The notes beneath the pieces are model-generated. The model saw nothing but the letters and a program-made list of their open reading frames with translations, did no database searches and was not told the origin of the DNA. From Omnitrophica WOR_2 bacterium RIFCSPHIGHO2_02_FULL_67_20 (GTDB lineage Bacteria > Omnitrophota > Gorgyraeia > Aquiviventales > Aquiviventaceae), in the NCBI GenBank assembly GCA_001805695.1, contig MHGT01000036.1, positions 4,146 through 42,985 of the forward strand: a stretch of 38,840 nt of DNA. The letters run 5' to 3'. Shown piece by piece: positions 1-38,840 of this stretch. The position numbers and the translations under genes were made by a program. How positions within the stretch are numbered: the first letter of the stretch is position 1; the number at the start of each line of letters is the position of its first letter.

Positions 1-522
1 GGGTTCGTGGTGGAGCGCGACGAGATCGGCCGCGCGACGATTACAGGCTATGCGCCGTCTACCGGGTACCGCGACTTCCGTGGATTGGGGTGGATCGCGC
101 TGATTACGCAGGATGTCAAAGCTGCGTTCGCCCCAGCGGAGCGGCTGAAAACGCTGCTGGTCGCGGTCGCGATGGGCACTGCCCTGTGCGTGATGGCGGC
201 CGTCTTGGTCGTCTCCAATCGCATGACACGCCCCATCGTCAACATGGCGCGCATCGCGGGTGAGGTGGCCCAGGGCAATTTCAGCGCGAGGATCGGCCGT
301 GCGGCCCACGATGAGCTGGGCGCCCTCGCGCGCGCGTTTGATCAGATGACGGAGCGTCTGGAGAAGAGCGTCGTCTCCCGGGATGCGCCGCTGAACGAGA
401 TCGCCGCGCGCACTGCGGTCGAAGCCGCCCGGCGCGAAAGCAACGCCCGCATTCTGGAGATGGAGAAGGAGGTCAACGCCCTCCTGCAGGAGCTCGGCCG
501 GCCGGCCAAATACAGCTCTTGA
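1..522 (+). CDS. Sensor protein fragment (Cache-like C-terminal part, TM helix, HAMP domain, short coiled coil); the 5' end runs off the window
   Basis: The frame is open from base 1. The HAMP-like segment RPIVNMARIAGEVAQGNFSARIGRAAHDELGALARAFDQMTERL follows a hydrophobic helix (LLVAVAMGTALCVMAAVLVV). The ORF ends about 50 aa after HAMP with no kinase, MCP or GGDEF output domain. Confidence 0.6.
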   Translation, partial: GFVVERDEIGRATITGYAPSTGYRDFRGLGWIALITQDVKAAFAPAERLKTLLVAVAMGTALCVMAAVLVVSNRMTRPIVNMARIAGEVAQGNFSARIGRAAHDELGALARAFDQMTERLEKSVVSRDAPLNEIAARTAVEAARRESNARILEMEKEVNALLQELGRPAKYSS

Positions 523-535
523 TAGGCGTAAATTT

Positions 536-692
536 TTAGTTGAAGAGAAGGGCACGTTTGAGGCACAATGGTTTGGCCGGACCCGCGGGGGCTACGGCGT
601 GATCGTCGCCTCGCGGGCGGAGTTGCTCGGACAGACGGTGCCGGTGCGATTGACCCGGGGTACAGGACATACCTTATTCGGGGAGCTCGCAT
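536..692 (+). pseudogene. Relic of the C-terminal TRAM domain of a MiaB-like methylthiotransferase (no start codon, no radical-SAM core)
   Basis: The frame-2 translation FLVEEKGTFEAQWFGRTRGGYGVIVASRAELLGQTVPVRLTRGTGHTLFGELA follows the MiaB/RimO TRAM pattern (LVE...GRT...V.F....iG.fv.V.it.....L.Ge). There is no ATG/GTG/TTG upstream in frame, and the frame runs on into miaA. Confidence 0.45.
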
Positions 693-1649
693 ATGTCGAG
701 AGTCGTAGCACTTGTCGGCCCGACCGCGGTGGGGAAGTCCGCCATCGCGGTGGAGCTGGCGCAGTCGCTCGACGCCGAGATCGTCTCCTGCGACTCGATG
801 CAGGTGTACCGGCAGGCAGCCGGCCTCACGCAGTCGCCCACCCACGCCCATCGCGTCCAAGTCCAGCACCACCTGATTGACTGCATCGAGCCCACCGAGG
901 ATTTCAGCGTCGGGGAGTACCGCCGGATGGCGGCCCCGGTCATCGACCGGCTCCTCTCGCACGGCAAGCGCGCCCTCGTGGTCGGCGGCACCGGCCTCTA
1001 CCTGCGCTCGCTCACCGAGGGGCTGTGCGACGCGCCGCCGGCGGACGTCAAGGTCCGCGAGCAGCTCTGGAGCGAGTGCCACAACATCGGCAGCGTGAAG
1101 CTCTACAACCGGCTGCGCGGTGTCGACTCGGCCGCGGCCGCGCGCATCCACCGCAACGACGCCCGGCGCATCATCCGCGCGCTCGAGGTGTACGCGCTCA
1201 CCGGCCGGCCGATCTCCAACTGGTGGCGGCAGGCGAGCGCCGAGCTGCTGCAGGGGCAGGTGACGGTCATCGGGCTGACCCGGGAACGGGACGAGCTCTA
1301 CAAGCGGATCGACGAGCGGCTCCTGCGGATGGTCTACGAGGAGGGGGTCATCAACGAGGTGCGCGCCCTCCTGCGCCTGCCGCTCTCCCGGACCGTAAGA
1401 CAAGTGCACGGCCTCTCGGACATCGAACGCTACCTCAAGGGCGCGGTCAGCCTGAAGGAGACGATTGACATCTGGCAGCAGCGCGTGCGCAACTACGCGA
1501 AGCGCCAGCTCACCTGGTTCCGCGGCACCCCGAACATCCAATGGCTGACCATTTCCCCCGACGAGCACCCCTGGGAAACCGCCGAGCGCGTCAAGGAGCT
1601 CATCCGGCGCGCGCACCCGCAGAACGCCGCCGCCGGGCAGCCGATCTGA
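693..1649 (+). CDS. miaA: tRNA dimethylallyltransferase
   Basis: N-terminal P-loop VALVGPTAVGKSAIAVELA followed by EIVSCDSMQVYR, with typical MiaA length and layout. Confidence 0.95.
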   Translation: MSRVVALVGPTAVGKSAIAVELAQSLDAEIVSCDSMQVYRQAAGLTQSPTHAHRVQVQHHLIDCIEPTEDFSVGEYRRMAAPVIDRLLSHGKRALVVGGTGLYLRSLTEGLCDAPPADVKVREQLWSECHNIGSVKLYNRLRGVDSAAAARIHRNDARRIIRALEVYALTGRPISNWWRQASAELLQGQVTVIGLTRERDELYKRIDERLLRMVYEEGVINEVRALLRLPLSRTVRQVHGLSDIERYLKGAVSLKETIDIWQQRVRNYAKRQLTWFRGTPNIQWLTISPDEHPWETAERVKELIRRAHPQNAAAGQPI

Positions 1650-1760
1650 GCCGCGGCGCGAGCGCCCCGGCGCCAGGCGTCCGCCACATCCTGATCGTTT
1701 CTCTCCGCACGCTGCCAGCCATTTGCAGGTGCACCCCCAGCCCTGCACGGCCTCTTGTTA

Positions 1761-3032
1761 ATGCCCGCTGAGCGCGCCGTCCTCGTCACCGTCCAGCTGG
1801 ACCCGCGCTTCTCGAAAGGGCGCGGGCCATTCTGGCCGCTCGCCGACGAAGCGGACGAGCTGAAGGAGCTTGCGCGCTCCGCCGGATGCGACGTGGTGGC
1901 CGAGCTGAGCGTGCGGCGCCACCAGCCGATCGCCGGCACGTTCCTCGGCGGCGGCAAGCTCGACGAGGTGGCGGCGCTGGCCGCGGAGCGGCAGGGCCAG
2001 ACGGTCATCTTCAGCCAGGAGCTCTCGCCCGGCCAGCAGCGCAACATCGAGGAGCTGGTGGGCGCGAAGACGCTCGACCGCACCCAGCTCATCCTGGACA
2101 TCTTCGCCCAGCGCGCCCGCTCGCAGGAGGGCAAGGTGCAGGTGGAGCTGGCCCAGCTGCGCTACCTCCTGCCGCGCCTCGTGGGGAAGGGCATCATGCT
2201 CTCGCGTCTGGGCGGCGGCATCGGCACGCGCGGCCCGGGCGAGCAGAAGCTGGAGGTGGACCGCCGGCGCATCCGCATGCGCATCCAGCGCCTCGCGGGC
2301 GAGCTGGAACAGCTGGGCGCGCGGCGCTCGGCGATGCGCGCGCGCCGGCGCGAAACCGAGACCCCGGTCGTGGCGCTCGTCGGCTACACGAACGCGGGCA
2401 AGACCACCCTGCTCAACCGGCTCACGGGCTCGGCCGCGACGGCCAGCAATCAGCTCTTCACGACGCTCGACCCGCTCGCGCGGCGCGTGCGCCTGCCGAG
2501 CGGCGAGACGTTCCTCCTGACCGACACCGTGGGCTTTCTCCACCACCTGCCGCACCACCTGATCGAAGCCTTCAAGGCGACGCTCGAGGAGGCGCGCGAC
2601 GCGGACGTGCTCCTGCACGTCCTCGACGCCAGCCATCCGCTCGCGGCCGAGCACGCGCAGGCGGTCGAGGAGGTGCTCAAGGCGCTCGGCCTGACGGAGA
2701 AGCCGGTGGTGACGGCGCTGAACAAGCGCGACCAGGTCGAGGATGCGCAGCGCCTCACAGCCCTGGAGCGGGTGTACGCCCCGGCGGCCGCCATCTCCGC
2801 CAAGACCGGGGAGGGATTGGACCGCCTCGGCGAGCTGCTCACCGGCAGCCTGGCCTCGCTCCTCATCGAGCCGGTCCGGCTCCGGATCCCGGCCGAGCAT
2901 GCCGACCTTGTGGCCTCGGTCTACCAGCGCGGACAGGTGCTCCGGCGCCGGGAAGTTGACGGCACGATTGAGCTGCTCGCCAGGCTTCCGGCCAAGCTTC
3001 GCTCCTCGCTCGCCCCCTATCTTCTTGCTTGA
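1761..3032 (+). CDS. hflX: GTPase HflX
   Basis: HflX N-domain motif QLILDIFAQRARSQEGKVQVELAQLRYLLPRL and GTPase motifs GYTNAGKTTL, DTVGF, NKRD. A TTG at 1755 is an alternative start. Confidence 0.93.
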   Translation: MPAERAVLVTVQLDPRFSKGRGPFWPLADEADELKELARSAGCDVVAELSVRRHQPIAGTFLGGGKLDEVAALAAERQGQTVIFSQELSPGQQRNIEELVGAKTLDRTQLILDIFAQRARSQEGKVQVELAQLRYLLPRLVGKGIMLSRLGGGIGTRGPGEQKLEVDRRRIRMRIQRLAGELEQLGARRSAMRARRRETETPVVALVGYTNAGKTTLLNRLTGSAATASNQLFTTLDPLARRVRLPSGETFLLTDTVGFLHHLPHHLIEAFKATLEEARDADVLLHVLDASHPLAAEHAQAVEEVLKALGLTEKPVVTALNKRDQVEDAQRLTALERVYAPAAAISAKTGEGLDRLGELLTGSLASLLIEPVRLRIPAEHADLVASVYQRGQVLRRREVDGTIELLARLPAKLRSSLAPYLLA

Positions 3033-3057
3033 CAAGGCACCCCGCTTCCAGTAAACT
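3029..3057 (+). promoter_or_regulatory. Sigma70-type promoter of the hrcA-grpE-dnaK operon
   Basis: TTGACA (3029-3034), a 17-nt spacer, then TAAACT (3052-3057). It lies immediately upstream of CIRCE. Confidence 0.7.
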
Positions 3058-3062
3058 TCGAA

Positions 3063-3089
3063 TTAGCACTCATCAATATAGAGTGCTAA
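3063..3089. promoter_or_regulatory. CIRCE operator (HrcA binding site)
   Basis: Perfect consensus TTAGCACTC-N9-GAGTGCTAA, 14 nt upstream of the hrcA ATG. Confidence 0.95.
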
Positions 3090-3102
3090 CAGAGGTAGCG
3101 GC

Positions 3103-4152
3103 ATGAGCGTAACTGACTTTGAGCAAAGGAGAAAGGAAATCCTCGGGCTCATCATCGAGGCGTACGTATTGAGCGCCTCGCCGGTGGGCTCGGAGCTCGT
3201 GTCCAAGAAGCTCCGCTCAAGCCTGAGTTCAGCCACCATCCGCAACATCATGGTGGAGCTGGAAAAGTCCGGCTACCTGGAGCAGCCGCACACCTCCGCG
3301 GGGCGCGTGCCGACCGACCGGGGCTACCGCTTCTACGTGGACGCGGTGATGGATACGGCCCACCTGTCTCCGGACGAGCTGCGGCAGATTGAGGTACTCA
3401 TCCAGCCCCCGGAGCTTGATGTGGAACAGCTCCTCCAGCGCGCGAGCGGCGTCCTGGCCGGGCTGACCGAGCAGGCGGCCTTCGCCGTGTCGCCCACGGT
3501 GAAGCAGCGCACCGTGAAGCAGATTGAGTTGATGCCGCTCGGGGTGCGCAAAATCCTGTGCGTGCTGGTGGCCAACGAAGAGATGATCGCCTCGCACGTG
3601 GTCGAAATCGAAGAGCCCATGAGCCGCGACGAGGCGGCCGCGCTCGGCCGCTTCCTGAATACGGAGCTGGCCGGCCTCGCCTTCAGCGAACTGCTGAATT
3701 CGCTGGAGCGCCGGATGCTGGCCGAAAGCGACTCGTTCTACCACCTCGTGAAGCGGTCGCTCGGCATCCTCCAGCATGCGCTCTCGAGCGAGCCCAACGA
3801 CCGGCTGTATCTGGAGGGTGCCAGCTACGTCGTGGCCCAGCCGGAGTTCAGCCGCCACCCGCGCAAGGCGCATGAGCTCCTCAAGGGGCTCGATAACGAG
3901 CAGACGCTGCTGGAGCGCATCCGGCAGGACATCGCCCCCGAGGGGGTGCAGGTGCGCATCGGCCGCGAGGTGCAGCTGCCCGGGCTCGAGGAGTGCAGCT
4001 ACCTGACCGCGCCCTGCGCCATCGGCGAGGAGATCGTCGGCGGGCTCGGGGTGCTGGGGCCGAAGCGGATGTCGTACCGGCGCATGCGCGCGCTCGTCGA
4101 GGGCATGGCGCGCTGCGTGACGAACCTCCTGACCCAATGGGACACCCGATAA
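3103..4152 (+). CDS. hrcA: Heat-inducible transcription repressor HrcA
   Basis: N-terminal wHTH (ILGLIIEAYVLSASPVGSELVSKKL...SSATIRNIMVELEKSGYLEQPHTSAGRVPTDRGYRFYVD), ~349 aa, preceded by CIRCE and followed by grpE-dnaK. Confidence 0.95.
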   Translation: MSVTDFEQRRKEILGLIIEAYVLSASPVGSELVSKKLRSSLSSATIRNIMVELEKSGYLEQPHTSAGRVPTDRGYRFYVDAVMDTAHLSPDELRQIEVLIQPPELDVEQLLQRASGVLAGLTEQAAFAVSPTVKQRTVKQIELMPLGVRKILCVLVANEEMIASHVVEIEEPMSRDEAAALGRFLNTELAGLAFSELLNSLERRMLAESDSFYHLVKRSLGILQHALSSEPNDRLYLEGASYVVAQPEFSRHPRKAHELLKGLDNEQTLLERIRQDIAPEGVQVRIGREVQLPGLEECSYLTAPCAIGEEIVGGLGVLGPKRMSYRRMRALVEGMARCVTNLLTQWDTR

Positions 4153-4263
4153 GCACAGAAACACAGAAGGCGGAGAAGACGATGCACACCACAGAGACAC
4201 AGAACAGCAACATCACAACTGCTTCTCTCTGTGTTTCTGTGGATTTCTGTGTTTCTGTGGTGC
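4153..4263. repeat. Nested imperfect hairpin built from ~8-bp CACAGAAA-type units and their complement
   Basis: CACAGAAACACAGAA (4154-4168) is the exact reverse complement of TTCTGTGTTTCTGTG (4245-4259). The inner arm CCACAGAGACACAGAA pairs with TTCTCTCTGTGTTTCTGTGG. The element fills the hrcA-grpE spacer. Confidence 0.85.
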
Positions 4264-4270
4264 GAGTTGG

Positions 4271-4957
4271 ATGATGGGGCACAAGCACGAGGGCGACCGC
4301 GCCAAGCCGGTGCCCGAGCCGAAGCACCCCACCCACGGCGGCCTCGGCGACCCCGGCCCACAGGATGGGGGAGGGCCGGCCGGGGAGGCCGAAGGCCGAA
4401 GCACGCCGCGCGCAGGCAACACCGCTGAGTTGGAGCGGCTGACGCAGGAGGCGGCACAGGCCAAGGACCAGTACCTGCGGATGCTGGCCGACGTCGAGAA
4501 CACGAGGAAGCGGCTGCAGCGGGAGAAGGAGGAGTTTGCCCGGTTCGCGGCCGAGACGGTGGTGCGCGCCCTGCTGCCCATCCTGGACAGCCTGGACCAG
4601 GCGCTCGTCGCGGTGGACCGGAAGAGCGACGCGGATGCGGTCGTGAAGGGCGTCCACCTCATCCACCGCCAGCTGCATGGCGTCCTGGAGAAGGAGGGGG
4701 TCAGGCGGATCCCCACCGTCGGCGAGCCGTTCGACCCGCACCGGCATGAGGCGGTGGCCCAGGTCGAAGCGGACGGTATGGCGGATGACACGATTGTGGA
4801 AGAGGTGCAGGCGGGCTATACGATGAGCGGGAAAATGATTCGGCCCGCGATAGTGAAGGTGGCGAAAGCAAAGGAAGAGCGTTCTGGGTTGGGGGTTGAG
4901 GGTTCGGGGCAAATGCCCAGAACCCCGAACCCCGAACCCCGAACCGAGTCGGATTAA
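4271..4957 (+). CDS. grpE: Nucleotide exchange factor GrpE (C-terminal ~25 aa are translated from a repeat element)
   Basis: LRMLADVENTRKRLQREKEE and the C-terminal GYTMSGKMIRPAIVKV are typical GrpE. The ORF then reads through the 4881-4945 heptad hairpin. Confidence 0.93.
   Translation: MMGHKHEGDRAKPVPEPKHPTHGGLGDPGPQDGGGPAGEAEGRSTPRAGNTAELERLTQEAAQAKDQYLRMLADVENTRKRLQREKEEFARFAAETVVRALLPILDSLDQALVAVDRKSDADAVVKGVHLIHRQLHGVLEKEGVRRIPTVGEPFDPHRHEAVAQVEADGMADDTIVEEVQAGYTMSGKMIRPAIVKVAKAKEERSGLGVEGSGQMPRTPNPEPRTESD
4881..4945. repeat. Heptad-array hairpin: four GTTNNGG units, an AAAT loop, four CCCNGAA units
   Basis: GTTCTGG GTTGGGG GTTGAGG GTTCGGG GC-AAAT-G CCCAGAA CCCCGAA CCCCGAA CCCCGAA. 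The arms are ~25/30 complementary. Confidence 0.85.
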
Positions 4958-4969
4958 GGAGGTCTCTCA

Positions 4970-6850
4970 ATGGCAAAGGTGATCGGCATCGACTTGGGAA
5001 CATCGAACTCCGCCTGCGCCGTGATGGAGCAGGGCCGGCCGGCGATCATTCCGTCGGCGGAAGGCACGAGCGTAGGCGGCAAAGCGTTTCCGTCCTACGT
5101 GGCATTCACGAAGGACGGGCAGCTGCTGGTCGGGGAGCCGGCCCGCCGCCAGGCCGCGACCAACCCGGAGGGGACGGTGCAGGCGGCCAAGCGGAAGATG
5201 GGGACCGACCACGTGTACCGCATCTACGGCAAGGAGTACACGCCGCAGCAGATTTCCGCCTTCATCCTGCAGAAGGTGAAGCGGGACGCGGAGGCCCACC
5301 TCGGCGAGCCGGTGAAGGAAGTCGTCATCACCGTGCCCGCCTACTTCAACGACAACCAGCGCCAGGCGACCAAGGACGCGGGCGCGATCGCGGGCCTGGA
5401 GGTGCTGCGGATCGTGAACGAGCCGACCGCCGCGTGCCTCGCCTACGGCCTCGACAAGGCGGCGAAGGAGCAGAAGATCCTCGTCTTCGACCTGGGCGGC
5501 GGCACGCTCGATGTGACCATCATGGACATGGCCCAGGGGGTCTTCGAGGTCAAGGCGACGAGCGGCGATACCCAACTGGGCGGCACCGATATGGACCTCT
5601 CACTCGTGGACTACATCGCCTCCGAGTTCAAGAAGGAGACGGGGATCGACGCGCGCAACGACCGGGTGGCGGCCCAGCGCATCCGCGAGGCGGCGGAGAA
5701 GGCGAAGATCGAGCTCTCGAACGTCATCGAGACCGACCTGAACTTGCCCTTCATCACCGCGGATGCCTCCGGGCCGAAGCACCTCACCATGACGCTGACG
5801 CGCGCGACGCTCGAGCGGTTGATCGAACCCATCATCAGCCGCTGCCGCGGCCCGATCGAACGGGCGCTGGGCGACGCGAAGCTCAAGCCCTCGGACATCG
5901 ACCGCATCATCCTCGTCGGCGGCCCCACCCGCATGCCCATCGTTCAGCGGTTCGTCGAGGAGGCGGTCGGCAAGAAGGTGGAGCGGGGGGTGGACCCGAT
6001 GGAGTGCGTCGCGATGGGCGCCGCCGTCCAGGCGGGGATCATGAAGGGCGAAGTGAAGGACGTCCTCCTGCTCGACGTGACGCCGCTCTCGATGGGCATC
6101 GAGACGCTGGGCGGCGTGTTCACCAAGCTCATCGAGCGCAACACGACGGTGCCCACCCGCAAGAGCCAGGTCTTCTCGACGGCGGACGACAACCAGTCGG
6201 CGGTGACGATCCGGGTGCTCCAGGGCGAGCGGCCGATGGCCTCCGACAACGTGGAGCTGGGCCGGTTCGACCTGATCGGCATCCCGCCGGCACCCCGCGG
6301 CGTGCCGCAGGTCGAGGTGGCGTTCGACATCGACGCGAACGGCATCGTGCACGTCTCGGCCAAGGACCTCGGGACCGGCAAGGAGCAGTCGATCAAGATC
6401 ACCGCGCCCGAGAAGCTCTCGAAGGACGAGATCGAGAAGATGGTCAAGCAAGCGGAGCAGTTCGCCGAGGCGGATAAAAGCCGCAAGGAGCTGGCCGAGG
6501 CGAAGAACCAGGCGGACCAGCTCGTCTACGCGACCGAGAAGAGCCTGAAGGAGCTGGGCGACAAGGCGGGCCAGTCGGAGCGCCTGGCGATCGAGCAGGC
6601 AAGCCGCGACCTCAAGGACGCCCTCAAGTCGGACGACCTGGCGAAGATCAAGCGGGCGACCGAATCGCTCATGCAGGTTTCGCACAAGCTGGCGGAGGAA
6701 GTGTATAAGAAGGGGCAGGGGGCAAAGGGCGGGGGGCAGGGGGCGGGGGAACGCGGACCGCAGGCCCCGGAAGAGCCCGCCCAGCAGGCCGGCGGGAAGG
6801 ACGATAAGGTCGTGGACGCGGAGTTCAAGGTTAAGGATGAGGGGAAGTGA
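4970..6850 (+). CDS. dnaK: Molecular chaperone DnaK (Hsp70)
   Basis: [19 protein letters not shown] and VGGPTRMP motifs over the full length. An AAGGAGG RBS lies at 4956-4962. Confidence 0.98.
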
Positions 6851-6885
6851 TTCCCGTGGCGTCTGACACCGGTGGGAGGGGGTAC

Positions 6886-7314
6886 ATGAACCTGAAGGCA
6901 TGGGCGAAGGCGACGCTCGGGGCGTTCGTCGCGATCTTTGCGGCGGAGTTTCTCATCCACCACGTCTGGCTGGGCGGGTTCTACAAGGCGCACGCGGTCT
7001 GGTGGCGCCCCGCGGCGCAGATGGGGCCGATGATGCCGCTGATGTTCGCGGCTCAGCTCGTGCTAGCGGCACTCCTCACCGTTGTGTACGCCAAGGGCTA
7101 TGAGCCGGGCAAGGGCGGGGCGGGGCAGGGGTTCCGTTTCGGCGTCCTCATCGGGCTCCTGTTGATGCTCCCCTGCAGCCTGATGAACGCCGTCATCTAC
7201 CCGTACCCGATGTCGCTCATCGTCAACTGGCTCGTCGGCGGCCTGGCCGAGATTGCGCTTGCCGGCGCGGTGATTGGGGCGCTGTATAAGCCTGGGAAGC
7301 AACAGGGAGGTTAG
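6886..7314 (+). CDS. Small multi-pass membrane protein of unknown function (possibly DUF1761-like)
   Basis: Four hydrophobic segments. The ATG at 6886 is preceded by GGGAGGGGG. The gene lies between dnaK and dnaJ. The family assignment is from memory only. Confidence 0.55.
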   Translation: MNLKAWAKATLGAFVAIFAAEFLIHHVWLGGFYKAHAVWWRPAAQMGPMMPLMFAAQLVLAALLTVVYAKGYEPGKGGAGQGFRFGVLIGLLLMLPCSLMNAVIYPYPMSLIVNWLVGGLAEIALAGAVIGALYKPGKQQGG

Positions 7315-7425
7315 CGCGTTGGCGGGTTTGCGGGTTTGCGCGTTCGAGATCGACACCATGAGGACATCTCGGGAGAAAGCAGCCGGCGTATCCGCTTAGT
7401 TCCGGCAAGACTGATTTGAAACGTG

Positions 7426-8556
7426 ATGCCGACGACGAAACGCGACTACTACGAAATCCTCGGGGTGCAGAAGAGCGCCACGCTTGACGAGATCAAGCGG
7501 GCGTACCGCCAGCTGGCGCTGAAGCACCACCCGGACCGGGTGGGGGCTGAGCACAAGAAAGAGGCCGAGGAGAAGTTCAAGGAAATCTCCGAGGCCTACG
7601 CCGTCCTCTCCGATGCGCAGAAGCGCTCGGTCTATGACCAATACGGCCACACGCCAGGTTTTGACCAGCGCTACTCGACCGAGGACATCTTCCGCAACGC
7701 CGACTTCTCGAGCATCTTCGAGGACCTCGGCCTGGGCGGCTCGTTCTTCGAGGGCCTCTTTGGGGGCGGCGCTCTGGGGGCGGGGCGCGGCGCTCGCGGC
7801 TCGGACCTCGAGATGGAGCTGCCGCTCACGTTCGAGGAGGCCGCCCGCGGGACGACGAAGATGGTCACCGTGCCGCGGCGCGAGCTCTGCCACGAGTGCC
7901 GCGGCGAAGGCGGCGAGCGCGCGGCCTGCTCGACCTGCCGCGGGACCGGGCAGATCCGCCAGTCGGCCGGGTTCATGGTCATCGCGCGCACGTGCAACCG
8001 GTGCGGTGGGCAGGGCGGCACGGTCAAGAAAGCCTGCCCGGCCTGCCGGGGGAGCGGCCGCGTGGCGGTCGAGCGCCGGATTGAGGTCCGGGTGCCGGCC
8101 GGTATCGAGTCGGGCATGCGCCTCCGGCTGGCCGGCGAAGGCGAGGCGGGCCCGCGGGCCCGCGGCGATCTCTACGTCCACCTGACCGTCAAACCGCACC
8201 CGCTGTTCCGGCGGGAGGGGCCGCACCTGATCCTCGAGTACCCGGCGAGTATCGCGCAGGCCGCGCTGGGCGCCGAGGTGGAGCTGCCCACGATGAACGG
8301 CCGGGTGTCGATGAAGATCCCGCCGGGGACGCAGAGCGGCACGGTGTTCCGGGTGCGGGGCAAGGGGCTGCCCGACGTGCAGGAGCGGGGGGGGACGGGC
8401 GATCTCCTCGTGCGGGTGAGCGTCGAGACGCCAACGAACCTGACCGGCGCCCAGCGCAAGGCGTTCGAGGAGCTCTTCCGCGCGCTGGGCGACGACGCGC
8501 ACCCCGCGCGGAGGTCGTTCTTGGCGAAACTCAAGGAGTTGATCAAGCAGCGTTGA
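7426..8556 (+). CDS. dnaJ: Co-chaperone DnaJ
   Basis: J-domain DYYEILGV...HPD, a G/F-rich linker, and four CxxCxGxG zinc motifs ([32 protein letters not shown]). Confidence 0.97.
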
Positions 8557-8656
8557 GCCGGTTTTGCCCGTTATGCCGGTTGGCCCGTTAGAGCCGGTTC
8601 GGTACCAACGGGCTCAACGGGCTCAACGGGCCCAACGGGCTCAACGGGCCAACGGA
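8551..8656. repeat. 9-bp-unit palindromic array, GCCCGTT/GCCGGTT family, copy 1 of 4
   Basis: gagccggtt ttgcccgtt atgccggtt ggcccgtta gagccggtt cggtacc aacgggc tcaacgggc tcaacgggc ccaacgggc tcaacgggc caacgg. The dnaJ stop codon (8554-8556) lies inside the first unit. Confidence 0.9.
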
Positions 8657-8659
8657 AAC

Positions 8660-8950
8660 ATGCCGACGTACGAATACCAGTGCGCGAAGTGCAAGAAGCG
8701 CCGCGAGGCGTCCCAGTCCATCACCGCCAAGCCGCTCGTCAAGTGCCCGAAGTGCGGCGGCCGGCTCAAGCGCCTCATGGGCCGCGGCTCGGGCTTCCTG
8801 TTCAAGGGGAGCGGGTTCTACATCACCGACTACCGGAGCAAGAGCTACCAGGACGCCAAGAAGAAGGACCAAGACGCGAAGAAGAAGGACCAACCTGCCT
8901 CCTCTTCCTCTGACGGCAAAAGCTCCTCGTCCACCGGTAGCAAAGCGTAG
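8660..8950 (+). CDS. FmdB-family putative regulatory zinc-ribbon protein
   Basis: MPTYEYQCAKC...KCPKCGG is the CxxC-N-CxxC signature of this family. The QRAQRAQRA N-terminal extension in the ORF track is a translation of the repeat. Confidence 0.85.
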   Translation: MPTYEYQCAKCKKRREASQSITAKPLVKCPKCGGRLKRLMGRGSGFLFKGSGFYITDYRSKSYQDAKKKDQDAKKKDQPASSSSDGKSSSSTGSKA

Positions 8951-9002
8951 TGTATGGGGCTACGCGGCCGCCGCGTATGCGGCGGTCATCCTTGTCGGCT
9001 CG

Positions 9003-9305
9003 GTGGTCCCCGTTCCCGAGGGGCCGTCGGTCCCGTACCTTGACAAGGCAGTCCATCTCTGCGAGTATCTCCTCTTTGCCTGGCTGCTCGCGGGAGCGCT
9101 GCGCGCGGCCCGGTTGACCGAGCGGGAGTACGGGCGGCTTGCCTGGATGTACGCCACGAGCTACGGCCTTCTCATTGAGCTGATCCAGGGGCTCATCCCG
9201 TGGCGCTCGGCGGATTTGTGGGACGCGGCGGCGAATGCCCTCGGCGCGGCATTCGGGGTCTGGTTGGGACGACGCATTCCTCGCCGCTCCTCGGGCAGTC
9301 CATAG
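9003..9305 (+). CDS. VanZ-like membrane protein (N-terminus probably incomplete as called)
   Basis: LDKAVHLCEYLLFAWLL...GLLIELIQGLIPWRSADLWDAAANALGAAFG matches the VanZ pattern. An in-frame TM-like stretch (WGYAAAAYAAVILVGS) lies upstream of the first canonical start codon. Confidence 0.65.
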   Translation: MVPVPEGPSVPYLDKAVHLCEYLLFAWLLAGALRAARLTEREYGRLAWMYATSYGLLIELIQGLIPWRSADLWDAAANALGAAFGVWLGRRIPRRSSGSP

Positions 9306-9356
9306 TCTCCGCCAAAGGCGGACCCGCCTCCGGCGGGGACAGTCAACGGTCCACAG

Positions 9357-10013
9357 ATGCCACGACGCTGGAATCTGGTTGCTGCTGAGTTCGCGCACCA
9401 TCTGCCGTACACCCTTGTCGGCTCGCTCATCTCGATGGCGGTGGTGTGGTGGTTCGGGACTCAGCAGCTCGGAAACGGCCCTGCCGAGCTCCTCTTCCAG
9501 CAGGCGCGCGCGAGCTTCCACCTCTTCCACCCGCTTCACATCTGCCTCTCCGCCATCGCGACGACCTCGCTCTTCTGGCGCTACGAGCGCCATGTCCTCC
9601 GGGCGGCCTGGGTCGGCGCCTGGGGCACGATCCTCCCCTGCGGATTGAGCGATTACTTTTTCCCTTACGTGGGAGGACGGTTGTTCGGCCAGCCGATGCA
9701 GTGGCACGTCTGCATCGTGCAGGAGCCGCAGCTCTTCTTCTCGTTCCTCGCGCTGGGGATCCTCGGCGGCTTCTGGGCGGAGAGCCGCCTCCGGGGCAGC
9801 CACCTCTTCTCGCACGGGGCGCACGTCTTCGTCAGCAGCGCCGCGTCCTTGCTCTACCTAGTGTCCTTCGGGTTCACCTCCTGGATGACGGACGTCCAGG
9901 CCATCTTTCCCGTCTTCGCCATCATCGTGCTGGCGGTGTGGGTGCCTTGCTGCATCAGCGACGTCGTCATCCCTGTGGCGACCGCCCACAAGGGGCACAC
10001 CCACGGCTCCTGA
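9357..10013 (+). CDS. Hypothetical multi-pass membrane protein, His/Cys-rich
   Basis: Five to six hydrophobic segments, with HLFHPLH, PCG, PCC and a C-terminal HKGHTHGS. I recognise no family. Confidence 0.55.
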   Translation: MPRRWNLVAAEFAHHLPYTLVGSLISMAVVWWFGTQQLGNGPAELLFQQARASFHLFHPLHICLSAIATTSLFWRYERHVLRAAWVGAWGTILPCGLSDYFFPYVGGRLFGQPMQWHVCIVQEPQLFFSFLALGILGGFWAESRLRGSHLFSHGAHVFVSSAASLLYLVSFGFTSWMTDVQAIFPVFAIIVLAVWVPCCISDVVIPVATAHKGHTHGS

Positions 10014-10022
10014 GGCTCGCTG

Positions 10023-11252
10023 ATGGCGAAGATCCGCCCGTTCCGCGCGTTGCGCTATGACTCGTCGCGCTTTGGCGACCTCAGCCCCGTCCTGGCACCC
10101 CCGTATGACGTGATCGACGCCGCAGAGCAGGACCAGCTCTACGAGCGCTCGCCCCATAACATCGTCCGCCTGATCCTCGGCAAGCAGTCGGCCGCCGACA
10201 CCCCGGCAGACAACCGCTACACCCGCTCGGCCCTCGACTTCGCCGCATGGCAGGAGCAGGGCATCCTGCGCCGCGACCACGCCCCGGCGCTCTATCTCGT
10301 CGACCACCGCTTCCAGGCGGGCGGCGAGTCCCGGTCGCGCCTGGGCTTCCTCGCCCTCCTCGAATTCACCGAGCCCATCGAGCAAGCGGTCCTGCGCCAC
10401 GAGAAGACGCTCTCAGCACCCCGGGAGGACCGGACGAAGCTCCTGGACGCCGTGCCGGCGAGCCTCGAGCCGATCTTCCTGGTCTATCCCGATGAAGGGG
10501 GGGCCGTCCAGGCGCTGCTGCGGGACCGCTCGGTTCAAGCGCCGGACGCCGCCGGCTCGCTGGGCGGCGAGGACATCCGGCTCTGGGCGGTGACCGACCC
10601 GGAGCTCATCCGGCGCGTCAGCGAGGCACTCGAGCCGTCGGCGGTGCTGATCGCGGACGGCCACCACCGCTTCGAGGTCGCCTACAGCCGGCGCAGCCGC
10701 CATCGCGCGCTGATGGCCTACTTCGCGTCGATGGAGGAGCCCTCGCTCATCGTGCGGCCCATCCACCGCGTTGTTTCCTCGGGGCGCCGGCTCGATGTGG
10801 AAGCCTCGGGCGGCCTGTGCGCGGCTGCCCCGGTTCCCGACCTGGCGGCCCTGCTGCGCTGGCTCGACGATGAGCGCGCTCCCGGCTGTTTCGGCTGGTC
10901 GGACGGGCGGGCGTTCTACCGGTTGACGGTTCCGCCGGACCGGCTGGAGCGGTGGCTCAAGACGTCGCCGGTGCCAAAGCCGGTCGCCCGCCTCGACGTC
11001 TCGCTCCTGCACGGCCTCCTCCTGCCGGGCCTCGGCTTCCACGGGGCCACGATCCGGTACGCGGCCGATGCCCGCAAGGCGATCGGGGAGCTGGGCGGCA
11101 GCGGGTCGGTGTGGCTGCTGCGCGGTATTCCGCTCGCCGACGTCTACGACGTCGCCGCCCAGGGGCTGCTACTCCCGCCGAAATCCACATATTTCTACCC
11201 GAAGGTCCCCTCCGGGCTGGCCATCAATCTCCTCGGGGGCCAGACCCCCTGA
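10023..11252 (+). CDS. DUF1015 family protein
   Basis: The N-terminus MAKIRPFRALRY...VLAPPYDVI...ERSPHNIVRLILG and the internal IADGHHRFE are characteristic of DUF1015. Confidence 0.85.
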   Translation: MAKIRPFRALRYDSSRFGDLSPVLAPPYDVIDAAEQDQLYERSPHNIVRLILGKQSAADTPADNRYTRSALDFAAWQEQGILRRDHAPALYLVDHRFQAGGESRSRLGFLALLEFTEPIEQAVLRHEKTLSAPREDRTKLLDAVPASLEPIFLVYPDEGGAVQALLRDRSVQAPDAAGSLGGEDIRLWAVTDPELIRRVSEALEPSAVLIADGHHRFEVAYSRRSRHRALMAYFASMEEPSLIVRPIHRVVSSGRRLDVEASGGLCAAAPVPDLAALLRWLDDERAPGCFGWSDGRAFYRLTVPPDRLERWLKTSPVPKPVARLDVSLLHGLLLPGLGFHGATIRYAADARKAIGELGGSGSVWLLRGIPLADVYDVAAQGLLLPPKSTYFYPKVPSGLAINLLGGQTP

Positions 11253-11259
11253 GCCGGGG

Positions 11260-11295
11260 CGTCAATTGACGAGCCGTATCACCCTGTGCTAGCAT
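11260..11295 (+). promoter_or_regulatory. Candidate accD promoter with an overlapping 12-bp perfect palindrome
   Basis: CGTCAATTGACG (11260-11271) contains TTGACG. After an 18-nt spacer comes TAGCAT (11290-11295). Confidence 0.35.
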
Positions 11296-11376
11296 AACTC
11301 TTTCCGTGTTTCCCCCAACGAGTTACCGCGCAGTCGGTTGGTCGACGGCAAGCCTCACGAGGTGTGATCAGGTGAT

Positions 11377-11491
11377 CCCACCACCTGGCTGTCCCGCCAT
11401 TGGCGGGGCAGATTCCAATGGAAGAGCTGAGGGTGAACATGCAGTGTGACAATCTGCGGGCTGCCGTTGGCAGCCCCAGCCAGGTGGTGGG
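11377..11491 (+). promoter_or_regulatory. Structured accD 5' leader (predicted four-way junction closing at the start codon)
   Basis: P1 is CCCACCACCTGGCTG (11377-11391) paired with CAGCCAGGTGGTGGG (11477-11491), a perfect 15 bp. P2 is CCCGCC-ATT-GGCGGG (11393-11407). P3 is GCAGATT (11408-14) paired with AATCTGC (11451-57). P4 is GGGCTGCC-GTT-GGCAGCCC (11458-11476). The ATG is at 11492. Confidence 0.5.
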
Positions 11492-12333
11492 ATGAAGCTC
11501 TTCAGCAAGCGCCATCCCAGCCTCGCGCGCCGGTCCAAGCGCGAGATCCCCACCGGCCTCTGGACGAAGTGCGAGTCCTGCGGCCAGCTCATCTACAACA
11601 AGGCGCTGGAGGAGAACCTCCGCGTCTGCCCCAAGTGCGACTTCCACTTCCCCCTCGCCGCGGCCCAGCGCCTTAAGCTCACGCTGGATGAGGGGACGTT
11701 CGAGGAGTGGGATGCGGAGCTTGCCCCCGTCGACCCCCTGAACTTCGCCATCCCCAGGCCGTACGCCGAGAAGGTCGTGGAGGAACAGCGCGCCTGCGGC
11801 ATGCCCGACGCCTGCGTCACCGGCAAAGGGCTCCTGGATGGGCACGAGGTGGTGATCGGTATCACCGACTCCCGCTTCATGATGGGGTCGATGGGCTCGG
11901 TGGTGGGGGAGCGCCTCACGCGCGCCATCGAGCGCGCCACCGAGCAGCGGCTGCCGCTCATCATCGTGTCCGGCTCCGGCGGCGGCGCGCGGATGCAGGA
12001 GGGGGCGCTGAGCCTCATGCAGATGGCGAAGACCTCGGCCGCGCTCATGCGCTACGACGAGCAGGGGGGCTGCTTCCTCTCCGTCCTCACGCACCCCACG
12101 ATGGCCGGGGTGCTCGCCAGCTTCGCGACGCTGGGCGACCTCATCATCGCCGAGCCCAAGGCGCTCATCGGCTTCACCGGCCCCCGCGTCATCGAGCAGA
12201 CCATCCGGCAGAAGCTGCCGGAGGGGTTCCAGCGCTCGGAGTTCCTCCTGGAGCACGGCCTCATCGACCTCATCGCGCACCGCCGGGAGATGAAGGCCGT
12301 GCTGGCCAGGCTCCTGAGCTACTACGGGCGCTG

Positions 12334-12334
<1 letters not shown>
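11492..12334 (+). CDS. accD: Acetyl-CoA carboxylase carboxyltransferase beta subunit
   Basis: N-terminal zinc finger CESCGQLIY...CPKCDFHF followed by a carboxyltransferase domain ([18 protein letters not shown]). Confidence 0.95.
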
Positions 12335-13437
<1,103 letters not shown>

Positions 13438-13544
13438 TTCGTTAAGCCCGTTAAGCCCGTTGGGCCCGTTGGGCCCGTTGAGTCCGTTCGGACGGGCCGC
13501 CAACCGGCTCAACGGGCGCAACCGGCCTAACGGGCTCAACCGGG
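13438..13544. repeat. 9-bp-unit palindromic array, GCCCGTT family, copy 2 of 4
   Basis: gcccgttaa gcccgttaa?gcccgttgg gcccgttgg gcccgttga gtccgttcg gacgggccg ccaaccggc tcaacgggc gcaaccggc ctaacgggc tcaaccggg. It ends 1 nt before the next ATG (13546). Confidence 0.9.
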
Positions 13545-13545
13545 T

Positions 13546-15006
13546 ATGGACACCACGACGGCTCCCTCCCAAACTGCCATCCGCTGGACGGTCGCAGCGG
13601 CGCTGGCCCTGGTGTGCGTGCTACTTGCCCGGGGGATTCTTGGCGGCGTACCCCCGGAGATGTTGCACGCTCTCGGCCTCGTCGCCGTTTCCCTCACCGC
13701 GTACGCCTGGGTCCTCTATCCGGTCGGGGCGAGTTGGCTCTTCGGCCTGGCGGTCCTGGTATGCCTCGTCTGGGCATGGGCGGCCCGGCAGGCCGGTGCG
13801 CTGGCCCTGGATGTGTCCGCGCTGGCGGTCCTCGCCGCGGCGGCGACCTGGCAGCGCGCCCGGCGCGCGCGAGCGCTCCACCGACTCCAGCAGACGGTGG
13901 GGGACCTCGGCGAGGAGCTCGTCGTCAAGGAGCAGGCGATCGCGGCGTCCGTCCAGACGCGGGATGCGTTGCAGCGCAAGCTCTCCCGCTACACCCAGCT
14001 GCAGACCATCGCCGAGGAGCTGAGCAACTTGACCGACCTGGGCGCGATCGCCGCGCTCGGCGTGGAGCGCGCCTTCTCCCTCATCGGCAAGTCGGGCGTC
14101 TGCCTCATCTTCCTCGTGGATCTGGAGCGCCAGGAGCTCTCGCTCTTCGCGTCCAAGCGCCGCGAGCCGGCGGCGAAGATCCGCGCCAAGCACGGCGACC
14201 AGTTCGACCGCCACGTCCTGCGCACCCACCGCTCGCTGCTGGTGAACGACGTCCGGCGGGACTTCCGGTTCACGGTCGCCGTCTCGCCCGAGCGTGAGAT
14301 CAGCTCGGTCATCGCCTGTCCGCTCATGTTGGGCCAGCGCCCCTCCGGCGTCCTGCGCTTGGACAGCCCCCAGAGCGCCGCCTATAACCAGGACGACCTG
14401 CGGTTCCTCGACATCCTCCTCGACCTGGTCTCCGCGGCGATGACCAACGCCCGGCTCCTCGCGCAGACGCAGCAGCTGGCCGTGACCGACGGGCTGACCG
14501 GCCTCTCGCTGCGGCGTCCGTTCCTCGAGCAGCTCGCGCGGGAGCTCTCACGCGCGGTCCGCGGCCGCGAGCCGGTGTCCGTCCTCATGGTGGACGTGGA
14601 CTACTTCAAGTCGTACAACGACGCCTTCGGCCACACCGCGGGCGACCTGGTCCTGAAGGGTGTCGCCGACGTCCTCCGCGCGGTAGCACCGCCCGGCGGG
14701 CTCTCCGCGCGCTACGGCGGCGAAGAGTTCGTCGTGCTCCTGCCCCGCACGGCCCGCCACCAGGCGGGCGATGTGGCAGAGGCGATCCGGCGGCAGGTGG
14801 AGCAGCGCGTGAGGGGTAGCGCCGGCGGGAGTACGCGCGCCAAAGATCTGGCGCGGGCAGCCGGTCCGGCCAGGGCCGTGACCGTCTCGATAGGGGTCGC
14901 CTCGTTTCCCGACGACGCGCAGGTGGACCTTGAGCTGATCCGCGTCGCGGACCAGCGGCTCTATGAGGCCAAGCGGAACGGGCGCAACTTAGTATGTAGC
15001 TCATGA
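13546..15006 (+). CDS. Membrane-anchored GAF-GGDEF diguanylate cyclase
   Basis: N-terminal TM helices, a coiled coil, a GAF-like region, and a GGDEF domain with DVDYFKSYNDAFGHTAGD and RYGGEEF. Confidence 0.9.
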   Translation: MDTTTAPSQTAIRWTVAAALALVCVLLARGILGGVPPEMLHALGLVAVSLTAYAWVLYPVGASWLFGLAVLVCLVWAWAARQAGALALDVSALAVLAAAATWQRARRARALHRLQQTVGDLGEELVVKEQAIAASVQTRDALQRKLSRYTQLQTIAEELSNLTDLGAIAALGVERAFSLIGKSGVCLIFLVDLERQELSLFASKRREPAAKIRAKHGDQFDRHVLRTHRSLLVNDVRRDFRFTVAVSPEREISSVIACPLMLGQRPSGVLRLDSPQSAAYNQDDLRFLDILLDLVSAAMTNARLLAQTQQLAVTDGLTGLSLRRPFLEQLARELSRAVRGREPVSVLMVDVDYFKSYNDAFGHTAGDLVLKGVADVLRAVAPPGGLSARYGGEEFVVLLPRTARHQAGDVAEAIRRQVEQRVRGSAGGSTRAKDLARAAGPARAVTVSIGVASFPDDAQVDLELIRVADQRLYEAKRNGRNLVCSS

Positions 15007-15028
15007 TGGGAGCTTTTGCGCAGCGTGT

Positions 15029-15099
15029 ATTTCGGATTTCGGATTTGGGATTTCGGATCCAAAGGTTTCGTCCGCAATCCGTAATCCGCAATCCGAAAT
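15029..15099. repeat. Heptad-array hairpin: 4 x ATTTCGG-type units, a loop, 4 x CCGNAAT units
   Basis: ATTTCGG ATTTCGG ATTTGGG ATTTCGG (15029-15056), then CCGCAAT CCGTAAT CCGCAAT CCGAAAT (15072-15099). Confidence 0.88.
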
Positions 15100-15112
15100 T
15101 CCAGGCGTCTCC

Positions 15113-16390
15113 ATGGTAATTGTCACCTCTCTCTGGCTCCTCGCCATGGTCTCCGGCCTCTGCTGGGCGCGCCGCTACACGGCGGCGCTGAGCGCCGTGA
15201 CCGCCCTGGCGTTCATCGCCACCGAGGCCGAGACGCTGCTCGCATGGACCGGTTGGCTCCAGCTGGCGGCGTTGGGTGCGACACCCTGGCTGCTGGCGGC
15301 CCAGCGCCTGCAGGATGCGCTGACCGTCAGGCGGCTGCATGATGAGGAGGCCGCGCGCCTCGCCAAGCTCTCCGAGGCGGCCCGGTCGCTCCTCTCGCTG
15401 CAGCGCTCGACCGACCAGATGGAGGCGCAGATCAGCCAGATCACCGATCTCTACCACGTGACGAAGGAGACCTCGCGGGCGATGCACGTGAAGGAGCTCT
15501 TCGCCGCGTCGCTGGATATCGCGCCCCGCCTGCTCAGCGCCAGCGGCCTGCGCCTCATCGACCTCTCCGGCGAAGAGCCCCGCGTCCTGCGGGCCGCGCG
15601 CGGGGCGGACGGGCGCATGCGGGAGGAACAGGCCGACGGGCCGCTCGATGCGGAGCGCGCCATCATCCAGGAGGCGCTGGCGTCGGCCCCCCAGGCGGCG
15701 GGCGGGCGGACGGGGCCATCGGGCCTGGCCTGGGCGCCGCTGTGGCGTGAACAACACGCGGTGGGAGTGCTGGTCGCCGACGGGCTGCCGGATGACCAAA
15801 TCCGGACGCTGACGATCGTCGCGAACCAGCTTTCGCTCCAGCTGGCCCGCGTCACGCTCTACCAGCGGGTGGAGTCGCTCGCCGTCACGGATGCGCTCAC
15901 CGGCCTCTTCGTGCGCCGGCACTTCATGGAGCGCTCCAGGGAGGAGCTGACGCGCTCCAAGCGCCACGGCCTGGCCTGCTCGCTGCTCATGGTCGACCTC
16001 GACCACTTCAAGCAGAAGAACGACACGTACGGCCACCTGGTCGGCGACGTCGTCCTCCGCGACGTGGCGCGGCTGCTGGCGCACAACCTCCGCGAGGTGG
16101 ACCTCATCGCCCGCTACGGCGGCGAAGAACTCGTGCTCATGCTCATCGAAACCGGGCCGGCGCAGGCGCTGCCGATCGCCCAGCGGCTCGCTCAGCTCGT
16201 CGCGGTGCACCCGATCCGCGCCTACGATGAGCTCCTGACGCAGACGGTCAGCATGGGGTTGGCCGCCTTCCCGGACCACGGCGACACGCTGGAAACGCTG
16301 ATTGAGCGGGCGGACCAGGCGCTGTACGCGGCGAAGCAGGCGGGGAGGAATCGTGTCGTTGTGTACTCGGAAAAAACGCAGGGGGTGTAG
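15113..16390 (+). CDS. Membrane-anchored GGDEF diguanylate cyclase (GGEEL variant with an RxxD I-site)
   Basis: DLDHFKQKNDTYGHLVGD, REVDLIARYGGEEL (RxxD five residues before the GGEEL motif), and an N-terminal hydrophobic region. Confidence 0.9.
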   Translation: MVIVTSLWLLAMVSGLCWARRYTAALSAVTALAFIATEAETLLAWTGWLQLAALGATPWLLAAQRLQDALTVRRLHDEEAARLAKLSEAARSLLSLQRSTDQMEAQISQITDLYHVTKETSRAMHVKELFAASLDIAPRLLSASGLRLIDLSGEEPRVLRAARGADGRMREEQADGPLDAERAIIQEALASAPQAAGGRTGPSGLAWAPLWREQHAVGVLVADGLPDDQIRTLTIVANQLSLQLARVTLYQRVESLAVTDALTGLFVRRHFMERSREELTRSKRHGLACSLLMVDLDHFKQKNDTYGHLVGDVVLRDVARLLAHNLREVDLIARYGGEELVLMLIETGPAQALPIAQRLAQLVAVHPIRAYDELLTQTVSMGLAAFPDHGDTLETLIERADQALYAAKQAGRNRVVVYSEKTQGV

Positions 16391-16455
16391 CGTGTACCGT
16401 TTACCGTGTACCGTCAAGAGCGATGAATCAGGTTTTCACGGTACACCGTACACGG
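16391..16455. repeat. Heptad-array hairpin: GTGTACC-type units and their complement GGTACAC
   Basis: GTGTACC GTTTACC GTGTACC GT (16392-16414), a loop, then AC GGTACAC CGTACAC GG (16438-16455). It runs directly into the 112-nt element. Confidence 0.8.
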
Positions 16456-16568
16456 TTCACCCCGTACCACGGTGGACGCCCCGCCCGTCAGGGCGGGGAG
16501 GAATGGCGTGGTCGTCCCGAAGGGTCGTTCCAGAGGCCACGGCCGTTAGGCCGTGGTACGGGGTTCAC
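16455..16568 (+). repeat. Conserved ~112-nt structured palindromic element, copy A (possible ncRNA, cis-regulatory RNA or MITE)
   Basis: About 80% identical by eye to 22887-22997. Terminal complement ACCCCGTACCACGG / CCGTGGTACGGGGT. Hairpins CCCCGCCC-GTCA-GGGCGGGG and CCACGGCC-GTTA-GGCCGTGG. Confidence 0.7.
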
Positions 16569-16585
16569 GGTACACGCACGATGTG

Positions 16586-17548
16586 ATGAGCGCGACGCCG
16601 TGGGCAGTTGGGGTGGATTTTGGCGGCACGACGGTGAAGGTGGGGCTGGTGACGCCCGCCGGCCGCGTGGCCGCGGTCCGCGTGCTCCCGACCGCGGAGC
16701 TCCGCCGTCCGGCGCAGTTCGCCGACGCGGTGAGCCAGGCGGTCCGGTCACTAGTCCAAGAACGCGGCCTGCGCATGAGCCGGATCGCGGGAGTCGGCAT
16801 CGGCGCGCCCGGGCCGGTGGACGCGGCGCGCGGCGTCATCCACTCGATGGTGAACGTGCCGGGGTGGCGCGAGGTTCCGCTGGCGCGGCGGCTCGCGCGG
16901 CGGCTTCAGTGCCGGTGCGTCGTGGATAACGACGCCAACTGCTTTGCGCTGGCCGAGTGGCGCTTCGGCGCGGGACGTGGCGCCGATGACCTTATCTGCC
17001 TCACGCTCGGGACGGGCCTCGGCGGCGGACTGATCCTGGACGGCGCGCTCTACCGCGGAGCCTCGGGTGCTGCGGGGGAGCCCGGCCACATGGTCATCGA
17101 CCCCCGCGGGCCGCGCTGCGGCTGCGGGCGGCGCGGGTGCCTGGAGGCGCTCGTGGGTACAGCGGCCATTGTGGCGCTCGGGCGGCCGGCCCTTCGGCGA
17201 TCGGCCCACCTGCGGCGGCTGGTTCGCGCGCACGGTGGACGGTTGATGCCCCGTCTGATTGGCCGGGCGGCTCGCGCGGGGGACCCGCACGCGCGGGCGG
17301 TCTGGGCCGAGATCGGGGCGCGCCTTGGCGTCGGCGTGGCGAACCTCGTGAACCTGTGCAACCCCGAGCGCGTGGTGATCGGCGGCGGGATCGCGAATAA
17401 CTGGTCGCTGTTCGCGCCGGCGATGCGCGTGACCGTGCGCCGCGAGGCGATGGCGGGGAGCGCGCGCGCGGTCCGGATCGTGCGCGCCCGGCTCGGAGAC
17501 TACGCTGGCATTGTCGGAGCGGCTGTGCTAGTTTGGGAAGACCGTTAG
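16586..17548 (+). CDS. ROK-family glucokinase/sugar kinase
   Basis: The N-terminal AVGVDFGGTTVKVGL and the zinc motif GHMVIDPRGPRCGCGRRGCLE are typical ROK features. A GTG at 16583 is an alternative start. Confidence 0.88.
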   Translation: MSATPWAVGVDFGGTTVKVGLVTPAGRVAAVRVLPTAELRRPAQFADAVSQAVRSLVQERGLRMSRIAGVGIGAPGPVDAARGVIHSMVNVPGWREVPLARRLARRLQCRCVVDNDANCFALAEWRFGAGRGADDLICLTLGTGLGGGLILDGALYRGASGAAGEPGHMVIDPRGPRCGCGRRGCLEALVGTAAIVALGRPALRRSAHLRRLVRAHGGRLMPRLIGRAARAGDPHARAVWAEIGARLGVGVANLVNLCNPERVVIGGGIANNWSLFAPAMRVTVRREAMAGSARAVRIVRARLGDYAGIVGAAVLVWEDR

Positions 17549-17634
17549 GTCCGTTATGCCGGTTGCGCCCGTTGAGCCGGTTGGCAGTCCGTGCGAACGG
17601 GCTCAACGGGCCTAACGGGCTCAACGGGCCAACG
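17541..17634. repeat. 9-bp-unit palindromic array, GCCCGTT family, copy 3 of 4
   Basis: accgttagg tccgttatg ccggttgcg cccgttgag ccggttgg cagtccgtgcg aacgggc tcaacgggc ctaacgggc tcaacgggc caacgag. The ROK stop codon (17546-17548) lies in the first unit. Confidence 0.9.
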
Positions 17635-17648
17635 AGACGGAGTCCCGA

Positions 17649-18371
17649 ATGAAAATCTTCCTGGATTCGGCGAATCTCGCGGAGATCCGCGAGGCGGTGA
17701 GTTGGGGCGCCATCGACGGGGTCACCACCAACCCGAGCCTGGTCGCCAAGGAGGGGTGCCGCTTCTTCCCGCTCCTGAAGGAGATTTGCGAAACGGTGAA
17801 TGGCCCCGTGAGCATGGAGACGATCTCCCGCGACGCGGCCGGGATGGTGGACGAGGGGCGCGCGTTTGCGAAACTCCACCCGCACATCGTCGTGAAATGC
17901 CCGCTGACCCAGGAGGGACTGGCGGCGACGCGCCGGCTCTCGAAGGAGCAGATCCGCGTCAACGTCACCCTCTGCTTCTCCCCCTCGCAAGCACTCCTCG
18001 CGGCCAAGGCGGGTGCGGCCTACGTCTCGCCCTTCGTCGGCCGGCTGGACGACATCAGCGCCGACGGCATGGGGCTCATCCGGGACATCAAGACGATCTA
18101 CGCGAACTACGCCTTCTCCACCCAGATCCTGGTGGCGAGCGTCCGCCACCCGCTCCATGTCGTCGAGGCAGCGCGGCTCGGCGCCGACGCGGCGACGATG
18201 CCCTTCGCCGTCCTCCAGTCGCTGGTCAAGCATCCGCTGACCGAGGCCGGCCTTGAGCGCTTCCTCAAAGACTGGGAGAAGCTGCCTCCCGAGGCGAAGG
18301 CGTGGAAGTCTTCCAGCGCCGTCTCCGACACCGCCGCCGAAGCGCGCGGACGCCAGCGTATCAACCGTTAA
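17649..18371 (+). CDS. tal: Transaldolase / fructose-6-phosphate aldolase family (short type)
   Basis: [16 protein letters not shown]...GVTTNPSL and NVTLCFS...[11 protein letters not shown]. It has a ~20-aa C-terminal tail beyond the usual end. Confidence 0.92.
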
Positions 18372-18384
18372 CGACGCCATCTCC

Positions 18385-21300
18385 GTGAGCACCGAGACCG
18401 CCTCCGCTTCCAACACGGGACGTCCTGCCGCCCGCGCGGCCCGCGCCGCGTTCCTCAGTTGTCTCACCGCCTGGATGCTGCTCGCTCCGAGCGGCGTCAC
18501 GCTGGCCGGCGCGCCCGGCGAGGCGCGCGCCGCGGAAGCGGCGGTACAGGCCGATCCGGAGCTCGCCGAGCGCGTGCGGCGCCAGTGGGACGACGTCCGC
18601 GCAGCGCTGCGGCGGGGAGACTACGCCGCGGCACAGCGGTCGCTCGATCTCATCCGCGGGCTCGCCCCCGATGATCCCGACCTGCCGCTCTATCAGTTGC
18701 TGCTTCGCGCCCGCGACGAGTCGCCCTCGCCGTTCGCCCGGATGACTCCGGATGACCTGGCGTCGTTGAAGCGGCGGCTGGACGAAGAGGAGCGCGGCCG
18801 GCGGAGGAACGCCGCGCAGCTCAAGGCGCTCGACCGGCAGGCGGCGAAGGAACGGGCGAAGTGGGACCAAGAATCGAAGCGGCTGCAGCGCGCCCGCCCC
18901 CCCGGCCCGCCCACAACTCAGGCCGGGGGGGAGGCCGAACAGGACGCCAAGCGCAAGCAGCGCGCCCGCCAGATCACTCCTGCCCCGAGTCCTGCCGGGG
19001 TGCTGGCCGAAGCCGAAGTTCCGGCCCGAGCGGTGACGGCGGCACCGGCCGGCGTCTCGCCCTCGGAGGAAACCCCGGAGCGGCCGGCTCCGGGAGCCGC
19101 CCTAGGAGCGGTGCGCCCGGCCGTCCCATCCGGTCCCGCAACCCCCGGGTCGGTTCAGCTGGCTCCCGTGACGGTTGAGACGGCCGCGCGCGCGCGGCCG
19201 ACGGCGGGCGCCGTCCAGATCAACGCGAACCAGATAAGCGTCTCACCCGACCGGAAGATCGCCGTGGCCGAAGGGAACGTCGAGGTGATTTTTGAGAACG
19301 CCGTCCTCACCTGCGACCACGTCACCCTCTTCACCGACACGAAGGACGTGTACGCGGAGGGTCGCGTGCGCCTCGAGGAGGGGACCCAGGTCTCCCGCGG
19401 CGAGCTGGTCCATTACAACCTCGAAACGAAGAAAGGCCGCTTCCTCCAGGGCACCGTCTCGACGCCGCCCTGGCACCAGCACGGCCGCAGCGTCGAGCAC
19501 ATCGCCGAAGGCGTCTACCGGGTCACCCCGGGCTACGTCACCTCCTGCGAGCTGGAGCCGCCGCACTTCCGGTTCGCCGGCCGCCGCGCGACCGTCTTCG
19601 CGGATGACAAGCTTGTGCGTGTGCAGAACGCGGCGCTGTTTGTCGAACAGATCCCGTTCCTCTATCTTCCCTGGATCTCCGTCGCGGACCGGAAGTCGCC
19701 CTTCTTCCTCATCCCCGGCAAGCGCAAGCCGTGGGGCGAGTTCGCGCTCATGGGCTACCGCTACGAGCTGCCGGGCATCCTCGGCCTCAGCCAGAAAGGC
19801 GCCGCCAGGCTGGACTGGCGGCGCAGCTTCGGATGGGGCATGGGACTGGACCACGAAATCGCGTCGGAGGCGTTCGGCAAGGGACTGCTGAAGCTCTACT
19901 ACAACGCTGTCGGCGACCGCACAACGGTGGACACCGCGCGGCCGAAGGGCGCCGACGGCCAGCGCTACCGGCTGCTGTGGCGGCACCGCTGGCAGCCCAT
20001 GCCGGACACGACGGTCATCACCGACCTCCAGAAGTACAGCGACGTGAACTTCCGCAAGGACTTCCTGTTCCGGGAGGAGTTCACCGAAGACGACGCGTCG
20101 GAAAGTTTCGTCTCGGTGGTGAAAAACACCCCCGAGTTTACCGTCACCGGCTTAGTGAAGCGTCGGCTCAACCGTTTTCAGAGCGTCACGGAAGCGCTCC
20201 CGGAGCTGACCGTGTCGGCGCGTCCGCAGCAGATCGGGCAGACGCCGCTCTTCTCGGAAAGCCAGATTGATTTCGCCAACTTCAACGCGAAGACCGCCCA
20301 TTCAGAGACCGACACGGATGCCGTCCGGGTCGATTGGTTCCAGCAGCTGAGCTACGCGCTGAACTGGTTCCGCCCGATTGCGCTCACCCCCAAGGTCGGC
20401 ATCCGTCAGACGTACTACACCAAGGATAAGCAGGGAGGGATTGAGCGGCCGCAAGGGAAGCGAGACGTCATCAGCGGCCAGGCATCCGCGGGGGCCGACG
20501 CCAGCCTGAAGCTGTTCCGGATCTTTCCCGTCACGACGAAGATGCTGGGGCTGGACATCAACTGGCTGCGGCACGTCCTCACCCCCACCGTGGCGTACTC
20601 CTACGTCCACCGTCCGACGGTGCCGAACGACCTGCTGAACTTCGCCGTGGCCGCCAGCCCGACGAACCAGCTGGCCTTCTCTCTCGAGAATAAGCTCCAA
20701 ACGAAGCGCAGGATGGGGGATGGAAAGATGCGCGCGGTTGATGTGGTGCGGTTCATCACCTCCGTGCCCTACACGTTCCGCGGGACGCAGAACAAGCAGG
20801 GTGGGCGGCTGGGAGATGTGTCCTTCGACTTGGAGTGCTATCCGTGGTCGTGGCTCCGCCTCGAGTCGGTATGGAGCGTCCCCAGCCATTTCCTGCCAGG
20901 CTCGCGGGATGCCCGGATCCCCTCCTGGAGCCTCGACCTCGTCGCGGTCGGCGGACAGGAAGCCCCGCAGGCGCAATACGCCTCCGACATCCAGGCCCCG
21001 ACGCCCCGCCCGTTCCAAGCGGGAGCGGTGGGCGGCCTCCAGATGCTCCCCCAGGGCCAGTGGTACCTGGGGCTGGGCCACCGCTACTCGCAGAACGACA
21101 AGACCGAGGAGGTCATCCAGTTCGACTGGCGGCTCACCGAGAAGTGGCAGATCGGGACGTTCCACCGCTTCACAGTGAAAGAAGTCGTTAACAGGGCCAA
21201 GCGGTTCCACAACCTGCGGGAGTACCAGTACACGCTCCGCCGGGACCTTCACGACTGGGTCGCCGAGCTCGTGTACCGCGTGGACCGCGAGTTCGGAGAG

Positions 21301-21435
21301 GAGCTGTTCTTCACGCTGACGCTCAAGGCGTTTCCCGATCTACCGATCGAAACCGAGACATCCTACCACCAACCCAAGCTCGGCTCCCAAAGCAGCCCGT
21401 TCTCTCCCATCCGCACGTCCATCCGCACGCCCTGA
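18385..21435 (+). CDS. lptD: LPS-assembly outer-membrane protein LptD/OstA with a long N-terminal extension
   Basis: An OstA_N-like segment (ISVSPDRKIAVAEGNVEVIFENAVLTCDHVTLFTDTKDVYAEGRVRLEEG) is followed by a large beta-barrel-like C-terminal region. The GTG at 18385 precedes a signal-like sequence (AAFLSCLTAWMLLAPSGVTLAGA). The start is uncertain. Confidence 0.82.
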   Translation: MSTETASASNTGRPAARAARAAFLSCLTAWMLLAPSGVTLAGAPGEARAAEAAVQADPELAERVRRQWDDVRAALRRGDYAAAQRSLDLIRGLAPDDPDLPLYQLLLRARDESPSPFARMTPDDLASLKRRLDEEERGRRRNAAQLKALDRQAAKERAKWDQESKRLQRARPPGPPTTQAGGEAEQDAKRKQRARQITPAPSPAGVLAEAEVPARAVTAAPAGVSPSEETPERPAPGAALGAVRPAVPSGPATPGSVQLAPVTVETAARARPTAGAVQINANQISVSPDRKIAVAEGNVEVIFENAVLTCDHVTLFTDTKDVYAEGRVRLEEGTQVSRGELVHYNLETKKGRFLQGTVSTPPWHQHGRSVEHIAEGVYRVTPGYVTSCELEPPHFRFAGRRATVFADDKLVRVQNAALFVEQIPFLYLPWISVADRKSPFFLIPGKRKPWGEFALMGYRYELPGILGLSQKGAARLDWRRSFGWGMGLDHEIASEAFGKGLLKLYYNAVGDRTTVDTARPKGADGQRYRLLWRHRWQPMPDTTVITDLQKYSDVNFRKDFLFREEFTEDDASESFVSVVKNTPEFTVTGLVKRRLNRFQSVTEALPELTVSARPQQIGQTPLFSESQIDFANFNAKTAHSETDTDAVRVDWFQQLSYALNWFRPIALTPKVGIRQTYYTKDKQGGIERPQGKRDVISGQASAGADASLKLFRIFPVTTKMLGLDINWLRHVLTPTVAYSYVHRPTVPNDLLNFAVAASPTNQLAFSLENKLQTKRRMGDGKMRAVDVVRFITSVPYTFRGTQNKQGGRLGDVSFDLECYPWSWLRLESVWSVPSHFLPGSRDARIPSWSLDLVAVGGQEAPQAQYASDIQAPTPRPFQAGAVGGLQMLPQGQWYLGLGHRYSQNDKTEEVIQFDWRLTEKWQIGTFHRFTVKEVVNRAKRFHNLREYQYTLRRDLHDWVAELVYRVDREFGEELFFTLTLKAFPDLPIETETSYHQPKLGSQSSPFSPIRTSIRTP

Positions 21436-21439
21436 TCGC

Positions 21440-21483
21440 AAAGTACCAGGTACTTTTCCCCGCACAAAAAGTACCTGGTGCTT
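21440..21483. terminator. AT-rich 17-bp hairpin after lptD whose two arms are each self-palindromic (terminator and/or twin operator)
   Basis: AAAGTACCAGGTACTTTT (21440-21457), the loop CCCCGCAC, then AAAAGTACCTGGTGCTT (21467-21483). Each arm is an AAGTACC-N-GGTACTT palindrome. Confidence 0.45.
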
Positions 21484-21498
21484 GTGAGCGCTTTTGAC

Positions 21499-21504
21499 TA
21501 TAAT
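21499..21504 (+). promoter_or_regulatory. Candidate -10 box (TATAAT) upstream of ugd
   Basis: A perfect TATAAT 36 nt upstream of the ATG. The GAGGAG RBS is at 21527-21532. The -35 region is weak and overlaps the second palindrome. Confidence 0.4.
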
Positions 21505-21539
21505 TGGAGTTCCCATTCCGTCGTCTGAGGAGCCAGCAT

Positions 21540-22856
21540 ATGGAGATTAGCGTAGTTGGGGCCGGCCACGTCGGGTTGGTGACGGGTGCCTGCTTCGCGG
21601 ACCTCGGCCACTCCGTGGTCGTGGTGGATAATGACGCCAAGCGGATCACCAACCTCAGGAAGGGCGTCATGCCCTACTACGAGCCCGGCCTGGAGGAACT
21701 GGTGGCCCGGGGGGTGCGGGAGAAACGGTTGACGTTCACCACGTCGCTCAAGGAAGGGGTCGCACAGTCCACCATCATCTTCATCGCCGTCGGCACTCCG
21801 CAGAAGGCGACGGGCGAGGCGGACCTCGCCTACGTCGAGATCGTCGCCCGGTCCATCGCGGAATGCCTCCCCGGCTACCGGCTCGTGGTGGAGAAGTCCA
21901 CCGTGCCGGTGCAGACCGGGAAGTGGGTCGCCCACACGATCAAGACCTACCTGAAGAAGAAACAGTCCTTCGACGTGGCCTCCAACCCCGAGTTTCTGCG
22001 CGAAGGCACCGCCATCCAGGACTTCATGAAGCCCGACCGCGTCGTGCTCGGCGTGGAATCCGCCCGCGCGAAGGCCCTGCTCGTCGAGCTCTACAAGCCG
22101 CTCGGGGTTCCCATCGTCGTGACCGACATCAACAGCGCCGAGCTCATCAAGCACGCCTCCAATTCCTTCTTGTCCATGAAGATCTCCTTTATCAACGCGG
22201 TGTCCCAGATTTGCGAGCGCGTGGGTGCTGACGTGGCGCAGGTGGCCGACGGGATGGGCCTGGACCCGCGCATCGGCCGCTCGTTCCTCAATGCGGGGGC
22301 GGGTTTCGGCGGCTTCTGCTTCCCGAAAGATTTGGAAGCGTTCATCAAAATCGCCGAGCAGCTCGGCTACGACTTCGAGCTCCTGAAGGCGGTGCGCAAC
22401 GTCAATGAGCAGCAGAAGCGCGTCTTCGCGGCGAAAATCCAGCGCGCCCTCTGGGTGGTGAAGGGCAAGACGATTGCGGTGCTGGGCCTGGCGTTCAAGC
22501 CGAACACCGACGACATGCGCTACGCGCCGGCCATCGACGTCATCGAGTACCTGCAGGGCGAGGGCGCCGCCATCCGGGCCTTCGACCCGCAGGCCATGAA
22601 GGAGGCGGCGCGCCTGCTGCCGAAGGTCACGCTGTGCAAGGATCCTTACGACGCCGCGCGGGGGGCGGACTGCCTCGCGGTCCTGACCGAGTGGAACGAG
22701 TTCAAGGAGCTCGACTTCAAGCGGCTCAAGAAGCTCCTGCGCCAGCCGCTGGTCGTCGATGGGCGGAACATCTACGATCCGGCGCGCATGCGCGCGCTGG
22801 GCTTCCGGTACCACGGCATCGGGCGGGGCAAGGACGACTCGGGAGCCGGGGAGTAA
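21540..22856 (+). CDS. ugd: UDP-glucose 6-dehydrogenase
   Basis: MEISVVGAGHVGLVTGACFADLGH, the catalytic GFGGFCFPKD, and GLAFKPNTDDMR. Confidence 0.95.
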   Translation: MEISVVGAGHVGLVTGACFADLGHSVVVVDNDAKRITNLRKGVMPYYEPGLEELVARGVREKRLTFTTSLKEGVAQSTIIFIAVGTPQKATGEADLAYVEIVARSIAECLPGYRLVVEKSTVPVQTGKWVAHTIKTYLKKKQSFDVASNPEFLREGTAIQDFMKPDRVVLGVESARAKALLVELYKPLGVPIVVTDINSAELIKHASNSFLSMKISFINAVSQICERVGADVAQVADGMGLDPRIGRSFLNAGAGFGGFCFPKDLEAFIKIAEQLGYDFELLKAVRNVNEQQKRVFAAKIQRALWVVKGKTIAVLGLAFKPNTDDMRYAPAIDVIEYLQGEGAAIRAFDPQAMKEAARLLPKVTLCKDPYDAARGADCLAVLTEWNEFKELDFKRLKKLLRQPLVVDGRNIYDPARMRALGFRYHGIGRGKDDSGAGE

Positions 22857-22886
22857 GGATGGCGCCGACCCGGACCGCCGCCGGCC

Positions 22887-22997
22887 GTTCACCCCGTACC
22901 ACGGAAGCCCCGCCTGTCAAGGCGGGGAGGAAGTGGCAATCGACCCCGAAGGGTATTTTCGGAAGCCACGGGCGTAAGCCCGTGGTACGGGGTTCGC
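22887..22997 (+). repeat. Conserved ~112-nt structured palindromic element, copy B
   Basis: It has the same termini and the same three helices as 16455-16568. Two stem positions changed in a compensatory way (CCCCGCCT-GTCA-AGGCGGGG and CCACGGGC-GTAA-GCCCGTGG). Confidence 0.7.
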
Positions 22998-23542
22998 CCA
23001 TCGCCGGAGTCCCCCGCGGGGATCGGGAGAGCCGCTCCGCGCGTCCGGAGGTCCCGGCCCCGGCCTCGCGGACGGCGGGGAAGCCGCTCATTCAGGGGCT
23101 GCGGACCAAAGCGCTGCGCGTGGTGCCGGACGAGCGCGGCCGTCTCTTCGAGATGCTGCGGCAGGATGACGAGCTGTTCCTGAAGTTCGGGCAGGCGTAC
23201 TGCACGACCGTGAACGCCGGCGTGGTGAAGGGCTGGCACTATCACAAGAAACAGCAGGACAACTTCGTCTGCGTCAGCGGCATGATCAAGCTGGTGGCGT
23301 ACGACAGCCGGCCGGACTCGCCGACCAAGGGCCTCCTCAACGAATTCTTTATCGGCGTCCACCATCCGCTGCTCGTGCAGATCCCGCCGGGCGTCTACCA
23401 CGGCTTCAAAGGGCTCACCGACCCGGAGGCGATCGTCATCAACCTCTCGACCGAGCCCTACGACCATCAGCAGCCCGACGAGTACCGCCTGCCGCCGCAC
23501 ACGAGCGAGATCCCCTATGACTGGAACCACAAGGATGGGTGA
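22982..23542 (+). CDS. rmlC: dTDP-4-dehydrorhamnose 3,5-epimerase-like cupin (short RmlC-type); start uncertain
   Basis: The conserved core starts near 23090 (LIQGLRTKALRVVPDERGRLFEML...GWHYHKKQQDNFVCVSG...PPGVYHGF). The only canonical in-frame start upstream of the core is the GTG at 22982, inside repeat copy B. Confidence 0.75.
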   Translation: MVRGSPIAGVPRGDRESRSARPEVPAPASRTAGKPLIQGLRTKALRVVPDERGRLFEMLRQDDELFLKFGQAYCTTVNAGVVKGWHYHKKQQDNFVCVSGMIKLVAYDSRPDSPTKGLLNEFFIGVHHPLLVQIPPGVYHGFKGLTDPEAIVINLSTEPYDHQQPDEYRLPPHTSEIPYDWNHKDG

Positions 23543-23560
23543 TCGGCGTTGGGACGTGCG

Positions 23561-24328
23561 ATGAAGGGCGTCGTCCTGGCGGGCGGGCTGGGCAAGCGGC
23601 TGGAGCCGCTCACGCGCATCACGAACAAGCACCTGCTGCCCATCTACGACCGCCCGATGATCTTCTATCCGCTCCAGACGCTGGTCGAGGCCGGGCTGAC
23701 CGAGATCCTCCTGGTGACCGGCGGCAATAATGCGGGGGATTTCCTCCGGCTGCTCGGCAACGGCCGGGAGCTCGGCCTCAAGCACCTGCACTACACCTAC
23801 CAGCGCGGCGAGGGCGGCATCGCGGAGGCGCTGGACCTGGCGGAAGATTTCGCCGCCGGCGAGCCCATCGTGGTCATTCTCGGCGACAACCTGGTCGAAC
23901 GTTCGATCCATCCCTATGTGGAACGCTTCGCCGCCCAGGGCTCGGGCGCCAAGATCCTCCTCAAGGAGGTGGACGACCCCTGGCGCTTCGGCGTCCCCGA
24001 TCTGCAGGGGGACCGCATCGCGGGCATCGAGGAGAAGCCGCGGCATCCGAAGTCCCCGTACGCCGTCACCGGCATCTACATGTACGACGCGCAGGTGTTC
24101 GGCATCATCAAGACGCTGAAACCCTCGGGCCGCGGCGAGCTGGAGATCACCGATGTCAACAATGCGTACATCGCGCGCGGGCAGATGACCTACGACATCC
24201 TCGAGGGCTGGTGGACCGACGCGGGGCTGCCGGAGACCCTCTACCGCGCGACGACCCTGATGCGTGAACGTCGGCTCAAGGAGGGTGGAGCATCGGCCGA
24301 GCCGGTCATGCTGGTCAAGCATCCATGA
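23561..24328 (+). CDS. rmlA: Glucose-1-phosphate thymidylyltransferase-like sugar nucleotidyltransferase (short form)
   Basis: MKGVVLAGGLGKRLEPLTRITNKHLLPIYDRPMIFYPL, and EKP..P.S.YAVTGIYMYD. Confidence 0.88.
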   Translation: MKGVVLAGGLGKRLEPLTRITNKHLLPIYDRPMIFYPLQTLVEAGLTEILLVTGGNNAGDFLRLLGNGRELGLKHLHYTYQRGEGGIAEALDLAEDFAAGEPIVVILGDNLVERSIHPYVERFAAQGSGAKILLKEVDDPWRFGVPDLQGDRIAGIEEKPRHPKSPYAVTGIYMYDAQVFGIIKTLKPSGRGELEITDVNNAYIARGQMTYDILEGWWTDAGLPETLYRATTLMRERRLKEGGASAEPVMLVKHP

Positions 24329-25377
24329 CCGCCACACCCCGCACGAGCCTGTTGGTCACCGGGGGTGCCGGCTTCATCGGTTCCCATTTCGTTCGTTCCT
24401 GGCTGGCGACGCATCCGGCCGATACCGTCGTGACCTTCGATCTTCTGACGTATGCCGGCTCACGCGACCGACTGGCTGCTCTTAAGGCCGACACCCGTCA
24501 TCGGTTCATCCAGGGAGATATCTGCGACGCGGCCGCCGTGCGCCGCGCGATCAGTGGCTGCCGGCTCGTCGTGCATTGCGCCGCCGAAACCCACGTCGAT
24601 CGCTCCATCACGGATGCGGCCCCATTTCTGCGCACCAACGTCGAGGGGACCTACACGCTTCTGCAAGAAGCGCGTACGGCGGGGGTCAGCCGGTTCCTCC
24701 ATGTCAGCACCGATGAAGTCTACGGGCCGGTGGAGCGCGGGGCGGTGGATGAGCAGGCCCCGCTGTCGCCCCGCAGCCCGTACGCGGCCAGCAAGGCGGC
24801 CGGCGATCTGTTAGCGCAGTCCTTCCGGGACACCTTCGGGTTTCCGGTCATCGTGGCGCGCCCGACGAACATTTACGGGCCGGGGCAGTTCCCGGAGAAG
24901 TTTATCCCGCTGTGCATCACGAATGCGTGCGCGGGCGTGCCCGTGCCGATCTACGGCGACGGACAGCAGCGACGCGCCTGGCTCTTCGTGGACGATGCGT
25001 GCGACGCGCTGCGCATCCTCGTCGAGCGCGGGACGGCTGGCGAGGTGTACAACGTGGCCAGCGGCGACGAGCGGGCGAATCTAGACACCGCCGCAATGGT
25101 CCTGGCCAAGCTCGGCCGGCCGCAAGAGCTCTTGCAGCGCGTGGCGGACCGCCCGGGCCATGACCGCCGCTACGCCATGGACGACGCAAAGCTGCGCGCC
25201 CTCGGCTGGCAGCCGCAGACGCCGTTTGCGCAGGGGCTGGAAGCGACGATCGACTGGTACCGCGCCAACGAGGCGTGGTGGAAACCGCTGACGCAGACGC
25301 TCCGTGAAGACGCTTATCACTGGCTCAACCGGACTCCTGGGCCACTCGCTCATCCGGCGCCTCGTCGCGTTGGGTGA
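24325..25377 (+). CDS. rmlB: dTDP-glucose 4,6-dehydratase
   Basis: [28 protein letters not shown] and the C-terminal IDWYRANEAWW. Its ATG overlaps the rmlA stop (ATGA). Confidence 0.95.
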   Translation: MTATPRTSLLVTGGAGFIGSHFVRSWLATHPADTVVTFDLLTYAGSRDRLAALKADTRHRFIQGDICDAAAVRRAISGCRLVVHCAAETHVDRSITDAAPFLRTNVEGTYTLLQEARTAGVSRFLHVSTDEVYGPVERGAVDEQAPLSPRSPYAASKAAGDLLAQSFRDTFGFPVIVARPTNIYGPGQFPEKFIPLCITNACAGVPVPIYGDGQQRRAWLFVDDACDALRILVERGTAGEVYNVASGDERANLDTAAMVLAKLGRPQELLQRVADRPGHDRRYAMDDAKLRALGWQPQTPFAQGLEATIDWYRANEAWWKPLTQTLREDAYHWLNRTPGPLAHPAPRRVG

Positions 25378-26197
25378 AGTGACGGGGCTCTCCCGGCATG
25401 CGCCGTCCGGGTCTGTTTCGGGGCGGCATGTCGTCTGCGACCTGCTCGATGCGCAGCGGACCGCCACTGTGATCCGGGACTGCCGGCCGGACGTGGTCAT
25501 CCACGCGCAGGCGCTGTCAGACGTGGATGCGTGCGAGCGGGAGCCCGCGCTCGCGGACGCCCTGAATGTCACGGCGATCCGGCACGTGCTCCGGGCCCTC
25601 GAGGGGACCGGGGCCCTCGTCGTCTACGTCAGCACCGACTACGTGTTCGACGGGACGAAGGCGGCGCCGTATGATGAACGGGACGAGCCCCGGCCCATCA
25701 GCGTCTACGGGCGGTCAAAGCTTGCGGGGGAGCGGGCGGCGCTGGCGGCGCCGCGTTCGATCGTCGTGCGGACGAGCACGCTCTTCGGACCCGGCCGGAT
25801 GAGTTTCTGCGACCACGTCGTCAAGCAGCTCACGGCCGGCGAACCGGTACAAGCGTTCACCGACCAGGTCACGTCGCCGACGTACAGCGAGGATCTCGCC
25901 GACGGCCTGGCGCAGCTGAGCCAGACTGTCCGGGACTCGTGGAGCGAGCAGGGGCCGCGCGTGTTCCACGTCGCCAGTGCGGGCAGCTGCAGCCGGGTGG
26001 AATTCGCGAGGCGCGTGGCGGATTTGCTCGGGGCGCCCCGCACACTCGTTTGCGGGATCCCGATGGCCCAGCAGCGCCGCCCGGCGCTGCGGCCGGCGTA
26101 CTCGGCGCTCACAACCGTGCACAAGAATCAGGCAATGGGGAGGATGCTACGACCATGGGACGAAGCGCTCGCGGCCTATCTGCGTCAGCGCCGCTAG
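25304..26197 (+). CDS. rmlD: dTDP-4-dehydrorhamnose reductase
   Basis: (V)KTLITGSTGLLG, STDYVFDG and YGRSKLAGE. The GTG start lies 74 nt inside the rmlB ORF. Confidence 0.9.
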   Translation: MKTLITGSTGLLGHSLIRRLVALGEVTGLSRHAPSGSVSGRHVVCDLLDAQRTATVIRDCRPDVVIHAQALSDVDACEREPALADALNVTAIRHVLRALEGTGALVVYVSTDYVFDGTKAAPYDERDEPRPISVYGRSKLAGERAALAAPRSIVVRTSTLFGPGRMSFCDHVVKQLTAGEPVQAFTDQVTSPTYSEDLADGLAQLSQTVRDSWSEQGPRVFHVASAGSCSRVEFARRVADLLGAPRTLVCGIPMAQQRRPALRPAYSALTTVHKNQAMGRMLRPWDEALAAYLRQRR

Positions 26198-27498
26198 CTC
26201 GGCTAGCCAAGCGCATTACCGCCCGGACGGCGCGCGTCGGCGTCATCGGGCTCGGTTACGTCGGTCTGCCGCTCGCCGTCGAGTTCGCGAAAGAAGGGTT
26301 CACCGTCACAGGGATTGACCTCGACGCCGCGCGGGTCCGGAGGGTCAACCGCGGGCGCTCCTATATTCTCGACGTGCCGAGCGACGATCTCCGGAAGCTG
26401 CGCCGCGCGCGGCGGCTCTCGGCGACCTCCTCGTTCGATGTGCTCGCCAAGCAGGACGCGATCATCATCTGCGTCCCCACGCCGCTGCGCAAGACCCGTG
26501 AGCCGGACATGTCATTCATTATCTCCGCGACGAATGAGATCGCCCGCCGGGCGCGCCGGGGCCAGCTCATCGTGCTGGAAAGCACGACGTATCCGGGGAC
26601 GACGGACGAGGTGGTCCGACCAGCGATCGAGGCGCGCGGTCTCACGGTCGGGAAGGACGTCTGCCTCGCCTTCTCGCCCGAGCGGATCGACCCGGGCAAT
26701 GCGGTGTACACGACGCGCACGATTCCGAAGGTGATCGGCGGCACGACGCCGCTGTGCACGAAGCTGGCCGCGGCCCTCTACGGCTCGGCGATCCACCGGA
26801 CGGTGCCGGTCTCCTCCTCGCGGGTGGCCGAGATGGTCAAGCTGCTGGAGAACACCTTCCGCGCCGTCAACATCGGCCTCGTCAACGAGATGGCGCTCAT
26901 CTGCGACCGCCTCGGCATCGACGTCTGGGAGGTGATCGAGGCGGCGCGGACCAAGCCGTTCGGGTTCATGCCGTTCTACCCGGGCCCCGGCATCGGCGGC
27001 CACTGCATCCCCTCCGACCCCATCTACCTTGCCTGGAAGGTGCGCGTCCACGGTTTCGAGGCGCGCTTCATCGACCTCGCCTCGCAAATCAACGGGGCGA
27101 TGCCGGAGTACGTCGTCGAGAAAGTCGGGAAGGTGCTGAACGACCGGCGCACGGCGCTCAAGGGCGCTCGGGTGCTGCTCCTGGGCCTGGCGTACAAGAA
27201 AGACGTGGGCGATTTGCGCGATTCGCCGGCCTTCGATGTCGCGCGGCTCCTCGCGGAGCGTGGGGCCGTCATCGCCTACCACGATCCGTTCGTCCCATCG
27301 GCGGAGCTGAATGGCGCGCGGTACCGCTCGACGCCGCTCACCGCCGCCGCCCTGCGGCGGAGCGACTGCGTCGTCCTGCTCACGAACCACTCGTCGGTGG
27401 ACTATGCCTTCGTGCTGCGCAAGGCGCCGGTCATCGTGGACACGCGCAACCAGTACGGCAGCCTCGGGCGGTCCTCCGCGAAGGTCGTGAAATTGTAA
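26155..27498 (+). CDS. UDP-N-acetyl-hexosamine 6-dehydrogenase (WbpA/WbpO/TviB/WecC-type nucleotide-sugar dehydrogenase)
   Basis: RVGVIGLGYVGLPLAVEFAKEGF, GPGIGGHCIPSDP and GLAYKKDVGDLRDSP. The start is taken as the ATG at 26155. The ORF-track N-terminus before it overlaps rmlD in another frame. Confidence 0.88.
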   Translation: MGRSARGLSASAPLARLAKRITARTARVGVIGLGYVGLPLAVEFAKEGFTVTGIDLDAARVRRVNRGRSYILDVPSDDLRKLRRARRLSATSSFDVLAKQDAIIICVPTPLRKTREPDMSFIISATNEIARRARRGQLIVLESTTYPGTTDEVVRPAIEARGLTVGKDVCLAFSPERIDPGNAVYTTRTIPKVIGGTTPLCTKLAAALYGSAIHRTVPVSSSRVAEMVKLLENTFRAVNIGLVNEMALICDRLGIDVWEVIEAARTKPFGFMPFYPGPGIGGHCIPSDPIYLAWKVRVHGFEARFIDLASQINGAMPEYVVEKVGKVLNDRRTALKGARVLLLGLAYKKDVGDLRDSPAFDVARLLAERGAVIAYHDPFVPSAELNGARYRSTPLTAAALRRSDCVVLLTNHSSVDYAFVLRKAPVIVDTRNQYGSLGRSSAKVVKL

Positions 27499-27514
27499 GA
27501 GCGCTGCTCGGAGC

Positions 27515-27766
27515 ATGAACAGAGCAGGTGGACGAATGGCCGGACGGACGGCGGGCGCACATTGCCTGTTCTGTGGACGGTTGATGGCGGCACGGTCCGG
27601 CCGACCGGCGCTGCGGTGCCGCGGCTGCGGGGCGCACTTTGCGGCTACGTGGGATCAGGCAGGCTGCTTGACCGGCCTACGGATCGAATCCTGCGGGGCA
27701 AGGCCGTGCTGCCGGGATGCTGCTCCAGCAGGCGGACGCAGGCAACGGAAGCGCGTGGAGGGTTGA
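27515..27766 (+). CDS. Possible small zinc-ribbon protein (83 aa)
   Basis: CLFCG-N14-CRGCG motif. The stop overlaps the next ATG (TGATG), as at other junctions in this cluster. Arg-rich, with weak GC3 bias, so it could be spurious. Confidence 0.3.
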   Translation: MNRAGGRMAGRTAGAHCLFCGRLMAARSGRPALRCRGCGAHFAATWDQAGCLTGLRIESCGARPCCRDAAPAGGRRQRKRVEG

Positions 27767-28710
27767 TGGCGCGATATCTTGTGACAGGCGGGGCGGGGTT
27801 CATCGGCTCGCATGTTGTGGACCGGCTGCTCGCCGACGGCCACCAGGTGCGCGTGCTGGACGACCTCTCCTCCGGCCGGCGGGAGAACCTCGCGCAGGCG
27901 GGCAAGCGCGTCGAGTTCATCCAGGCGGACATCCGCGACCGCGCCGCGATGGGCAAGGCGTGCAAGGGTATTACGCGCATCATCCACGCCGCCGCCTGGC
28001 GCAGCGTCCCGAAGTCCATGGCCGATCCCTACGGCTACACCGACGTCAACGTCCTCGCCACGGTGAACCTCCTCGAAACGGCGGTGAAGGAGAAGGTGAA
28101 GCGGGTCGTGTGCGTCTCGTCCAGCTCGGTCTACGGCGATGCGACGAAGATGCCGCTGCGCGAGGACGCCCCGACTCTTCCGATCTCCCCCTATGCGGCC
28201 TCGAAGCTGGCCGACGAGCTCTTCTGCGGCCTCTTCCACCGCGCCTTCGGGCTCGAGACGGTCGCCGTGCGGTACTTCAACGTCTTCGGCCCCCGGCAGA
28301 GCCTGGAGAACGAGTACGCGGTGGTGATCCCGAAGTTCATCGTCTGTCTCCTCCGCAAGGAATCGCCGCCGATCTACGGCGATGGCACGCAGTCGCGCGA
28401 CTTCACCTACGTGGATAACGTGGTCGAGGGCACCATCGCGGCCTCCCAGGTTCCCGGCGTCAGCGGCGAGGTGTTCAACGTGGCGCTCGGCGAGGAGCAC
28501 ACGGTGCTCCATCTCCTGGAGGAGCTGAACTCGATCATGAGCCTCTCCATCAAGCCGGCCTTCAAGCCCCCGCGAGCCGGCGACGTCAAGCGCACCTTCG
28601 CCGATTCCTCCAAGGCCGAGCGGCTGCTCAAGTGGAAGGGGCGCATCAGCTTCTCCGAGGGGCTGCGCCGCACCGTCGACTGGTTCCGGGCGCACCCGCC
28701 GAAAGCGTAG
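27766..28710 (+). CDS. NAD-dependent nucleotide-sugar 4-epimerase (WbpP/TviC-like SDR)
   Basis: [22 protein letters not shown] and YAASKLADE. It lies directly after the UDP-N-acetylhexosamine dehydrogenase, as in the WbpO/WbpP and TviB/TviC pairs. Confidence 0.88.
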   Translation: MARYLVTGGAGFIGSHVVDRLLADGHQVRVLDDLSSGRRENLAQAGKRVEFIQADIRDRAAMGKACKGITRIIHAAAWRSVPKSMADPYGYTDVNVLATVNLLETAVKEKVKRVVCVSSSSVYGDATKMPLREDAPTLPISPYAASKLADELFCGLFHRAFGLETVAVRYFNVFGPRQSLENEYAVVIPKFIVCLLRKESPPIYGDGTQSRDFTYVDNVVEGTIAASQVPGVSGEVFNVALGEEHTVLHLLEELNSIMSLSIKPAFKPPRAGDVKRTFADSSKAERLLKWKGRISFSEGLRRTVDWFRAHPPKA

Positions 28711-28711
28711 T

Positions 28712-28806
28712 GCGTTGGGCCCGTTGTGCCGGTTGAGCCTGTTGGAAGGTTGAATACCCTCTCACCAAACGGGCCTAACGGACAAAACCGGCCTAACGGG
28801 TCAAAC
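28712..28806. repeat. 9-bp-unit palindromic array, GCCCGTT family, copy 4 of 4 (more degenerate)
   Basis: gcgttgg gcccgttgt gccggttga gcctgttgg ... caaacgggc ctaacggac aaaaccggc ctaacgggt. Confidence 0.8.
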
Positions 28807-28812
28807 CCGCAG

Positions 28813-29931
28813 ATGCCCACCATTCCGCTCATCGATTTGAAGGCGCAATACCGCGCCATCAAGCCCGAGATTGACCGCGCGATCCAGCGGGTGCTCGAGA
28901 GCGGTCAGTTCATCTTGGGGCCGGAGATCGAGGCGCTGGAAGGGGAGTTGGCCGCGTACTGCGGGGTACCGCACGCCGTGGGGGTGGCCTCCGGGACCGA
29001 CGCGCTGGCACTGGCGCTGCGGGCCAGCGGGATCGGTCCGGGCCATGAAGTCATCACGTCGGCCTTCAGCTTCGTCGCCACGGCTGAAGCGATCGTCGCC
29101 GTCGGGGCCGTCCCGGTGTTCGTGGACATCGATCCGGTCACCTGCACGCTCGATCCCGCCAAGCTTCCCCACGCGATTTCTGCCCGGACGAAAGCGATCC
29201 TGCCGGTGCACCTCTACGGGCATCCCGCCCGGATGGAGGCGATCACGACGCTGGCGCAGACGCATCGCCTGACGGTGATCGAGGACTGCGCCCAGGCGAT
29301 TGGCGCGCGCGCTGATGGACGGTCCGTCGGCTCGTTCGGCCAGGCTGGGGCGATTAGCTTCTATCCCACCAAGAATCTCGGGGGCTACGGCGACGGCGGA
29401 ATGGTGGTGACCCGCGACGCCAAGGTGGCGGAGCAGGTGCGGCTCCTGCGCGCGCACGGCAGCCGCGAGCGCTACCGCCACCTCGTCCTCGGAACGAACA
29501 GCCGGCTGGATGAGCTCCAGGCCGCTGTGCTGCGGGTCAAGCTGCGCCACCTCGAGCGCTGGACCGAGGCTCGGCGGCGGCACGCCGCGGCCTACGGCGA
29601 CGCATTCCGGCGTCATCATCTGGACGACATCGTGCTCCCGCAAGAGCTGCCCGGCTCCCGGCACGTCTACCACCTCTATCCCATTCGTGTCGCGGAGCGC
29701 GATCGGGTCGCCGCAGCCCTCGCGCGGCAGGGCATCGAGACGCAAGTCGCCTACCCGTCCAGCCTCCCCGCACAGCCGGCGCTGCAACCGTACGCGCCGC
29801 AGAGTCCTCCGTGTCCGGTTTCTGACGCGGTCGCCAAGGACATCCTCGCGCTGCCGATCTACCCTGAGCTGACCCCGGAGACGATCGAGCAGGTCGTCCT
29901 GCAGATCGCGCGGATGCGCGTCCATTCGTGA
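28813..29931 (+). CDS. DegT/DnrJ/EryC1/StrS-family PLP-dependent sugar aminotransferase
   Basis: IPLIDLKAQY, GVASGTDALALAL, and FYPTKNLGGYGDGG (PLP lysine motif). Confidence 0.92.
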   Translation: MPTIPLIDLKAQYRAIKPEIDRAIQRVLESGQFILGPEIEALEGELAAYCGVPHAVGVASGTDALALALRASGIGPGHEVITSAFSFVATAEAIVAVGAVPVFVDIDPVTCTLDPAKLPHAISARTKAILPVHLYGHPARMEAITTLAQTHRLTVIEDCAQAIGARADGRSVGSFGQAGAISFYPTKNLGGYGDGGMVVTRDAKVAEQVRLLRAHGSRERYRHLVLGTNSRLDELQAAVLRVKLRHLERWTEARRRHAAAYGDAFRRHHLDDIVLPQELPGSRHVYHLYPIRVAERDRVAAALARQGIETQVAYPSSLPAQPALQPYAPQSPPCPVSDAVAKDILALPIYPELTPETIEQVVLQIARMRVHS

Positions 29932-29979
29932 ACTGTCGACCCGCTCACCAGTCTCTCCTTCCGTCACGAGCCTGTTGCG

Positions 29980-31185
29980 ATGCCCGCCTGTGACGTGACC
30001 GTAGTCGGAGGCGGGATCGTCGGCCTGGCCACGGCGATGGTCTGGGAGCAGCGGTTCCCTGGCGCCAAGCTCATCGTGCTGGAGAAGGAGCCGGCGGTCG
30101 GGGCCCACCAGACCGGCCACAACAGCGGCGTCATTCACTCCGGGCTCTACTACCGTCCCGGATCGCTCAAGGCCCAGACCTGTGTCACCGGGGCGCGCCT
30201 GATGGCGGAGTTTTGCCAGGCGAACCGGATCCCCTACCGTCTCTGCGGGAAGCTCGTCGTGGCCACGGAGGCATCGGAGCTGGCCGCGCTCGAGCGGTTG
30301 TATCAGCAGGGGCTGGCCAATGGGGTCCCGGGCCTTGGGATGATCGGGCCGGAGCGTCTCCGGGAGCTGGAGCCGCATGCCAGAGGGCTCAAGGCGATCC
30401 ACGTGCCCAGCGCCGGGATCGTGGACTATGCGGCAGTCGCCCGCGCATTCGCCCGGATCATTGGGGCGCAGGGCGGGGAGATCCGAACGAGCAGCCGGGT
30501 CTTGCGGCTCATGAGACGGGAAGGGAGCTGGCTGGCGGAGACGACGACAGGGGAGGTTCGCTCACGCGCCCTGATCACCTGCGGCGGGTTGCACGCCGAC
30601 CGGCTCGCGGCGATGGCGGGCGGAAGACGCGAGCTGCGGATCGTGCCGTTTCGCGGAGAGTACTACGCATTGCTTCCTGAGCGCTGCTTCCTCGTGCAGG
30701 GGATGCTCTATCCCGTGCCCAACCCGGCGTTGCCGTTTCTCGGCGTCCATTTCACCCGGACGATCACTGGCGGCGTGCACGCGGGCCCGAACGCGGTCCT
30801 GGCGCTGGCGCGGGAAGGGTATCGGAAGGCCGACATCAATCTGCGCGATCTCCTCGACCTCGCGACCCATCCCGGATTTTGGCGTATGGCACGGACCTAC
30901 TGGCGGGTCGGTCTTGAGGAGAGCTATCGCTCTTGGAGCAAACGGGCCTTTGTCCGCACCCTGCAGCGGCTCGTGCCGGAGATCCGGCCCGCCGACATGG
31001 GAGCAGGCGGCAGCGGGGTGCGCGCGCAGGCGGTCGATTCGGCCGGCGCGCTCGTCGATGATTTCAACATCGTTCAGAGCGAGCACGCGATCCATGTCCG
31101 CAACGTGCCCTCGCCGGCCGCCACCGCCTCGATCCGCCTCGGGCAGCACATCGCTGACCTCGCGGCCTCCTCGTTCACAACATGA
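29980..31185 (+). CDS. lhgO: L-2-hydroxyglutarate oxidase/dehydrogenase (LhgO/YgaF-type FAD enzyme)
   Basis: VVGGGIVGLATA, HQTGHNSGVIHSGLYYRPGSLKA, PFRGEYY, LPFLGVHFTR and NVPSPAATAS all parallel E. coli LhgO as I remember it. Confidence 0.88.
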   Translation: MPACDVTVVGGGIVGLATAMVWEQRFPGAKLIVLEKEPAVGAHQTGHNSGVIHSGLYYRPGSLKAQTCVTGARLMAEFCQANRIPYRLCGKLVVATEASELAALERLYQQGLANGVPGLGMIGPERLRELEPHARGLKAIHVPSAGIVDYAAVARAFARIIGAQGGEIRTSSRVLRLMRREGSWLAETTTGEVRSRALITCGGLHADRLAAMAGGRRELRIVPFRGEYYALLPERCFLVQGMLYPVPNPALPFLGVHFTRTITGGVHAGPNAVLALAREGYRKADINLRDLLDLATHPGFWRMARTYWRVGLEESYRSWSKRAFVRTLQRLVPEIRPADMGAGGSGVRAQAVDSAGALVDDFNIVQSEHAIHVRNVPSPAATASIRLGQHIADLAASSFTT

Positions 31186-31191
31186 ACACGC

Positions 31192-31220
31192 TTGACTACG
31201 GGCTGAAAGTTAGCTAAAGT
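31192..31220 (+). promoter_or_regulatory. Sigma70-like promoter in an AT-rich island
   Basis: TTGACT (31192-31197), a 17-nt spacer, then TAAAGT (31215-31220). The 8-bp palindrome TTAGCTAA (31210-31217) overlaps the -10. Confidence 0.5.
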
Positions 31221-31274
31221 ATGTCAATATTTCCTACAGTTTTATAGCCAGCTTTCTCACCACTGGAATCCGCG

Positions 31275-31553
31275 TTGACGAAGCGTTCCCTGACCCCTAA
31301 GCAGCAAACTGTGCTCGACTTCATCCAGCGCTTCTACGCCGAACACCGCCAGTCTCCCCTCATCCGAGAGATCCAAGCCGGTTGTCAGGTCGCCTCCTAC
31401 AAGTCGGCGTTAGACCGCCTCACGGCCCTCGAGCGCAAGGGCTACCTCAAGCGCCTCCCCAACAAACACCGGGGCATCAGGCTCGTCCGGCGCTTCGCGG
31501 AGCCCCAGGCGCAGCCGGGCAGCGCGCCCTCAGTGCTCGAAGGAGTGGCCTGA
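31275..31553 (+). CDS. LexA N-terminal (winged-helix DNA-binding) domain protein lacking the S24 peptidase domain
   Basis: [31 protein letters not shown]...[20 protein letters not shown] parallels the LexA N-terminal domain. The ORF ends ~20 aa later. TTG start. Confidence 0.72.
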
Positions 31554-31663
31554 TGCGCGTCCTCCTCACCGGAGGGGCCGGGTTCACCCCGCACCACCCC
31601 TCCTTGGCAGGATGGACGGTACAGGCCTGCTCGACACGGTGGGAGACCCCGCGATGGGTATGA
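31553..31663 (+). pseudogene. 5' stub of an SDR epimerase/dehydratase gene (first 11 codons only)
   Basis: The ATG overlaps the preceding stop (TGATG) and encodes [11 protein letters not shown]. Similarity is then lost, and the stub stops just past the real start of the next SDR gene ([15 protein letters not shown] at 31660). Confidence 0.45.
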
Positions 31664-32607
31664 GGGTTTTGATCACGGGGGGTGCGGGGTTCATCGGTTC
31701 CCATCTGTGCGACCGGTTCCTCGCCGAGGGCCACACCGTCATCTGCGTAGACAATTTTCTCACCGGCGCTGAGGCGAACATCGCCCATCTGCGCTCCAAA
31801 TCGTCATTCCAGTTCATCCGGCATGACATCTCGAAGTCCCTCGAAGTGGAGGGGGTAATTGACCTCATCCTCCATTTCGCCTCTCCCGCCAGCCCCATTG
31901 ACTACCTGAAGCTTCCCATCCAGACCCTGAAGGTGGGCTCCATCGGGACGATGAATGCTCTCGGGATCGCGAAGGCCAAGCGGGCGCGGTTTCTCTTGGC
32001 CTCGACGTCGGAGGTCTACGGCGATCCGGATGTGCACCCACAGGTCGAGACCTACTGGGGGCATGTCAACCCCATCGGCCCACGGGGGGTCTACGACGAA
32101 GCGAAGCGGTTTGCGGAAGCCATGACCATGGCCTACCACCGCGCGCATGGCGTGGACACGCGCATCGTGCGCATCTTCAACACCTACGGGCCGAGGATGC
32201 GCGCCAACGATGGCCGAGCGATCCCGGCCTTCATCAGCCAGGCACTCCGCCAAGAGCCCATCACCGCGTTCGGGGACGGCTCCCAGACGCGGTCGTTCTG
32301 TTATGTGGATGACCTGATCGAAGGGATCGTGCGGCTCTCCCGCTGCGCCTACCACGACCCGGTTAATCTCGGCAATCCCGAAGAATACACCATCCTCCAG
32401 CTCGCCGAGAAGATCATCGAGCTGACCAAGAGCCAGAGCCGGGTGGAGCTGCATCCGCTGCCGCAGGACGATCCCAAGCAGCGCTGCCCCAACATCAGCC
32501 TCGCGAAGCGGCTCCTCAACTGGAAGCCGCAGACCCCGCTGACAGATGGTCTGCGCAAGACCATCCCCTGGTTTGCCGAGCAGCTCAAGCGGTTTCCCGC
32601 GACATGA
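31660..32607 (+). CDS. UDP-glucuronate decarboxylase (UDP-xylose synthase)-like SDR
   Basis: [20 protein letters not shown]...[36 protein letters not shown] and [10 protein letters not shown] are typical of UXS-type enzymes. Confidence 0.88.
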
Positions 32608-33359
32608 ACGCTCCCGCGCGCGACGAGATGCTGCCACGCCCGGAACGCCGGGGTCCCGTTGCCGCCCACTTCCCGGACATGCGGCTTCTCCATGAAGTCA
32701 CCAAGAGCCCCCAGGTGACCCAGCGCGATCTCTCCCGGCGCATCGGCATGGCCCTCGGGTTGACCAACCTCATCCTGCGCCGGCTCATTAACAAGGGGTT
32801 CATCAAGATCGTGAACGTCGAGAAAAGCCGGATCCGCTACCTCGTGACTCCGAAAGGGATGATGGAGAAGGCCCGGCTGACGCACGAGTACATCGAGTAC
32901 TCGCTGTTATTTTATCGGAGCATCCGGGAGTTCCTGACGGAGCATTTCGCCCGCCTGGCGCAGGAGGGGCATCGCCGCGTGCTCCTCTGCGGGACGGGGG
33001 AGCTGGCCGAGATCGCGTGGTTGACCATGCAGCAGGTGGGACTGGAGCTTGTGGGCGTGATTGATGAGGCGCCCACCAGCAAACCCTTCTTGGGACGCCA
33101 GGTGCACAGCCTCGGCTATGCGGCGGAGGCTGAGTGTGACCGCATCGTCATCGCGTCGCTCGCTCCCCACCAGGCGCTGCTGAATCAGCTGGCATCGGTG
33201 GGGATCGAGGCGGAGCGGTGTCTGCTGGTCCCACAGCCGGGGAAGCCGCTCCCGCCCCTCGCACGCGATGCGGCGTCGCGTCCCCCCTCAACGGTTCACT
33301 GGGAAGAGGAGCAGTCCCCCACCCCCACCGCGGCCCCCTCTGGCACAGAGACCGCATGA
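32604..33359 (+). CDS. EPS-associated MarR-type winged-helix regulator fused to a Rossmann-like C-terminal domain
   Basis: The wHTH is [31 protein letters not shown]...YLVTPKG. The C-terminus ([13 protein letters not shown]...LVGVIDE...FLGRQV) resembles the nucleotide-binding-like domain of EPS priming transferases. Confidence 0.7.
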
Positions 33360-34363
33360 CACGCGCGCTGGTCACGGGCGGAGCAGGATTCATCGGCAGT
33401 CACCTGGTCGAGCGGCTGCTCGCCGACGGCCACACCGTGACGGTGCTGGATGACTATTCCTCCGGCGGACCGCGCAACCTCGCGCACCTCGTGCCCCACC
33501 CACGGCTCACGGTGCATCAGCAGGATGTCGCCGATGAGGCCGCCGTCGCGCCCTTCTTCCGCGGCGTGGACTGGGTCTTTCATCTGGCCGCCCTCGCCGA
33601 CATCGTGCCCTCCATCCAGCACCCCCTGCGCTACCACCACGCCAACGTGGACGGGACCATCAGTGTGCTGGAGGCCTCGCGCGCGGCAGGGGTCAAGCGG
33701 GTCGTGTACACCGCGTCCTCCTCCTGCTACGGGATCCCGGACGTCGTTCCGACGCCGGAGGAGGCCCCCATCCGGCCGATGTACCCCTATGCGCTGACGA
33801 AGTACCTCGGCGAAGAATATGCGCGGCACTGGGCCAAGGTGTACAAGCTGCCCTGCGTGTCGCTGAGGCTCTTCAACGTCTACGGGCCGCGGGCGCGCAC
33901 CTCCGGCGCCTACGGGGCCGTCTTTGGAGTCTTCCTCGCGCAGAAGCTCTCCGGCAAGCCGTTCACCGTCGTCGGAGACGGGTCGCAGACGAGGGATTTC
34001 ACGTTCGTGACCGACGTCGTGGAAGCGTTCCTCCGGGCCGCCGCGTCGGAGGTGGCCGGCGAGGTGCTGAACGTCGGGTCGGGGGACACCTACCCCATCA
34101 TGAGCCTGGTGGAGCGGCTGGGCGGGGGAACCATCGTCCACCTGCCGAAGCGGCCCGGGGAACCGGACTGCACGTTCGCGGACATCACGAAGATCCGTCG
34201 CCTGCTGGGATGGAACCCGCGGGTGACGTTTGACGAAGGAGTGCGCCGGATGCTGGAACATCTCGACGAGTGGAAGGAAGCGCCGGTCTGGACGCCGGAG
34301 TCGATCGCGCAGGCGACCCGGGAATGGTTCCAGTACCTGACCCCTGAACGGGCGGCCTCATGA
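33356..34363 (+). CDS. NAD-dependent epimerase/dehydratase (SDR)
   Basis: [23 protein letters not shown] and YALTKYLGE. Its ATG overlaps the previous stop (ATGA). Confidence 0.9.
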   Translation: MTRALVTGGAGFIGSHLVERLLADGHTVTVLDDYSSGGPRNLAHLVPHPRLTVHQQDVADEAAVAPFFRGVDWVFHLAALADIVPSIQHPLRYHHANVDGTISVLEASRAAGVKRVVYTASSSCYGIPDVVPTPEEAPIRPMYPYALTKYLGEEYARHWAKVYKLPCVSLRLFNVYGPRARTSGAYGAVFGVFLAQKLSGKPFTVVGDGSQTRDFTFVTDVVEAFLRAAASEVAGEVLNVGSGDTYPIMSLVERLGGGTIVHLPKRPGEPDCTFADITKIRRLLGWNPRVTFDEGVRRMLEHLDEWKEAPVWTPESIAQATREWFQYLTPERAAS

Positions 34364-35925
34364 GCGAGCAGGCGGCCGTCGCAACCGGATCCAGCGCCTC
34401 CGCGCGATCCGGCAAGATCAGGACGTTGAGCGAGCTCGAACGGATTCTGCAGGAGGCGCGCTCGGCAGGCCAGCGCATCACCCTCTGCCACGGCGTGTTC
34501 GACATCGTCCACCCGGGGCACATCCTGCACTTCAAGCAGGCCCGCGAGCAGGGCGATCTCCTGGTCGTGACCATCACGCCGGATCACTACGTCCGCAAGG
34601 GGCCCGGCCGGCCGGTCTTCAACCAGCGGCTCCGGCTGGAGACGATCGCGGCGCTGGAGGACGTCGACTACGCGGCGCTCAACGAGTGGCCGACGGCGGT
34701 TGAGGCTATCAAGCGGCTCAAGCCGCACATCTACGTGAAAGGCAGCGACTACGCCAACCCGTCGGCGGATCTCACCGGGCGCATCATTGAAGAGGAAGCC
34801 GCGGTGCAGTTGGTGGGCGGACGGATCTTTTTCACCGACGGCGAGACCTTCAGCTCCAGCGCCCTGATCAACCGCTTCTTCAGCGCCTACCCCGAGGCGA
34901 CCCAGACCTACCTGCAGGCCATCCGGTCGCGCTACAGCGCCGATCGGGTCATCGAGCGGCTGCGCAGCCTCTCAGACCTGCGAGTCCTGGTGGTCGGCGA
35001 GGCGATCTTGGATCAGTACTGTTACTGCCTCCCGATGGGCAAATCCCCGAAGGAGACGATCGTCTCGACGCGATACGCATCCGAGGAGCATTTCGCCGGC
35101 GGCTCCCTGGCCATCGCGAACCACCTCGCCGGATTTTGCCGCGAGGTGACGCTGGTCACGGCGTTCGGGGCGGATCCGGAACACGCCCGTTTTGTGGAGT
35201 CCAAGCTGCGCCCCAACGTCCGGCTCGAAGCGATCATCACCGGTGATCGGCCGACCGTCACGAAGCGCCGGTACCTTGAGCCGAGCTTCCTCATCAAGAT
35301 GTTCGAGGTGCAATACCTCGATGATACGCCGGTTCCTGAACCCATCGAGCGCCAGGTGGCCGCCCGGATCGAGGCGAATCTTCAGGGACACGACTGCGTG
35401 GTGACCGCGGACTTCGGCCATGGCCTGATGACCGAGCGGCTGCGGACATTTGTCTCGTCAGCCGGCACGTTTCTCGCTCTGAACACGCAAAGCAACAGCG
35501 CCAACCTCGGGTTCAACCCCGTGACCAAGTACGAGCGGGCGGACTTCGTGTGCGTGGACGAGCCGGAGCTGAAGCTGGCGGCCAGGGACCGGTACGGGGA
35601 TCTCCAGAGCCTGGCCTCCAGCGTGAAGCAGCATCTCCGGGCGGGCTGTTTTCTGGTCAGCCGGGGGGCGAACGGCTCGTTCATCCTCTCAGATCGGTCG
35701 CCCGTCGTCGAGACCCCGGCCCTGGCGGTCAAGGTGGTGGACCGGACGGGCGCAGGGGATGCGCTCTTCGCCGTGACCTCGCCGTGCGTCTTCAGAGGAT
35801 TCCCGATGGACATGGTGGGATTCATCGGCAACTGCGTGGGGGCCTTGGCGGTGGAGATTGTCTGCAACCGCGATCCGGTGGATCCCGTGCTCCTCTATAA
35901 GTTCATCACCAGCCTGCTGAAGTGA
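34360..35925 (+). CDS. Bifunctional cytidylyltransferase-fold nucleotidyltransferase / PfkB sugar kinase (HldE/RfaE-like, domains in reverse order)
   Basis: The N-terminus has CHGVFDIVHPGHILHFKQAREQGD.LVV (HxGH nucleotidyltransferase). The C-terminus has VLVVGEAILDQYCY...GGSLAIANHLAG...DRTGAGDALFA (PfkB kinase). Confidence 0.82.
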   Translation: MSEQAAVATGSSASARSGKIRTLSELERILQEARSAGQRITLCHGVFDIVHPGHILHFKQAREQGDLLVVTITPDHYVRKGPGRPVFNQRLRLETIAALEDVDYAALNEWPTAVEAIKRLKPHIYVKGSDYANPSADLTGRIIEEEAAVQLVGGRIFFTDGETFSSSALINRFFSAYPEATQTYLQAIRSRYSADRVIERLRSLSDLRVLVVGEAILDQYCYCLPMGKSPKETIVSTRYASEEHFAGGSLAIANHLAGFCREVTLVTAFGADPEHARFVESKLRPNVRLEAIITGDRPTVTKRRYLEPSFLIKMFEVQYLDDTPVPEPIERQVAARIEANLQGHDCVVTADFGHGLMTERLRTFVSSAGTFLALNTQSNSANLGFNPVTKYERADFVCVDEPELKLAARDRYGDLQSLASSVKQHLRAGCFLVSRGANGSFILSDRSPVVETPALAVKVVDRTGAGDALFAVTSPCVFRGFPMDMVGFIGNCVGALAVEIVCNRDPVDPVLLYKFITSLLK

Positions 35926-36962
35926 TGGGGATGTCTGTGCGATTTCCTCGCGTGGCGGTCATCGGGGGCGCCGGCTATGTCGGAAGCGCCTTGGTGCCCG
36001 CACTCCTGGCGGCCGGCTATGAGGTGACGGTGGCGGACCTCTTCCTCTTCGGGGAGCAGGTCTTCGATGGACTCAAGGCGCGCTCGTCCCTGCGCACCGT
36101 CAAAGTCGATATCCGGGATGAGGCCGCGCTCACCGCCGCGCTCCGAGGCGTTGAGGCGGTGATTCATCTGGCCTGCATCTCCAACGACCCGAGCTTCGAG
36201 CTGAACCCGCGGCTGGGCAAATCCGTCAACTACGACGCGTTCTTCACCATCCTGCGCGCGGTCCGGTCCAACGGCGTGAAACGGTTCATCTACGCCTCCA
36301 GCTCCAGCGTCTACGGCGTCAAGGACCAGCCGGAGGTGACCGAGGAGACACCCTGCGAGCCGCTCACCGATTATTCCCGCTACAAGCTCTTCTGCGAGCA
36401 GGTGCTGCGGTCGGAGGGGGTGGGGGAGGGCGAGTGGGTGATCGTGCGCCCGGCGACGGTCTGCGGCTACGCGCCGCGGCTGCGGTTGGATCTCACGGTG
36501 AATATCTTGGCCATCCACGCGCTGGTCAACAAGCGGATCCGGGTCTTCGGCGGGGCCCAGCTGCGCCCCAACCTCAACATGAAGGACATGGTGGCCGCCT
36601 ACCGGCTCCTGTTGGACGTCCCGCGCGAAGCGGTCCACGGGAAGACCTTCAACGTCGGGTACCAGAATCGCACCGTCGCCGAGATCGCCGAGCTCGTCCG
36701 GAGCCGCATCGGCGACCCGGGCATTGCGATTGCGATGGAGCCGACGGACGATCTGCGCTCCTACCACATCAACTCGGATTGGATCCGGCGGGCGCTGGGC
36801 TTCGTCCCCCGCTGGACGATCGAGGACGCGATTGACAGCCTCTGCGCGGCATACCGGGAGGGGAAGATCCCGGAGCCGCTCACCCATCCGCGGTACTACA
36901 ACATCAAGACCATGCAGGCCCTCAAACTGGAGGAACAGCTCGTTGCCTCATCCCGCAGCTGA
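35925..36962 (+). CDS. NAD-dependent epimerase/dehydratase (SDR)
   Basis: VAVIGGAGYVGSALV, ASSSSVYG and YSRYKLFCE. The start overlaps the previous stop; GTG 35922 and ATG 35931 are alternatives. Confidence 0.85.
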   Translation: MGMSVRFPRVAVIGGAGYVGSALVPALLAAGYEVTVADLFLFGEQVFDGLKARSSLRTVKVDIRDEAALTAALRGVEAVIHLACISNDPSFELNPRLGKSVNYDAFFTILRAVRSNGVKRFIYASSSSVYGVKDQPEVTEETPCEPLTDYSRYKLFCEQVLRSEGVGEGEWVIVRPATVCGYAPRLRLDLTVNILAIHALVNKRIRVFGGAQLRPNLNMKDMVAAYRLLLDVPREAVHGKTFNVGYQNRTVAEIAELVRSRIGDPGIAIAMEPTDDLRSYHINSDWIRRALGFVPRWTIEDAIDSLCAAYREGKIPEPLTHPRYYNIKTMQALKLEEQLVASSRS

Positions 36963-36984
36963 GACAGTCCGGTCCGCGCCGCGC

Positions 36985-38091
36985 ATGCGCGTACGCTACT
37001 CGTACCTGCCGCAGCAATTTGCCGAGCCGGAGGAGATCCTGGCGGCCATCCGGGCGCACCTGCAGACGTGCCACCTCACCCTGGGGCCGGAGGTCGGGCA
37101 GTTCGAGCGCGCGTTTGCCTCCCTCATCGGCACGACGTTTGCGATCGGCGTGGCCAGCGGCACCGATGCGCTGGCGCTGAGCCTCCGGGCGCTTGGGATC
37201 GGCCACGGGGATGAGGTCATCACCGCCGCCAACACGTTCATCGCGACAGTGGGCGCCATCAACGCGGCGGGGGCCCGGCCGGTCCTGGTCGATGTGACCC
37301 CGGCGTTCACCATCGATCCCGGCCGCATCGAGCGCGCGATCACGGCAAGGACGAAAGCGGTCATTCCGGTCCACCTCACCGGCGAGGTTGCGGACATGGA
37401 GCCGATCCTGGCACTGGCCAGGCGGCGCCGGCTGCAGGTCGTCGAGGACGCCTGCCAGGCGATTACGGCATCGTCCCGAGGACGGCGTGCCGGCGCCATG
37501 GGTGTGCTGGGCGCCTTCAGCCTGCATCCGCTCAAGAACCTGAACGTGTGGGGAGACGCGGGGGTGATCGTGACGAACGACCCGGCGCTGAATGAGCGGC
37601 TGAGGCTCCTGCGCAACCACGGACTGAAGAACCGGGATGAGGTGGAAATCCTCGGCTACAACAGCCGCCTGGATTCGATCCAGGCTATCGTGGGGAACTG
37701 GCTGATCCGCCAGGTGGACGACATCACCAATCGCCGGATCGCCAACGCGGCCGCCTACGATGCGGCGTTCGGAGATCTGGATGGGGAGATCACGGTTCCG
37801 CCGCGGCGGCCCGACGTCCGGCGCGTCTTCCATCTCTATCAGCTCTATGCCAGGCGGCGGGATGCGCTCTACCGCTATCTCCACGCCAACGGCATCGAGG
37901 CGAAGATCCACTATCCGATTCCGCTGCCGCTCCAGCCCGGCCTGGCGCACCTGGGGTACCGCCCGGGGGATTTCCCGGAGACGGAGCGCCAGGCGGCGTC
38001 GCTCATCACCTTGCCGGTGGACCAGCACCTATCGGAGGAGCAGATCCGCTACGTGATCGAGGTGGTTCGAGAGTTCTGCCGGAGCCGATGA
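36985..38091 (+). CDS. DegT/DnrJ/EryC1/StrS-family sugar aminotransferase
   Basis: GVASGTDALALSL, FSLHPLKNLNVWGDAG and LRNHG. Confidence 0.92.
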   Translation: MRVRYSYLPQQFAEPEEILAAIRAHLQTCHLTLGPEVGQFERAFASLIGTTFAIGVASGTDALALSLRALGIGHGDEVITAANTFIATVGAINAAGARPVLVDVTPAFTIDPGRIERAITARTKAVIPVHLTGEVADMEPILALARRRRLQVVEDACQAITASSRGRRAGAMGVLGAFSLHPLKNLNVWGDAGVIVTNDPALNERLRLLRNHGLKNRDEVEILGYNSRLDSIQAIVGNWLIRQVDDITNRRIANAAAYDAAFGDLDGEITVPPRRPDVRRVFHLYQLYARRRDALYRYLHANGIEAKIHYPIPLPLQPGLAHLGYRPGDFPETERQAASLITLPVDQHLSEEQIRYVIEVVREFCRSR

Positions 38092-38840
38092 CCCCGATGG
38101 TCCCGCTTGAGACGGCCGCGCGCGCCACACCGCGCGTGCCCTACGCCGACTTCCCGGCGCAGTTCGCCGCCCAGCGCGAGGAGCTGCTGGGCGTGATGGA
38201 GCGGGTCCTGCGCCGCGGGGATTTCATCCTGGGCGAGGAGGTCGGAACACTCGAGCGCGACATCGCCGCCCTGTGCGGGCTGCGCCATGCCGTCGGCGTC
38301 GCCAGCGGGACCGACGCGCTGATCCTCGCCTTGAAAGCCCTCGAGATCGGTCCGGGCGATGAGGTGATCACCGTGCCGAACTCCTGGATCTCCTCGACGT
38401 CCAGCATCGTGCTCTCCGGCGCGCGGCCCGTCTTCGTGGATGTGCGGGATGACTTCAACATGGATCCGGCGCTGATTGAGCCGGCGATCACGCCGCGGAC
38501 CAAGGCGATCCTGCCGGTCCATCTGACCGGACGGTGCGCGGACATGGAGGCCATCTGCGCCGTCGCCGCCCGGCACGGCCTGGCGGTGATCGAGGATGCC
38601 GCGCAAGCACTTGGAGCCGGGCTCACGGGGCGCGCGGCCGGCTCCTTCGGGACGATGGGCTGCTTCAGCTTCCATCCGCTCAAAAACCTCAGCGGCATCG
38701 GGGACGGCGGGATGGTGGTCACGCGCGATGACCGGTTGGCCGAGCGGCTGAGGCTCCTGCGCAACCACGGGCTGCGCAGCCGCGATGAGGCGATCCTGTG
38801 GGGGCTGAACTCCCGGCTGGACACCATCGATGCCGCGGTG
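38088..38840 (+). CDS. DegT/DnrJ/EryC1/StrS-family sugar aminotransferase (3' end beyond the window)
   Basis: The ATG overlaps the previous stop (ATGA). Motifs are GVASGTDALILAL, FSFHPLKNLSGIGDGG and LRNHG. The frame is open to the window end. Confidence 0.9.
   Translation, partial: MTPMVPLETAARATPRVPYADFPAQFAAQREELLGVMERVLRRGDFILGEEVGTLERDIAALCGLRHAVGVASGTDALILALKALEIGPGDEVITVPNSWISSTSSIVLSGARPVFVDVRDDFNMDPALIEPAITPRTKAILPVHLTGRCADMEAICAVAARHGLAVIEDAAQALGAGLTGRAAGSFGTMGCFSFHPLKNLSGIGDGGMVVTRDDRLAERLRLLRNHGLRSRDEAILWGLNSRLDTIDAAV

Follow-up and report, generated by a model that had tools for sequence, protein, structure and literature searches.

The window, a 38,840-nt stretch of DNA from Omnitrophica WOR_2 bacterium RIFCSPHIGHO2_02_FULL_67_20, an uncultured groundwater bacterium, contains eight loci of approximately 65–110 bases in which tandem 7–9-nt units are followed by a loop and complementary units. 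All eight elements are located at stop-to-start junctions within co-directional gene blocks, such as hrcA-grpE-dnaK-dnaJ. These 39 kb hold at least five unrelated unit sequences, which are 7, 8 or 9 nt long, and only one unit family is G4-capable. We read each element as a palindrome with microsatellite-like arms, in which two short tandem arrays stand in inverted orientation. This kind of element is already known from Xanthomonas and cyanobacteria and is little studied; the Omnitrophota copies form several unit families of 7, 8 or 9 nt. In the present lineage such hairpins change unusually fast between close relatives.

Architecture and position of the hairpins

The eight hairpins and one half element of the window are given below with the methods that found them, where TRF is Tandem Repeats Finder.

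4153–4263, + strand: hrcA-grpE hairpin, CACAGAAA-type 8-nt unit (TRF array 4228–4259, inverted repeat I25, fold); −50.7 kcal/mol, z = −5.4
4881–4948, + strand: grpE-dnaK hairpin, 7-nt units GGGTTNN / CCCCGAA (TRF arrays 4886–4909 and 4916–4945, inverted repeat I11, fold); arms 4884–4909 and 4923–4948; −47.0 kcal/mol, z = −6.1
7309–7344, + strand: half element of the orf155-dnaJ spacer, tandem array of 4.5 copies of GGTTTGCG (TRF)
8551–8656, + strand: dnaJ-fmdB hairpin, nonamer family GCC(C/G)GTTNN (TRF, inverted repeat I7, fold); arms and TRF arrays 8551–8599 and 8606–8655; −68.3 kcal/mol, z = −7.1
13438–13544, + strand: ABC-ATPase-GGDEF1 hairpin, nonamer family (TRF, inverted repeat I1, fold); arms and TRF arrays 13440–13488 and 13501–13543; −71.1 kcal/mol, z = −7.1
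15029–15099, + strand: GGDEF1-GGDEF2 hairpin, 7-nt unit ATTTCGG (TRF arrays 15029–15058 and 15071–15099, inverted repeat I8, fold); arms 15029–15057 and 15071–15099; −32.7 kcal/mol, z = −5.9
16382–16463, + strand: post-GGDEF2 hairpin, 7-nt unit GTGTACC (TRF array 16385–16414, inverted repeat I10, detector, fold); arms approximately 16385–16417 and 16435–16460; −37.8 kcal/mol, z = −5.1
17541–17634, + strand: ROK-fsa hairpin, nonamer family (TRF arrays 17558–17583 and 17596–17634, inverted repeat I3, fold); arms 17541–17586 and 17592–17634; −65.6 kcal/mol, z = −8.6
28712–28806, + strand: epimerase-aminotransferase hairpin, degenerate member of the nonamer family (TRF, fold); arms and TRF arrays 28713–28744 and 28764–28807; −40.4 kcal/mol, z = −3.0

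TRF detected period-7, -8 and -9 arrays of 2.9–5.7 copies on both arms of most of the eight loci, and an inverted-repeat search showed that these arms pair at 79–94% complementarity. Every locus folded into a single long hairpin (MFE −33 to −71 kcal/mol, z = −3.0 to −8.6). The original prediction of one architecture at eight loci was confirmed, and the unit sequences were as it stated. The hrcA-grpE hairpin is nested, with a 3′ arm at 4228–4262 and a 5′ arm (4154–4169 and 4187–4204) made of two separated unit pairs and not of one clean array.

A custom detector of periodic hairpins (stem of at least 18, loop of at most 45, at least 75% complementary, equal period on both arms) found 10 hairpins in the window, 7 of them periodic. 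It missed the weakest locus, 28712–28806. In 100 dinucleotide shuffles the same detector averaged 2.1 hairpins per shuffle, of which 0.09 were periodic (maximum 1), so that the excess over shuffled sequence is clear for the window. In a 50-kb E. coli control including the mal BIMEs, none of the four hairpins was periodic, which agrees with the suggested distinction from ordinary REP/BIME elements. Independent assemblies at 99.85–99.98% identity carry the same elements unchanged, which rules out assembly artefacts.

Almost all pairs in the stems are Watson–Crick; G-U pairs make up approximately 5–7% whichever strand is read and show no bias to the sense strand (14/21, p = 0.09). Such stems fit maintenance of the palindrome at the DNA level, and without sense-strand G-U enrichment they give no positive sign of RNA-level selection. 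The half element at 7309–7344 has no complementary arm, and the fold of its spacer was not significant (z = −0.4). Another solitary array lies in the DnaK tail (6712–6749), and a separate 112-nt repeat directly follows the post-GGDEF2 hairpin.

Approximately half of the window spacers of at least 50 nt contain a periodic hairpin. The ABC-ATPase-GGDEF1 hairpin begins 0 nt past the TAG and stops 1 nt short of the ATG; the corresponding distances are 0 and 7 nt for the hairpin between the hrcA TAA and the grpE ATG, and 1 and 6 nt for the epimerase-aminotransferase hairpin (TAG and ATG). The elements had been described as intergenic, at gene 3′ ends or in spacers of co-directional blocks. The gene junctions and co-directional blocks were found as described, with two corrections. 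The first units of the dnaJ-fmdB and ROK-fsa elements contain the dnaJ TGA and the ROK TAG, respectively; the fmdB ATG comes 3 nt past the last unit, and the fsa ATG is preceded by GACGGAG and lies 14 nt downstream of its element. The element placed at 4881–4945 is not intergenic. The GrpE domain stops at about residue 205, but the grpE ORF continues to 4957, and the element makes up its translated C-terminal tail. The GGDEF2 stop codon TAG (16388–16390) is in the stem base of the post-GGDEF2 hairpin.

A perfect CIRCE and a promoter-like site were present only upstream of hrcA. Therefore, the elements of this dnaK operon are internal ones, and four elements lie within the single CIRCE-controlled heat-shock operon. 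No U-tract terminator call coincided with any of the eight elements. The next start codon lies 1–21 nt after the element at seven of the eight loci; no promoter-like site was found between element and start codon, and there is no room for one. The elements are therefore read as intercistronic hairpins and not terminators, and downstream expression would require read-through. At four of seven junctions, 1–7 nt separate the 3′ arm and the start codon. Positions −18 to +3 had predicted pairing probabilities of 0.42–0.88 across the seven junctions, among which only dnaK and fsa have a clear Shine-Dalgarno sequence outside the stem.

Turnover at orthologous junctions

Comparison of orthologous spacers in related loci showed the variation in presence and in unit number that had been suggested as a check. 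At the hrcA-grpE junction, the copy in L127 is shorter than that of the window, which has a 16-nt, two-unit extra; L134 has only a half element and L130 is empty. The grpE-dnaK junction carries GGGTTNN units in the window, GTCGACC in L127, CAGACNN in L003 and L132, and AATGTGN in L134, and it is empty in L130 and L004. The orf155-dnaJ junction has a full CAGACNN hairpin in L003, as against the half element of the window. The dnaJ-fmdB hairpin has 5–6 units per arm in the window and 3–4 in L135, where the unit variants are mirrored on the two arms (GCCTGTT with AACAGGC, GCCCGTG with CACGGGC).

Units were also replaced at the later junctions. At the ABC-ATPase-GGDEF1 junction, the window nonamer is replaced in L135 by a hairpin of an unrelated 8-mer, AGTGGCNN; the GGDEF1-GGDEF2 junction has ATTTCGG in the window and a GAAGTCC-type hairpin in L135 and L136. 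The post-GGDEF2 junction is 0 nt in L137 and holds a GATA-type hairpin in L135. At the ROK-fsa junction, the window has the nonamer, L137 an octamer version (GCCCGTTN), L135 a CGCAGAT-type hairpin and the P0247 lineage an 18-nt spacer.

At least 12 unrelated unit types occur across approximately 130 kb of related sequence. These unit swaps strongly reinforce the earlier argument that one architecture built from unrelated units points to a generating process or to selection on shape. Pairs of strains with ≥99.85% identity did not differ in unit number, so at this divergence slippage is not rapid. L130, L004 and L137 have tight or overlapping junctions without elements; the elements are therefore dispensable.

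Origin and possible role

We prefer the explanation, to which we give about an even chance, that the elements are DNA-level palindromes which grow by slippage, are occasionally dispersed, and are tolerated because they loop out of polycistronic mRNA, where they likely affect translational coupling and mRNA stability. The arms would lengthen and shorten by whole units through replication slippage, and their likeness would be kept by copying one arm from the other, through template switching within the quasi-palindrome. Both processes are known from quasi-palindrome mutagenesis. Whole hairpins may now and then be copied to new sites, and they would pile up exactly between the stop and the next start of compact operons.

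We propose that the junction hairpin is transcribed through without termination and loops out of the mRNA, so that the stop codon would stay next to the following start codon. The predicted mRNA fold is a long stem of 5–7-bp helices split by regular mismatches. In this model the upstream stop codon lies on one side of the stem base, and in approximately half of the cases the downstream ribosome-binding region lies on the other. Such a stem base would make downstream translation depend on the terminating upstream ribosome, that is, on translational coupling. The stem may also block 3′-to-5′ exonucleases. REP sequences act as a 3′ exonuclease barrier and give differential expression within operons, and the REP in malEFG is a precedent for exonuclease blocking. 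By analogy, the elements probably work in the same two ways, and the suggested roles in mRNA stabilisation, processing or stoichiometry are plausible.

The same DNA-level process could also yield a pure genomic by-product without any RNA-level role, surviving only where insertion is harmless: in tiny intercistronic junctions, protein tails and linkers. We regard this as possible but clearly less probable. It accords with the stems lacking a sense-strand G-U bias, with presence that varies among close relatives, with whole lineages having tight junctions, and with unit sequences that are not conserved at a given junction. The MiaB gene of L132 contains an in-frame GGGTTNN copy whose 31-nt 3′ arm is one base different from that of the window grpE-dnaK element; the copies tolerated here and in the GrpE tail are translated and do not fit a purely intercistronic role. 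Rehm et al. (2015) could identify no role in gene regulation for the Xanthomonas repeats (PMC4692102). The high density in the window spacers and the return of hairpins at the same junction in four sequence guises are harder to explain by such survival, and stable transcribed stems at stop and start would very probably influence translation or decay.

An origin from MITE- or REPIN-like non-autonomous families, mobilised in trans by a hairpin-recognising RAYT or IS200/IS605-type transposase, is unlikely. Several families are multi-copy: the window has the nonamer at four loci, L003 has two CAGACNN copies, and L135 has two AGTGGC copies, one of them at a junction of only 9 nt in the window. Members of one family occupy sites that are not orthologous between genomes, and a GTTCGG(T/A)CCG-like centre is common to the loops of the window nonamers and of the metagenome copies L044 and L047. 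Occupied sites have empty counterparts for direct comparison. The T(A/G)A repeats next to the element ends are short and only suggestive, and no clear or consistent target-site duplication was found. No transposase or other copying enzyme was seen in the window or any related locus examined. At least 12 unit types would call for a large set of cognate enzymes, or for a single enzyme that recognises structure alone, and the internally repetitive arms, changing by whole units, are unlike MITE terminal inverted repeats.

Arrays read by a protein that binds direct and inverted repeats, such as a ribbon-helix-helix omega/ParG-type protein, had been suggested. In favour of this, the units combine a conserved core with variable positions in both orientations, and the nonamer core recurs in contigs of 50–67% GC. 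This reading is very improbable because at least 12 units turn over among close relatives in housekeeping operons, with many unrelated cores in one genome swapped at the same junction. The sites also lie between stop and start inside operons and not at promoters, the neighbouring genes include no regulator of this type, and the 7–9-bp spacing is out of step with the helical repeat. U-tract-independent terminators or operon-end signals of a high-GC genome, suggested by strong GC-rich stems starting at gene 3′ ends, have equally little chance and are largely refuted by the anatomy, namely the missing U-tracts, the next start within 1–21 nt at seven of the eight loci without a promoter-like site, the four elements inside one operon and the one within a translated ORF tail.

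Relation to known repeats

The original prediction did not recognise a described element class here, but such elements are on record. Xanthomonas carries heterogeneous heptamer arrays, GGGAATC / (GGGANTN)n, of modally 4 units (Rehm et al. 2015, PMC4692102). They are 89–93% intergenic, follow the upstream ORF at a mean distance of 28 nt and are mostly found between co-directional genes, and 70–75 convergent inverted array pairs per genome can form stem-loops (PMC4692102). They share with the Omnitrophota elements a unit with core and variable positions, the location at upstream 3′ ends between co-directional genes, the inverted pairs, variation of length and sequence between related species, and a high-GC host. 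However, Xanthomonas has one dominant G-rich unit, studied as a G-quadruplex, whereas the elements of Omnitrophota, a different phylum, have at least five unrelated units, fill stop-to-start junctions almost exactly and have their units replaced at the same junction.

In cyanobacteria, STRR (short tandemly repeated repetitive) heptamers fold into hairpins in intergenic positions such as hupS-hupL, with a proposed role in transcript stability or translational coupling (PMC2670836); csR1 TTGTCAG / CTGAC arrays are a related example (PMC2408588). They are similar in their 7-bp tandem units, hairpins between co-transcribed genes and several unit families per genome. In contrast, their hosts are low-GC, filamentous heterocystous cyanobacteria, and solitary arrays outnumber inverted pairs (PMC4692102). 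The STRR literature consulted contains no comparative report of unit replacement at one junction.

REP/BIME and REPIN of enterobacteria and pseudomonads (PMC3116915) are also small, multi-copy, extragenic imperfect palindromes transcribed within operons. Unlike the Omnitrophota elements, REP arms are not internally periodic, and each REP family has its own conserved sequence and a cognate RAYT gene; no RAYT was seen for the elements described here.

Rickettsia palindromic elements (RPEs) can lie in frame in protein-coding genes without destroying them, and are 100–150-bp single-family elements without tandem-unit arms. The GGGTTNN hairpins in MiaB and the GrpE tail resemble them, but the Omnitrophota elements are mostly intercistronic.

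Long simple sequence repeats of 5–11 nt, with a heptanucleotide excess in scattered bacterial lineages, were reported by Mrazek et al. (2007; summarised in PMC4679880), and polymerase slippage was proposed as their cause. The solitary arrays at 7309–7344 and in the DnaK tail are similar to these repeats, which are direct repeats only; inverted pairing and the filling of junctions are additional in Omnitrophota.

Architecture and position of the periodic hairpins

The original prediction described eight loci made of tandem units, a loop and complementary tandem units, and this was borne out by Tandem Repeats Finder, an inverted-repeat search and folding. The loci are listed by window coordinates.

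4153–4263, hairpin of 8-nt CACAGA-type units
4881–4948, hairpin of GGGTTNN/CCCCGAA units
8551–8656, hairpin of nonamer GCC(C/G)GTTNN units
13438–13544, hairpin of the same nonamer family
15029–15099, hairpin of ATTTCGG units
16382–16463, hairpin of GTGTACC units
17541–17634, hairpin of the nonamer family
28712–28806, hairpin of the nonamer family

The arms are arrays of period 7, 8 or 9 with 2.9–5.7 copies, and the arm-to-arm complementarity is 79–94%. Every locus folded into a single long hairpin with an MFE of −33 to −71 kcal/mol (z = −3.0 to −8.6). The predicted stems consist of 5–7-bp runs, broken at regular intervals by 1x1 or 2x2 mismatches that fall on the variable positions of the units.

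Our own detector accepted stems from 18 nt upwards with loops no longer than 45 nt and a complementarity of at least 75%, and scored a hairpin as periodic when both arms had an identical period. Ten hairpins were found in the window, of which 7 are periodic. In 100 dinucleotide-preserving shuffles, the average was 2.1 hairpins, with 0.09 periodic hairpins per shuffle (maximum 1); a genome-wide comparison with shuffled sequence had been set beforehand as a check. The same detector returned 4 hairpins in 50 kb of E. coli K-12 with the mal BIMEs and 12 in 31 kb of Mycoplasma, none of them periodic. In 94.6 kb of related genomes, the strict detector found 11 periodic hairpins. The element density in this lineage is very high, approximately one per 5 kb. 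The elements are identical in independent assemblies at 99.85–99.98% identity, and are therefore no assembly artefact. Periodic hairpins are a real, high-density feature. The Rfam search called for by the prediction gave no match at the gathering score and only three chance-level matches at E ≤ 1, so no relevant family emerged; no tRNA or tmRNA was present.

The window has a GC content of approximately 67%, and the + strand holds nearly all genes. The order is miaA, hflX, hrcA, grpE, dnaK, orf155, dnaJ, fmdB, VanZ, orf218, DUF1015, accD, an ABC ATPase, two GGDEF proteins, a ROK kinase and fsa, followed by an LptD-like gene and a long sugar-nucleotide and polysaccharide block. All HrcA homologues came from Omnitrophica/Omnitrophota MAGs, and the ROK kinase has a 100% identical counterpart in Omnitrophica WOR_2 bacterium RIFCSPHIGHO2_02_FULL_67_20. 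All eight loci are at junctions of co-directional genes, close to the end of the preceding ORF. Six of the eight elements start 0–1 nt past the upstream stop codon or hold the stop within the first unit, including the GTGTACC hairpin with its TAG stop within the stem base, and one further element starts 22 nt past the stop. The distance from the 3′ arm to the next start codon is 1–21 nt at seven loci; the exception is the GTGTACC hairpin, where a separate 112-nt repeat fills the following space.

None of the eight elements coincided with a U-tract terminator call, and no promoter-like site was found between element and next gene at these loci, so that downstream expression is possible only through read-through. 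Intrinsic (Rho-independent) terminators were rejected for the missing U-tract calls and the nearby start codons. The same anatomy speaks against the predicted U-tract-independent terminator role, and the elements are probably intercistronic structures rather than terminators. The start codon lies 1–7 nt from the stem at four of seven junctions, and the ribosome-binding region therefore falls in the 3′ arm. The predicted pairing probability for positions −18 to +3 was 0.42–0.88 over the seven junctions, and only dnaK (AAGGAGG) and fsa (GACGGAG) have a clear Shine-Dalgarno motif that lies beyond the stem.

A perfect CIRCE operator (TTAGCACTC-N9-GAGTGCTAA) is located at 3063–3089 upstream of hrcA, preceded by a promoter-like TTGACA-17-TAAACT (3029–3089 region). 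These sites mark hrcA-grpE-dnaK-orf155-dnaJ as one HrcA-controlled operon, and the four elements from hrcA to fmdB are therefore internal to, or end, a single heat-shock operon. The hflX-hrcA spacer of approximately 70 nt, which holds the promoter and CIRCE, was without an element in every lineage examined.

The element at 4881–4948 is situated in the translated tail of grpE. Gene callers read through this GGGTTNN/CCCCGAA copy, which lengthens the ORF (4271–4957) by approximately 25 residues and ends it in ..GLGVEGSGQMPRTPNPEPRTESD, giving 228 aa vs. 198 aa in the syntenic loci L127 and L130 of related genomes. Such elements distort the ORF ends that are called in MAGs. The coding tail of DnaK holds GGGGCAG x5 (6712–6749), and CAGCAGA x5 lies at the same place in the relative L003 (13557–13591); a slippage-prone unit length therefore shapes protein tails too. 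The FmdB zinc-ribbon gene contains an in-frame 21-nt tandem repeat (x2.2, 8847–8893) coding for a Lys/Asp-rich tail.

Turnover and dispersal of the elements

The syntenic loci L003, L004 and L127–L137 of related genomes were compared with the window at the same junctions, together with the further relative P0247.

State of five junctions in the window and in related genomes
hrcA-grpE: CACAGA element in the window; shorter orthologue in L127; 5′ tandem array only in L134; stop/start overlap TGATG, ancestral-looking, in L130
grpE-dnaK: GGGTTNN in the window; GTCGACC-type in L127 (HrcA 93% identical); CAGACNN in L003 and L132; AATGTGN in L134; empty in L130 (HrcA also 93% identical) and L004
dnaJ-fmdB: nonamer with 5–6 units per arm in the window; orthologous nonamer with 3–4 units per arm in L135
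ABC-GGDEF1: nonamer in the window; unrelated octamer hairpin AGTGGCNN in L135
ROK-fsa: nonamer in the window; octamer version GCCCGTTN in L137; CGCAGAT-type hairpin in L135; 18-nt spacer in the P0247 lineage

The 3′ arm at hrcA-grpE is 16 nt longer in the window than in L127, which equals two units. The unit variants of the L135 dnaJ-fmdB element are mirrored between its arms (GCCTGTT/AACAGGC and GCCCGTG/CACGGGC). The AGTGGCNN family also fills the orf216-DUF1015 junction of L135, where the window junction is merely 9 nt. Presence/absence and unit-number variation, the two outcomes sought in orthologous spacers, were thus both seen, and the comparison shows that the elements turn over quickly and change by whole units. 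Strain pairs of at least 99.85% identity had no indels within elements; hypermutable contingency loci are therefore ruled out.

The nonamer family has four copies in the window, CAGACNN two in L003 and AGTGGC two in L135. A GTTCGG(T/A)CCG-like centre is common to the nonamer copies and to those on the unrelated metagenome contigs L044 and L047. A GGGTTNN/CCCCGAA copy whose 31-nt 3′ arm differs from the window by one base lies in frame within MiaB of L132 (2233–2303), between the N-terminal and radical-SAM domains. This insert adds approximately 20 residues (..GLGVGGNNGLPRTPNPEPRT..), and other MiaBs are without them. These copies show that the elements are sometimes copied to new places. A second hairpin-forming in-frame insert of variable length was seen within the radical-SAM domain of MiaB in all lineages examined; in L134, for example, GGGGTCAGACCCC is present twice. 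The MiaB insert sites are L132 2233–2303, L003 6762–7016, L004 6998–7174, L131 from 217 and L134 from 260.

When metagenomes were scanned for the nonamer pattern, contigs of 50–67% GC with nonamer hairpins were recovered, and several of these contigs additionally hold periodic hairpins of other units. The pattern is probably coding or chance on many scan contigs, and only contigs with the hairpin architecture were used. One contig (L015, GC 54%) was assigned to Desulfobacterales via MurC, which is 80–82% identical to Desulfobacterales MAG proteins. Its hairpins at 4745–4841 and 10856–10926 have 9-nt (ATTGGTTTN) and 8-nt (ATTGAGGA) units and directly abut stop codons of the dcw cluster (mraY-murC cell-wall genes). 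The architecture is therefore not limited to Omnitrophota. In L132, complementary arrays of AGCGTNN x4 (~9235–9265) and NNACGCT x4 (~10170–10215) lie approximately 950 nt apart on either side of an inserted segment, which carries a DUF2283 gene and is situated between dnaK and dnaJ. This looks like a hairpin element with an insertion into its loop, or like arms that are the ends of a larger unit.

Known systems, and possible origin and effect

The original prediction went too far in not recognising a described element class, since comparable Xanthomonas arrays and cyanobacterial STRR hairpins have been published. Xanthomonas genomes hold 183–186 GGGAATC/(GGGANTN)n arrays each (Rehm et al. 2015, PMC4692102), modally of four units and 89–93% intergenic, lying at a mean distance of 28 nt from the end of the upstream ORF and for the most part in spacers of co-directional genes. 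In 70–75 cases two arrays converge and are capable of forming a stem-loop; the arrays vary between species, and a role in gene regulation could not be identified (PMC4692102). Heterocystous cyanobacteria carry STRR heptamer hairpins, such as that in the hupS-hupL spacer, for which transcript stability or translational coupling was proposed (PMC2670836; see also PMC2408588). Heptanucleotide tandem repeats are over-represented in scattered lineages, and polymerase slippage was proposed as the reason (Mrazek 2007, as summarised in PMC4679880). Our literature search for such repeats in Omnitrophota found no paper.

The window elements share with these arrays the head-to-tail heterogeneous units of approximately 7 nt in about 3–6 copies, the nearby complementary array on the opposite strand with stem-loop potential, the intergenic position shortly after the preceding ORF, mostly among co-directional genes (except the GrpE-tail element, which is intra-ORF), and the variation of length and sequence among related genomes. 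They differ in that their units reach 8 and 9 nt. The kind of element is thus already known, though unexplained; the variant and the lineages that carry it are new.

Integron attC sites (5′ RYYYAAC...GTTRRRY 3′) were considered because the nonamer units contain GTTRRRY-like strings. They were excluded, as the nonamer order is reversed (5′ GTTRRRY...RYYYAAC 3′), such strings are missing from the other unit families, and the neighbouring genes are housekeeping genes in conserved synteny.

The arms of the present elements would lengthen through replication slippage, and the partner arm would be matched to the changed one via intramolecular template switching, as is known for quasi-palindromes, so that the same architecture could arise from any starting sequence. 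Where the genome is compact and the ancestral junctions are overlaps or only a few nt long, only stop/start junctions, protein tails and linkers would be harmless insertion points, which would account for the flush boundaries. A hairpin at a junction would loop out, leaving the stop and the next start adjacent. A terminating ribosome may open the stem base and free the downstream initiation region, giving translational coupling, and the stem may impede 3′ exonucleases by analogy with REPs. We give about an even chance to this composite, in which palindromes made by slippage and template switching are looped out at junctions and act on coupling and mRNA stability.

A purely neutral by-product is a somewhat doubtful alternative. 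Of the 21 hairpins whose transcriptional orientation is known, 14 were more stable as the sense strand, which is no significant asymmetry (p = 0.09), and G-U pairs had a share of approximately 5–7% in both strands. A signature of RNA-specific compensatory evolution is thus lacking, and maintenance of the palindromes seems to act at the DNA level. The test is also compatible with an RNA-level effect, and neither supports nor excludes an RNA role.

We speculate, and think it unlikely, that one structure-recognising process builds and spreads stop/start hairpins with tandem-repeat arms across several unrelated phyla (Omnitrophota, Desulfobacterales, Xanthomonas and cyanobacteria), and that the cell uses them as operon punctuation, with translation of the downstream cistron strictly tied to upstream termination. 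The agent could be a hairpin-acting enzyme or a special replication/repair state. If true, the hairpins would form a new class of DNA, self-organising or mobile, that has a mechanism of its own.

Classical MITE or REPIN families driven by a transposase are quite improbable. REP, BIME and REPIN elements have a conserved, non-periodic palindrome of 20–40 nt, whereas the arms here are periodic and of several unrelated units; E. coli REPs are non-periodic by the detector that scores the window elements as periodic. No RAYT (TnpA_REP) gene was found in the window or related loci, no parent IS was seen, and no transposase was found among the unannotated ORFs of the window, which gave VanZ, DUF1015, a LexA DNA-binding domain, epimerases and an aminotransferase. 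Filled and empty sites have only weak, short T(A/G)A-containing end repeats, with no consistent target-site duplication. Terminators are very improbable given the next starts only 1–21 nt downstream at seven of eight loci with no promoter-like site between, and so are protein-binding iterons: the many units, operon-internal position and lack of an adjacent regulator gene argue against the iteron or ribbon-helix-helix operator array that had been suggested.

Inverted array pairs have long been noticed in Xanthomonas and cyanobacteria. This lineage is unusually informative: element density is very high, several unit families occur next to one another, and close relatives have gained elements, lost them, altered the number of units or even exchanged one unit for another at the same junction. 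One family is also in frame in a housekeeping enzyme (MiaB). For the known cases, far poorer comparative data have been published. In-step arm growth, copying of hairpins to new junctions, and coupling or mRNA protection by a looped-out hairpin are now testable. The elements lengthen ORF calls (GrpE tail, MiaB insert) and can supply stop codons, and pipelines therefore mis-call gene ends in such MAGs.

Other structured repeats in the window

The 112-nt repeat, whose first copy lies directly 3′ of the GTGTACC hairpin, has two copies of 82% identity (16456–16569 and 22886–22999). It has an outer stem GTTCACCCCGTACCACGG / CCGTGGTACGGGGTTC around two small GC hairpins; in one of these hairpins, a C-G pair of one copy is G-C in the other, a compensatory change. 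It had no Rfam match and was absent from all other loci examined. A hairpin repeat in the DUF1015-accD spacer (11375–11493) has a perfect 17-nt outer stem ATCCCACCACCTGGCTG / CAGCCAGGTGGTGGGAT with small GC-rich hairpins inside; the window has one copy of this repeat and L135 has three (~4537–4645, 4750–4910 and 5753–5845). A non-periodic, near-perfect 21-bp hairpin (21436–21540, z = −4.8) lies right after the LptD-like gene, and a TTGACT...TATAAT-like stretch follows it before ugd. Unlike the periodic hairpins, these two are probably a genuine terminator and promoter.

Follow-up and report, generated by a model that had tools for sequence, protein, structure and literature searches.

A translated palindrome of heptads at the grpE-dnaK junction of an Omnitrophota genome, probably a copy of a dispersed hairpin repeat

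The grpE-dnaK junction and the translated palindrome

The stretch of DNA analysed here, 38,840 nucleotides long and hereafter called the window, comes from an Omnitrophota MAG of 845 kb with 66% GC and 73% completeness (G000), whose GrpE is nearest to Candidatus Omnitrophota GrpE. A perfect CIRCE operator (TTAGCACTC-N9-GAGTGCTAA; 3063..3089, + strand) was found 14 nt upstream of hrcA, with 0 mismatches and with no match in 100 shuffles, which indicates that classical HrcA heat-shock control is already in place. On the same strand lie the grpE ORF of 228 aa (4271..4957) and the dnaK ORF of 626 aa (4970..6850, ATG at 4970). The grpE stop codon TAA (4955-4957) overlaps the dnaK Shine-Dalgarno sequence AAGGAGG (4956-4962), so that the two share the segment 4955..4962 (+); the same overlap at grpE-dnaK was also found in relatives that have no hairpin there.

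The last part of grpE contains an imperfect palindrome of heptads (4881-4944), with 30+30 nt of the type (GTTCGGG)4 followed by (CCCCGAA)4. The G-arm (4881..4910, + strand) has four G-tracts of at least three residues and is conserved in orthologues, the loop of the predicted stem-loop (4911..4914, +) is AAAU and varies between orthologues, and the C-arm (4915..4944, +) consists of GCCCAGAA, with CCCAGAA as its first unit, (CCCCGAA)x3 and a final C, and makes 25 pairs with the G-arm. In full, the element reads GTTCTGG, GTTGGGG, GTTGAGG, GTTCGGGG, caaa/t, GCCCAGAA, CCCCGAA, CCCCGAA, CCCCGAAC. Both 7-nt arrays were detected by TRF, an inverted-repeat search returned arms of 31 nt with 84% complementarity, and the RNA of 4870-4975 was predicted to fold with a minimum free energy of -51.2 kcal/mol (z = -3.9; 0 of 200 shuffles were equally stable). 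The hairpin of G-rich and C-rich heptads that a preliminary description of this DNA had placed at the end of grpE is therefore real, and its distance of about 10 nt to the dnaK AAGGAGG was given correctly: the C-arm ends at 4944, 10 nt before the grpE stop/dnaK Shine-Dalgarno module, and the Shine-Dalgarno sequence lies about 12 nt past the stem. A scan of 4100-5100 revealed no intrinsic terminator (GC-rich stem followed by a T-run; the stem is here followed by CGAGTCGGATTAAGGAGG) and no promoter-like site near the element, and an Rfam scan of 3000-9000 gave no family match, the sole match being a sub-threshold miRNA on another hairpin.

The grpE ORF reads through the entire palindrome. The Pfam GrpE domain covers residues 50-199 of 228 (nt 4418-4867, +) in a match that reaches the profile end, and the ORF continues after the VKV residues with a tail (nt 4862-4954, +), in which residues 204-228 correspond to the translated element and three more codons; the G-arm translates as (R)SGLGVEGSG and the C-arm as PRTPNPEPRT. 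The proposal that the roughly 25 extra residues (RSGLGVEGSGQMPRTPNPEPRT) are the translated repeat holds, and we regard the element as a feature of the nucleic acid and not as a protein tail under selection. Two points of that description have to be corrected: a tail beyond the GrpE domain is usual among these proteins, and the element is not the only one of its kind in the genome (see below). In the comparison of GrpE lengths that had been proposed, a tail after VKV was present in all relatives (113 homologues), with a median of 22 aa, a range of 6-71 aa and unrelated sequences. In 29 of the 31 relatives compared, homology to GrpE did not extend past query residues 200-205 or thereabouts, and the tail peptide matched other repeat copies in G000, G003, G004 and G016, not GrpE tails. 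The GrpE tails of several relatives are themselves built of other heptad arrays.

Conservation of pairing at the grpE copy

The same hairpin tail was present at grpE in 18 of the best 120 GrpE homologues. Orthologue DNA was compared for eight hairpin-bearing loci and one hairpin-less locus, and identity means were calculated over seven of them, including G000. The mean pairwise identity was 0.83 for the G-arm and 0.85 for the C-arm, 0.49 for the loop, 0.60 for the 18 nt upstream of the hairpin and 0.69 for the 13-nt spacer, and among the GTTC-type copies the arms reached 0.91-0.93. The hairpin of G000 was 89-92% identical to those of P0008 and P0018, as against 42-43% identity at the third codon positions of the GrpE core, which is near saturation. 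The spacer to GGAGG was constant at 13 nt in five of the seven orthologues.

Two orthologues, P0004 and P0012, carry units of the GCTC.../...GAGC type, in which four U-A pairs are replaced by C-G through double changes, with pairing kept and with five residues of the peptide altered (G to R, V to A, T to A, N to S, T to A). Across the seven orthologues 93% of cells were paired, and eight cells showed double changes, compared with 2.5 in shuffles (0 of 500 reached this count). The double changes of P0004 and P0012 possibly go back to one shared event, hence the count is modest. Conservation at the protein level combined with synonymous variation, the finding that would have pointed to a genuine protein tail, was not what we saw: the arms are conserved as nucleotides, the loop is variable, and the compensatory changes alter the peptide. 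Conserved arms, a free loop and peptide-altering compensatory pairs together mean that a paired nucleic acid is kept and not a protein tail; as judged from the aligned orthologues, the constraint acts on pairing rather than on the GrpE tail peptide.

The idiosyncratic G-arm CTGGGTTGGGGGTTGAGGG occurred 20 times in JGI metagenome contigs, but only once as part of a G/C hairpin, at grpE-dnaK; the grpE copy looks old and locus-specific. In a GrpE core tree the hairpin tail was scattered, forcing at least five changes. This tree came from a quick search with 57 of 110 forks open, which leaves the number of gains and losses uncertain, and only the lower bound of five and the discordant pairs are used here. 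Three close pairs were discordant for the hairpin tail (P0012/P0038, P0007/P0010 and P0003/P0005), which implies frequent loss or replacement. In P0019 the copy looks partly deleted, in P0006 the C-arm encloses a further hairpin, and P0015 carries five C-units. We also notice that whole tails differ between close relatives at grpE, so an exact empty-site comparison is impossible.

The grpE-dnaK junctions of G018 and G014 contain hairpins of other units, those of G009 and G017 contain one-armed arrays (in G017 the C-arm only), and in 9 of the 13 species-level relatives with a readable junction there was no structure at this place, with z about 0. As the junction structure differs among relatives, the hairpin is not a fixed part of the grpE-dnaK operon. 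Different units were found at the same site in different genera, both at grpE-dnaK and in the PheT loop described below, which suggests that permissive sites were colonised more than once or that the units turned over in place.

Hairpins of the same architecture in the window and the genome

The operational class into which the grpE copy falls was defined by about 3-6 tandem units of 7-9 nt in the 5' arm, a short loop, and the reverse-complement units in the 3' arm. The window holds further members: a hairpin of CACAGAA/TTCTGTG units in the hrcA-grpE gap (4154..4262, +; TRF and inverted-repeat search), a hairpin with the 9-nt unit CGTTGAGCC/CAACGGGCT that begins at the dnaJ stop codon (8551..8655, +; TRF), with further 9-mer copies at 13440-13543, 17558-17634 and 28713-28807, a hairpin of ATTTCGG/TCCGAAA units (15029..15099, +; TRF) and one of the unit GTGTACC (16385-16470). 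In the genome, a script pairing TRF arrays found at least 86 such hairpins, which fall into about 40 unit types and have about 4.3 units of 7-9 nt per arm. Their gene context was assigned by local frame analysis of the flanks: 76 of the 86 lie between co-directional genes, and 61 of these 76 start between -30 and +10 nt from the upstream stop codon. About a quarter of the co-directional gaps of at least 50 nt contain such a hairpin. The co-directional share was 92% vs 83% in the background (p = 0.04), which is a weak enrichment, and we attribute it mostly to genome organisation because the background is already 83-89%.

The unit family of the grpE copy, referred to as the G/C heptad family, gave 54 pattern matches in G000, corresponding to about 30 or more loci. 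Of 35 genomes from the same taxonomic family 16 contain it, with 0-24 matches per genome, and it is nearly absent in 200 other Omnitrophota genomes. The G-arm came first in every copy examined in which both arms were visible, and the loops fall into two subfamilies, one short (CAATTG, CAAATG or CAGTTA) and one of 11 nt. The grpE copy shares with the dispersed copies its unit, arm order and loop subfamilies, in addition to the build of its arms. A sense-strand asymmetry, in which GTTCAGG in the 5' arm stands opposite CCCCGAA (A·C in the sense strand, G·U in the antisense strand), held in 13 of 14 cases in the TRF catalogue but dropped to 28:16 (p = 0.10) once a wider catalogue was used; it is not robust and was not relied on.

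Eight catalogued hairpins are read through by ORFs; the G/C family, near variants included, accounts for five of these. According to the Pfam matches, a G/C copy follows the N-terminal part of PheT and precedes its B3_4 domain, another lies between UPF0004 and Radical_SAM in a MiaB-like methylthiotransferase, and two in ValS, one of which separates the catalytic from the anticodon-binding domain, and the other (about residue 440-465) lies inside the tRNA-synt_1 catalytic-domain match. G/C copies were also seen in ORFs resembling PurL and a GH57 enzyme, both assigned by eye without Pfam, and other unit families in ORFs resembling CarB and CarA. Each in-frame G/C copy encodes a peptide of the type GSGLG..G..PRTPNPEPRT. 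With units of 7 nt, any reading frame gives a cyclic permutation of one 7-residue peptide. None of the frames of the canonical G/C units contains a stop codon, and thus the grpE ORF continues across them; in the grpE copy itself the GTTGAGG variant introduces a TGA in one of the three frames, which is not the grpE frame. Heptad hairpins are tolerated in frame within genes, and the grpE copy is a member of the G/C heptad family.

In a search for signs of mobility, no direct repeats were found at the edges of 16 aligned copies, which could have represented a target-site duplication, and no terminal inverted repeats beyond the arms, related IS or cognate transposase were found for the G/C family. 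The marks of a MITE, a target-site duplication and IS-related terminal inverted repeats, were thus not seen in these copies. One RAYT gene was found in the genome, which is 73% complete (NF047646, 83.2 bits at a cut-off of 80). It is flanked by a heptad-periodic 29-mer palindrome, GGTACCAGGTACTCCAGGTACCTGGTACC, present in 3 copies, which is not the G/C heptad. RAYT as the mobiliser of the G/C family was rejected on account of this different palindrome, the link being architectural only.

Interpretation and relation to known systems

We consider it probable, albeit with considerable reservation, that the grpE element is a copy of a REP/RPE-like heptad palindromic repeat that was multiplied in one Candidatus Omnitrophota family, that the GrpE tail is a by-product, and that the copy was possibly co-opted as a constitutive stem-loop. 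Members of this family have roughly (GGGGTTC)4 as their G-arm and (GAACCCC)4 as their C-arm, joined by a short loop, and behave in a REP-like manner in intergenic spacers and in an RPE-like manner inside genes. The present copy lies in the C-terminal tail of grpE, which is unstructured, and precedes the conserved stop/SD module; GrpE gains its low-complexity residues from read-through. In the mRNA it would form a very stable, temperature-insensitive stem-loop whenever grpE is untranslated across the element; ribosomes finishing grpE would have to unwind the stem and would be released at the stop codon overlapping the dnaK Shine-Dalgarno sequence. The stem-loop might act either as a stability barrier of the REP kind or as a landmark for processing between the grpE and dnaK segments, and would neither sequester the dnaK ribosome-binding site nor work as a G4/hairpin switch. 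Against the reading as a repeat copy stand the lack of a target-site duplication or cognate transposase and the different flank of the RAYT gene, as well as the patchy distribution on the GrpE tree, which requires many losses or replacements. In addition, this copy looks old and confined to its locus, and its arms are far better conserved than the neighbouring synonymous sites, which in these alignments would fit a selected function better than junk.

The strongest competitor takes up this last point: the constitutive stem-loop in the last 75 nt of grpE may be a cis-regulatory element, co-opted and kept by selection, that sets the GrpE:DnaK ratio by slowing ribosomes, by stabilising a 3' or 5' end after processing, or as a landmark for RNase III/E. 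We hold this to be possible but doubtful. It would account for arms that remain 89-92% identical to those of P0008/P0018 over core third positions that are near saturation, for a stem that is kept with compensatory pairs around a variable loop, for the constant 13-nt spacer, and for the restriction of this specific G-arm, as a hairpin, to grpE-dnaK in the metagenome contigs. However, the hairpin is found in a minority of the best 120 homologues and differs within close pairs, most readable junctions of relatives are unstructured, G017 retains the C-arm alone, and hairpin-templated repair together with array homogenisation could keep the pairing without selection. With the same reserve, the grpE copy might be seen as a domesticated translated stem-loop, selected across genus-level divergence and constitutively setting the relative output of GrpE and DnaK; more generally, these Omnitrophota hairpins may persist at fixed sites as their units turn over. 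The different unit per genus at grpE-dnaK and in the PheT loop is what points to fixed sites with unit turnover, and the route could be array homogenisation combined with hairpin-templated copying, the site of the hairpin remaining fixed.

Two other explanations appear very improbable to us. The preliminary description was right that the G-arm fits the G3+N1-7 x4 G-quadruplex pattern, and it had raised a temperature- or cation-sensitive alternative between hairpin and G4 that would switch dnaK, for which we obtained no support. The isolated G-arm does fold as a G4 in ViennaRNA with G4 allowed (-11.6 vs -5.5 kcal/mol), the four G-tracts are kept in six of the seven orthologues, and the grpE copy has at least four units with intact G3+ tracts, as asked of the similar G-rich heptamers of Xanthomonas and Nostoc, which form G4 in vitro (Rehm et al. 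2015; PMC4692102); moreover, the G-arm is transcribed first, which makes a kinetic G4 conceivable, and G4 folding during transcription is beyond the reach of the energy models. On the other hand, the full element folds as a hairpin of -47.3 kcal/mol even with G4 allowed, its predicted stem pairing changes from 0.79 to 0.64 between 20 and 85 C, and the predicted pairing of the Shine-Dalgarno sequence is flat, at 0.22-0.37 over the same range (0.29-0.37 over 20-70 C). The C-arm is as conserved as the G-arm, P0012 lacks one G-tract, the junction hairpins of relatives use units free of G-tracts (CAGACAT, AGAAGTTGGAA) and most relatives have no hairpin at this junction. Only 27 of the 86 hairpins in the genome are G4-capable, and the arms are of the same length in capable and non-capable families (4.3 vs 4.4 units). 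Finally, translation of grpE passes through the element, and heat control is already supplied by CIRCE/HrcA. An RNA thermometer of the ROSE or fourU type was also considered and rejected: the Shine-Dalgarno sequence is outside the stem, its predicted pairing is flat, and in silico the stem holds up to 85 C. The other improbable explanation is a functional C-terminal extension of GrpE under protein-level selection, with the palindrome incidental. The motif RSGLGVEGSGQ..PRTPNPEPRT does recur in 18 homologues, and at several places in the G-arm the orthologues differ by synonymous changes (tcg/tct, ggt/ggg, caa/cag); nevertheless, the variable positions are the unpaired ones, and the other third positions, including those of the GGG glycine codons, are nearly invariant in the GTTC-type copies at a divergence where synonymous sites elsewhere are saturated. 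The GCTC/GAGC variants changed five residues and kept the pairing, the same peptide is found inside unrelated proteins, most tails of relatives are unrelated to it, and the Pfam GrpE domain ends before the tail.

For annotation, our results mean that low-complexity tails and inserts of the type GSGLG...PRTPNPEPRT in Omnitrophota proteins are translated repeats and not domains, and that a G4 motif adjoining its own complement should not be taken as a switch. In this small, streamlined genome, hairpins of heptad, octad or nonamer periodicity occupy roughly one in four usable intergenic spacers, and they are tolerated inside essential genes as well. The grpE copy is a clean case in which pairing is conserved and coding is not, and offers a tractable test of whether REP/RPE-like elements become operon regulators. 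If true, unit turnover at fixed sites would amount to a self-maintaining repeat class that needs no transposase.

Among known systems, the hairpins resemble the REP, BIME and REPIN elements of Enterobacteria and Pseudomonas, which are also abundant imperfect palindromes located after stop codons between co-directional genes, at a similar density of about 1 per 8-10 kb, and a RAYT gene is present here as well. In E. coli, REP elements stabilise mRNA 3' ends and influence translation of the upstream gene. The arms differ from those of REP/BIME/REPIN elements in being tandem arrays of 7-9 nt units, in their greater length (about 30 nt) and in their many unit families. The cognate RAYT gene of a REP/REPIN system is flanked by the same palindrome, which is not the case here for the G/C heptad. 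As to an extragenic location like that of REP/REPIN elements, the picture is mixed: in the class as a whole 61 of 76 hairpins follow stop codons, but the co-directional share of 92% vs 83% is a weak enrichment, the grpE copy and at least seven others lie inside ORFs, and such ORF-internal copies are common in the G/C family.

In this last respect the family is closer to the RPEs, palindromic repeats many of which lie in frame in unrelated housekeeping genes, where the encoded peptide is conserved and tolerated, and which occur in non-coding DNA as well (PMC10969869). The in-frame copies in PheT, ValS, PurL, the MiaB-like protein and GrpE are RPE-like by analogy only, with no homology: RPEs are about 100-150 bp long, are not tandem heptads, are restricted to Rickettsia, and have no sequence relationship to the G/C family.

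The nearest counterparts in build are the G-rich heptamers GGGAATC of Xanthomonas and GGGGA(C/T)T of Nostoc, for which about four units are preferred (Rehm et al. 2015, PLoS One, PMC4692102). They are situated mostly between aligned ORFs near stop codons, are transcribed and vary in length among relatives, and in Xanthomonas 70-75 convergent pairs, with a G-array followed by a C-array, are capable of forming a stem-loop, for which a competition between G4 and hairpin was raised by the same authors (PMC4692102). The present repeats differ from them in unit sequence and phylum and in having copies in frame within genes; moreover, most of the roughly 40 unit types, among which the G/C family is a single one, are not G-rich. 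The preference for four units is here independent of G4 capacity, which differs from the interpretation given for Xanthomonas (PMC4692102). The STRR heptanucleotide repeats of heterocystous cyanobacteria (Calothrix PCC 7601), as far as they are mentioned in PMC4692102, are described as direct arrays, for which palindromic pairing and in-frame copies are not given as defining features; what the hairpins described here have in common with them is the dispersal of tandem heptanucleotide arrays, with several unit types per genome.

Palindromic repeats translated in frame

In the 845-kb genome of the Omnitrophica bacterium itself (G000; positions are given as contig:position), palindromic repeats were found in frame inside genes at C1:5492-5563, C16:13739-13802, C36:473-545, C7:15659-15731, C10:12862-12933 and C10:16537-16619, and each copy adds about 22-29 residues of low-complexity sequence. 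ValS carries two copies of the G/C heptad family (a G-arm and a C-arm of about four heptads each, separated by a short loop) as well as one copy from another family, all of them translated in frame, and the PurL-like ORF contains one catalogued in-frame copy and two look-alike peptide stretches. Further hosts are a MiaB-like gene and GH57-like, CarB-like and CarA-like ORFs. Pfam confirmed the identity of ValS and of the MiaB-like gene; the PurL-, GH57-, CarB- and CarA-like names were assigned by eye.

We also noticed in-frame heptad hairpins in the loop of PheT between ..LKLP and I.IEDR.GC, where they differ by genus (G000 and loci L041-L045 from related genomes). The unit is GGTTCAG/AACCCCG in G000 (C33:16913-16988), GGGGCGA/CCCTCGC in G012, GAAGTCA in G001, TAGCGTA/CCGCGAG in G005 and CCGCACT in G010. 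The unit varies across genera, whereas position and architecture stay constant.

Variation of the GrpE tail in relatives

In the GrpE orthologue P0006 (locus L033), the C-arm of the grpE hairpin encloses a further GC-rich hairpin, CCCGGCCCGACCCGGCGTGCCGGGACGGGCG, which makes the GrpE tail longer with the frame intact. The homologues P0002 and P0011 have the same tail, AKKPATSEQQDTTAKS, yet their cores are not sisters in the weakly resolved core tree; this hints that GrpE tail modules may have been swapped across lineages. At the grpE tail, locus L016 (G016) and further short contigs from related MAGs stop within heptad arrays. The repeats therefore interrupt assembly, and the true copy numbers are higher than those counted.

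Hairpins between genes and around a transposase gene

Of the G000 intergenic gaps that lie between co-directional genes and measure 50 nt or more, about a quarter contain a hairpin with a 7-9-nt period. Some hairpin units include a stop triplet, TGA or TAA (e.g. CGTTGAGCC, CGTGTAA), and in some cases the first unit contains the end of the upstream gene's stop codon. In G/C heptad copies, a 5ʹ arm of GTTCAGG often faces a clean CCCCGAA (e.g. C36:473, C16:31302, C27:29530), which places A·C in one strand and G·U in its complement. This asymmetry appeared linked to transcription direction, but the link was not robust (28:16).

A REP-associated tyrosine transposase (RAYT) gene lies at C42:17166-17507 (1276-1872 of locus L030, minus strand), with identical copies of the heptad-periodic palindrome GGTACCAGGTACTCCAGGTACCTGGTACC on either side. 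The single further copy in G000, at C16:26182, adjoins a masked stretch.

Control of the heat-shock operon

A CIRCE inverted repeat, TTAGCACTC-N9-GAGTGCTAA, is present at 3063-3089 of the window without mismatches. The gap between this perfect CIRCE and the downstream hrcA is 14 nt, so the operon is under canonical HrcA control.

What the first reader, a model, noticed from the sequence alone, without database searches (positions are those of the whole stretch)
8551..8656. 9-bp GCCCGTT/AACGGGC palindromic array present four times, with upstream stop codons inside the first unit
Copies at 8551-8656, 13438-13544, 17541-17634 and 28712-28806 share the unit (N2)GCC(C/G)GTT on the left arm and AAC(G/C)GGC(N2) on the right arm, with strict 9-bp phasing.

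The dnaJ TGA (8554-8556, in cgtTGAgcc) and the ROK kinase TAG (17546-17548, in ccgTTAGgt) lie within the first unit. The next gene's ATG follows copy 2 by one nucleotide (13546).

The element therefore either carries its own stop codon when it inserts or has been captured as the gene end. The 9-bp (three-codon) period also explains the QRAQRAQRA and [12 protein letters not shown] pseudo-peptides in the ORF track.
Basis: seen in the sequence. Interest (0 to 1): 0.65.

Follow-up and report, generated by a model that had tools for sequence, protein, structure and literature searches.

The report
Nine-base periodic palindromic intergenic repeat
A roughly 100-base hairpin-forming repeat, built from tandem 9-base units, fills the gap between one gene's stop codon and the next gene's start four times in this window and well over a hundred times in uncultured bacteria labelled as several different phyla; it is a new variant of the small palindromic repeats known from other bacteria, and what it does is still unproven.

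Summary
Four 95-106 nt elements have a left arm of (GCCSGTT+NN)n and a right arm of (NN+AACSGGC)n. The motif occurs 26 times against 0.14 expected. As RNA the elements fold at -49 to -75 kcal/mol.

The window is from a high-GC Candidatus Omnitrophica-like bacterium. It holds at least four more hairpins with tandem-repeat arms, built from other 7- and 8-nt units.

The 9-mer family is not private to this genome. Their records are titled Desulfobacterales, Nitrospirae, Omnitrophota and others. Viral contigs gave none.

The arm order is always GCCSGTT then AACSGGC (18:0). The array usually starts at or in the upstream stop codon, in phase with the unit, and ends 7-20 nt before the next start codon.

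Opposed arms show no wobble asymmetry and no covariation, so the motif is conserved rather than the base pairs. Copies 2 and 3 are inverted copies of each other. Relatives carry other unit families at the same gaps, and one has a nested insertion.

Best reading: a dispersed REPIN/STRR-like repeat element that can supply the end of the upstream gene. Its copying mechanism and RNA-level role are inferred, not shown.

The parts
8551..8655 (.). Copy 1 of the 9-nt periodic palindrome. Left arm 8551-8599 has units spaced 9, 9, 8 and 10 nt. Loop cggtacc is 8600-8606. Right arm 8607-8655 is (AACGGGCnn) x5 plus aacgg. The first unit contains the last dnaJ codon CGT (8551-8553) and the stop TGA (8554-8556). 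The ATG of the Zn-ribbon gene is at 8660.
   Evidence: RNA fold -68.6 kcal/mol, z -5.7. Orthologous shorter or longer copies occur in L252, L127, L253 and L254.
13438..13544 (.). Copy 2. Left arm 13438-13488, loop 13489-13500, right arm 13501-13544. It starts directly after the ABC-ATPase stop TAG (13435-13437), which is in phase as NN+G of a degenerate unit. It ends 1 nt before the ATG at 13546.
   Evidence: Fold -74.5 kcal/mol, z -6.4. Its reverse complement is 91% identical to copy 3 over 79 nt, loop included.
17540..17634 (.). Copy 3. Left arm 17540-17582, loop 17583-17595, right arm 17596-17634. The first unit GACCGTTAG is the last two ROK codons plus the stop TAG (17546-17548). The ATG of the transaldolase-family gene is at 17649.
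   Evidence: Fold -73.0 kcal/mol, z -7.6. ROK tail compared with relatives.
28711..28808 (.). Copy 4, the most degenerate. Left arm 28711-28743, central 24 nt 28744-28767, right arm 28768-28808. It starts directly after the epimerase stop TAG (28708-28710). The next ATG is at 28813.
   Evidence: Fold -48.8 kcal/mol, z -3.1.
4153..4262 (.). Related architecture with another unit: an 8-nt periodic hairpin (CACAGAAA... / TTCTGTGT...). It fills the gap from the hrcA stop (4150-4152) to 8 nt before the grpE ATG (4271).
   Evidence: (pair I25).
4884..4948 (.). 7-nt periodic hairpin (GGGTTSG / CCCCGAA). It lies inside the 3' tail of the grpE reading frame, whose stop is at 4955-4957.
   Evidence: (I11). 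GrpE tails compared.
7309..7344 (+). One-sided 8-nt array (GGTTTGCG). Its first unit GGTTAGCG contains the last codon GGT and the stop TAG of the upstream membrane-protein gene (6847..7314).
15029..15099 (.). 7-nt periodic hairpin (ATTTCGG / TCCGMAA) between the GAF-GGDEF gene and the next GGDEF gene.
   Evidence: (I8).
16385..16461 (.). 7-nt periodic hairpin (GTGTACC / GGTACAC). Its first unit GTGTAGC contains the GGDEF gene's stop TAG (16388-16390). A second inverted repeat follows at 16447-16577.
   Evidence: (I10, I13, I17).

Best explanation
The four arrays are copies of a dispersed, non-coding palindromic repeat element.

Anatomy (shown): each arm is a tandem array of a 9-bp unit with a 7-bp core GCCSGTT and 2 variable bases, mostly GA, TA, AG or AA. 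The two arms always face each other in the order GCCSGTT...AACSGGC.

Spread (partly shown, mechanism inferred): the family occurs on contigs labelled as several bacterial phyla. It spreads or is homogenised at the DNA level, by transposition or gene conversion through an unidentified agent. It settles in the short spacer between a stop codon and the next start codon. Arrays change length by adding or losing units.

Stop codons (shown as a pattern, cause inferred): about half of the units read T-NN as a stop codon in one frame. The outermost unit can therefore overlap or replace the last one or two codons and the stop of the upstream gene without harm.

RNA level (inferred): the element is transcribed inside the operon mRNA, where it should fold into a very stable hairpin with the stop codon at its 5' foot and the initiation region at its 3' foot. 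The likely consequences are protection or processing of the mRNA, and making translation of the downstream gene depend on a ribosome terminating upstream.

It is one of several families with the same architecture but different 7-9 nt units in this lineage.
For: Real repeat family:
- 26 motif hits against 0.14 expected.
They gave 127 non-redundant hairpin copies on contigs of 44-69% GC.

Copying between sites:
- The reverse complement of copy 2 matches copy 3 at 91% over 79 nt, including the loop, the S pattern and the NN pairs.
- L253 carries a second hairpin (GCCTGC/GCAGGC) nested inside a unit of the left arm.
- The orthologous gaps of copies 2 and 3 hold hairpins of other unit families in L127 and, at the copy-2 gap, L129. 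Those gaps hold no periodic hairpin in L132.
- The dnaJ copy is retained with 4 to 5.5 units per arm in relatives at 80-88% DnaJ identity.

Motif-level rather than pair-level conservation:
- Arm mismatches that would be G-U on the sense strand number 158, against 159 on the antisense strand, plus 532 transversions.
- Opposed S positions are complementary 101 times against 127.6 expected. Opposed NN pairs are complementary 24 times against 17.7 expected.

Fixed polarity: 18 pairs in the order left-then-right against 0 in the reverse order, in loci selected only for a one-strand array.

Position:
- Stop codons lie in phase with the unit.
- 81% of elements abut a long reading frame's end, against 25% of random positions.
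- The last core lies 7-20 nt before the ATG, with a flank consensus yAACGRAnnATG.

Stop donation:
- 51% of NN pairs form stops.
- K-X-R* with CGT-TRR occurs only where the element is present.
- 4 of 28 window genes end in an NGT codon, against 1.1% NGT usage overall.

Hairpin strength: -49 to -75 kcal/mol, z -3.1 to -7.6. In the predicted folds of copies 2-4 the initiation region pairs with the stop-codon region.
Against: - No transposase, target-site duplication or conserved terminal tag was found, so mobility is inferred from copy patterns only. Gene conversion between existing hairpins could also produce the copy 2 / copy 3 similarity.
- Strains 98.9-99.96% identical to the window show no array-length change or insertion polymorphism.
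- The many unit families per genome are not obviously explained by one mobilising enzyme.
- The absence of wobble asymmetry and covariation gives no positive support for a selected RNA structure.
- In copy 1 the initiation region is not sequestered in the predicted fold.
- Gene contexts rest on heuristic ORF calls, and several were wrong on inspection.
- The DnaJ K-X-R correlation may reflect few independent events. The neighbour-joining tree carries no support values.
Confidence: 0.6

Rival explanations
1. The arrays are operator-like binding sites on double-stranded DNA. A sequence-specific protein, such as a global regulator, nucleoid-associated protein or ribbon-helix-helix-type repressor, binds contiguous 9-bp units. 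The two inverted arrays bracket a control region, and the hairpin potential is a by-product.
For: - The motif is conserved without pair covariation or strand-specific wobble.
- Spacing is strict at about 9 bp and the inverted polarity is fixed.
- A minority of copies have arms 60-170 nt apart around A+T-rich centres. Some contain TATAAT-like sequence, for example L077, L101, L116 and L224.
- The authors of the Geobacter metallireducens genome paper interpreted paired opposite-strand arrays of tandem 7-9 nt repeats this way (PMC2700814).
- From my own knowledge: MetJ (8-bp boxes) and the omega repressor (7-bp heptads) bind contiguous short tandem units.
Against: - Most copies sit between a stop and a start codon inside runs of co-directional housekeeping genes, with loops of only 8-24 nt and no room for a promoter.
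- The arrays overlap stop codons and the last sense codons.
- One genome holds many unrelated unit families with the same architecture, which would need many cognate proteins.
- The same core on contigs labelled as several phyla would need a shared regulator.
Confidence: 0.15
2. The hairpins evolved in place as functional RNA structures. Candidate roles are U-tract-less terminators or attenuators, RNase III sites, 3'-end stabilisers, or devices that couple translation of neighbouring genes. Periodicity would be a side effect of growth by slippage, and no mobility would be involved.
For: - The predicted stability is very high.
- Hairpins fill the stop-to-start spacer exactly, for the 9-mer family. 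Other unit families do the same in the window and relatives.
- The first units of other families also contain the stop codon: GTGTAGC at 16385 and GGTTAGCG at 7309. This fits local seeding from the gene end.
- Cyanobacterial STRR hairpins have been proposed to stabilise transcripts or couple translation (PMC2670836).
- Termination-reinitiation needs very short distances (abstract of PMC10666635), which a hairpin could restore in space.
Against: - The same 7-nt core, spacing and NN bias recur on contigs labelled as several phyla and over 44-69% GC. Independent local origin does not predict this.
- Copies 2 and 3 share loop and variable positions in inverted orientation.
- There is no excess of sense-strand G-U pairs (158 against 159) and no compensatory change.
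- No T-tract follows the stems and no Rfam family matches.
- The reverse arm order, which would be equally stable, is never seen.
Confidence: 0.15
3. The elements are REPINs in the strict sense: pairs of inverted REP sequences mobilised by a RAYT (IS200/IS605-type HUH tyrosine transposase) encoded elsewhere in the genome. This is the first reader's suggestion, and it is a specific sub-case of the best explanation.
For: - Size is a median 82 nt from first to last core, with two inverted halves, an extragenic location downstream of genes and many copies. These fit the general description of REPs and REPINs (PMC3733652; PMC3116915 listed).
- No target-site duplication was found. From my own knowledge, this is typical of IS200/IS605-type transposition.
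Against: - The terminal GTAG or CGTC tags that define the two REP super-families are not enriched: GTAG in 5 of 127 against 4.2 expected, CGTC in 5 against 14 expected.
- Each half is a tandem array of non-palindromic 9-mers, not a 20-40 bp stem-loop.
- No RAYT gene is present in the window (Pfam list for 7.6-28.4 kb), though the rest of the genome was not available.
Confidence: 0.12
4. The arrays are chance low-complexity sequence, misassembly, or disguised coding repeats.
For: - Single-strand GCCSGTT arrays do occur in many loci from Actinobacteria and others, without an inverted partner (172 unpaired arrays). I did not check whether these lie within genes.
- Long spurious ORFs run through the arms.
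Against: - 26 hits against 0.14 expected.
- Six independent assemblies carry the same region with unchanged arrays.
- The elements lie between well-supported genes whose ends match their orthologues.
- The arrays carry stop codons at most units.
Confidence: 0.01

Closest known systems
REP sequences and REPINs (repetitive extragenic palindromes; REP doublets forming hairpins) of Enterobacteria and Pseudomonas
   Same: Short, high-copy, imperfectly palindromic, extragenic and mostly downstream of coding regions. They are plausibly transcribed as RNA hairpins, are occasionally found inside genes, have no target duplication, and vary in family between related genomes (PMC3733652; here).
   Different: There is no GTAG or CGTC tag. 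The arms are tandem arrays of a 9-nt unit rather than a 20-40 bp stem-loop with a 5-13 bp stem. The stem is 30-45 bp. The first unit is in phase with the stop codon. The family sits on contigs labelled as several phyla. No RAYT link has been shown.
STRR (short tandemly repeated repetitive) heptamer sequences of heterocyst-forming cyanobacteria
   Same: Tandem short units in intergenic regions that can pair with an inverted array to form a hairpin between co-transcribed genes such as hupS-hupL. Their function is unknown, with proposals of transcript stability or translational coupling (PMC2670836). The window also has 7-nt families.
   Different: The unit here is 9 nt with a different sequence. 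The host is Omnitrophica-like, with Desulfobacterales and Nitrospirae among other carriers, not cyanobacteria. The paired-arm architecture is obligatory and polar. Stop-codon phasing was not mentioned in the one STRR passage I read (PMC2670836).
Paired tandem-repeat 'global regulator sites' (classes 1-3) of Geobacter metallireducens
   Same: Three to five tandem repeats of 7-9 nt (GTTGCTYN, TCTCCGTS[Y], MTYCTGA). They occur as pairs on opposite strands at variable distance, in tens of intergenic locations, with several unit families in one genome and absence from a sister species (PMC2700814). This is architecturally the nearest described case.
   Different: The unit sequences differ. Those were interpreted, without experiment, as IHF/HU-type binding sites. 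The passages I read mention no hairpin reading, stop-codon relation or cross-phylum distribution.
TAACTGA heptamer direct repeats of marine Beggiatoaceae, cyanobacteria and Bacteroidetes
   Same: A short-unit tandem array shared by distant phyla, which suggests horizontal spread with no evident mechanism. It lies within a few nucleotides of start codons, and a post-transcriptional role has been proposed (PMC4679880).
   Different: Those are almost all direct repeats without an inverted partner (169 direct sets and one indirect). Units are 7 nt and lie upstream of starts rather than spanning stop to start.
Operator arrays of contiguous short units bound by ribbon-helix-helix proteins (MetJ 8-bp met boxes, omega 7-bp heptads); from my own knowledge, not tested here
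   Same: Contiguous 7-9 bp units with a conserved core, in direct and inverted arrangements.
   Different: Those lie at promoters of a few operons, not in stop-to-start spacers at many loci. No cognate protein is known here.

Membership tests
REP / REPIN | Terminal GTAG or CGTC tetranucleotide at one end, outside the stem | tested here: not met
   GTAG lies within 20 nt of the left end in 5 of 127 elements (4.2 expected). CGTC does so in 5 of 127 (14.1 expected).
REP / REPIN | Unit is a 20-40 bp imperfect palindrome (stem 5-13 bp); a REPIN is two such units in inverted orientation | tested here: not met
   Each half is a tandem array of 3-6 non-palindromic 9-nt units. The whole element forms one 30-45 bp stem. 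Feature definition taken from PMC3733652.
REP / REPIN | High-copy, extragenic, predominantly downstream of coding regions | tested here: met
   4 copies in 38.8 kb. 81% of elements abut a long frame's 3' end, against 25% at random.
REP / REPIN | Cognate RAYT gene flanked by the repeats | not testable with these tools
   Only 39 kb of this genome is available. No such gene appears in the window's Pfam list.
MITE | Terminal inverted repeats plus target-site duplication | tested here: inconclusive
   Inverted ends are present. Flanking direct repeats of 4 nt or more number 7 observed against 7.8 expected from permuted flanks. The element ends are fuzzy, so short duplications cannot be excluded.
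Cyanobacterial STRR | Tandem heptanucleotide units | tested here: not met
   This family has 9-nt units (spacing 9 nt 377 times, 8 nt 54 times). Separate 7-nt families do exist in the window.
Cyanobacterial STRR | Intergenic arrays able to form hairpins between co-transcribed genes | tested here: met
   STRR description in PMC2670836.
Cyanobacterial STRR | Host is a heterocyst-forming cyanobacterium | tested here: not met
   The DnaJ relatives that carry a source name are all called Candidatus Omnitrophica. Other carriers are titled Desulfobacterales, Nitrospirae and Omnitrophota.
G. metallireducens paired tandem-repeat sites | 3-5 tandem 7-9 nt units occurring as pairs on opposite strands at variable distance in intergenic DNA | tested here: met
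   Median 4 units per arm, loops 0-60 nt, and a minority 60-190 nt apart. Definition from PMC2700814.
G. metallireducens paired tandem-repeat sites | Unit consensus GTTGCTYN, TCTCCGTS[Y] or MTYCTGA | tested here: not met
   The unit here is GCCSGTT+NN.
Intrinsic (Rho-independent) terminator | G+C-rich hairpin followed by a T-tract | tested here: not met
   No terminator-like site falls at any element in 4000-18000. The right arms run into the next start codon.
Any Rfam RNA family | Covariance-model match at the gathering score | tested here: not met
   0 matches in the whole window.

The most novel reading that the evidence does not exclude
The elements are self-propagating 'junction cassettes' shared across phyla. 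Each palindrome overwrites the whole stop-to-start spacer. It gives the upstream gene its last one or two codons and its stop, and gives the downstream gene its initiation context. An unknown sequence-specific machinery builds and keeps tandem 7-9 nt units symmetric on both arms. That machinery would also account for the many unit families with identical architecture in one genome, and for the same units appearing in the low-complexity tails of GrpE and DnaK.
Probability: 0.2. Interest if true: 0.8.

Novelty: new variant of a known kind. Interest (0 to 1): 0.6.

Why it matters
Small palindromic repeats are common in bacterial genomes, but their origin and function are still largely open. This family adds three things:
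- a defined internal grammar (7+2 nt units, fixed arm polarity);
- a distribution over contigs labelled as several phyla of mostly uncultured bacteria;
- a physical link to gene ends, with the stop codon inside the first unit and the start codon just past the last.

If the elements do supply stop codons and gate downstream initiation, they are a mobile way of rewiring gene junctions in compact genomes.

They also matter practically. They create long spurious ORFs (the QRAQRA / LSPLSP pseudo-peptides). They can shift predicted gene ends and starts. They would also be expected to complicate metagenome assembly and binning.

Several unit families share one architecture in a single lineage, so the question of how such repeats arise can be addressed by comparative genomics.

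Tried and rejected
- Rfam at gathering scores gave no match in the window.
- The consensus terminator scan found no T-tract terminators at the elements.
- REP tags GTAG and CGTC are not enriched.
- No target-site duplications beyond chance.
- The viral contig scan with the hairpin pattern gave 0 hits.
- Near-identical strains (L001-L006) show no unit-number polymorphism, only two loop SNPs in L005.
- I tested for an RNA-strand signature (G-U against A-C mismatches) and for covariation of the S and NN positions. Both were negative.
- I tested whether the PF05635 gene (23S rRNA intervening-sequence protein, bAvd-like) flanked by inverted arrays in L129 recurs near elements. tblastn against 1.8 Mb of fetched loci found only L129 and L130.
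- I looked for genes between widely separated arms. Only short A+T-rich non-coding centres turned up.
- Six literature searches (repeat names, exact sequences, taxon names) found no description of this family.
- The automatic divergent-gene calls ('-+') were largely wrong on inspection. L153, for example, is a dnaK-element-dnaJ junction. I therefore give no firm count of divergent contexts.
- One contig (that of P0005) could not be read because the sample file was too large.
Full report
**1. The observation**

The four arrays are at the stated coordinates. Each has a left arm of GCCSGTT cores separated by two variable bases, a short loop, and a right arm of the complementary AACSGGC cores. Coordinates are listed under 'parts'.

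Two adjacent units with up to one mismatch occur 26 times in the window, against 0.14 expected from dinucleotide-preserving shuffles. Tandem Repeats Finder and the inverted-repeat finder recover the same arms.

Phasing is predominantly 9 nt but not strict. Copy 1 has an 8-nt and a 10-nt unit. In the wider data set the spacing is 9 nt 377 times and 8 nt 54 times.

The dnaJ TGA, the ROK TAG and the ATG at 13546 are as described. In copies 2 and 4 the upstream TAG also lies in register with the array, as NN plus the G of a degenerate first unit. All four copies therefore begin at the stop codon.

As RNA the four elements fold at -68.6, -74.5, -73.0 and -48.8 kcal/mol, with z-scores of -5.7, -6.4, -7.6 and -3.1. 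The opposite strand folds about as well.

**2. Setting**

The window is about 67% G+C, and essentially every gene is on the + strand. It carries hrcA, grpE, dnaK, dnaJ, a Zn-ribbon gene, accD, an ABC ATPase, two GGDEF genes, ROK, a transaldolase-family gene, lptD and sugar-nucleotide genes.

The same sequence occurs in six independent metagenome assemblies at 98.9-99.96% identity. The DnaJ relatives that carry a source name are called Candidatus Omnitrophica.

The 9-mer arrays are not the only periodic hairpins in the window:
- 4153-4262, 8-nt unit;
- 4884-4948, 7-nt unit, inside the grpE reading-frame tail;
- 15029-15099, 7-nt unit;
- 16385-16461, 7-nt unit;
- 7309-7344, a one-sided 8-nt array.
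These show the same construction. In two of them the first unit again contains the upstream stop codon: GTGTAGC at 16385 and GGTTAGCG at 7309.

**3. Distribution**

- Most hits are one-strand arrays without an inverted partner, many of them in Actinobacteria. I did not check whether these are coding.
- 18 are paired hairpin-type arrays. They come from MAGs titled Desulfobacterales or 'delta proteobacterium', one titled Nitrospirae, one Omnitrophota and one unclassified.

Viral contigs gave nothing.

After removing near-duplicates there are 127 elements on contigs of 44-69% G+C. Median values are 4 units per arm, a 13-nt loop and 82 nt from first to last core.

In loci selected only for a one-strand array, the order GCCSGTT...AACSGGC occurs 18 times and the reverse order never.

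**4. Anatomy**

The variable pair is far from random: GA 127, TA 60, AG 45 and AA 32 of 400, with C rare. With the preceding T, 51% of units read TGA, TAA or TAG. A further 15% give TAG with the next G. The bias is the same on both arms when each is read outward-in.

I aligned each left arm to the reverse complement of its right arm.
- Mismatches that would be G-U on the sense transcript (158) equal those that would be G-U on the antisense (159). Transversions dominate (532).
- Opposed S positions are complementary less often than chance (101 against 127.6 expected).
- Opposed NN pairs barely exceed chance (24 against 17.7, permutation 0.06).
- Unit numbers on the two arms are only weakly correlated (rho 0.28).

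What is conserved is therefore the motif, its spacing and its polarity, not the individual base pairs.

**5. Relation to genes**

With heuristic ORF calls, the gap between the upstream in-frame stop and the first perfect core peaks at -9, 0 and +9, with a second phase at -10, -1 and +8. The stop is thus in register with the unit. The last perfect core lies mostly 7-20 nt before the next start, with a recurrent flank yAACGRAnn(n)ATG.

81% of elements have an open frame of at least 80 codons ending within -20 to +30 nt of an arm, against 25% of random positions.

Automatic context calls were 90 co-directional, 19 convergent and 16 divergent. Several 'divergent' calls proved on inspection to be co-directional; L153, for example, is dnaK-element-dnaJ. 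True divergent contexts are probably rare, but I give no firm number.

No T-tract follows the stems, and no Rfam family matches.

**6. Were native stops replaced?**

*DnaJ.* Its tail was compared in 120 homologues and in ten contigs.
- The five that carry the GCCSGTT element after dnaJ (the window, L252, L127, L253, L254; 80-100% DnaJ identity) all end K-X-R*, with the codons CGT-TRR running into the array.
- The five without it (L129, L131, L132, L255, L256) end K-R* or K-K*, one residue shorter. They carry another unit family or no hairpin. L132 has a 14-nt spacer with a normal GGGAG.
- A neighbour-joining tree without support values places two K-N-R proteins (P0013 and P0019) outside the main K-X-R clade. 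The element was confirmed for P0013 (L254); the P0019 contig was not fetched. The number of independent events is therefore uncertain.

*ROK.* It ends E-D-R*, with GAC CGT TAG one mismatch from a full unit. The tail length is the same as in L129 and L132, which end Q-S* and Q-P*.

*ABC ATPase.* It ends A-I-V* in all five genomes whatever follows, so there the native stop is kept and the array starts right after it.

*Codon usage.* In the window CGT is 4.6% of Arg codons and NGT codons are 1.1% of all codons. Yet 4 of 28 genes end in NGT. Three of them run into arrays. The fourth, the transaldolase-family gene, ends AAC CGT TAA, which looks like a solitary unit.

The simplest reading is that the outermost unit extends into the gene as far as selection allows, and can supply the final codon(s) and stop. 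This is inferred, not proven.

**7. Dynamics**

- The reverse complement of copy 2 is 91% identical to copy 3 over 79 nt. The match includes the loop, the C/G pattern of the cores and the NN pairs, and the direct alignment is poorer. These two copies, 4 kb apart, share a recent origin in opposite orientation.
- The dnaJ copy is retained across relatives, with 4 to 5.5 units per arm and different loops.
- In L253 a second hairpin (GCCTGC/GCAGGC type, about 60 nt) sits inside one unit of its left arm.
- The orthologous gaps of copies 2 and 3 hold hairpins of other units in L127 (AGTGGCnn, CGCAGATT). The copy-2 gap holds a different inverted repeat in L129. L132 has no periodic hairpin at either gap.
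- Each relative has its own dominant family: TCAGAAG in L129, and CAGACNN, AAAGCACA and GGGGYRN in L131.
- Strains above 98.9% identity show no length change.
- No target-site duplication and no GTAG/CGTC tag were found.

**8. Interpretation**

The data fit a dispersed repeat element that is copied or homogenised at the DNA level and tolerated in stop-to-start spacers. It has a stop-rich unit that lets it abut or overlap gene ends.

Its agent is unknown. A RAYT-type enzyme is possible but unsupported, and gene conversion between hairpins cannot be excluded.

Because almost all copies lie inside co-directional gene runs, they should be transcribed. A stem of -50 to -75 kcal/mol with the stop at its 5' foot would be partly opened by a terminating ribosome. 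In the predicted folds of copies 2-4, but not copy 1, the start region lies at the 3' foot. This is the classical arrangement for translational coupling by unmasking, and such a stem would also impede 3' exonucleases. These RNA-level effects are inferred.

The main rival is a DNA operator array. It is favoured by motif-level conservation and by the minority of copies with A+T-rich centres. It is disfavoured by the position inside operons, by the overlap with coding ends, and by the multiplicity of unit families.

**9. Comparison with known systems**

- *G. metallireducens paired sites.* These opposite-strand arrays of tandem 7-9 nt repeats are architecturally the nearest described case (PMC2700814).
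- *Cyanobacterial STRR heptamer hairpins.* They are the closest in proposed function (PMC2670836).
- *REP/REPIN elements.* They are the closest in genomic behaviour, but their defining tags and unit structure are not met (PMC3733652).
- *TAACTGA direct repeats.* They show a similar cross-phylum spread of a short unit (PMC4679880).

I found no description of the GCCSGTT family or of stop-codon phasing. The searchable library does not cover most subscription journals.

**10. Verdict**

The element is a new variant of the known class of small palindromic intergenic repeats. It has an unusual periodic grammar, a fixed polarity, a spread over contigs labelled as several phyla, and a systematic link to stop and start codons. 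Mechanism and function remain to be shown.

**Limits**

- Gene contexts are heuristic.
- Taxonomy rests on record titles and source names.
- Only 39 kb of the source genome was available.

Noticed in passing
window 4153-4262, 4884-4948, 7309-7344, 15029-15099, 16385-16461: There are four further hairpins whose arms are tandem 7- or 8-nt units, plus one one-sided 8-nt array, all in gaps between co-directional genes. The phenomenon is therefore broader than the 9-mer family. Two of them have the upstream stop codon inside their first unit.
   Followed up: partly
window 4271-4957 (grpE) and 6712-6749 (dnaK); L129 6034-6102 and 8327-8360; L131 7333-7363 and 9251-9285: Tandem 7-nt units also occur inside the low-complexity C-terminal tails of GrpE and DnaK and are translated. 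In L129 the unit is the same TCAGAAG that builds that genome's intergenic hairpins. In the window the whole 7-nt hairpin lies within the grpE reading frame.
   Followed up: partly
L129 6080-6581: The two inverted TCAGAAG/CTTCTGA arrays flank a complete 133-aa gene (Pfam PF05635 23S_rRNA_IVP, weak bAvd) inserted between grpE and dnaK. This looks like a periodic hairpin with a cargo gene in its loop. No similar gene was found by tblastn in the other 1.8 Mb of fetched loci.
   Followed up: partly
L253 1288-1454: A second hairpin of a different unit type (GCCTGC.../...GCAGGC, about 60 nt) is nested inside one unit of the left arm of the GCCCGTT element after dnaJ. This is direct evidence for insertion of one hairpin into another.
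   Followed up: partly
window 11375-11493; L127 6313-6430 and 7540-7625: This is a different repeat. A 17-nt perfect inverted repeat, ATCCCACCACCTGGCTG / CAGCCAGGTGGTGGGAT, brackets about 85 nt upstream of accD. Related copies occur twice in the relative L127. A sigma-70-like promoter match lies just before it at 11266-11295.
   Followed up: no
window 17649-18371 (3' end): The transaldolase-family gene ends AAC CGT TAA, a unit-like sequence with the rare CGT codon. Only a 14-nt spacer follows and no array. It may be a solitary remnant unit.
   Followed up: no
window 16447-16577: A second inverted repeat (CGTACACGGTTCACCCCGTACCACGG / CCGTGGTACGGGGTTCACGGTACACG) encloses a small G+C-rich stem (ccccgcccgtcagggcgggg). 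It lies directly after the 7-nt hairpin and upstream of ROK, making this a compound structured spacer.
   Followed up: no
L132 19030-19335; also L129 20282-20847 and L131 19060-19164: Another repeat family of about 95 nt (...cttcctcgccaccccgcc...ggcggggcccccggctcggtcgg) occurs three times in tandem between ROK and the transaldolase gene in L132. An apparent extra copy of the transaldolase 5' end lies between the repeats.
   Followed up: no
L219 2480-2660 and about ten other metagenome loci (L181, L194, L203, L209, L211, L214, L223, L234, L240, L248): Here the 9-mer hairpin sits inside a larger conserved inverted repeat (CCCACATTATTC...GAATAATGTGGG) that recurs on many contigs. It is a composite or nested element.
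   Followed up: partly
L077, L101, L116, L224, L033, L080 (coordinates): A minority of 9-mer elements have arms 60-170 nt apart around non-conserved A+T-rich centres (G+C 0.25-0.49), some with TATAAT-like sequence. They could be promoters bracketed by arrays, or cargo.
   Followed up: partly
window 1-38840: Essentially all of the roughly 35 predicted genes are on the + strand, and none of the periodic hairpins lies beyond 28.8 kb, in the sugar-nucleotide / glycosyltransferase part of the window.
   Followed up: no

Follow-up and report, generated by a model that had tools for sequence, protein, structure and literature searches.

Does a folded element of about 112 nt that occurs twice within 38,840 nt of DNA from Omnitrophica WOR_2 bacterium RIFCSPHIGHO2_02_FULL_67_20 regulate the sugar-metabolism genes that follow it, or is it a piece of DNA that moves? 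We refer to the whole stretch analysed (contig MHGT01000036.1, positions 4,146 to 42,985) as the window, and to the two occurrences as copies A and B. The original prediction, made from the letters of this stretch, saw compensatory base-pair changes and a switch-like pair of alternative helices, and proposed a structured cis-regulatory RNA, a small non-coding RNA or a MITE. Analysis of the window together with related loci suggests that copies A and B very probably arose by insertion of a miniature mobile element that is non-coding and non-autonomous.

Two copies of a folded element in the window

Global alignment of positions 16455-16568 with 22887-22997 gave 94 identical columns out of 116 (81%), which bears out the claim of a repeated element. 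Counting the 18-mer GTTCACCCCGTACCACGG together with its near reverse complement gives five occurrences in the window against an expectation of 0.01, and hairpin 1 with the AGGAA that follows it occurs exactly twice against an expectation of 0. Between copies A and B, C-G becomes T-A in hairpin 1 and C-G becomes G-C in hairpin 3, both with pairing kept, and the 14-bp terminal helix that competes with hairpin 3 for CCGTGG is present in the sequence as described. Of the two segments that had been called invariant, AGGAA is near-invariant, whereas the GTCA loop is not, the family-wide loop being GTNA. The unit is bordered by a 5-nt direct repeat, TTCAC/TTCAC for copy A and TTCAC/TTCGC for copy B, and the inserted unit of copy A comprises 108 nt, namely the core at 16461-16563 and one pentamer (Table 1).

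Both copies are predicted to fold strongly (copy A, -70.6 kcal/mol, z -5.9 against shuffles; copy B, -63.7 kcal/mol, z -6.3), and their reverse strands fold nearly as strongly (z -4.9 and z -5.3, respectively). That both strands fold suggests that the symmetry belongs to the DNA and not to one transcript. The apparent switch between alternative pairings results from an overlap of hairpin 3 with the 3' terminal repeat, the 3' strand of the hairpin in copy A doubling as the inner part of that repeat, and since all positions of the alternative pairing are invariant, covariation is no test of it. A small ORF placed after GGAGG in the AGGAA segment was rejected because the frames differ between copies A and B, and scans for promoters and terminators around the two copies found none.

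Copy A lies 17 nt upstream of the start of a ROK kinase gene, within an older intergenic hairpin. In-silico removal of 16461-16568 leaves ...CGTACAC GGTTCAC GGTACAC GC and restores a hairpin of -42.6 kcal/mol. Insertion of copy A would thus have split this intergenic hairpin, and any effects on expression would be incidental and not ligand-controlled. Copy B, which differs by a single mismatch from a copy in an Omnitrophota MAG of GC content 0.54, had been thought to overlap the only start candidate of an RmlC-like gene; the open frame extends upstream to include a further ATG at 22859, with a Shine-Dalgarno-like GGGGAG. The copy is in frame (+1, no stop) within the N-terminal extension of this gene, whose homologues are 153 aa long and have their start ATG where the window gene reads AAG CCG. 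The coding status of the extension is ambiguous; copy B may lie inside, or supply the start for, a lineage-specific extension. A possible degenerate relative was matched at 31583..31693, where the match covers the terminal stem only and overlaps the duplicated 5' end of an SDR gene.

Table 1. Features of copies A and B and of related sequences, in window coordinates
Feature	Position	Strand	Remarks
Copy A, left TTCAC through right TTCAC	16456..16568	+	model R1, 120 bits
Copy A left pentamer TTCAC	16456..16460	+	TCAC at 16457-16460, proposed target / left cleavage word (C_L)
Copy A 5' arm of 13-bp terminal inverted repeat, CCCCGTACCACGG	16460..16472	+	invariant in family
Copy A GACG 5' of hairpin 1 foot	16475..16478	+	proposed left guide (G_L, pattern GANG); IS608 rule
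Copy A hairpin 1, CCCCGCCC-GTCA-GGGCGGGG	16479..16498	+	then near-invariant AGGAA (16499-16503); 5/8 pairs changed on both sides
Copy A hairpin 2 tip, CCC-GAA-GGG	16516..16524	+	weaker support: 78% of cells paired
Copy A GAGG 5' of hairpin 3 foot	16533..16536	+	proposed right guide (G_R)
Copy A hairpin 3, CCACGGCC-GTTA-GGCCGTGG	16537..16556	+	one position: CG 15, GC 11, AU 3
Copy A 3' arm of terminal inverted repeat, CCGTGGTACGGGG	16551..16563	+	
Copy A right pentamer TTCAC	16564..16568	+	TCAC at 16565-16568, proposed element-borne right cleavage word (C_R)
Older intergenic hairpin of GTGTACC-type heptamers	16385..16579	.	split by copy A
Copy B	22888..22997	+	model R1, 119.8 bits; inserted unit 105 nt
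Copy B left pentamer TTCAC	22888..22892	+	
Copy B 5' terminal repeat arm	22892..22904	+	
Copy B GAAG	22904..22907	+	proposed left guide
Copy B hairpin 1, CCCCGCCT-GTCA-AGGCGGGG	22908..22927	+	then AGGAA 22928-22932
Copy B GAAG	22962..22965	+	proposed right guide
Copy B hairpin 3, CCACGGGC-GTAA-GCCCGTGG	22966..22985	+	
Copy B 3' terminal repeat arm	22980..22992	+	
Copy B right pentamer TTCGC	22993..22997	+	
RmlC-like gene	22859..23542	+	public-assembly call, 227 aa
Possible degenerate relative, TTCA-CCCCGCACC ... GGTGCGGGG-TTCA	31583..31693	+	period 107; 26.5 bits, E 2e-4
Single-end sequence, left: TCAC-CCCGTACCACGG			
Single-end sequence, right: hairpin 3 + TACGGGGTTCAC			

A dispersed family and its probable insertion sites

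Metagenomes and MAGs, mostly of Omnitrophota, carry the element at more than 40 unrelated loci. Of the family loci returned by pattern scans, 9 came from GTDB genomes and 32 from metagenomes, and model R1 recovered 43 full-length copies at 71-121 bits; the family is spread over Omnitrophota and some neighbouring lineages. The sequence of copy A is 100% identical at six loci with unrelated flanks (the window, L136, L144, L145, L146 and L151), and seven more loci cluster with it at 93% identity. Conservation ends on each side at a TTCAC-like pentamer, beyond which there is none. Left and right pentamers are the same in 29 of 41 copies, and in all but one of the 41 the orientation relative to the asymmetric TTCAC word is the same. 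Unit lengths run from 102 to 116 nt and are mostly 102, 105 or 108 nt (variants, 35-146 nt), the insert length being a multiple of 3 in 17 of 24 sequence clusters. The element has no coding capacity of its own, and no reading frame is consistent among copies.

Structure is kept throughout, in hosts with GC contents from 0.45 to 0.68. Among 33 aligned copies the perfect 13-bp terminal inverted repeat shows no change. Compensatory changes keep the three internal hairpins across the family, and hairpins 1 and 3 each have an 8-bp stem and a GTNA loop. Eleven pairs were changed on both sides, and none of 500 shuffles reached the observed covariation score (0.170, against 0.007-0.067 in slid controls). 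Such a covariation-supported structure is not specific to RNA, and the compensatory changes fit hairpin shapes recognised by a transposase as well as they fit an RNA. This carries a caution for RNA discovery, in that a sequence present twice, with compensatory changes and a second possible pairing, is also to be expected of mobile hairpins recognised by shape.

The genes beside or containing copies encode LigT, PabB/TrpE, a pseudopilin, FolP, ProC, a LacI-type regulator, RsmI, BioD, RecO and a GT4 transferase. The apparent preference for sugar genes was thus a coincidence of this window, with functionally unrelated neighbours elsewhere. Most copies are intergenic and many lie just upstream of start codons; both gene orientations occur, about one-third of copies being antisense to local genes. 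Some are within genes, as in LigT (L136), between the Anth_synt_I_N and Chorismate_bind domains of a PabB/TrpE-like enzyme (L130), and directly before the prepilin N-methylation motif of a pseudopilin (L138), whereas in P0127, with two tandem GT4 halves, the insert is in one half only. Orientation and some coding insertions (L120, L121, L123 and L139) were called from open-frame length and GC3 only. In-frame inserts, which are favoured by the lengths of 102, 105 or 108 nt and by the open frames, add 34-36 residues to proteins; an exhaustive phmmer search with the frame-0 peptide gave nine matches, and a word-indexed search with the same peptide found no shared words. A further copy (L145) sits at the centre of a 9-nt array.

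Sites that appear to lack the element may point to insertion. A syntenic relative (~80% protein identity) has no element at either the A or the B site, the stop of its UDP-glucose dehydrogenase (UGDH) gene overlapping the rmlC ATG, and carries a copy of its own between DAO and lexA-like genes, a place that is empty in the window. Two contigs (L003 and L004) cross the B site without the element as GGCCG-TTCGC-CCA, both ending 8 nt past the junction; an empty allele would read GGCCG-TTC(A/G)C-CCATCGCC. A precise empty site sought in the closest relatives was given up, one (L152) having an extra gene there and the other (L153) having spacers that could not be aligned with the window. Near-identical copies at unrelated loci, without gene-context preference and with short flanking direct repeats, are what the original prediction had named as the mark of a plain MITE. 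These observations speak against a switch-like cis-regulatory RNA, and the suggestion of a MITE with terminal inverted repeats of ~14 bp was essentially right. The prediction had also allowed for a known Rfam family; searches at the gathering score and at E<=10 returned chance-level matches only (e.g. HgcC, 18 bits against a cut-off of 50).

Models for movement of the element

The ends of the element suggest how it may move. In published IS608, the left cleavage word C_L TTAC goes with the guide G_L AAAG, and C_R TCAA with G_R GAAT; G1 pairs with C-3 and G2 with C-4, and C-2 is unpaired. The guide rule that we applied consists of these two published pairs plus G4:C-1, which we read from the two IS608 word pairs. 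In the element the words are TCAC with GANG and, judged on sequence, the rule holds for 35 of 41 left ends and for 34 of 41 right ends. There is covariation between G1 and C-3, with G:C in 35 copies at each end and A:T in four at the left and three at the right. One sub-lineage (L033, L128 and L137) has AANG with TTAC at both ends, and a further copy (L082) is mixed, with AAAG and TTTAC at the left and GAAG and TCAC at the right. The variable positions, G3 and C-2, are the two outside the pairing. Distances from cleavage word to hairpin foot are 15-18 nt and 12 nt in the element, similar to those in IS608, where the cleavage sites are 19 nt from the foot on the 5' side and 10 nt on the 3' side. 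A first guide model, a plain antiparallel TTC:GAA pairing, did not fit the GACG and GAGG of copy A, which the published rule accommodates by leaving G3 unpaired. A bottom-strand model suggested by the alleles at the B site was also rejected, as the guide rule fails on that strand of copy B.

Given mobility, these patterns incline us towards a Y1 HUH transposase of the IS200/IS605 type that acts in trans and moves the element in single-stranded DNA form. Since no transposase was found, we infer the mobilising enzyme, which would be either a TnpA or a related RAYT/TIRYT enzyme. It would recognise the left end by hairpin 1 and the right end by hairpin 3, and the GANG 5' of each hairpin foot would serve as a guide by pairing with TCAC. 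At the left, TCAC would be the target, the element inserting 3' of this word in a single orientation, and the right TCAC would be the element's own; because the guides are alike at both ends, the cleavage words would be alike too, imitating a target-site duplication. The 13-14-bp terminal helix may clamp both ends together in the single strand.

We put somewhat less than even weight on the more specific proposal that the family is an undescribed miniature lineage of the IS200/IS605 type, with one guide code at both ends (GANG/TCAC, retargeted to AANG/TTAC), a 13-bp clamp, and 3n length and open frames shaped for persistence in genes, as in the palindromic elements of Rickettsia, across Omnitrophota and neighbouring phyla. 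Were it true, target choice could be read and predicted from the element sequence alone. A literature search found the end sequences in no relevant paper, and no paper linking Omnitrophota with MITEs.

Several observations count against an IS608-like reading. The guide covariation comes from one sub-lineage and L082, and G3, a conserved A in IS608, is variable here. Nothing in the element is more conserved than its perfect 13-bp repeat, whereas IS200/IS605 elements lack terminal inverted repeats. At the B site, the apparent empty allele is TTCGC and the filled allele has TTCAC at the left and TTCGC at the right, so that simple IS608-type insertion or precise excision needs one substitution. 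Some copies also have matching non-consensus pentamers (TTCGC/TTCGC at L126 and TCCGC/TCCGC at L122), which a staggered-cut duplication explains more simply.

The last of these points, with the matching words at L033 and L128 and the identity of the flanking repeats in most copies, favours a classical MITE, that is, a deletion derivative of a DDE-transposase IS that is mobilised in trans through its 13-bp repeats and makes a staggered cut at TTCA(C) to give a 4-5-bp target-site duplication. The perfect repeats are as expected of such an element, and where the arms change they change together (GTA>GCC with TAC>GGC at L120, 436-585, and L153). We nevertheless think this unlikely, as one orientation in 40 of 41 copies is not the expected outcome when a symmetric transposase dimer works on identical ends, and neither the compensatory upkeep of the internal hairpins nor the tracking of the flanking word by the tetranucleotides 5' of both hairpins is explained.

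Searches for a partner bear on both models of transposition. In 1.2 Mb of loci, terminal-repeat pairs 140-4000 nt apart gave nothing convincing as an autonomous partner, and so no partner insertion sequence for a classical MITE. For a Y1 transposase, tblastn over the same 1.2 Mb of family loci (RayT and IS200 TnpA queries) gave a best E of 0.09, to a PhyH-type protein that proved a false lead, and no RAYT gene flanked by repeats was seen in the family loci searched. A scan of viral contigs for the element gave 0 matches, and blastn against plasmid and phage collections gave none.

Selection for a host function, as for REP/BIME or Correia repeats, with the element serving at the DNA or RNA level as an mRNA stabiliser, a processing site or a protein-binding site, appears improbable. 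Such domestication would fit the orthologous folP loci L127 and L133, where conservation is higher in the element than in the sequence on either side, the upkeep of structure across hosts of differing GC content, the enrichment near gene starts and the fixation of copy A, whose site is occupied in five other assemblies, but recent spread is equally able to explain the conservation. Position and orientation relative to genes are inconsistent, and the coding insertions are in different frames and therefore give no common peptide. A riboswitch-like cis-regulatory RNA for the downstream sugar-metabolism genes is almost certainly not the answer: the strong predicted folds, the real covariation of hairpins 1 and 3, the two mutually exclusive pairings of CCGTGG, the sugar-related genes behind both window copies and the many copies just before start codons elsewhere speak for it, but downstream genes share no common function, about one-third of copies are antisense and several lie within coding sequences, identical copies stand between direct repeats at unrelated loci, the syntenic relative has no copy at either of the two window sites, folding of the reverse strand is almost as strong and no Rfam family matches.

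Mobility, the reading we prefer, has consequences for Omnitrophota genomes. The element makes gene calls too long or displaces them, as in the 227-aa 'RmlC', and may break assemblies.

Comparison with known mobile and repeated elements

Bacterial MITEs such as Correia, ERIC, RUP and Nezha are small, non-coding and multi-copy, have terminal inverted and short direct repeats and the potential to form strong hairpins if transcribed, and are in some cases intragenic (PMC10969869), all of which are traits of the element as well. Those MITEs duplicate symmetric targets (e.g. TA) and insert in either orientation, whereas the element has an asymmetric word, one orientation and covarying internal hairpins. 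Among REP and REPIN sequences, a tagged REP unit resembles hairpin 3 with the adjacent GTAC, and hairpin 3 is the only REP-like part; the tag is GTAC and not GTAG or CGTC, the unit is asymmetric and not a simple inverted doublet, and it is bounded by a specific pentamer. A REPIN-like element with >100 copies in two Planctomycete MAGs shares CGTACCACGG with the element, along with hairpins of the same type at its two ends, and intragenic REPs have been reported in PVC bacteria and Rickettsia. The TIRs beside TIRYT genes share GGGGWSAS (PMC3733652), which is close to GGGGTTCAC and GGGGTCAC of the element.

IS608 and other IS200/IS605 elements, with their gene-less derivatives (palindrome-associated transposable elements, PATEs), have two subterminal hairpins on one strand, as the element does. 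On sequence, IS608 and the element also have in common a 4-nt guide 5' of each foot under the same rule (G1:C-3, G2:C-4 and G4:C-1, with G3 and C-2 unpaired) and insertion beside a word in one orientation. The words are nearly alike, being TCAA/GAAT and TTAC/AAAG in IS608 and TCAC/GANG and TTAC/AANG in the element. At ~105 nt, with no TnpA or TnpB found, the element has an extra middle hairpin and the conserved AGGAA; it alone is closed by a perfect 13-bp terminal inverted repeat, and it has the same guide and word at both ends, so that its flanks resemble a duplication.

The palindromic elements of Rickettsia are ~100-150 nt long and occur in frame in unrelated protein genes (PMC10969869). 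The element is likewise palindromic and in frame in LigT, the PabB/TrpE-like enzyme, the pseudopilin and the GT4 transferase, a likeness by description, with no relationship in sequence expected. Its hosts are free-living Omnitrophota and PVC-type bacteria, it is mostly intergenic, and it is read in various frames and orientations without a family-wide conserved peptide. If the IS608-like reading is true, the family would be a natural case of a DNA-guided target code that changes together with its target, and a free-living counterpart of the in-frame palindromic elements of Rickettsia.

Conserved structure of the two copies and their relatives

We found that copies A and B, the two look-alike elements of about 110 nt in the window, are identical at 94 of 116 columns (81%) when aligned over their full length, as originally predicted, and the double substitutions proposed for hairpins 1 and 3 are visible directly in the two sequences. 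The terminal 18-mer common to both, together with its near reverse complement, was counted five times in the window (0.01 expected), and hairpin 1 with AGGAA twice (0 expected). Both copies fold far better than shuffled sequences (z −5.9 for A, −6.3 for B), and their reverse complements fold nearly as well (z −4.9 and −5.3). The competing pairings of CCGTGG that had suggested a switch can be read from the sequence; they are a consequence of the overlap between hairpin 3 and the 3′ terminal repeat, and covariation is silent on them because the positions involved never vary. Neither copy matched any Rfam family, whether the search applied the gathering score or a looser cut-off. Three proteins encoded in the window have identical counterparts among the entries of Omnitrophica WOR_2 bacterium RIFCSPHIGHO2_02_FULL_67_20, and the window's contig is also present in several groundwater and soil assemblies. 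At the copy A locus of another assembly (L001), a G>T change leaves hairpin 1 without its loop-closing pair (GTCATGGCGGGG), a polymorphism within the population.

A covariance model of the element (R1), built from 33 copies, found 43 full-length copies at 71–121 bits, plus short and long variants. In an alignment of 34 distinct copies on the model, 93.8% of cells were paired and 11 pairs had changes on both sides; none of 500 shuffles reached the observed covariation score, which dropped from 0.170 to 0.007–0.067 when partners were slid. The covariation is located in hairpins 1 and 3 and is weak in hairpin 2, and the terminal helix is invariant save for two variants (GTA>GCC together with TAC>GGC). 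Size variants with the same flanks include single hairpins of 20–40 nt between TTCA and TGAA, a 63-nt form whose inner hairpin differs (CCGTTCCAAC...GTTGGAACGG) and a 146-nt form in which hairpin 3 contains an insertion and the ends have become CCCGCCCCACGG. The sole copy with its interior inverted relative to canonical TTCAC flanks (L005) would be an expected outcome of recombination between the two terminal repeats. Elsewhere in the window, a diverged 34-nt duplicate of the 5′ end of an SDR gene, ~70 nt apart, is flanked by a 9-bp inverted repeat, TTCA-CCCCGCACC ... GGTGCGGGG-TTCA, whose period is 107. This region scores 26.5 bits with R1, in the terminal stem only, and may represent either a degenerated relative of the element or the result of an aberrant event at a similar-looking end.

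Dispersal and insertion sites

At least 115 loci came from a search for the inner terminal repeats in genomes representing one species each; among the matches listed these were mostly a different, REPIN-like family from two Planctomycete MAGs. That element (L006–L119; contigs JBBROD01..., Tepidisphaerales, and JANMES01..., Phycisphaerae) is present in >100 copies of ~127 nt, with a GTAC-tagged hairpin at both ends (CGTACCACGGGCC-TCC-GGCCCGTG), a variable ~50-nt spacer between them and a CGTACCACGG core in common with the A/B family. True relatives of A and B occupied at least nine loci in the same scan (locus GC 0.45 to 0.64), in MAGs labelled Omnitrophota, 'Planctomycetales', 'Deltaproteobacteria' and 'Saccharibacteria', and 32 further loci came from a metagenome scan with a family-specific pattern. 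The sequence of copy A is 100% identical at the window, L136, L144, L145, L146 and L151, and its 93% cluster holds seven more loci, with unrelated flanks at all of them; copy B differs by one base from the copy at L074, a MAG locus with GC 0.54. The element is a dispersed repeat with unrelated flanks and unrelated neighbour genes (ROK, RmlC-like, FolP, ProC, LacI-type regulator, RsmI, BioD and RecO among them).

Similarity among copies ends on each side at one pentamer, TTCAC in most, beyond which nothing is conserved. Removing copy A and one pentamer in silico joins the flanking sequence into one continuous heptamer array (…CGTACAC GGTTCAC GGTACAC GC) that folds as a hairpin (−42.6 kcal/mol, z −6.3), which indicates that copy A split an older intergenic hairpin. 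The L145 copy sits at the centre of an inverted array, with 9-nt units, of a type seen throughout the window. Most intergenic spacers of the window contain two short tandem arrays in inverted orientation, making long hairpins between genes, with 7–9-nt units repeated 3–6 times on one arm and complemented on the other; the unit varies by spacer.

A syntenic relative (L153–L155), with the gene order of the window and an RmlC ~80% identical, lacks the element at the A site and has no spacer whatever at the B site: there the stop codon of the UDP-glucose dehydrogenase (UGDH) gene and the ATG of rmlC overlap. A full copy does occur in this relative between the DAO and lexA-like genes, a position at which the window lacks the element. 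The A site is occupied in five further assemblies. Two short contigs of other samples (L003 and L004) read as an element-free B site, GGCCG-TTCGC-CCA (GGCCGTTCGCCCA), which is suggestive only, since these independent assemblies share one and the same end point, 8 nt beyond the junction; a mixed population, or a break in the assembly caused by the repeat, may account for the common end.

Copies within and beside genes

Judged from crude ORF prediction, roughly two thirds of copies are oriented with local genes and one third against. Several lie inside long open frames of high GC3, lengthening the frame by exactly 34–36 codons, and three host proteins were confirmed by Pfam. An exhaustive phmmer search with the frame-0 peptide of copy A matched nine representative proteins, one being an 897-aa tandem GT4 glycosyltransferase in which one half has the insert and the other does not. 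Reading frame and strand differ among the intragenic copies, so no common peptide is under selection. Of 24 sequence clusters, which are not independent, 17 had inserts of 102, 105 or 108 nt, where chance predicts one third.

Homologues of the window's RmlC-like protein have 153 aa and start MR(L/V)I.G. In the window AAG CCG stands in place of their ATG, and translation must therefore begin upstream, at the ATG at 22859 or at a GTG inside the 3′ terminal repeat. Copy B is open in this frame, and the base composition of the extension is compatible with either coding or non-coding sequence. Compared with L153, the lost ATG is also a lost ATGA stop/start overlap with the UGDH gene, and the RmlC-like gene has gained 222 very GC-rich nt, 105 of them copy B. 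Two related genomes (L127 and L133) have orthologous copies, each upstream of folP, that differ at about four positions, one a compensated hairpin 1 pair (CCCCACCC/GGGTGGGG); divergence is far greater in the flanking spacer than in the element.

Coordinates of the elements, variants and associated repeats
Locus	Position (nt)	Feature
Window	16455-16568	copy A
Window	22887-22997	copy B
Window; L153	22859-23085; 9990-10010	RmlC-like 5′ region compared
L001	4914-5031	copy A locus, another assembly
L003; L004	1600-1622; 1570-1590	element-free B site
L127; L133	6693-6804; 2747-2858	folP copies
L153	2879-2918; 17183-17212	size variants
L133	6845-6885	size variant
L127	202-274	size variant
L120	436-585	size variant
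L005	7771-7890	inverted interior
Window	31555-31693	SDR 5′-end duplicate
Window	4916-4945; 6712-6749; 7309-7344; 8551-8655; 13440-13543; 15029-15099; 16385-16455 with 16569-16579; 17540-17634; 28700-28807	inverted spacer arrays
L145	around 1100-1200	inverted spacer array
L136		copy within LigT / 2',5'-RNA ligase (Pfam)
L130		copy between N-terminal and chorismate-binding domains, PabB/TrpE-type enzyme (Pfam)
L138		copy directly before prepilin N-methylation motif, pseudopilin (Pfam)

Probable mode of movement and known systems

In published IS608, the cleavage words are TTAC (left flank) and TCAA (right end), with the guides AAAG and GAAT immediately 5′ of the respective hairpin feet; guide base G1 pairs with word base C-3 and G2 with C-4, leaving C-2 without a partner and one guide base flipped out. 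From the two word pairs we read G4 as pairing with C-1 and G3 as the flipped-out base. As in IS608, hairpins 1 and 3 of the A/B family, both 8-bp stems with GTNA loops, are each preceded by a tetranucleotide, GANG (GAAG, GACG, GAGG or GATG), and the family word is TCAC at left flank and right end alike. Of 41 copies, 35 obey the guide-word rule at the left end and 34 at the right end. One sub-lineage (L033, L128 and L137) has the word TTAC with both guides AANG, L082 has left AAAG with TTTAC and right GAAG with TCAC, and free variation falls at G3 and C-2 (e.g. TTCGC), the two positions outside the pairing. Distances from hairpin foot to cleavage are 15–18 nt and 12 nt in the family, against 19 nt 5′ and 10 nt 3′ in IS608.

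Given mobility, these sequence features suggest that the element was, on balance, probably moved by a Y1 HUH enzyme (IS200/IS605, RAYT or TIRYT-type). The apparent target duplication would then consist of one word from the target and one carried by the element, which match because the two guides do. Counting against a Y1 HUH enzyme are the 13-bp terminal inverted repeat, absent from IS608; the non-consensus words identical on both sides at L126 and L122; the B-site alleles, which need one substitution for simple insertion or precise excision, although deletion between GTTC repeats would fit them; and the finding of no transposase in the 1.2 Mb of locus sequence examined. A plain DDE-type MITE is the main rival, and the element has generic attributes of a MITE (small size, dispersed copies, terminal inverted repeats and flanking pentamers that may be a target duplication) except an identified partner; that 40 of 41 copies share one orientation relative to the asymmetric target word, and that internal hairpins are kept by compensatory change, argue against it. 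A riboswitch, the reading first favoured, is unsupported given dispersed copies, unrelated flanks and genes, both orientations, intragenic sites and no Rfam family.

The element's end sequences were not found in the searchable literature. Its value lies in natural guide/target covariation, in an in-frame insertion habit in a free-living candidate phylum and in a warning for RNA-motif discovery. Intragenic REPs have been reported in PVC bacteria (PMC3733652), and the in-frame, multiple-of-3 habit of the A/B family is that known from Rickettsia palindromic elements (PMC10969869). Taken with the IS608 comparison, our analysis suggests an element that resembles an IS200/IS605-derived miniature element in its workings and a Rickettsia palindromic element in its behaviour within genes.

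Follow-up and report, generated by a model that had tools for sequence, protein, structure and literature searches.

An L-2-hydroxyglutarate dehydrogenase gene in a nucleotide-sugar island of an Omnitrophota bacterium and its possible link to a Cj1427-type sugar dehydrogenase

Introduction

L-2-hydroxyglutarate (L-2-HG) is customarily regarded as a toxic by-product, and LhgO is assigned to repair or lysine catabolism. The known context of bacterial LhgO is glutarate and lysine catabolism (csiD-lhgO) or metabolite repair. Cj1427 of Campylobacter jejuni holds NADH tightly, and 2-oxoglutarate (2-OG) reoxidises this cofactor, yielding L-2-HG (PMC10680097); within the Cj1427 clade this reaction is established for Cj1427 alone (PMC10680097). 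Pseudomonas aeruginosa WbpB makes D-2-HG, which is recycled by D2HGDH with an effect on O-antigen (PMC8651671). WlbA of Bordetella pertussis and Chromobacterium violaceum follows a sequential mechanism and does not use 2-OG (PMC10622841).

Here we analyse an lhgO gene in a stretch of 38,840 nucleotides (the window; contig MHGT01000036.1, positions 4,146 to 42,985) from the metagenome-assembled genome (MAG) of Omnitrophica WOR_2 bacterium RIFCSPHIGHO2_02_FULL_67_20. In the literature searched we found no description of lhgO linked to surface-polysaccharide or nucleotide-sugar loci.

Results

The lhgO ORF, which lies within a sugar-gene cluster of the window, is exactly as a first-pass annotation had described it. 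The product matches the NCBIfam equivalog model NF008726 with 534.1 bits (cut-off 299) over model positions 1-388 of 389, and the Pfam DAO domain PF01266 with 185 bits over residues 5-394; the FAD-binding GxGxxG lies at the N-terminus (VVGGGIVG, residues 8-15). Alignment with Drosophila L2HGDH (dmL2HGDH, PDB 8w75; 352 bits) showed that S49, H53, Y244, L254, H257 and R348 of LhgO correspond to S88, H92, Y289, L299, H302 and R393. These six 2-OG/L-2-HG-binding positions are all kept in LhgO and are invariant across 15 homologues, including R348, the counterpart of the arginine for the C5 carboxylate. By these matches the product is classed as a true FAD-dependent LhgO/L2HGDH orthologue, with the predicted reaction L-2-HG to 2-OG.

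Pfam, NCBIfam and PDB matches agree with the earlier assignment of the preceding genes as a 6-dehydrogenase, a 4-epimerase and a DegT aminotransferase (DegT1), all on the strand of lhgO, which starts 48 bp past the end of DegT1 (Table 1). The island opens with ugd behind an LptD-like gene, an order also retained in relatives, followed by a dTDP-rhamnose set (Pfam dTDP_sugar_isom 55, NTP_transferase 167, GDP_Man_Dehyd 229 and RmlD_sub_bind 251 bits). We considered the RmlC-like ORF as a 3,4-ketoisomerase supplying DegT1; this found no support, since the set includes RmlD and the ORF scores higher with PF00908 than with FdtA. The 6-dehydrogenase scores under the cut-offs of the UDP-ManNAc dehydrogenase (WecC) and TviB models. 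The 4-epimerase domain begins near codon 71, and the true start may be later; the idea that this protein is a hidden dehydrogenase was dropped, its nearest structures being ordinary epimerases. DegT1 appears closest to C3-aminotransferases by its PDB scores (7b0d 376, DesV (2oga) 339, WbpE 282, QdtB 276, ArnB 154 bits). The block of 6-dehydrogenase, epimerase, DegT1 and LhgO is intact where the rml genes have been relocated. The lhgO gene seems to close the upstream operon and lies where two modules of the nucleotide-sugar island meet.

Table 1. Features of the island and its surroundings, in window coordinates.
Feature	Position	Strand	Evidence or remark
LptD-like gene	18253-21435		precedes island
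UDP-glucose 6-dehydrogenase (Ugd)	21504-22856	+	first gene of island; three UDPG_MGDP_dh Pfam domains: 217, 123, 127 bits
RmlC-like, RmlA, RmlB, RmlD (dTDP-rhamnose set)	22634-26197	+	ORFs 22634-23542, 23549-24328, 24325-25377, 25304-26197
Nucleotide-sugar 6-dehydrogenase, WecC/TviB/WbpA type	26200-27498	+	start approximate (ORF open from 25939); TIGR03026 451 bits
UDP-HexNAc(A) 4-epimerase-like SDR (WbpP/WbgU/TviC-like)	27562-28710	+	PDB 6dnt 242, WbgU 202, WbpP 190 bits
DegT1, sugar aminotransferase (WbpE/DesV-like)	28726-29931	+	PF01041 402 bits
lhgO, L-2-hydroxyglutarate dehydrogenase (FAD)	29980-31185	+	401 aa, ATG start
Sigma-70-like promoter match	31192-31220	+	TTGACT-17-TAAAGT; AT-rich stretch just past lhgO stop codon
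92-aa ORF, LexA-type DNA-binding domain only	31275-31553	+	PF01726 55.9 bits
36-codon stub	31553-31663	+	first 11 codons of UXS gene repeated, then unrelated sequence
UDP-glucuronate decarboxylase/UDP-xylose synthase (UXS)	31654-32607	+	human UXS1 (PDB 2b69, 4gll) 374 bits
MarR-family EPS-associated regulator	32604-33359	+	TIGR04176 69 bits (under cut-off 88); HTH_24
SDR (GalE-like)	33218-34363	+	PF01370 213 bits; opens conserved heptose-type cassette
HldE-like bifunctional enzyme, domain order reversed	34360-35925	+	CTP_transf_like and PfkB domains
Cj1427-clade SDR, proposed ping-pong C4-dehydrogenase	35922-36962	+	best PDB 6VO6/6VO8 123.5 bits
DegT2 aminotransferase	36724-38091	+	likely start near 37000; PF01041 347 bits
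DegT3 aminotransferase	38088-38840	+	continues past window end (379 aa in contig)

The next large gene after lhgO had been read as an epimerase; its match to human UXS1 identifies it as UXS. The 426-bp gap between the two contains the promoter-like site, a consensus match only in a region with two such matches against 1.0 expected, and the 92-aa LexA-domain ORF, which is likely a regulator heading the next transcription unit; a 95-aa PF01726 gene occupies the same position in one relative's contig. The unrelated portion of the stub overlapping UXS starts GGTTCACCCCGCACCAC and resembles the left end of an element at 16455.

Further downstream lies a heptose-type amino-sugar cassette, which is widespread and unstudied. 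Its opening SDR is conserved together with a second SDR (35922-36962) in 32 of 80 loci. The HldE-like protein directly upstream of this second SDR has the nucleotidyltransferase N-terminal and the PfkB sugar kinase C-terminal, and scores under the cut-offs of the HldE, rfaE_dom_I and rfaE_dom_II models. An HAD-like gene, an APH-like kinase and a split transketolase follow DegT3, and the Acidimicrobiaceae version of the cassette includes an SIS (GmhA-like) gene. DegT2 has its best PDB match in 3uwc (381 bits), and its nearest structures are not clearly C4-aminotransferases.

The SDR at 35922-36962 is ~31% identical to Cj1427, and its match to 6VO6, a chain 96% identical to C. jejuni genomes, stands against 84 bits for the next PDB match. 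In a tree of 22 rows, with outgroups mostly from the window itself, this SDR grouped in one clade (support 99/97) with Cj1427 and with SDRs that neighbour LhgO in other phyla, and the window's other SDRs fell outside it. The clade motif reads RPATVCGYAPRLRLDLTVN in this protein. A Cj1427-like SDR fits better than WbpB as the source of 2-HG, and we propose that LhgO recycles L-2-HG from such an enzyme serving the island's amino-sugar synthesis, a reading to which we give an even chance of being right.

We surveyed the neighbourhoods of 84 diverse LhgO loci. Adjacency to sugar genes requires at least 8 (8-13) changes on the LhgO tree, compared with 29.5 when labels are shuffled, and the lineages concerned include Verrucomicrobiota, Cyanobacteriota, Acidobacteriota, Acidimicrobiia and Bacteroidota, indicating that placement of lhgO in a sugar island exceeds chance. 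The sugar genes often lie 4-75 bp from LhgO on the same strand, and at the independent sites they are most often Cj1427-clade SDRs. Among the 84 loci, SDRs of this clade adjoin LhgO in Verrucomicrobiota (53-59% identity to Cj1427), Nostocales and Acidobacteriota. LhgO-like proteins of a more diverged group (30-37% identity) are likewise encoded beside sugar SDRs. In the reverse survey, an LhgO or LhgO-like gene was present within 6 kb in 7 of 80 relatives of the window's SDR, two of them Acidimicrobiaceae loci with the same cassette as the window; no LhgO was nearby in the other 73, nor in any of the eight Campylobacter/Helicobacter loci among 22 close Cj1427 homologues.

The distribution within the Omnitrophota family brings in a second explanation, in which LhgO is a housekeeping repair enzyme that clears L-2-HG from side reactions of malate and lactate dehydrogenases and reached the island by a single inherited rearrangement accident. 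LhgO is near-core in the family, present in 10 of 11 high-quality genomes with or without a Cj1427-clade SDR, so a housekeeping role with incidental placement is a real rival. In five relatives the gene lies amid unrelated genes (HAD hydrolase, hibernation factor, enolase, thioredoxin), and where islands have no LhgO, DegT1 directly adjoins UXS. On the LhgO tree, copies inside and outside islands part into two clades, for which one event is enough; since the island copies of Omnitrophota form one clade, their position traces to about one relocation, and the promoter-like site just past lhgO also fits this account. Against it, similar placement arose at least eight independent times in other phyla, often at close spacing on the same strand, and the neighbours repeatedly belong to the one SDR clade known to yield L-2-HG. 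On balance we consider incidental placement unlikely, while taking it seriously.

Individual genomes point both ways. Close Cj1427 orthologues occur in the same island in relatives G015, G023, G001 and G008; in G001 and G008 LhgO is kept among housekeeping genes, and G013 and G006 have an island LhgO and no Cj1427-clade SDR. Nine of the ten family genomes with a Cj1427-clade SDR also have LhgO (both 9, SDR only 1, LhgO only 6, neither 14), counts confounded by genome completeness and kinship; we set aside this positive-looking co-occurrence as a test of the link for that reason.

The first-pass annotation had named a WbpB-type enzyme as the source of 2-HG. In this version, a WbpB/WlbA-type Gfo/Idh/MocA 3-dehydrogenase feeding DegT1 makes the 2-HG, and its gene lies outside the assembled part of the MAG. 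DegT1 resembles C3-aminotransferases such as WbpE and comes after a WbpA-like dehydrogenase; the route therefore calls for a 3-dehydrogenase, which the window does not encode. The conserved four-gene block is consistent with this, as are relatives: G013 has a Gfo gene, a NeuD/PglB-type acetyltransferase and WecB 5 kb past LhgO, and Pedobacter and one Saprospiraceae MAG combine WbpA-like, LhgO, DegT, acetyltransferase and Gfo genes. G021 carries the same Gfo and acetyltransferase pair beside UXS. Against this version, its LhgO lies elsewhere. High-scoring Gfo genes of G023 and G008 were dropped, having no sugar neighbours.

A profile search for Gfo/Idh/MocA (PF01408), which the annotation had proposed to look for in the flanking genome, gave no match in the 845-kb MAG. 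With MAG completeness at 73%, and Gfo/Idh/MocA proteins encoded by every one of the 30 family relatives, some within their islands, absence from the organism is not proven. The WbpD-like N-acetyltransferase sought alongside it is likewise missing from the window, the genome's sole match being a hexapeptide protein of 32% identity, encoded on another contig. The enantiomers also disagree: P. aeruginosa WbpB yields the D form (PMC8651671) and LhgO keeps an L-2-HG site. The Gfo proteins of G013 and Pedobacter gave no match to 2-OG-dependent WbpB structures, and the LhgO-adjacent Pedobacter protein is closest to the WlbA class of B. pertussis and C. violaceum, which works without 2-OG. We consider the WbpB version improbable. 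The general idea of 2-HG recycling in an amino-sugar locus gains support from the recurrent independent linkage in many phyla; WbpB as the source is not supported. Nor is the loop new, as had been supposed: since recycling of WbpB-derived D-2-HG by D2HGDH is published (PMC8651671), it is already described for the other enantiomer.

That LhgO instead acts directly on a sugar nucleotide or on a hydroxy-acid substituent, oxidising it to give DegT1 its keto group in place of WbpB, would suit the versatility of DAO-fold enzymes, a four-gene block encoding no 3-dehydrogenase and the divergent LhgO-like group beside sugar SDRs, but the six conserved binding residues, the strong match to the animal enzyme and the ordinary place of the island copies in the LhgO tree make it highly improbable.

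Discussion

In our proposal of L-2-HG recycling from a Cj1427-type SDR, the SDR at 35922-36962 would hold NAD(H) tightly, oxidise a hydroxyl of the sugar nucleotide and be left with bound NADH, and would regenerate NAD+ by reducing 2-OG to L-2-HG in a ping-pong cycle. The DegT aminotransferases would next convert the keto-sugar and glutamate to the amino-sugar, releasing 2-OG. Without LhgO, one glutamate per amino-sugar would end as dead-end L-2-HG; with it, L-2-HG would return to 2-OG, with electrons passing to quinone or another acceptor, closing the loop and pulling the unfavourable alcohol oxidation. The data establish what LhgO is, down to its active-site residues, the clade to which the SDR belongs and the repeated linkage of these two kinds of gene; we infer the SDR's use of 2-OG and production of L-2-HG, the joint expression of lhgO and the island genes, and LhgO's electron acceptor.

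Several observations count against this proposal. The SDR lies 4.7 kb from lhgO, with the promoter-like site and five genes between, and its identity to Cj1427 is low. Most of the 80 related cassettes have no LhgO nearby, and the structures nearest to DegT2 are not clearly of the C4 type. The Omnitrophota placement amounts to one relocation, LhgO occurs independently of the SDR in the family, and the LhgO of Bacteroidota accompanies WbpA/E/D genes and a WlbA-like Gfo in loci that lack a Cj1427-like SDR.

More broadly, and with somewhat less confidence, we suggest that LhgO, a Cj1427-clade SDR and DegT aminotransferases may form a self-contained module with 2-OG and L-2-HG as its own redox shuttle, through which the oxidation and amination of sugar nucleotides would be coupled to the respiratory chain and not to the NAD pool. 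Such a module would have been assembled independently in many phyla, archaea included, and may serve other tight-NADH dehydrogenases, such as the WlbA-like enzymes of Bacteroidota. If LhgO is a dedicated partner, this would explain how Cj1427-type chemistry runs without losing one glutamate per sugar, and the published WbpB/SerA-D2HGDH coupling would have an equivalent for the L form. An lhgO gene in a glycan locus would then be a genomic marker for sugar dehydrogenases of the ping-pong kind, for which standard NAD+ assays show no activity.

LhgO of E. coli (YgaF) and eukaryotic L2HGDH share their fold and family model with the protein described here, which retains all the FAD- and substrate-binding residues tested; the context differs, glutarate and lysine catabolism or repair in those cases and a nucleotide-sugar island in this one. 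For the SDR, the closest solved counterpart is C. jejuni Cj1427. The two proteins are extended SDRs that share YxxxK and the motif ATVxGxSPRMRxDLxVN, and both adjoin heptose-activating genes, putative ones in the window. Cj1427 is followed by an epimerase and a reductase and the SDR of the window by aminotransferases; activation is GDP-type for Cj1427 and probably HldE-like (ADP-type) here. Unlike the island, Campylobacter has no LhgO beside Cj1427. The WbpB-D2HGDH and SerA-D2HGDH systems of Pseudomonas (Xiao et al. 2021, PMC8651671) follow the same logic, in which a tight-NADH dehydrogenase takes 2-OG as oxidant and a flavoenzyme returns 2-HG to 2-OG, sustaining O-antigen synthesis. In the WbpB system the by-product is the D enantiomer, the dehydrogenase belongs to Gfo/Idh/MocA and the gene for D2HGDH is unlinked (PMC8651671), whereas here the enantiomer would be L, an SDR is the candidate partner and the gene of the recycling enzyme lies inside the sugar locus.

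An L-2-hydroxyglutarate oxidase gene that appears to close a glycan gene unit

All genes of the nucleotide-sugar island around lhgO are on the + strand (table below). The first-pass annotation had set LhgO among sugar genes, and this was confirmed: it follows the aminotransferase gene DegT1, with a 6-dehydrogenase and a 4-epimerase upstream and the UDP-xylose synthase (UXS) downstream.

Genes of the island in order, with window coordinates where available
Feature	Position	Strand	Remarks
LptD-like gene, then Ugd	upstream end of island	+	
RmlC-like, RmlA, RmlB, RmlD	after Ugd	+	
WecC/TviB/WbpA-type 6-dehydrogenase, WbpP/WbgU-like 4-epimerase, DegT1	after RmlD, before LhgO	+	DegT1 28726-29931
LhgO	29980-31185	+	401 aa
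LexA-DNA-binding-domain ORF	31275-31553, after LhgO	+	92 aa
UXS, then MarR-EPS regulator	after LexA-type ORF	+	UXS 31654-32607, 374 bits to human UXS1
SDR, HldE-like kinase/nucleotidyltransferase, second SDR, DegT2, DegT3	after MarR-EPS regulator	+	second SDR 35922-36962
HAD-like gene, APH-like kinase, split transketolase	past window end	+	

The LhgO ORF matches Pfam DAO (185 bits) and, over its full length, the NCBIfam equivalog NF008726 (534 bits, cut-off 299); its top structural match is Drosophila L2HGDH (8w75, 352 bits). In the fly enzyme, S88, H92, Y289, L299, H302 and R393 bind 2-oxoglutarate (2-OG) or L-2-hydroxyglutarate (L-2-HG) (PMC10726252). In the window protein these six align to S49, H53, Y244, L254, H257 and R348, positions that are unchanged across 15 homologues. 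Scores, structural match and kept residues together predict a true L-2-HG dehydrogenase/oxidase. The source MAG (845 kb, 42 contigs, 73% complete, ~67% G+C) holds one other DAO-family match, a weak one of 37.6 bits. Such a size is very small for a genome this rich in G+C; those of family relatives span 0.7 to 2.2 Mb. The MAG is placed in Omnitrophota by the sources named for its nearest homologues.

The 48-bp gap between DegT1 and lhgO contains no promoter-like match, and 3' of the lhgO stop codon lies an AT-rich stretch with a promoter-like TTGACT-17-TAAAGT match, so that, judged from these signals, lhgO appears to end the upstream unit.

The LexA-type ORF, a DNA-binding domain without the protease domain, comes after the promoter-like site as the first gene of the UXS/MarR unit; a related contig (L044) carries a 95-aa counterpart after lhgO. 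The 11 codons that open the UXS gene are duplicated: a stub at 31553-31663, overlapping the stop codon of the LexA-like ORF (TGATG), consists of these codons, 25 unrelated codons and a stop, and the real start is at 31654. The unrelated part, opening GGTTCACCCCGCACCAC, nearly matches the left end of a ~110-nt element at 16455-16568, which suggests that a small mobile element inserted into the 5' end of UXS, after which the gene was re-established from a spare start.

Position of lhgO within Omnitrophota

LhgO lies between DegT1 (or the epimerase or RmlD) and UXS in 8 of 13 LhgO-bearing relatives. On a metagenome contig the dehydrogenase-epimerase-DegT-LhgO block is intact, with the rml genes relocated behind it. 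In a 106-row LhgO tree the island copies group in one clade and the five non-island copies in another, so the island position corresponds to about one relocation. In two relatives with non-island LhgO (G021 and G026), DegT1 directly adjoins UXS in the island.

In another of these relatives (G001, locus L240, G001:C9 8297-11544) the place of lhgO in the DegT1-UXS slot is taken by a Campylobacter-like GDP-heptose modification set. A search match identified its 55%-identical orthologue of Cj1427, a C. jejuni SDR; the HddC-like nucleotidyltransferase, GmhB (CxH...CxCRKP motif) and Cj1428-like/GDP-fucose-synthase-like reductase were identified by reading the sequence alone.

In a co-occurrence table confounded by completeness and kinship, LhgO is present in 15 of 30 relatives (10 of the 11 of high quality) and Cj1427-clade SDRs in 10, nine of them also with LhgO. 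Two relatives (G013, G006) have the island LhgO without such an SDR.

LhgO might be a near-core repair enzyme whose island placement is incidental, which we regard as a real but less likely alternative. Its near-ubiquity in high-quality relatives, the housekeeping genes surrounding non-island copies and the single relocation fit this reading, but the placement recurs in several independent lineages beyond the phylum.

Recurrence of the linkage across phyla

The first-pass annotation had called for a survey of lhgO beside sugar genes. We scanned 84 diverse LhgO loci (6 kb flanks) with the window proteins and the Cj1427 sequence of 6VO6. Two Verrucomicrobiota, five Nostocales and one Acidobacteriaceae MAG have a Cj1427-clade SDR beside LhgO. 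UXS is the divergent neighbour of LhgO in five Acidobacteriaceae and, in a Chloroflexales MAG, its immediate upstream neighbour in the same orientation. A tight cluster in Pedobacter sp. MW01-1-1 begins with a TviB/WbpA-like dehydrogenase and LhgO, followed by DegT, an acetyltransferase, a WlbA-like Gfo/Idh/MocA (Gfo) enzyme and LegB/LegC/PglD-like genes; a Saprospiraceae MAG is arranged similarly. This cultured Pedobacter (L115, NZ_CP179926.1, about 2939953-2953122), with lhgO between the dehydrogenase and WbpE/WbpD/WlbA-like genes and Leg-type genes close by, is a tractable organism for the linkage.

Working outward from 80 loci of relatives of the second SDR, we found LhgO or an LhgO-like gene within 6 kb in seven. 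Two of the seven, both from Acidimicrobiaceae, carry the window's cassette, and one of these reads ABC transporter, LhgO, SIS (GmhA-like) gene, then the two SDRs. Among 22 close Cj1427 homologues an LhgO-like gene is nearby in two, and in none of the eight Campylobacter/Helicobacter loci.

In broad terms the LhgO tree agrees with taxonomy. It requires 13 changes of the label "sugar gene within 3 kb", against 29.5 for shuffled labels, and at least 8 of the 13 are forced by well-supported branches. Eight rows were picked via the SDR surveys, and the seven of them that bear the label inflate the count. Several independent sugar-linked lineages occur within the unbiased 84-locus sample. The linkage is recurrent but facultative; evolution has repeatedly put LhgO into glycan loci.

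Sugar SDRs also adjoin a more divergent LhgO-like group, 30-37% identical to the window protein (L176, L177, L182, L219, L227, L038), whose members come from Gemmatimonadales, Woesearchaeota, Caldisericaceae and other Omnitrophota.

Candidate sources of L-2-HG

The most likely reason for the placement in glycan loci is that LhgO recycles L-2-HG formed by a sugar-nucleotide dehydrogenase with 2-OG as its oxidant; in the window this partner would be the Cj1427-clade SDR at 35922-36962, 4.7 kb downstream. Its top solved relative is 6VO6/6VO8 (123.5 bits, next match 84), and the 6VO6 chain matches C. jejuni genomes at 96% identity. Cj1427 holds NADH tightly, not displaced by added NAD+; its reoxidation by 2-OG yields L-2-HG (PMC10680097). 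In a 22-row tree a clade with 99/97 support unites the window SDR with Cj1427, orthologues 53-59% identical to Cj1427, and SDRs that adjoin LhgO in other phyla. Clade members share the motif R-x-ATV-x-G-x-(S/A)-PR-(M/L)-R-x-DL-x-VN, and the epimerase, UXS, RmlB, RmlD and remaining SDR of the window lie outside the clade. The gene lies directly 3' of the HldE-like gene and 5' of two DegT genes, as one would expect for activation followed by oxidation and transamination. We give roughly an even chance to LhgO recycling L-2-HG with this SDR as the best candidate source in the window.

The first-pass annotation had instead named a WbpB-type Gfo dehydrogenase feeding a WbpE-like aminotransferase, which now appears improbable. 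DegT1 is indeed closest to C3-aminotransferases, although DesV (339 bits) ranks above WbpE (282), with QdtB at 276 and ArnB at 154. The islands of G013 and G021 have a Gfo gene and a NeuD/PglB-type acetyltransferase within a few kb, G013 also WecB. However, the genome search proposed for a WbpB homologue returned no PF01408 match in the 73%-complete MAG; incompleteness may explain this, since all 30 family relatives have the domain. Moreover, P. aeruginosa WbpB reduces 2-OG to D-2-HG (Xiao et al. 2021, PMC8651671), which does not fit an L-specific enzyme. WbpB/WlbA enzymes fall into two classes, ping-pong with 2-OG in P. aeruginosa and sequential in B. pertussis and C. violaceum (PMC10622841); none of the Gfo enzymes found near LhgO matched 2-OG-dependent structures. 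The enzyme of Pedobacter comes nearest to the sequential class (3q2i, 3q2k, ~180 bits), and that of G013 resembles GnnA and archaeal UDP-GlcNAc 3-dehydrogenases. That LhgO acts on a different substrate is very improbable; all sequence tests class the protein as an ordinary LhgO.

The cassette around the SDR and relation to known couplings

The Cj1427-clade SDR belongs to a cassette of GalE-like SDR, reversed-order HldE-like enzyme, Cj1427-clade SDR, HAD-like gene, APH-like kinase and split transketolase, often with two DegT genes. Across the 80 SDR-relative loci this cassette has a wide distribution, taking in Alphaproteobacteria, Woesearchaeota, Anaerolineales, Acidimicrobiia and others. It is apparently unstudied, and its product may be a heptose-derived amino sugar. 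Sites include window 33218-38840, L004 1381-3590 and loci L132-L171; copies with 50-60% identity are found in Bradyrhizobium, Azospirillum, Rhodospirillaceae, Woesearchaeota, Anaerolineales, Acidimicrobiia and Pelagibacteraceae, with a Coxiellaceae variant.

Our literature search found no paper tying LhgO to glycan loci. A recycling loop in amino-sugar synthesis, thought undescribed in the first-pass annotation, is already published for the D form: D2HGDH (PA0317) recycles the D-2-HG of WbpB, and its loss lowers O-antigen (PMC8651671). The recycling proposed for LhgO in a glycan locus would be a new variation on published couplings, namely WbpB or SerA with D2HGDH and L-2-HG formation by Cj1427; the WbpB and SerA couplings run through the D enantiomer, whereas the window enzyme is predicted to be L-specific.
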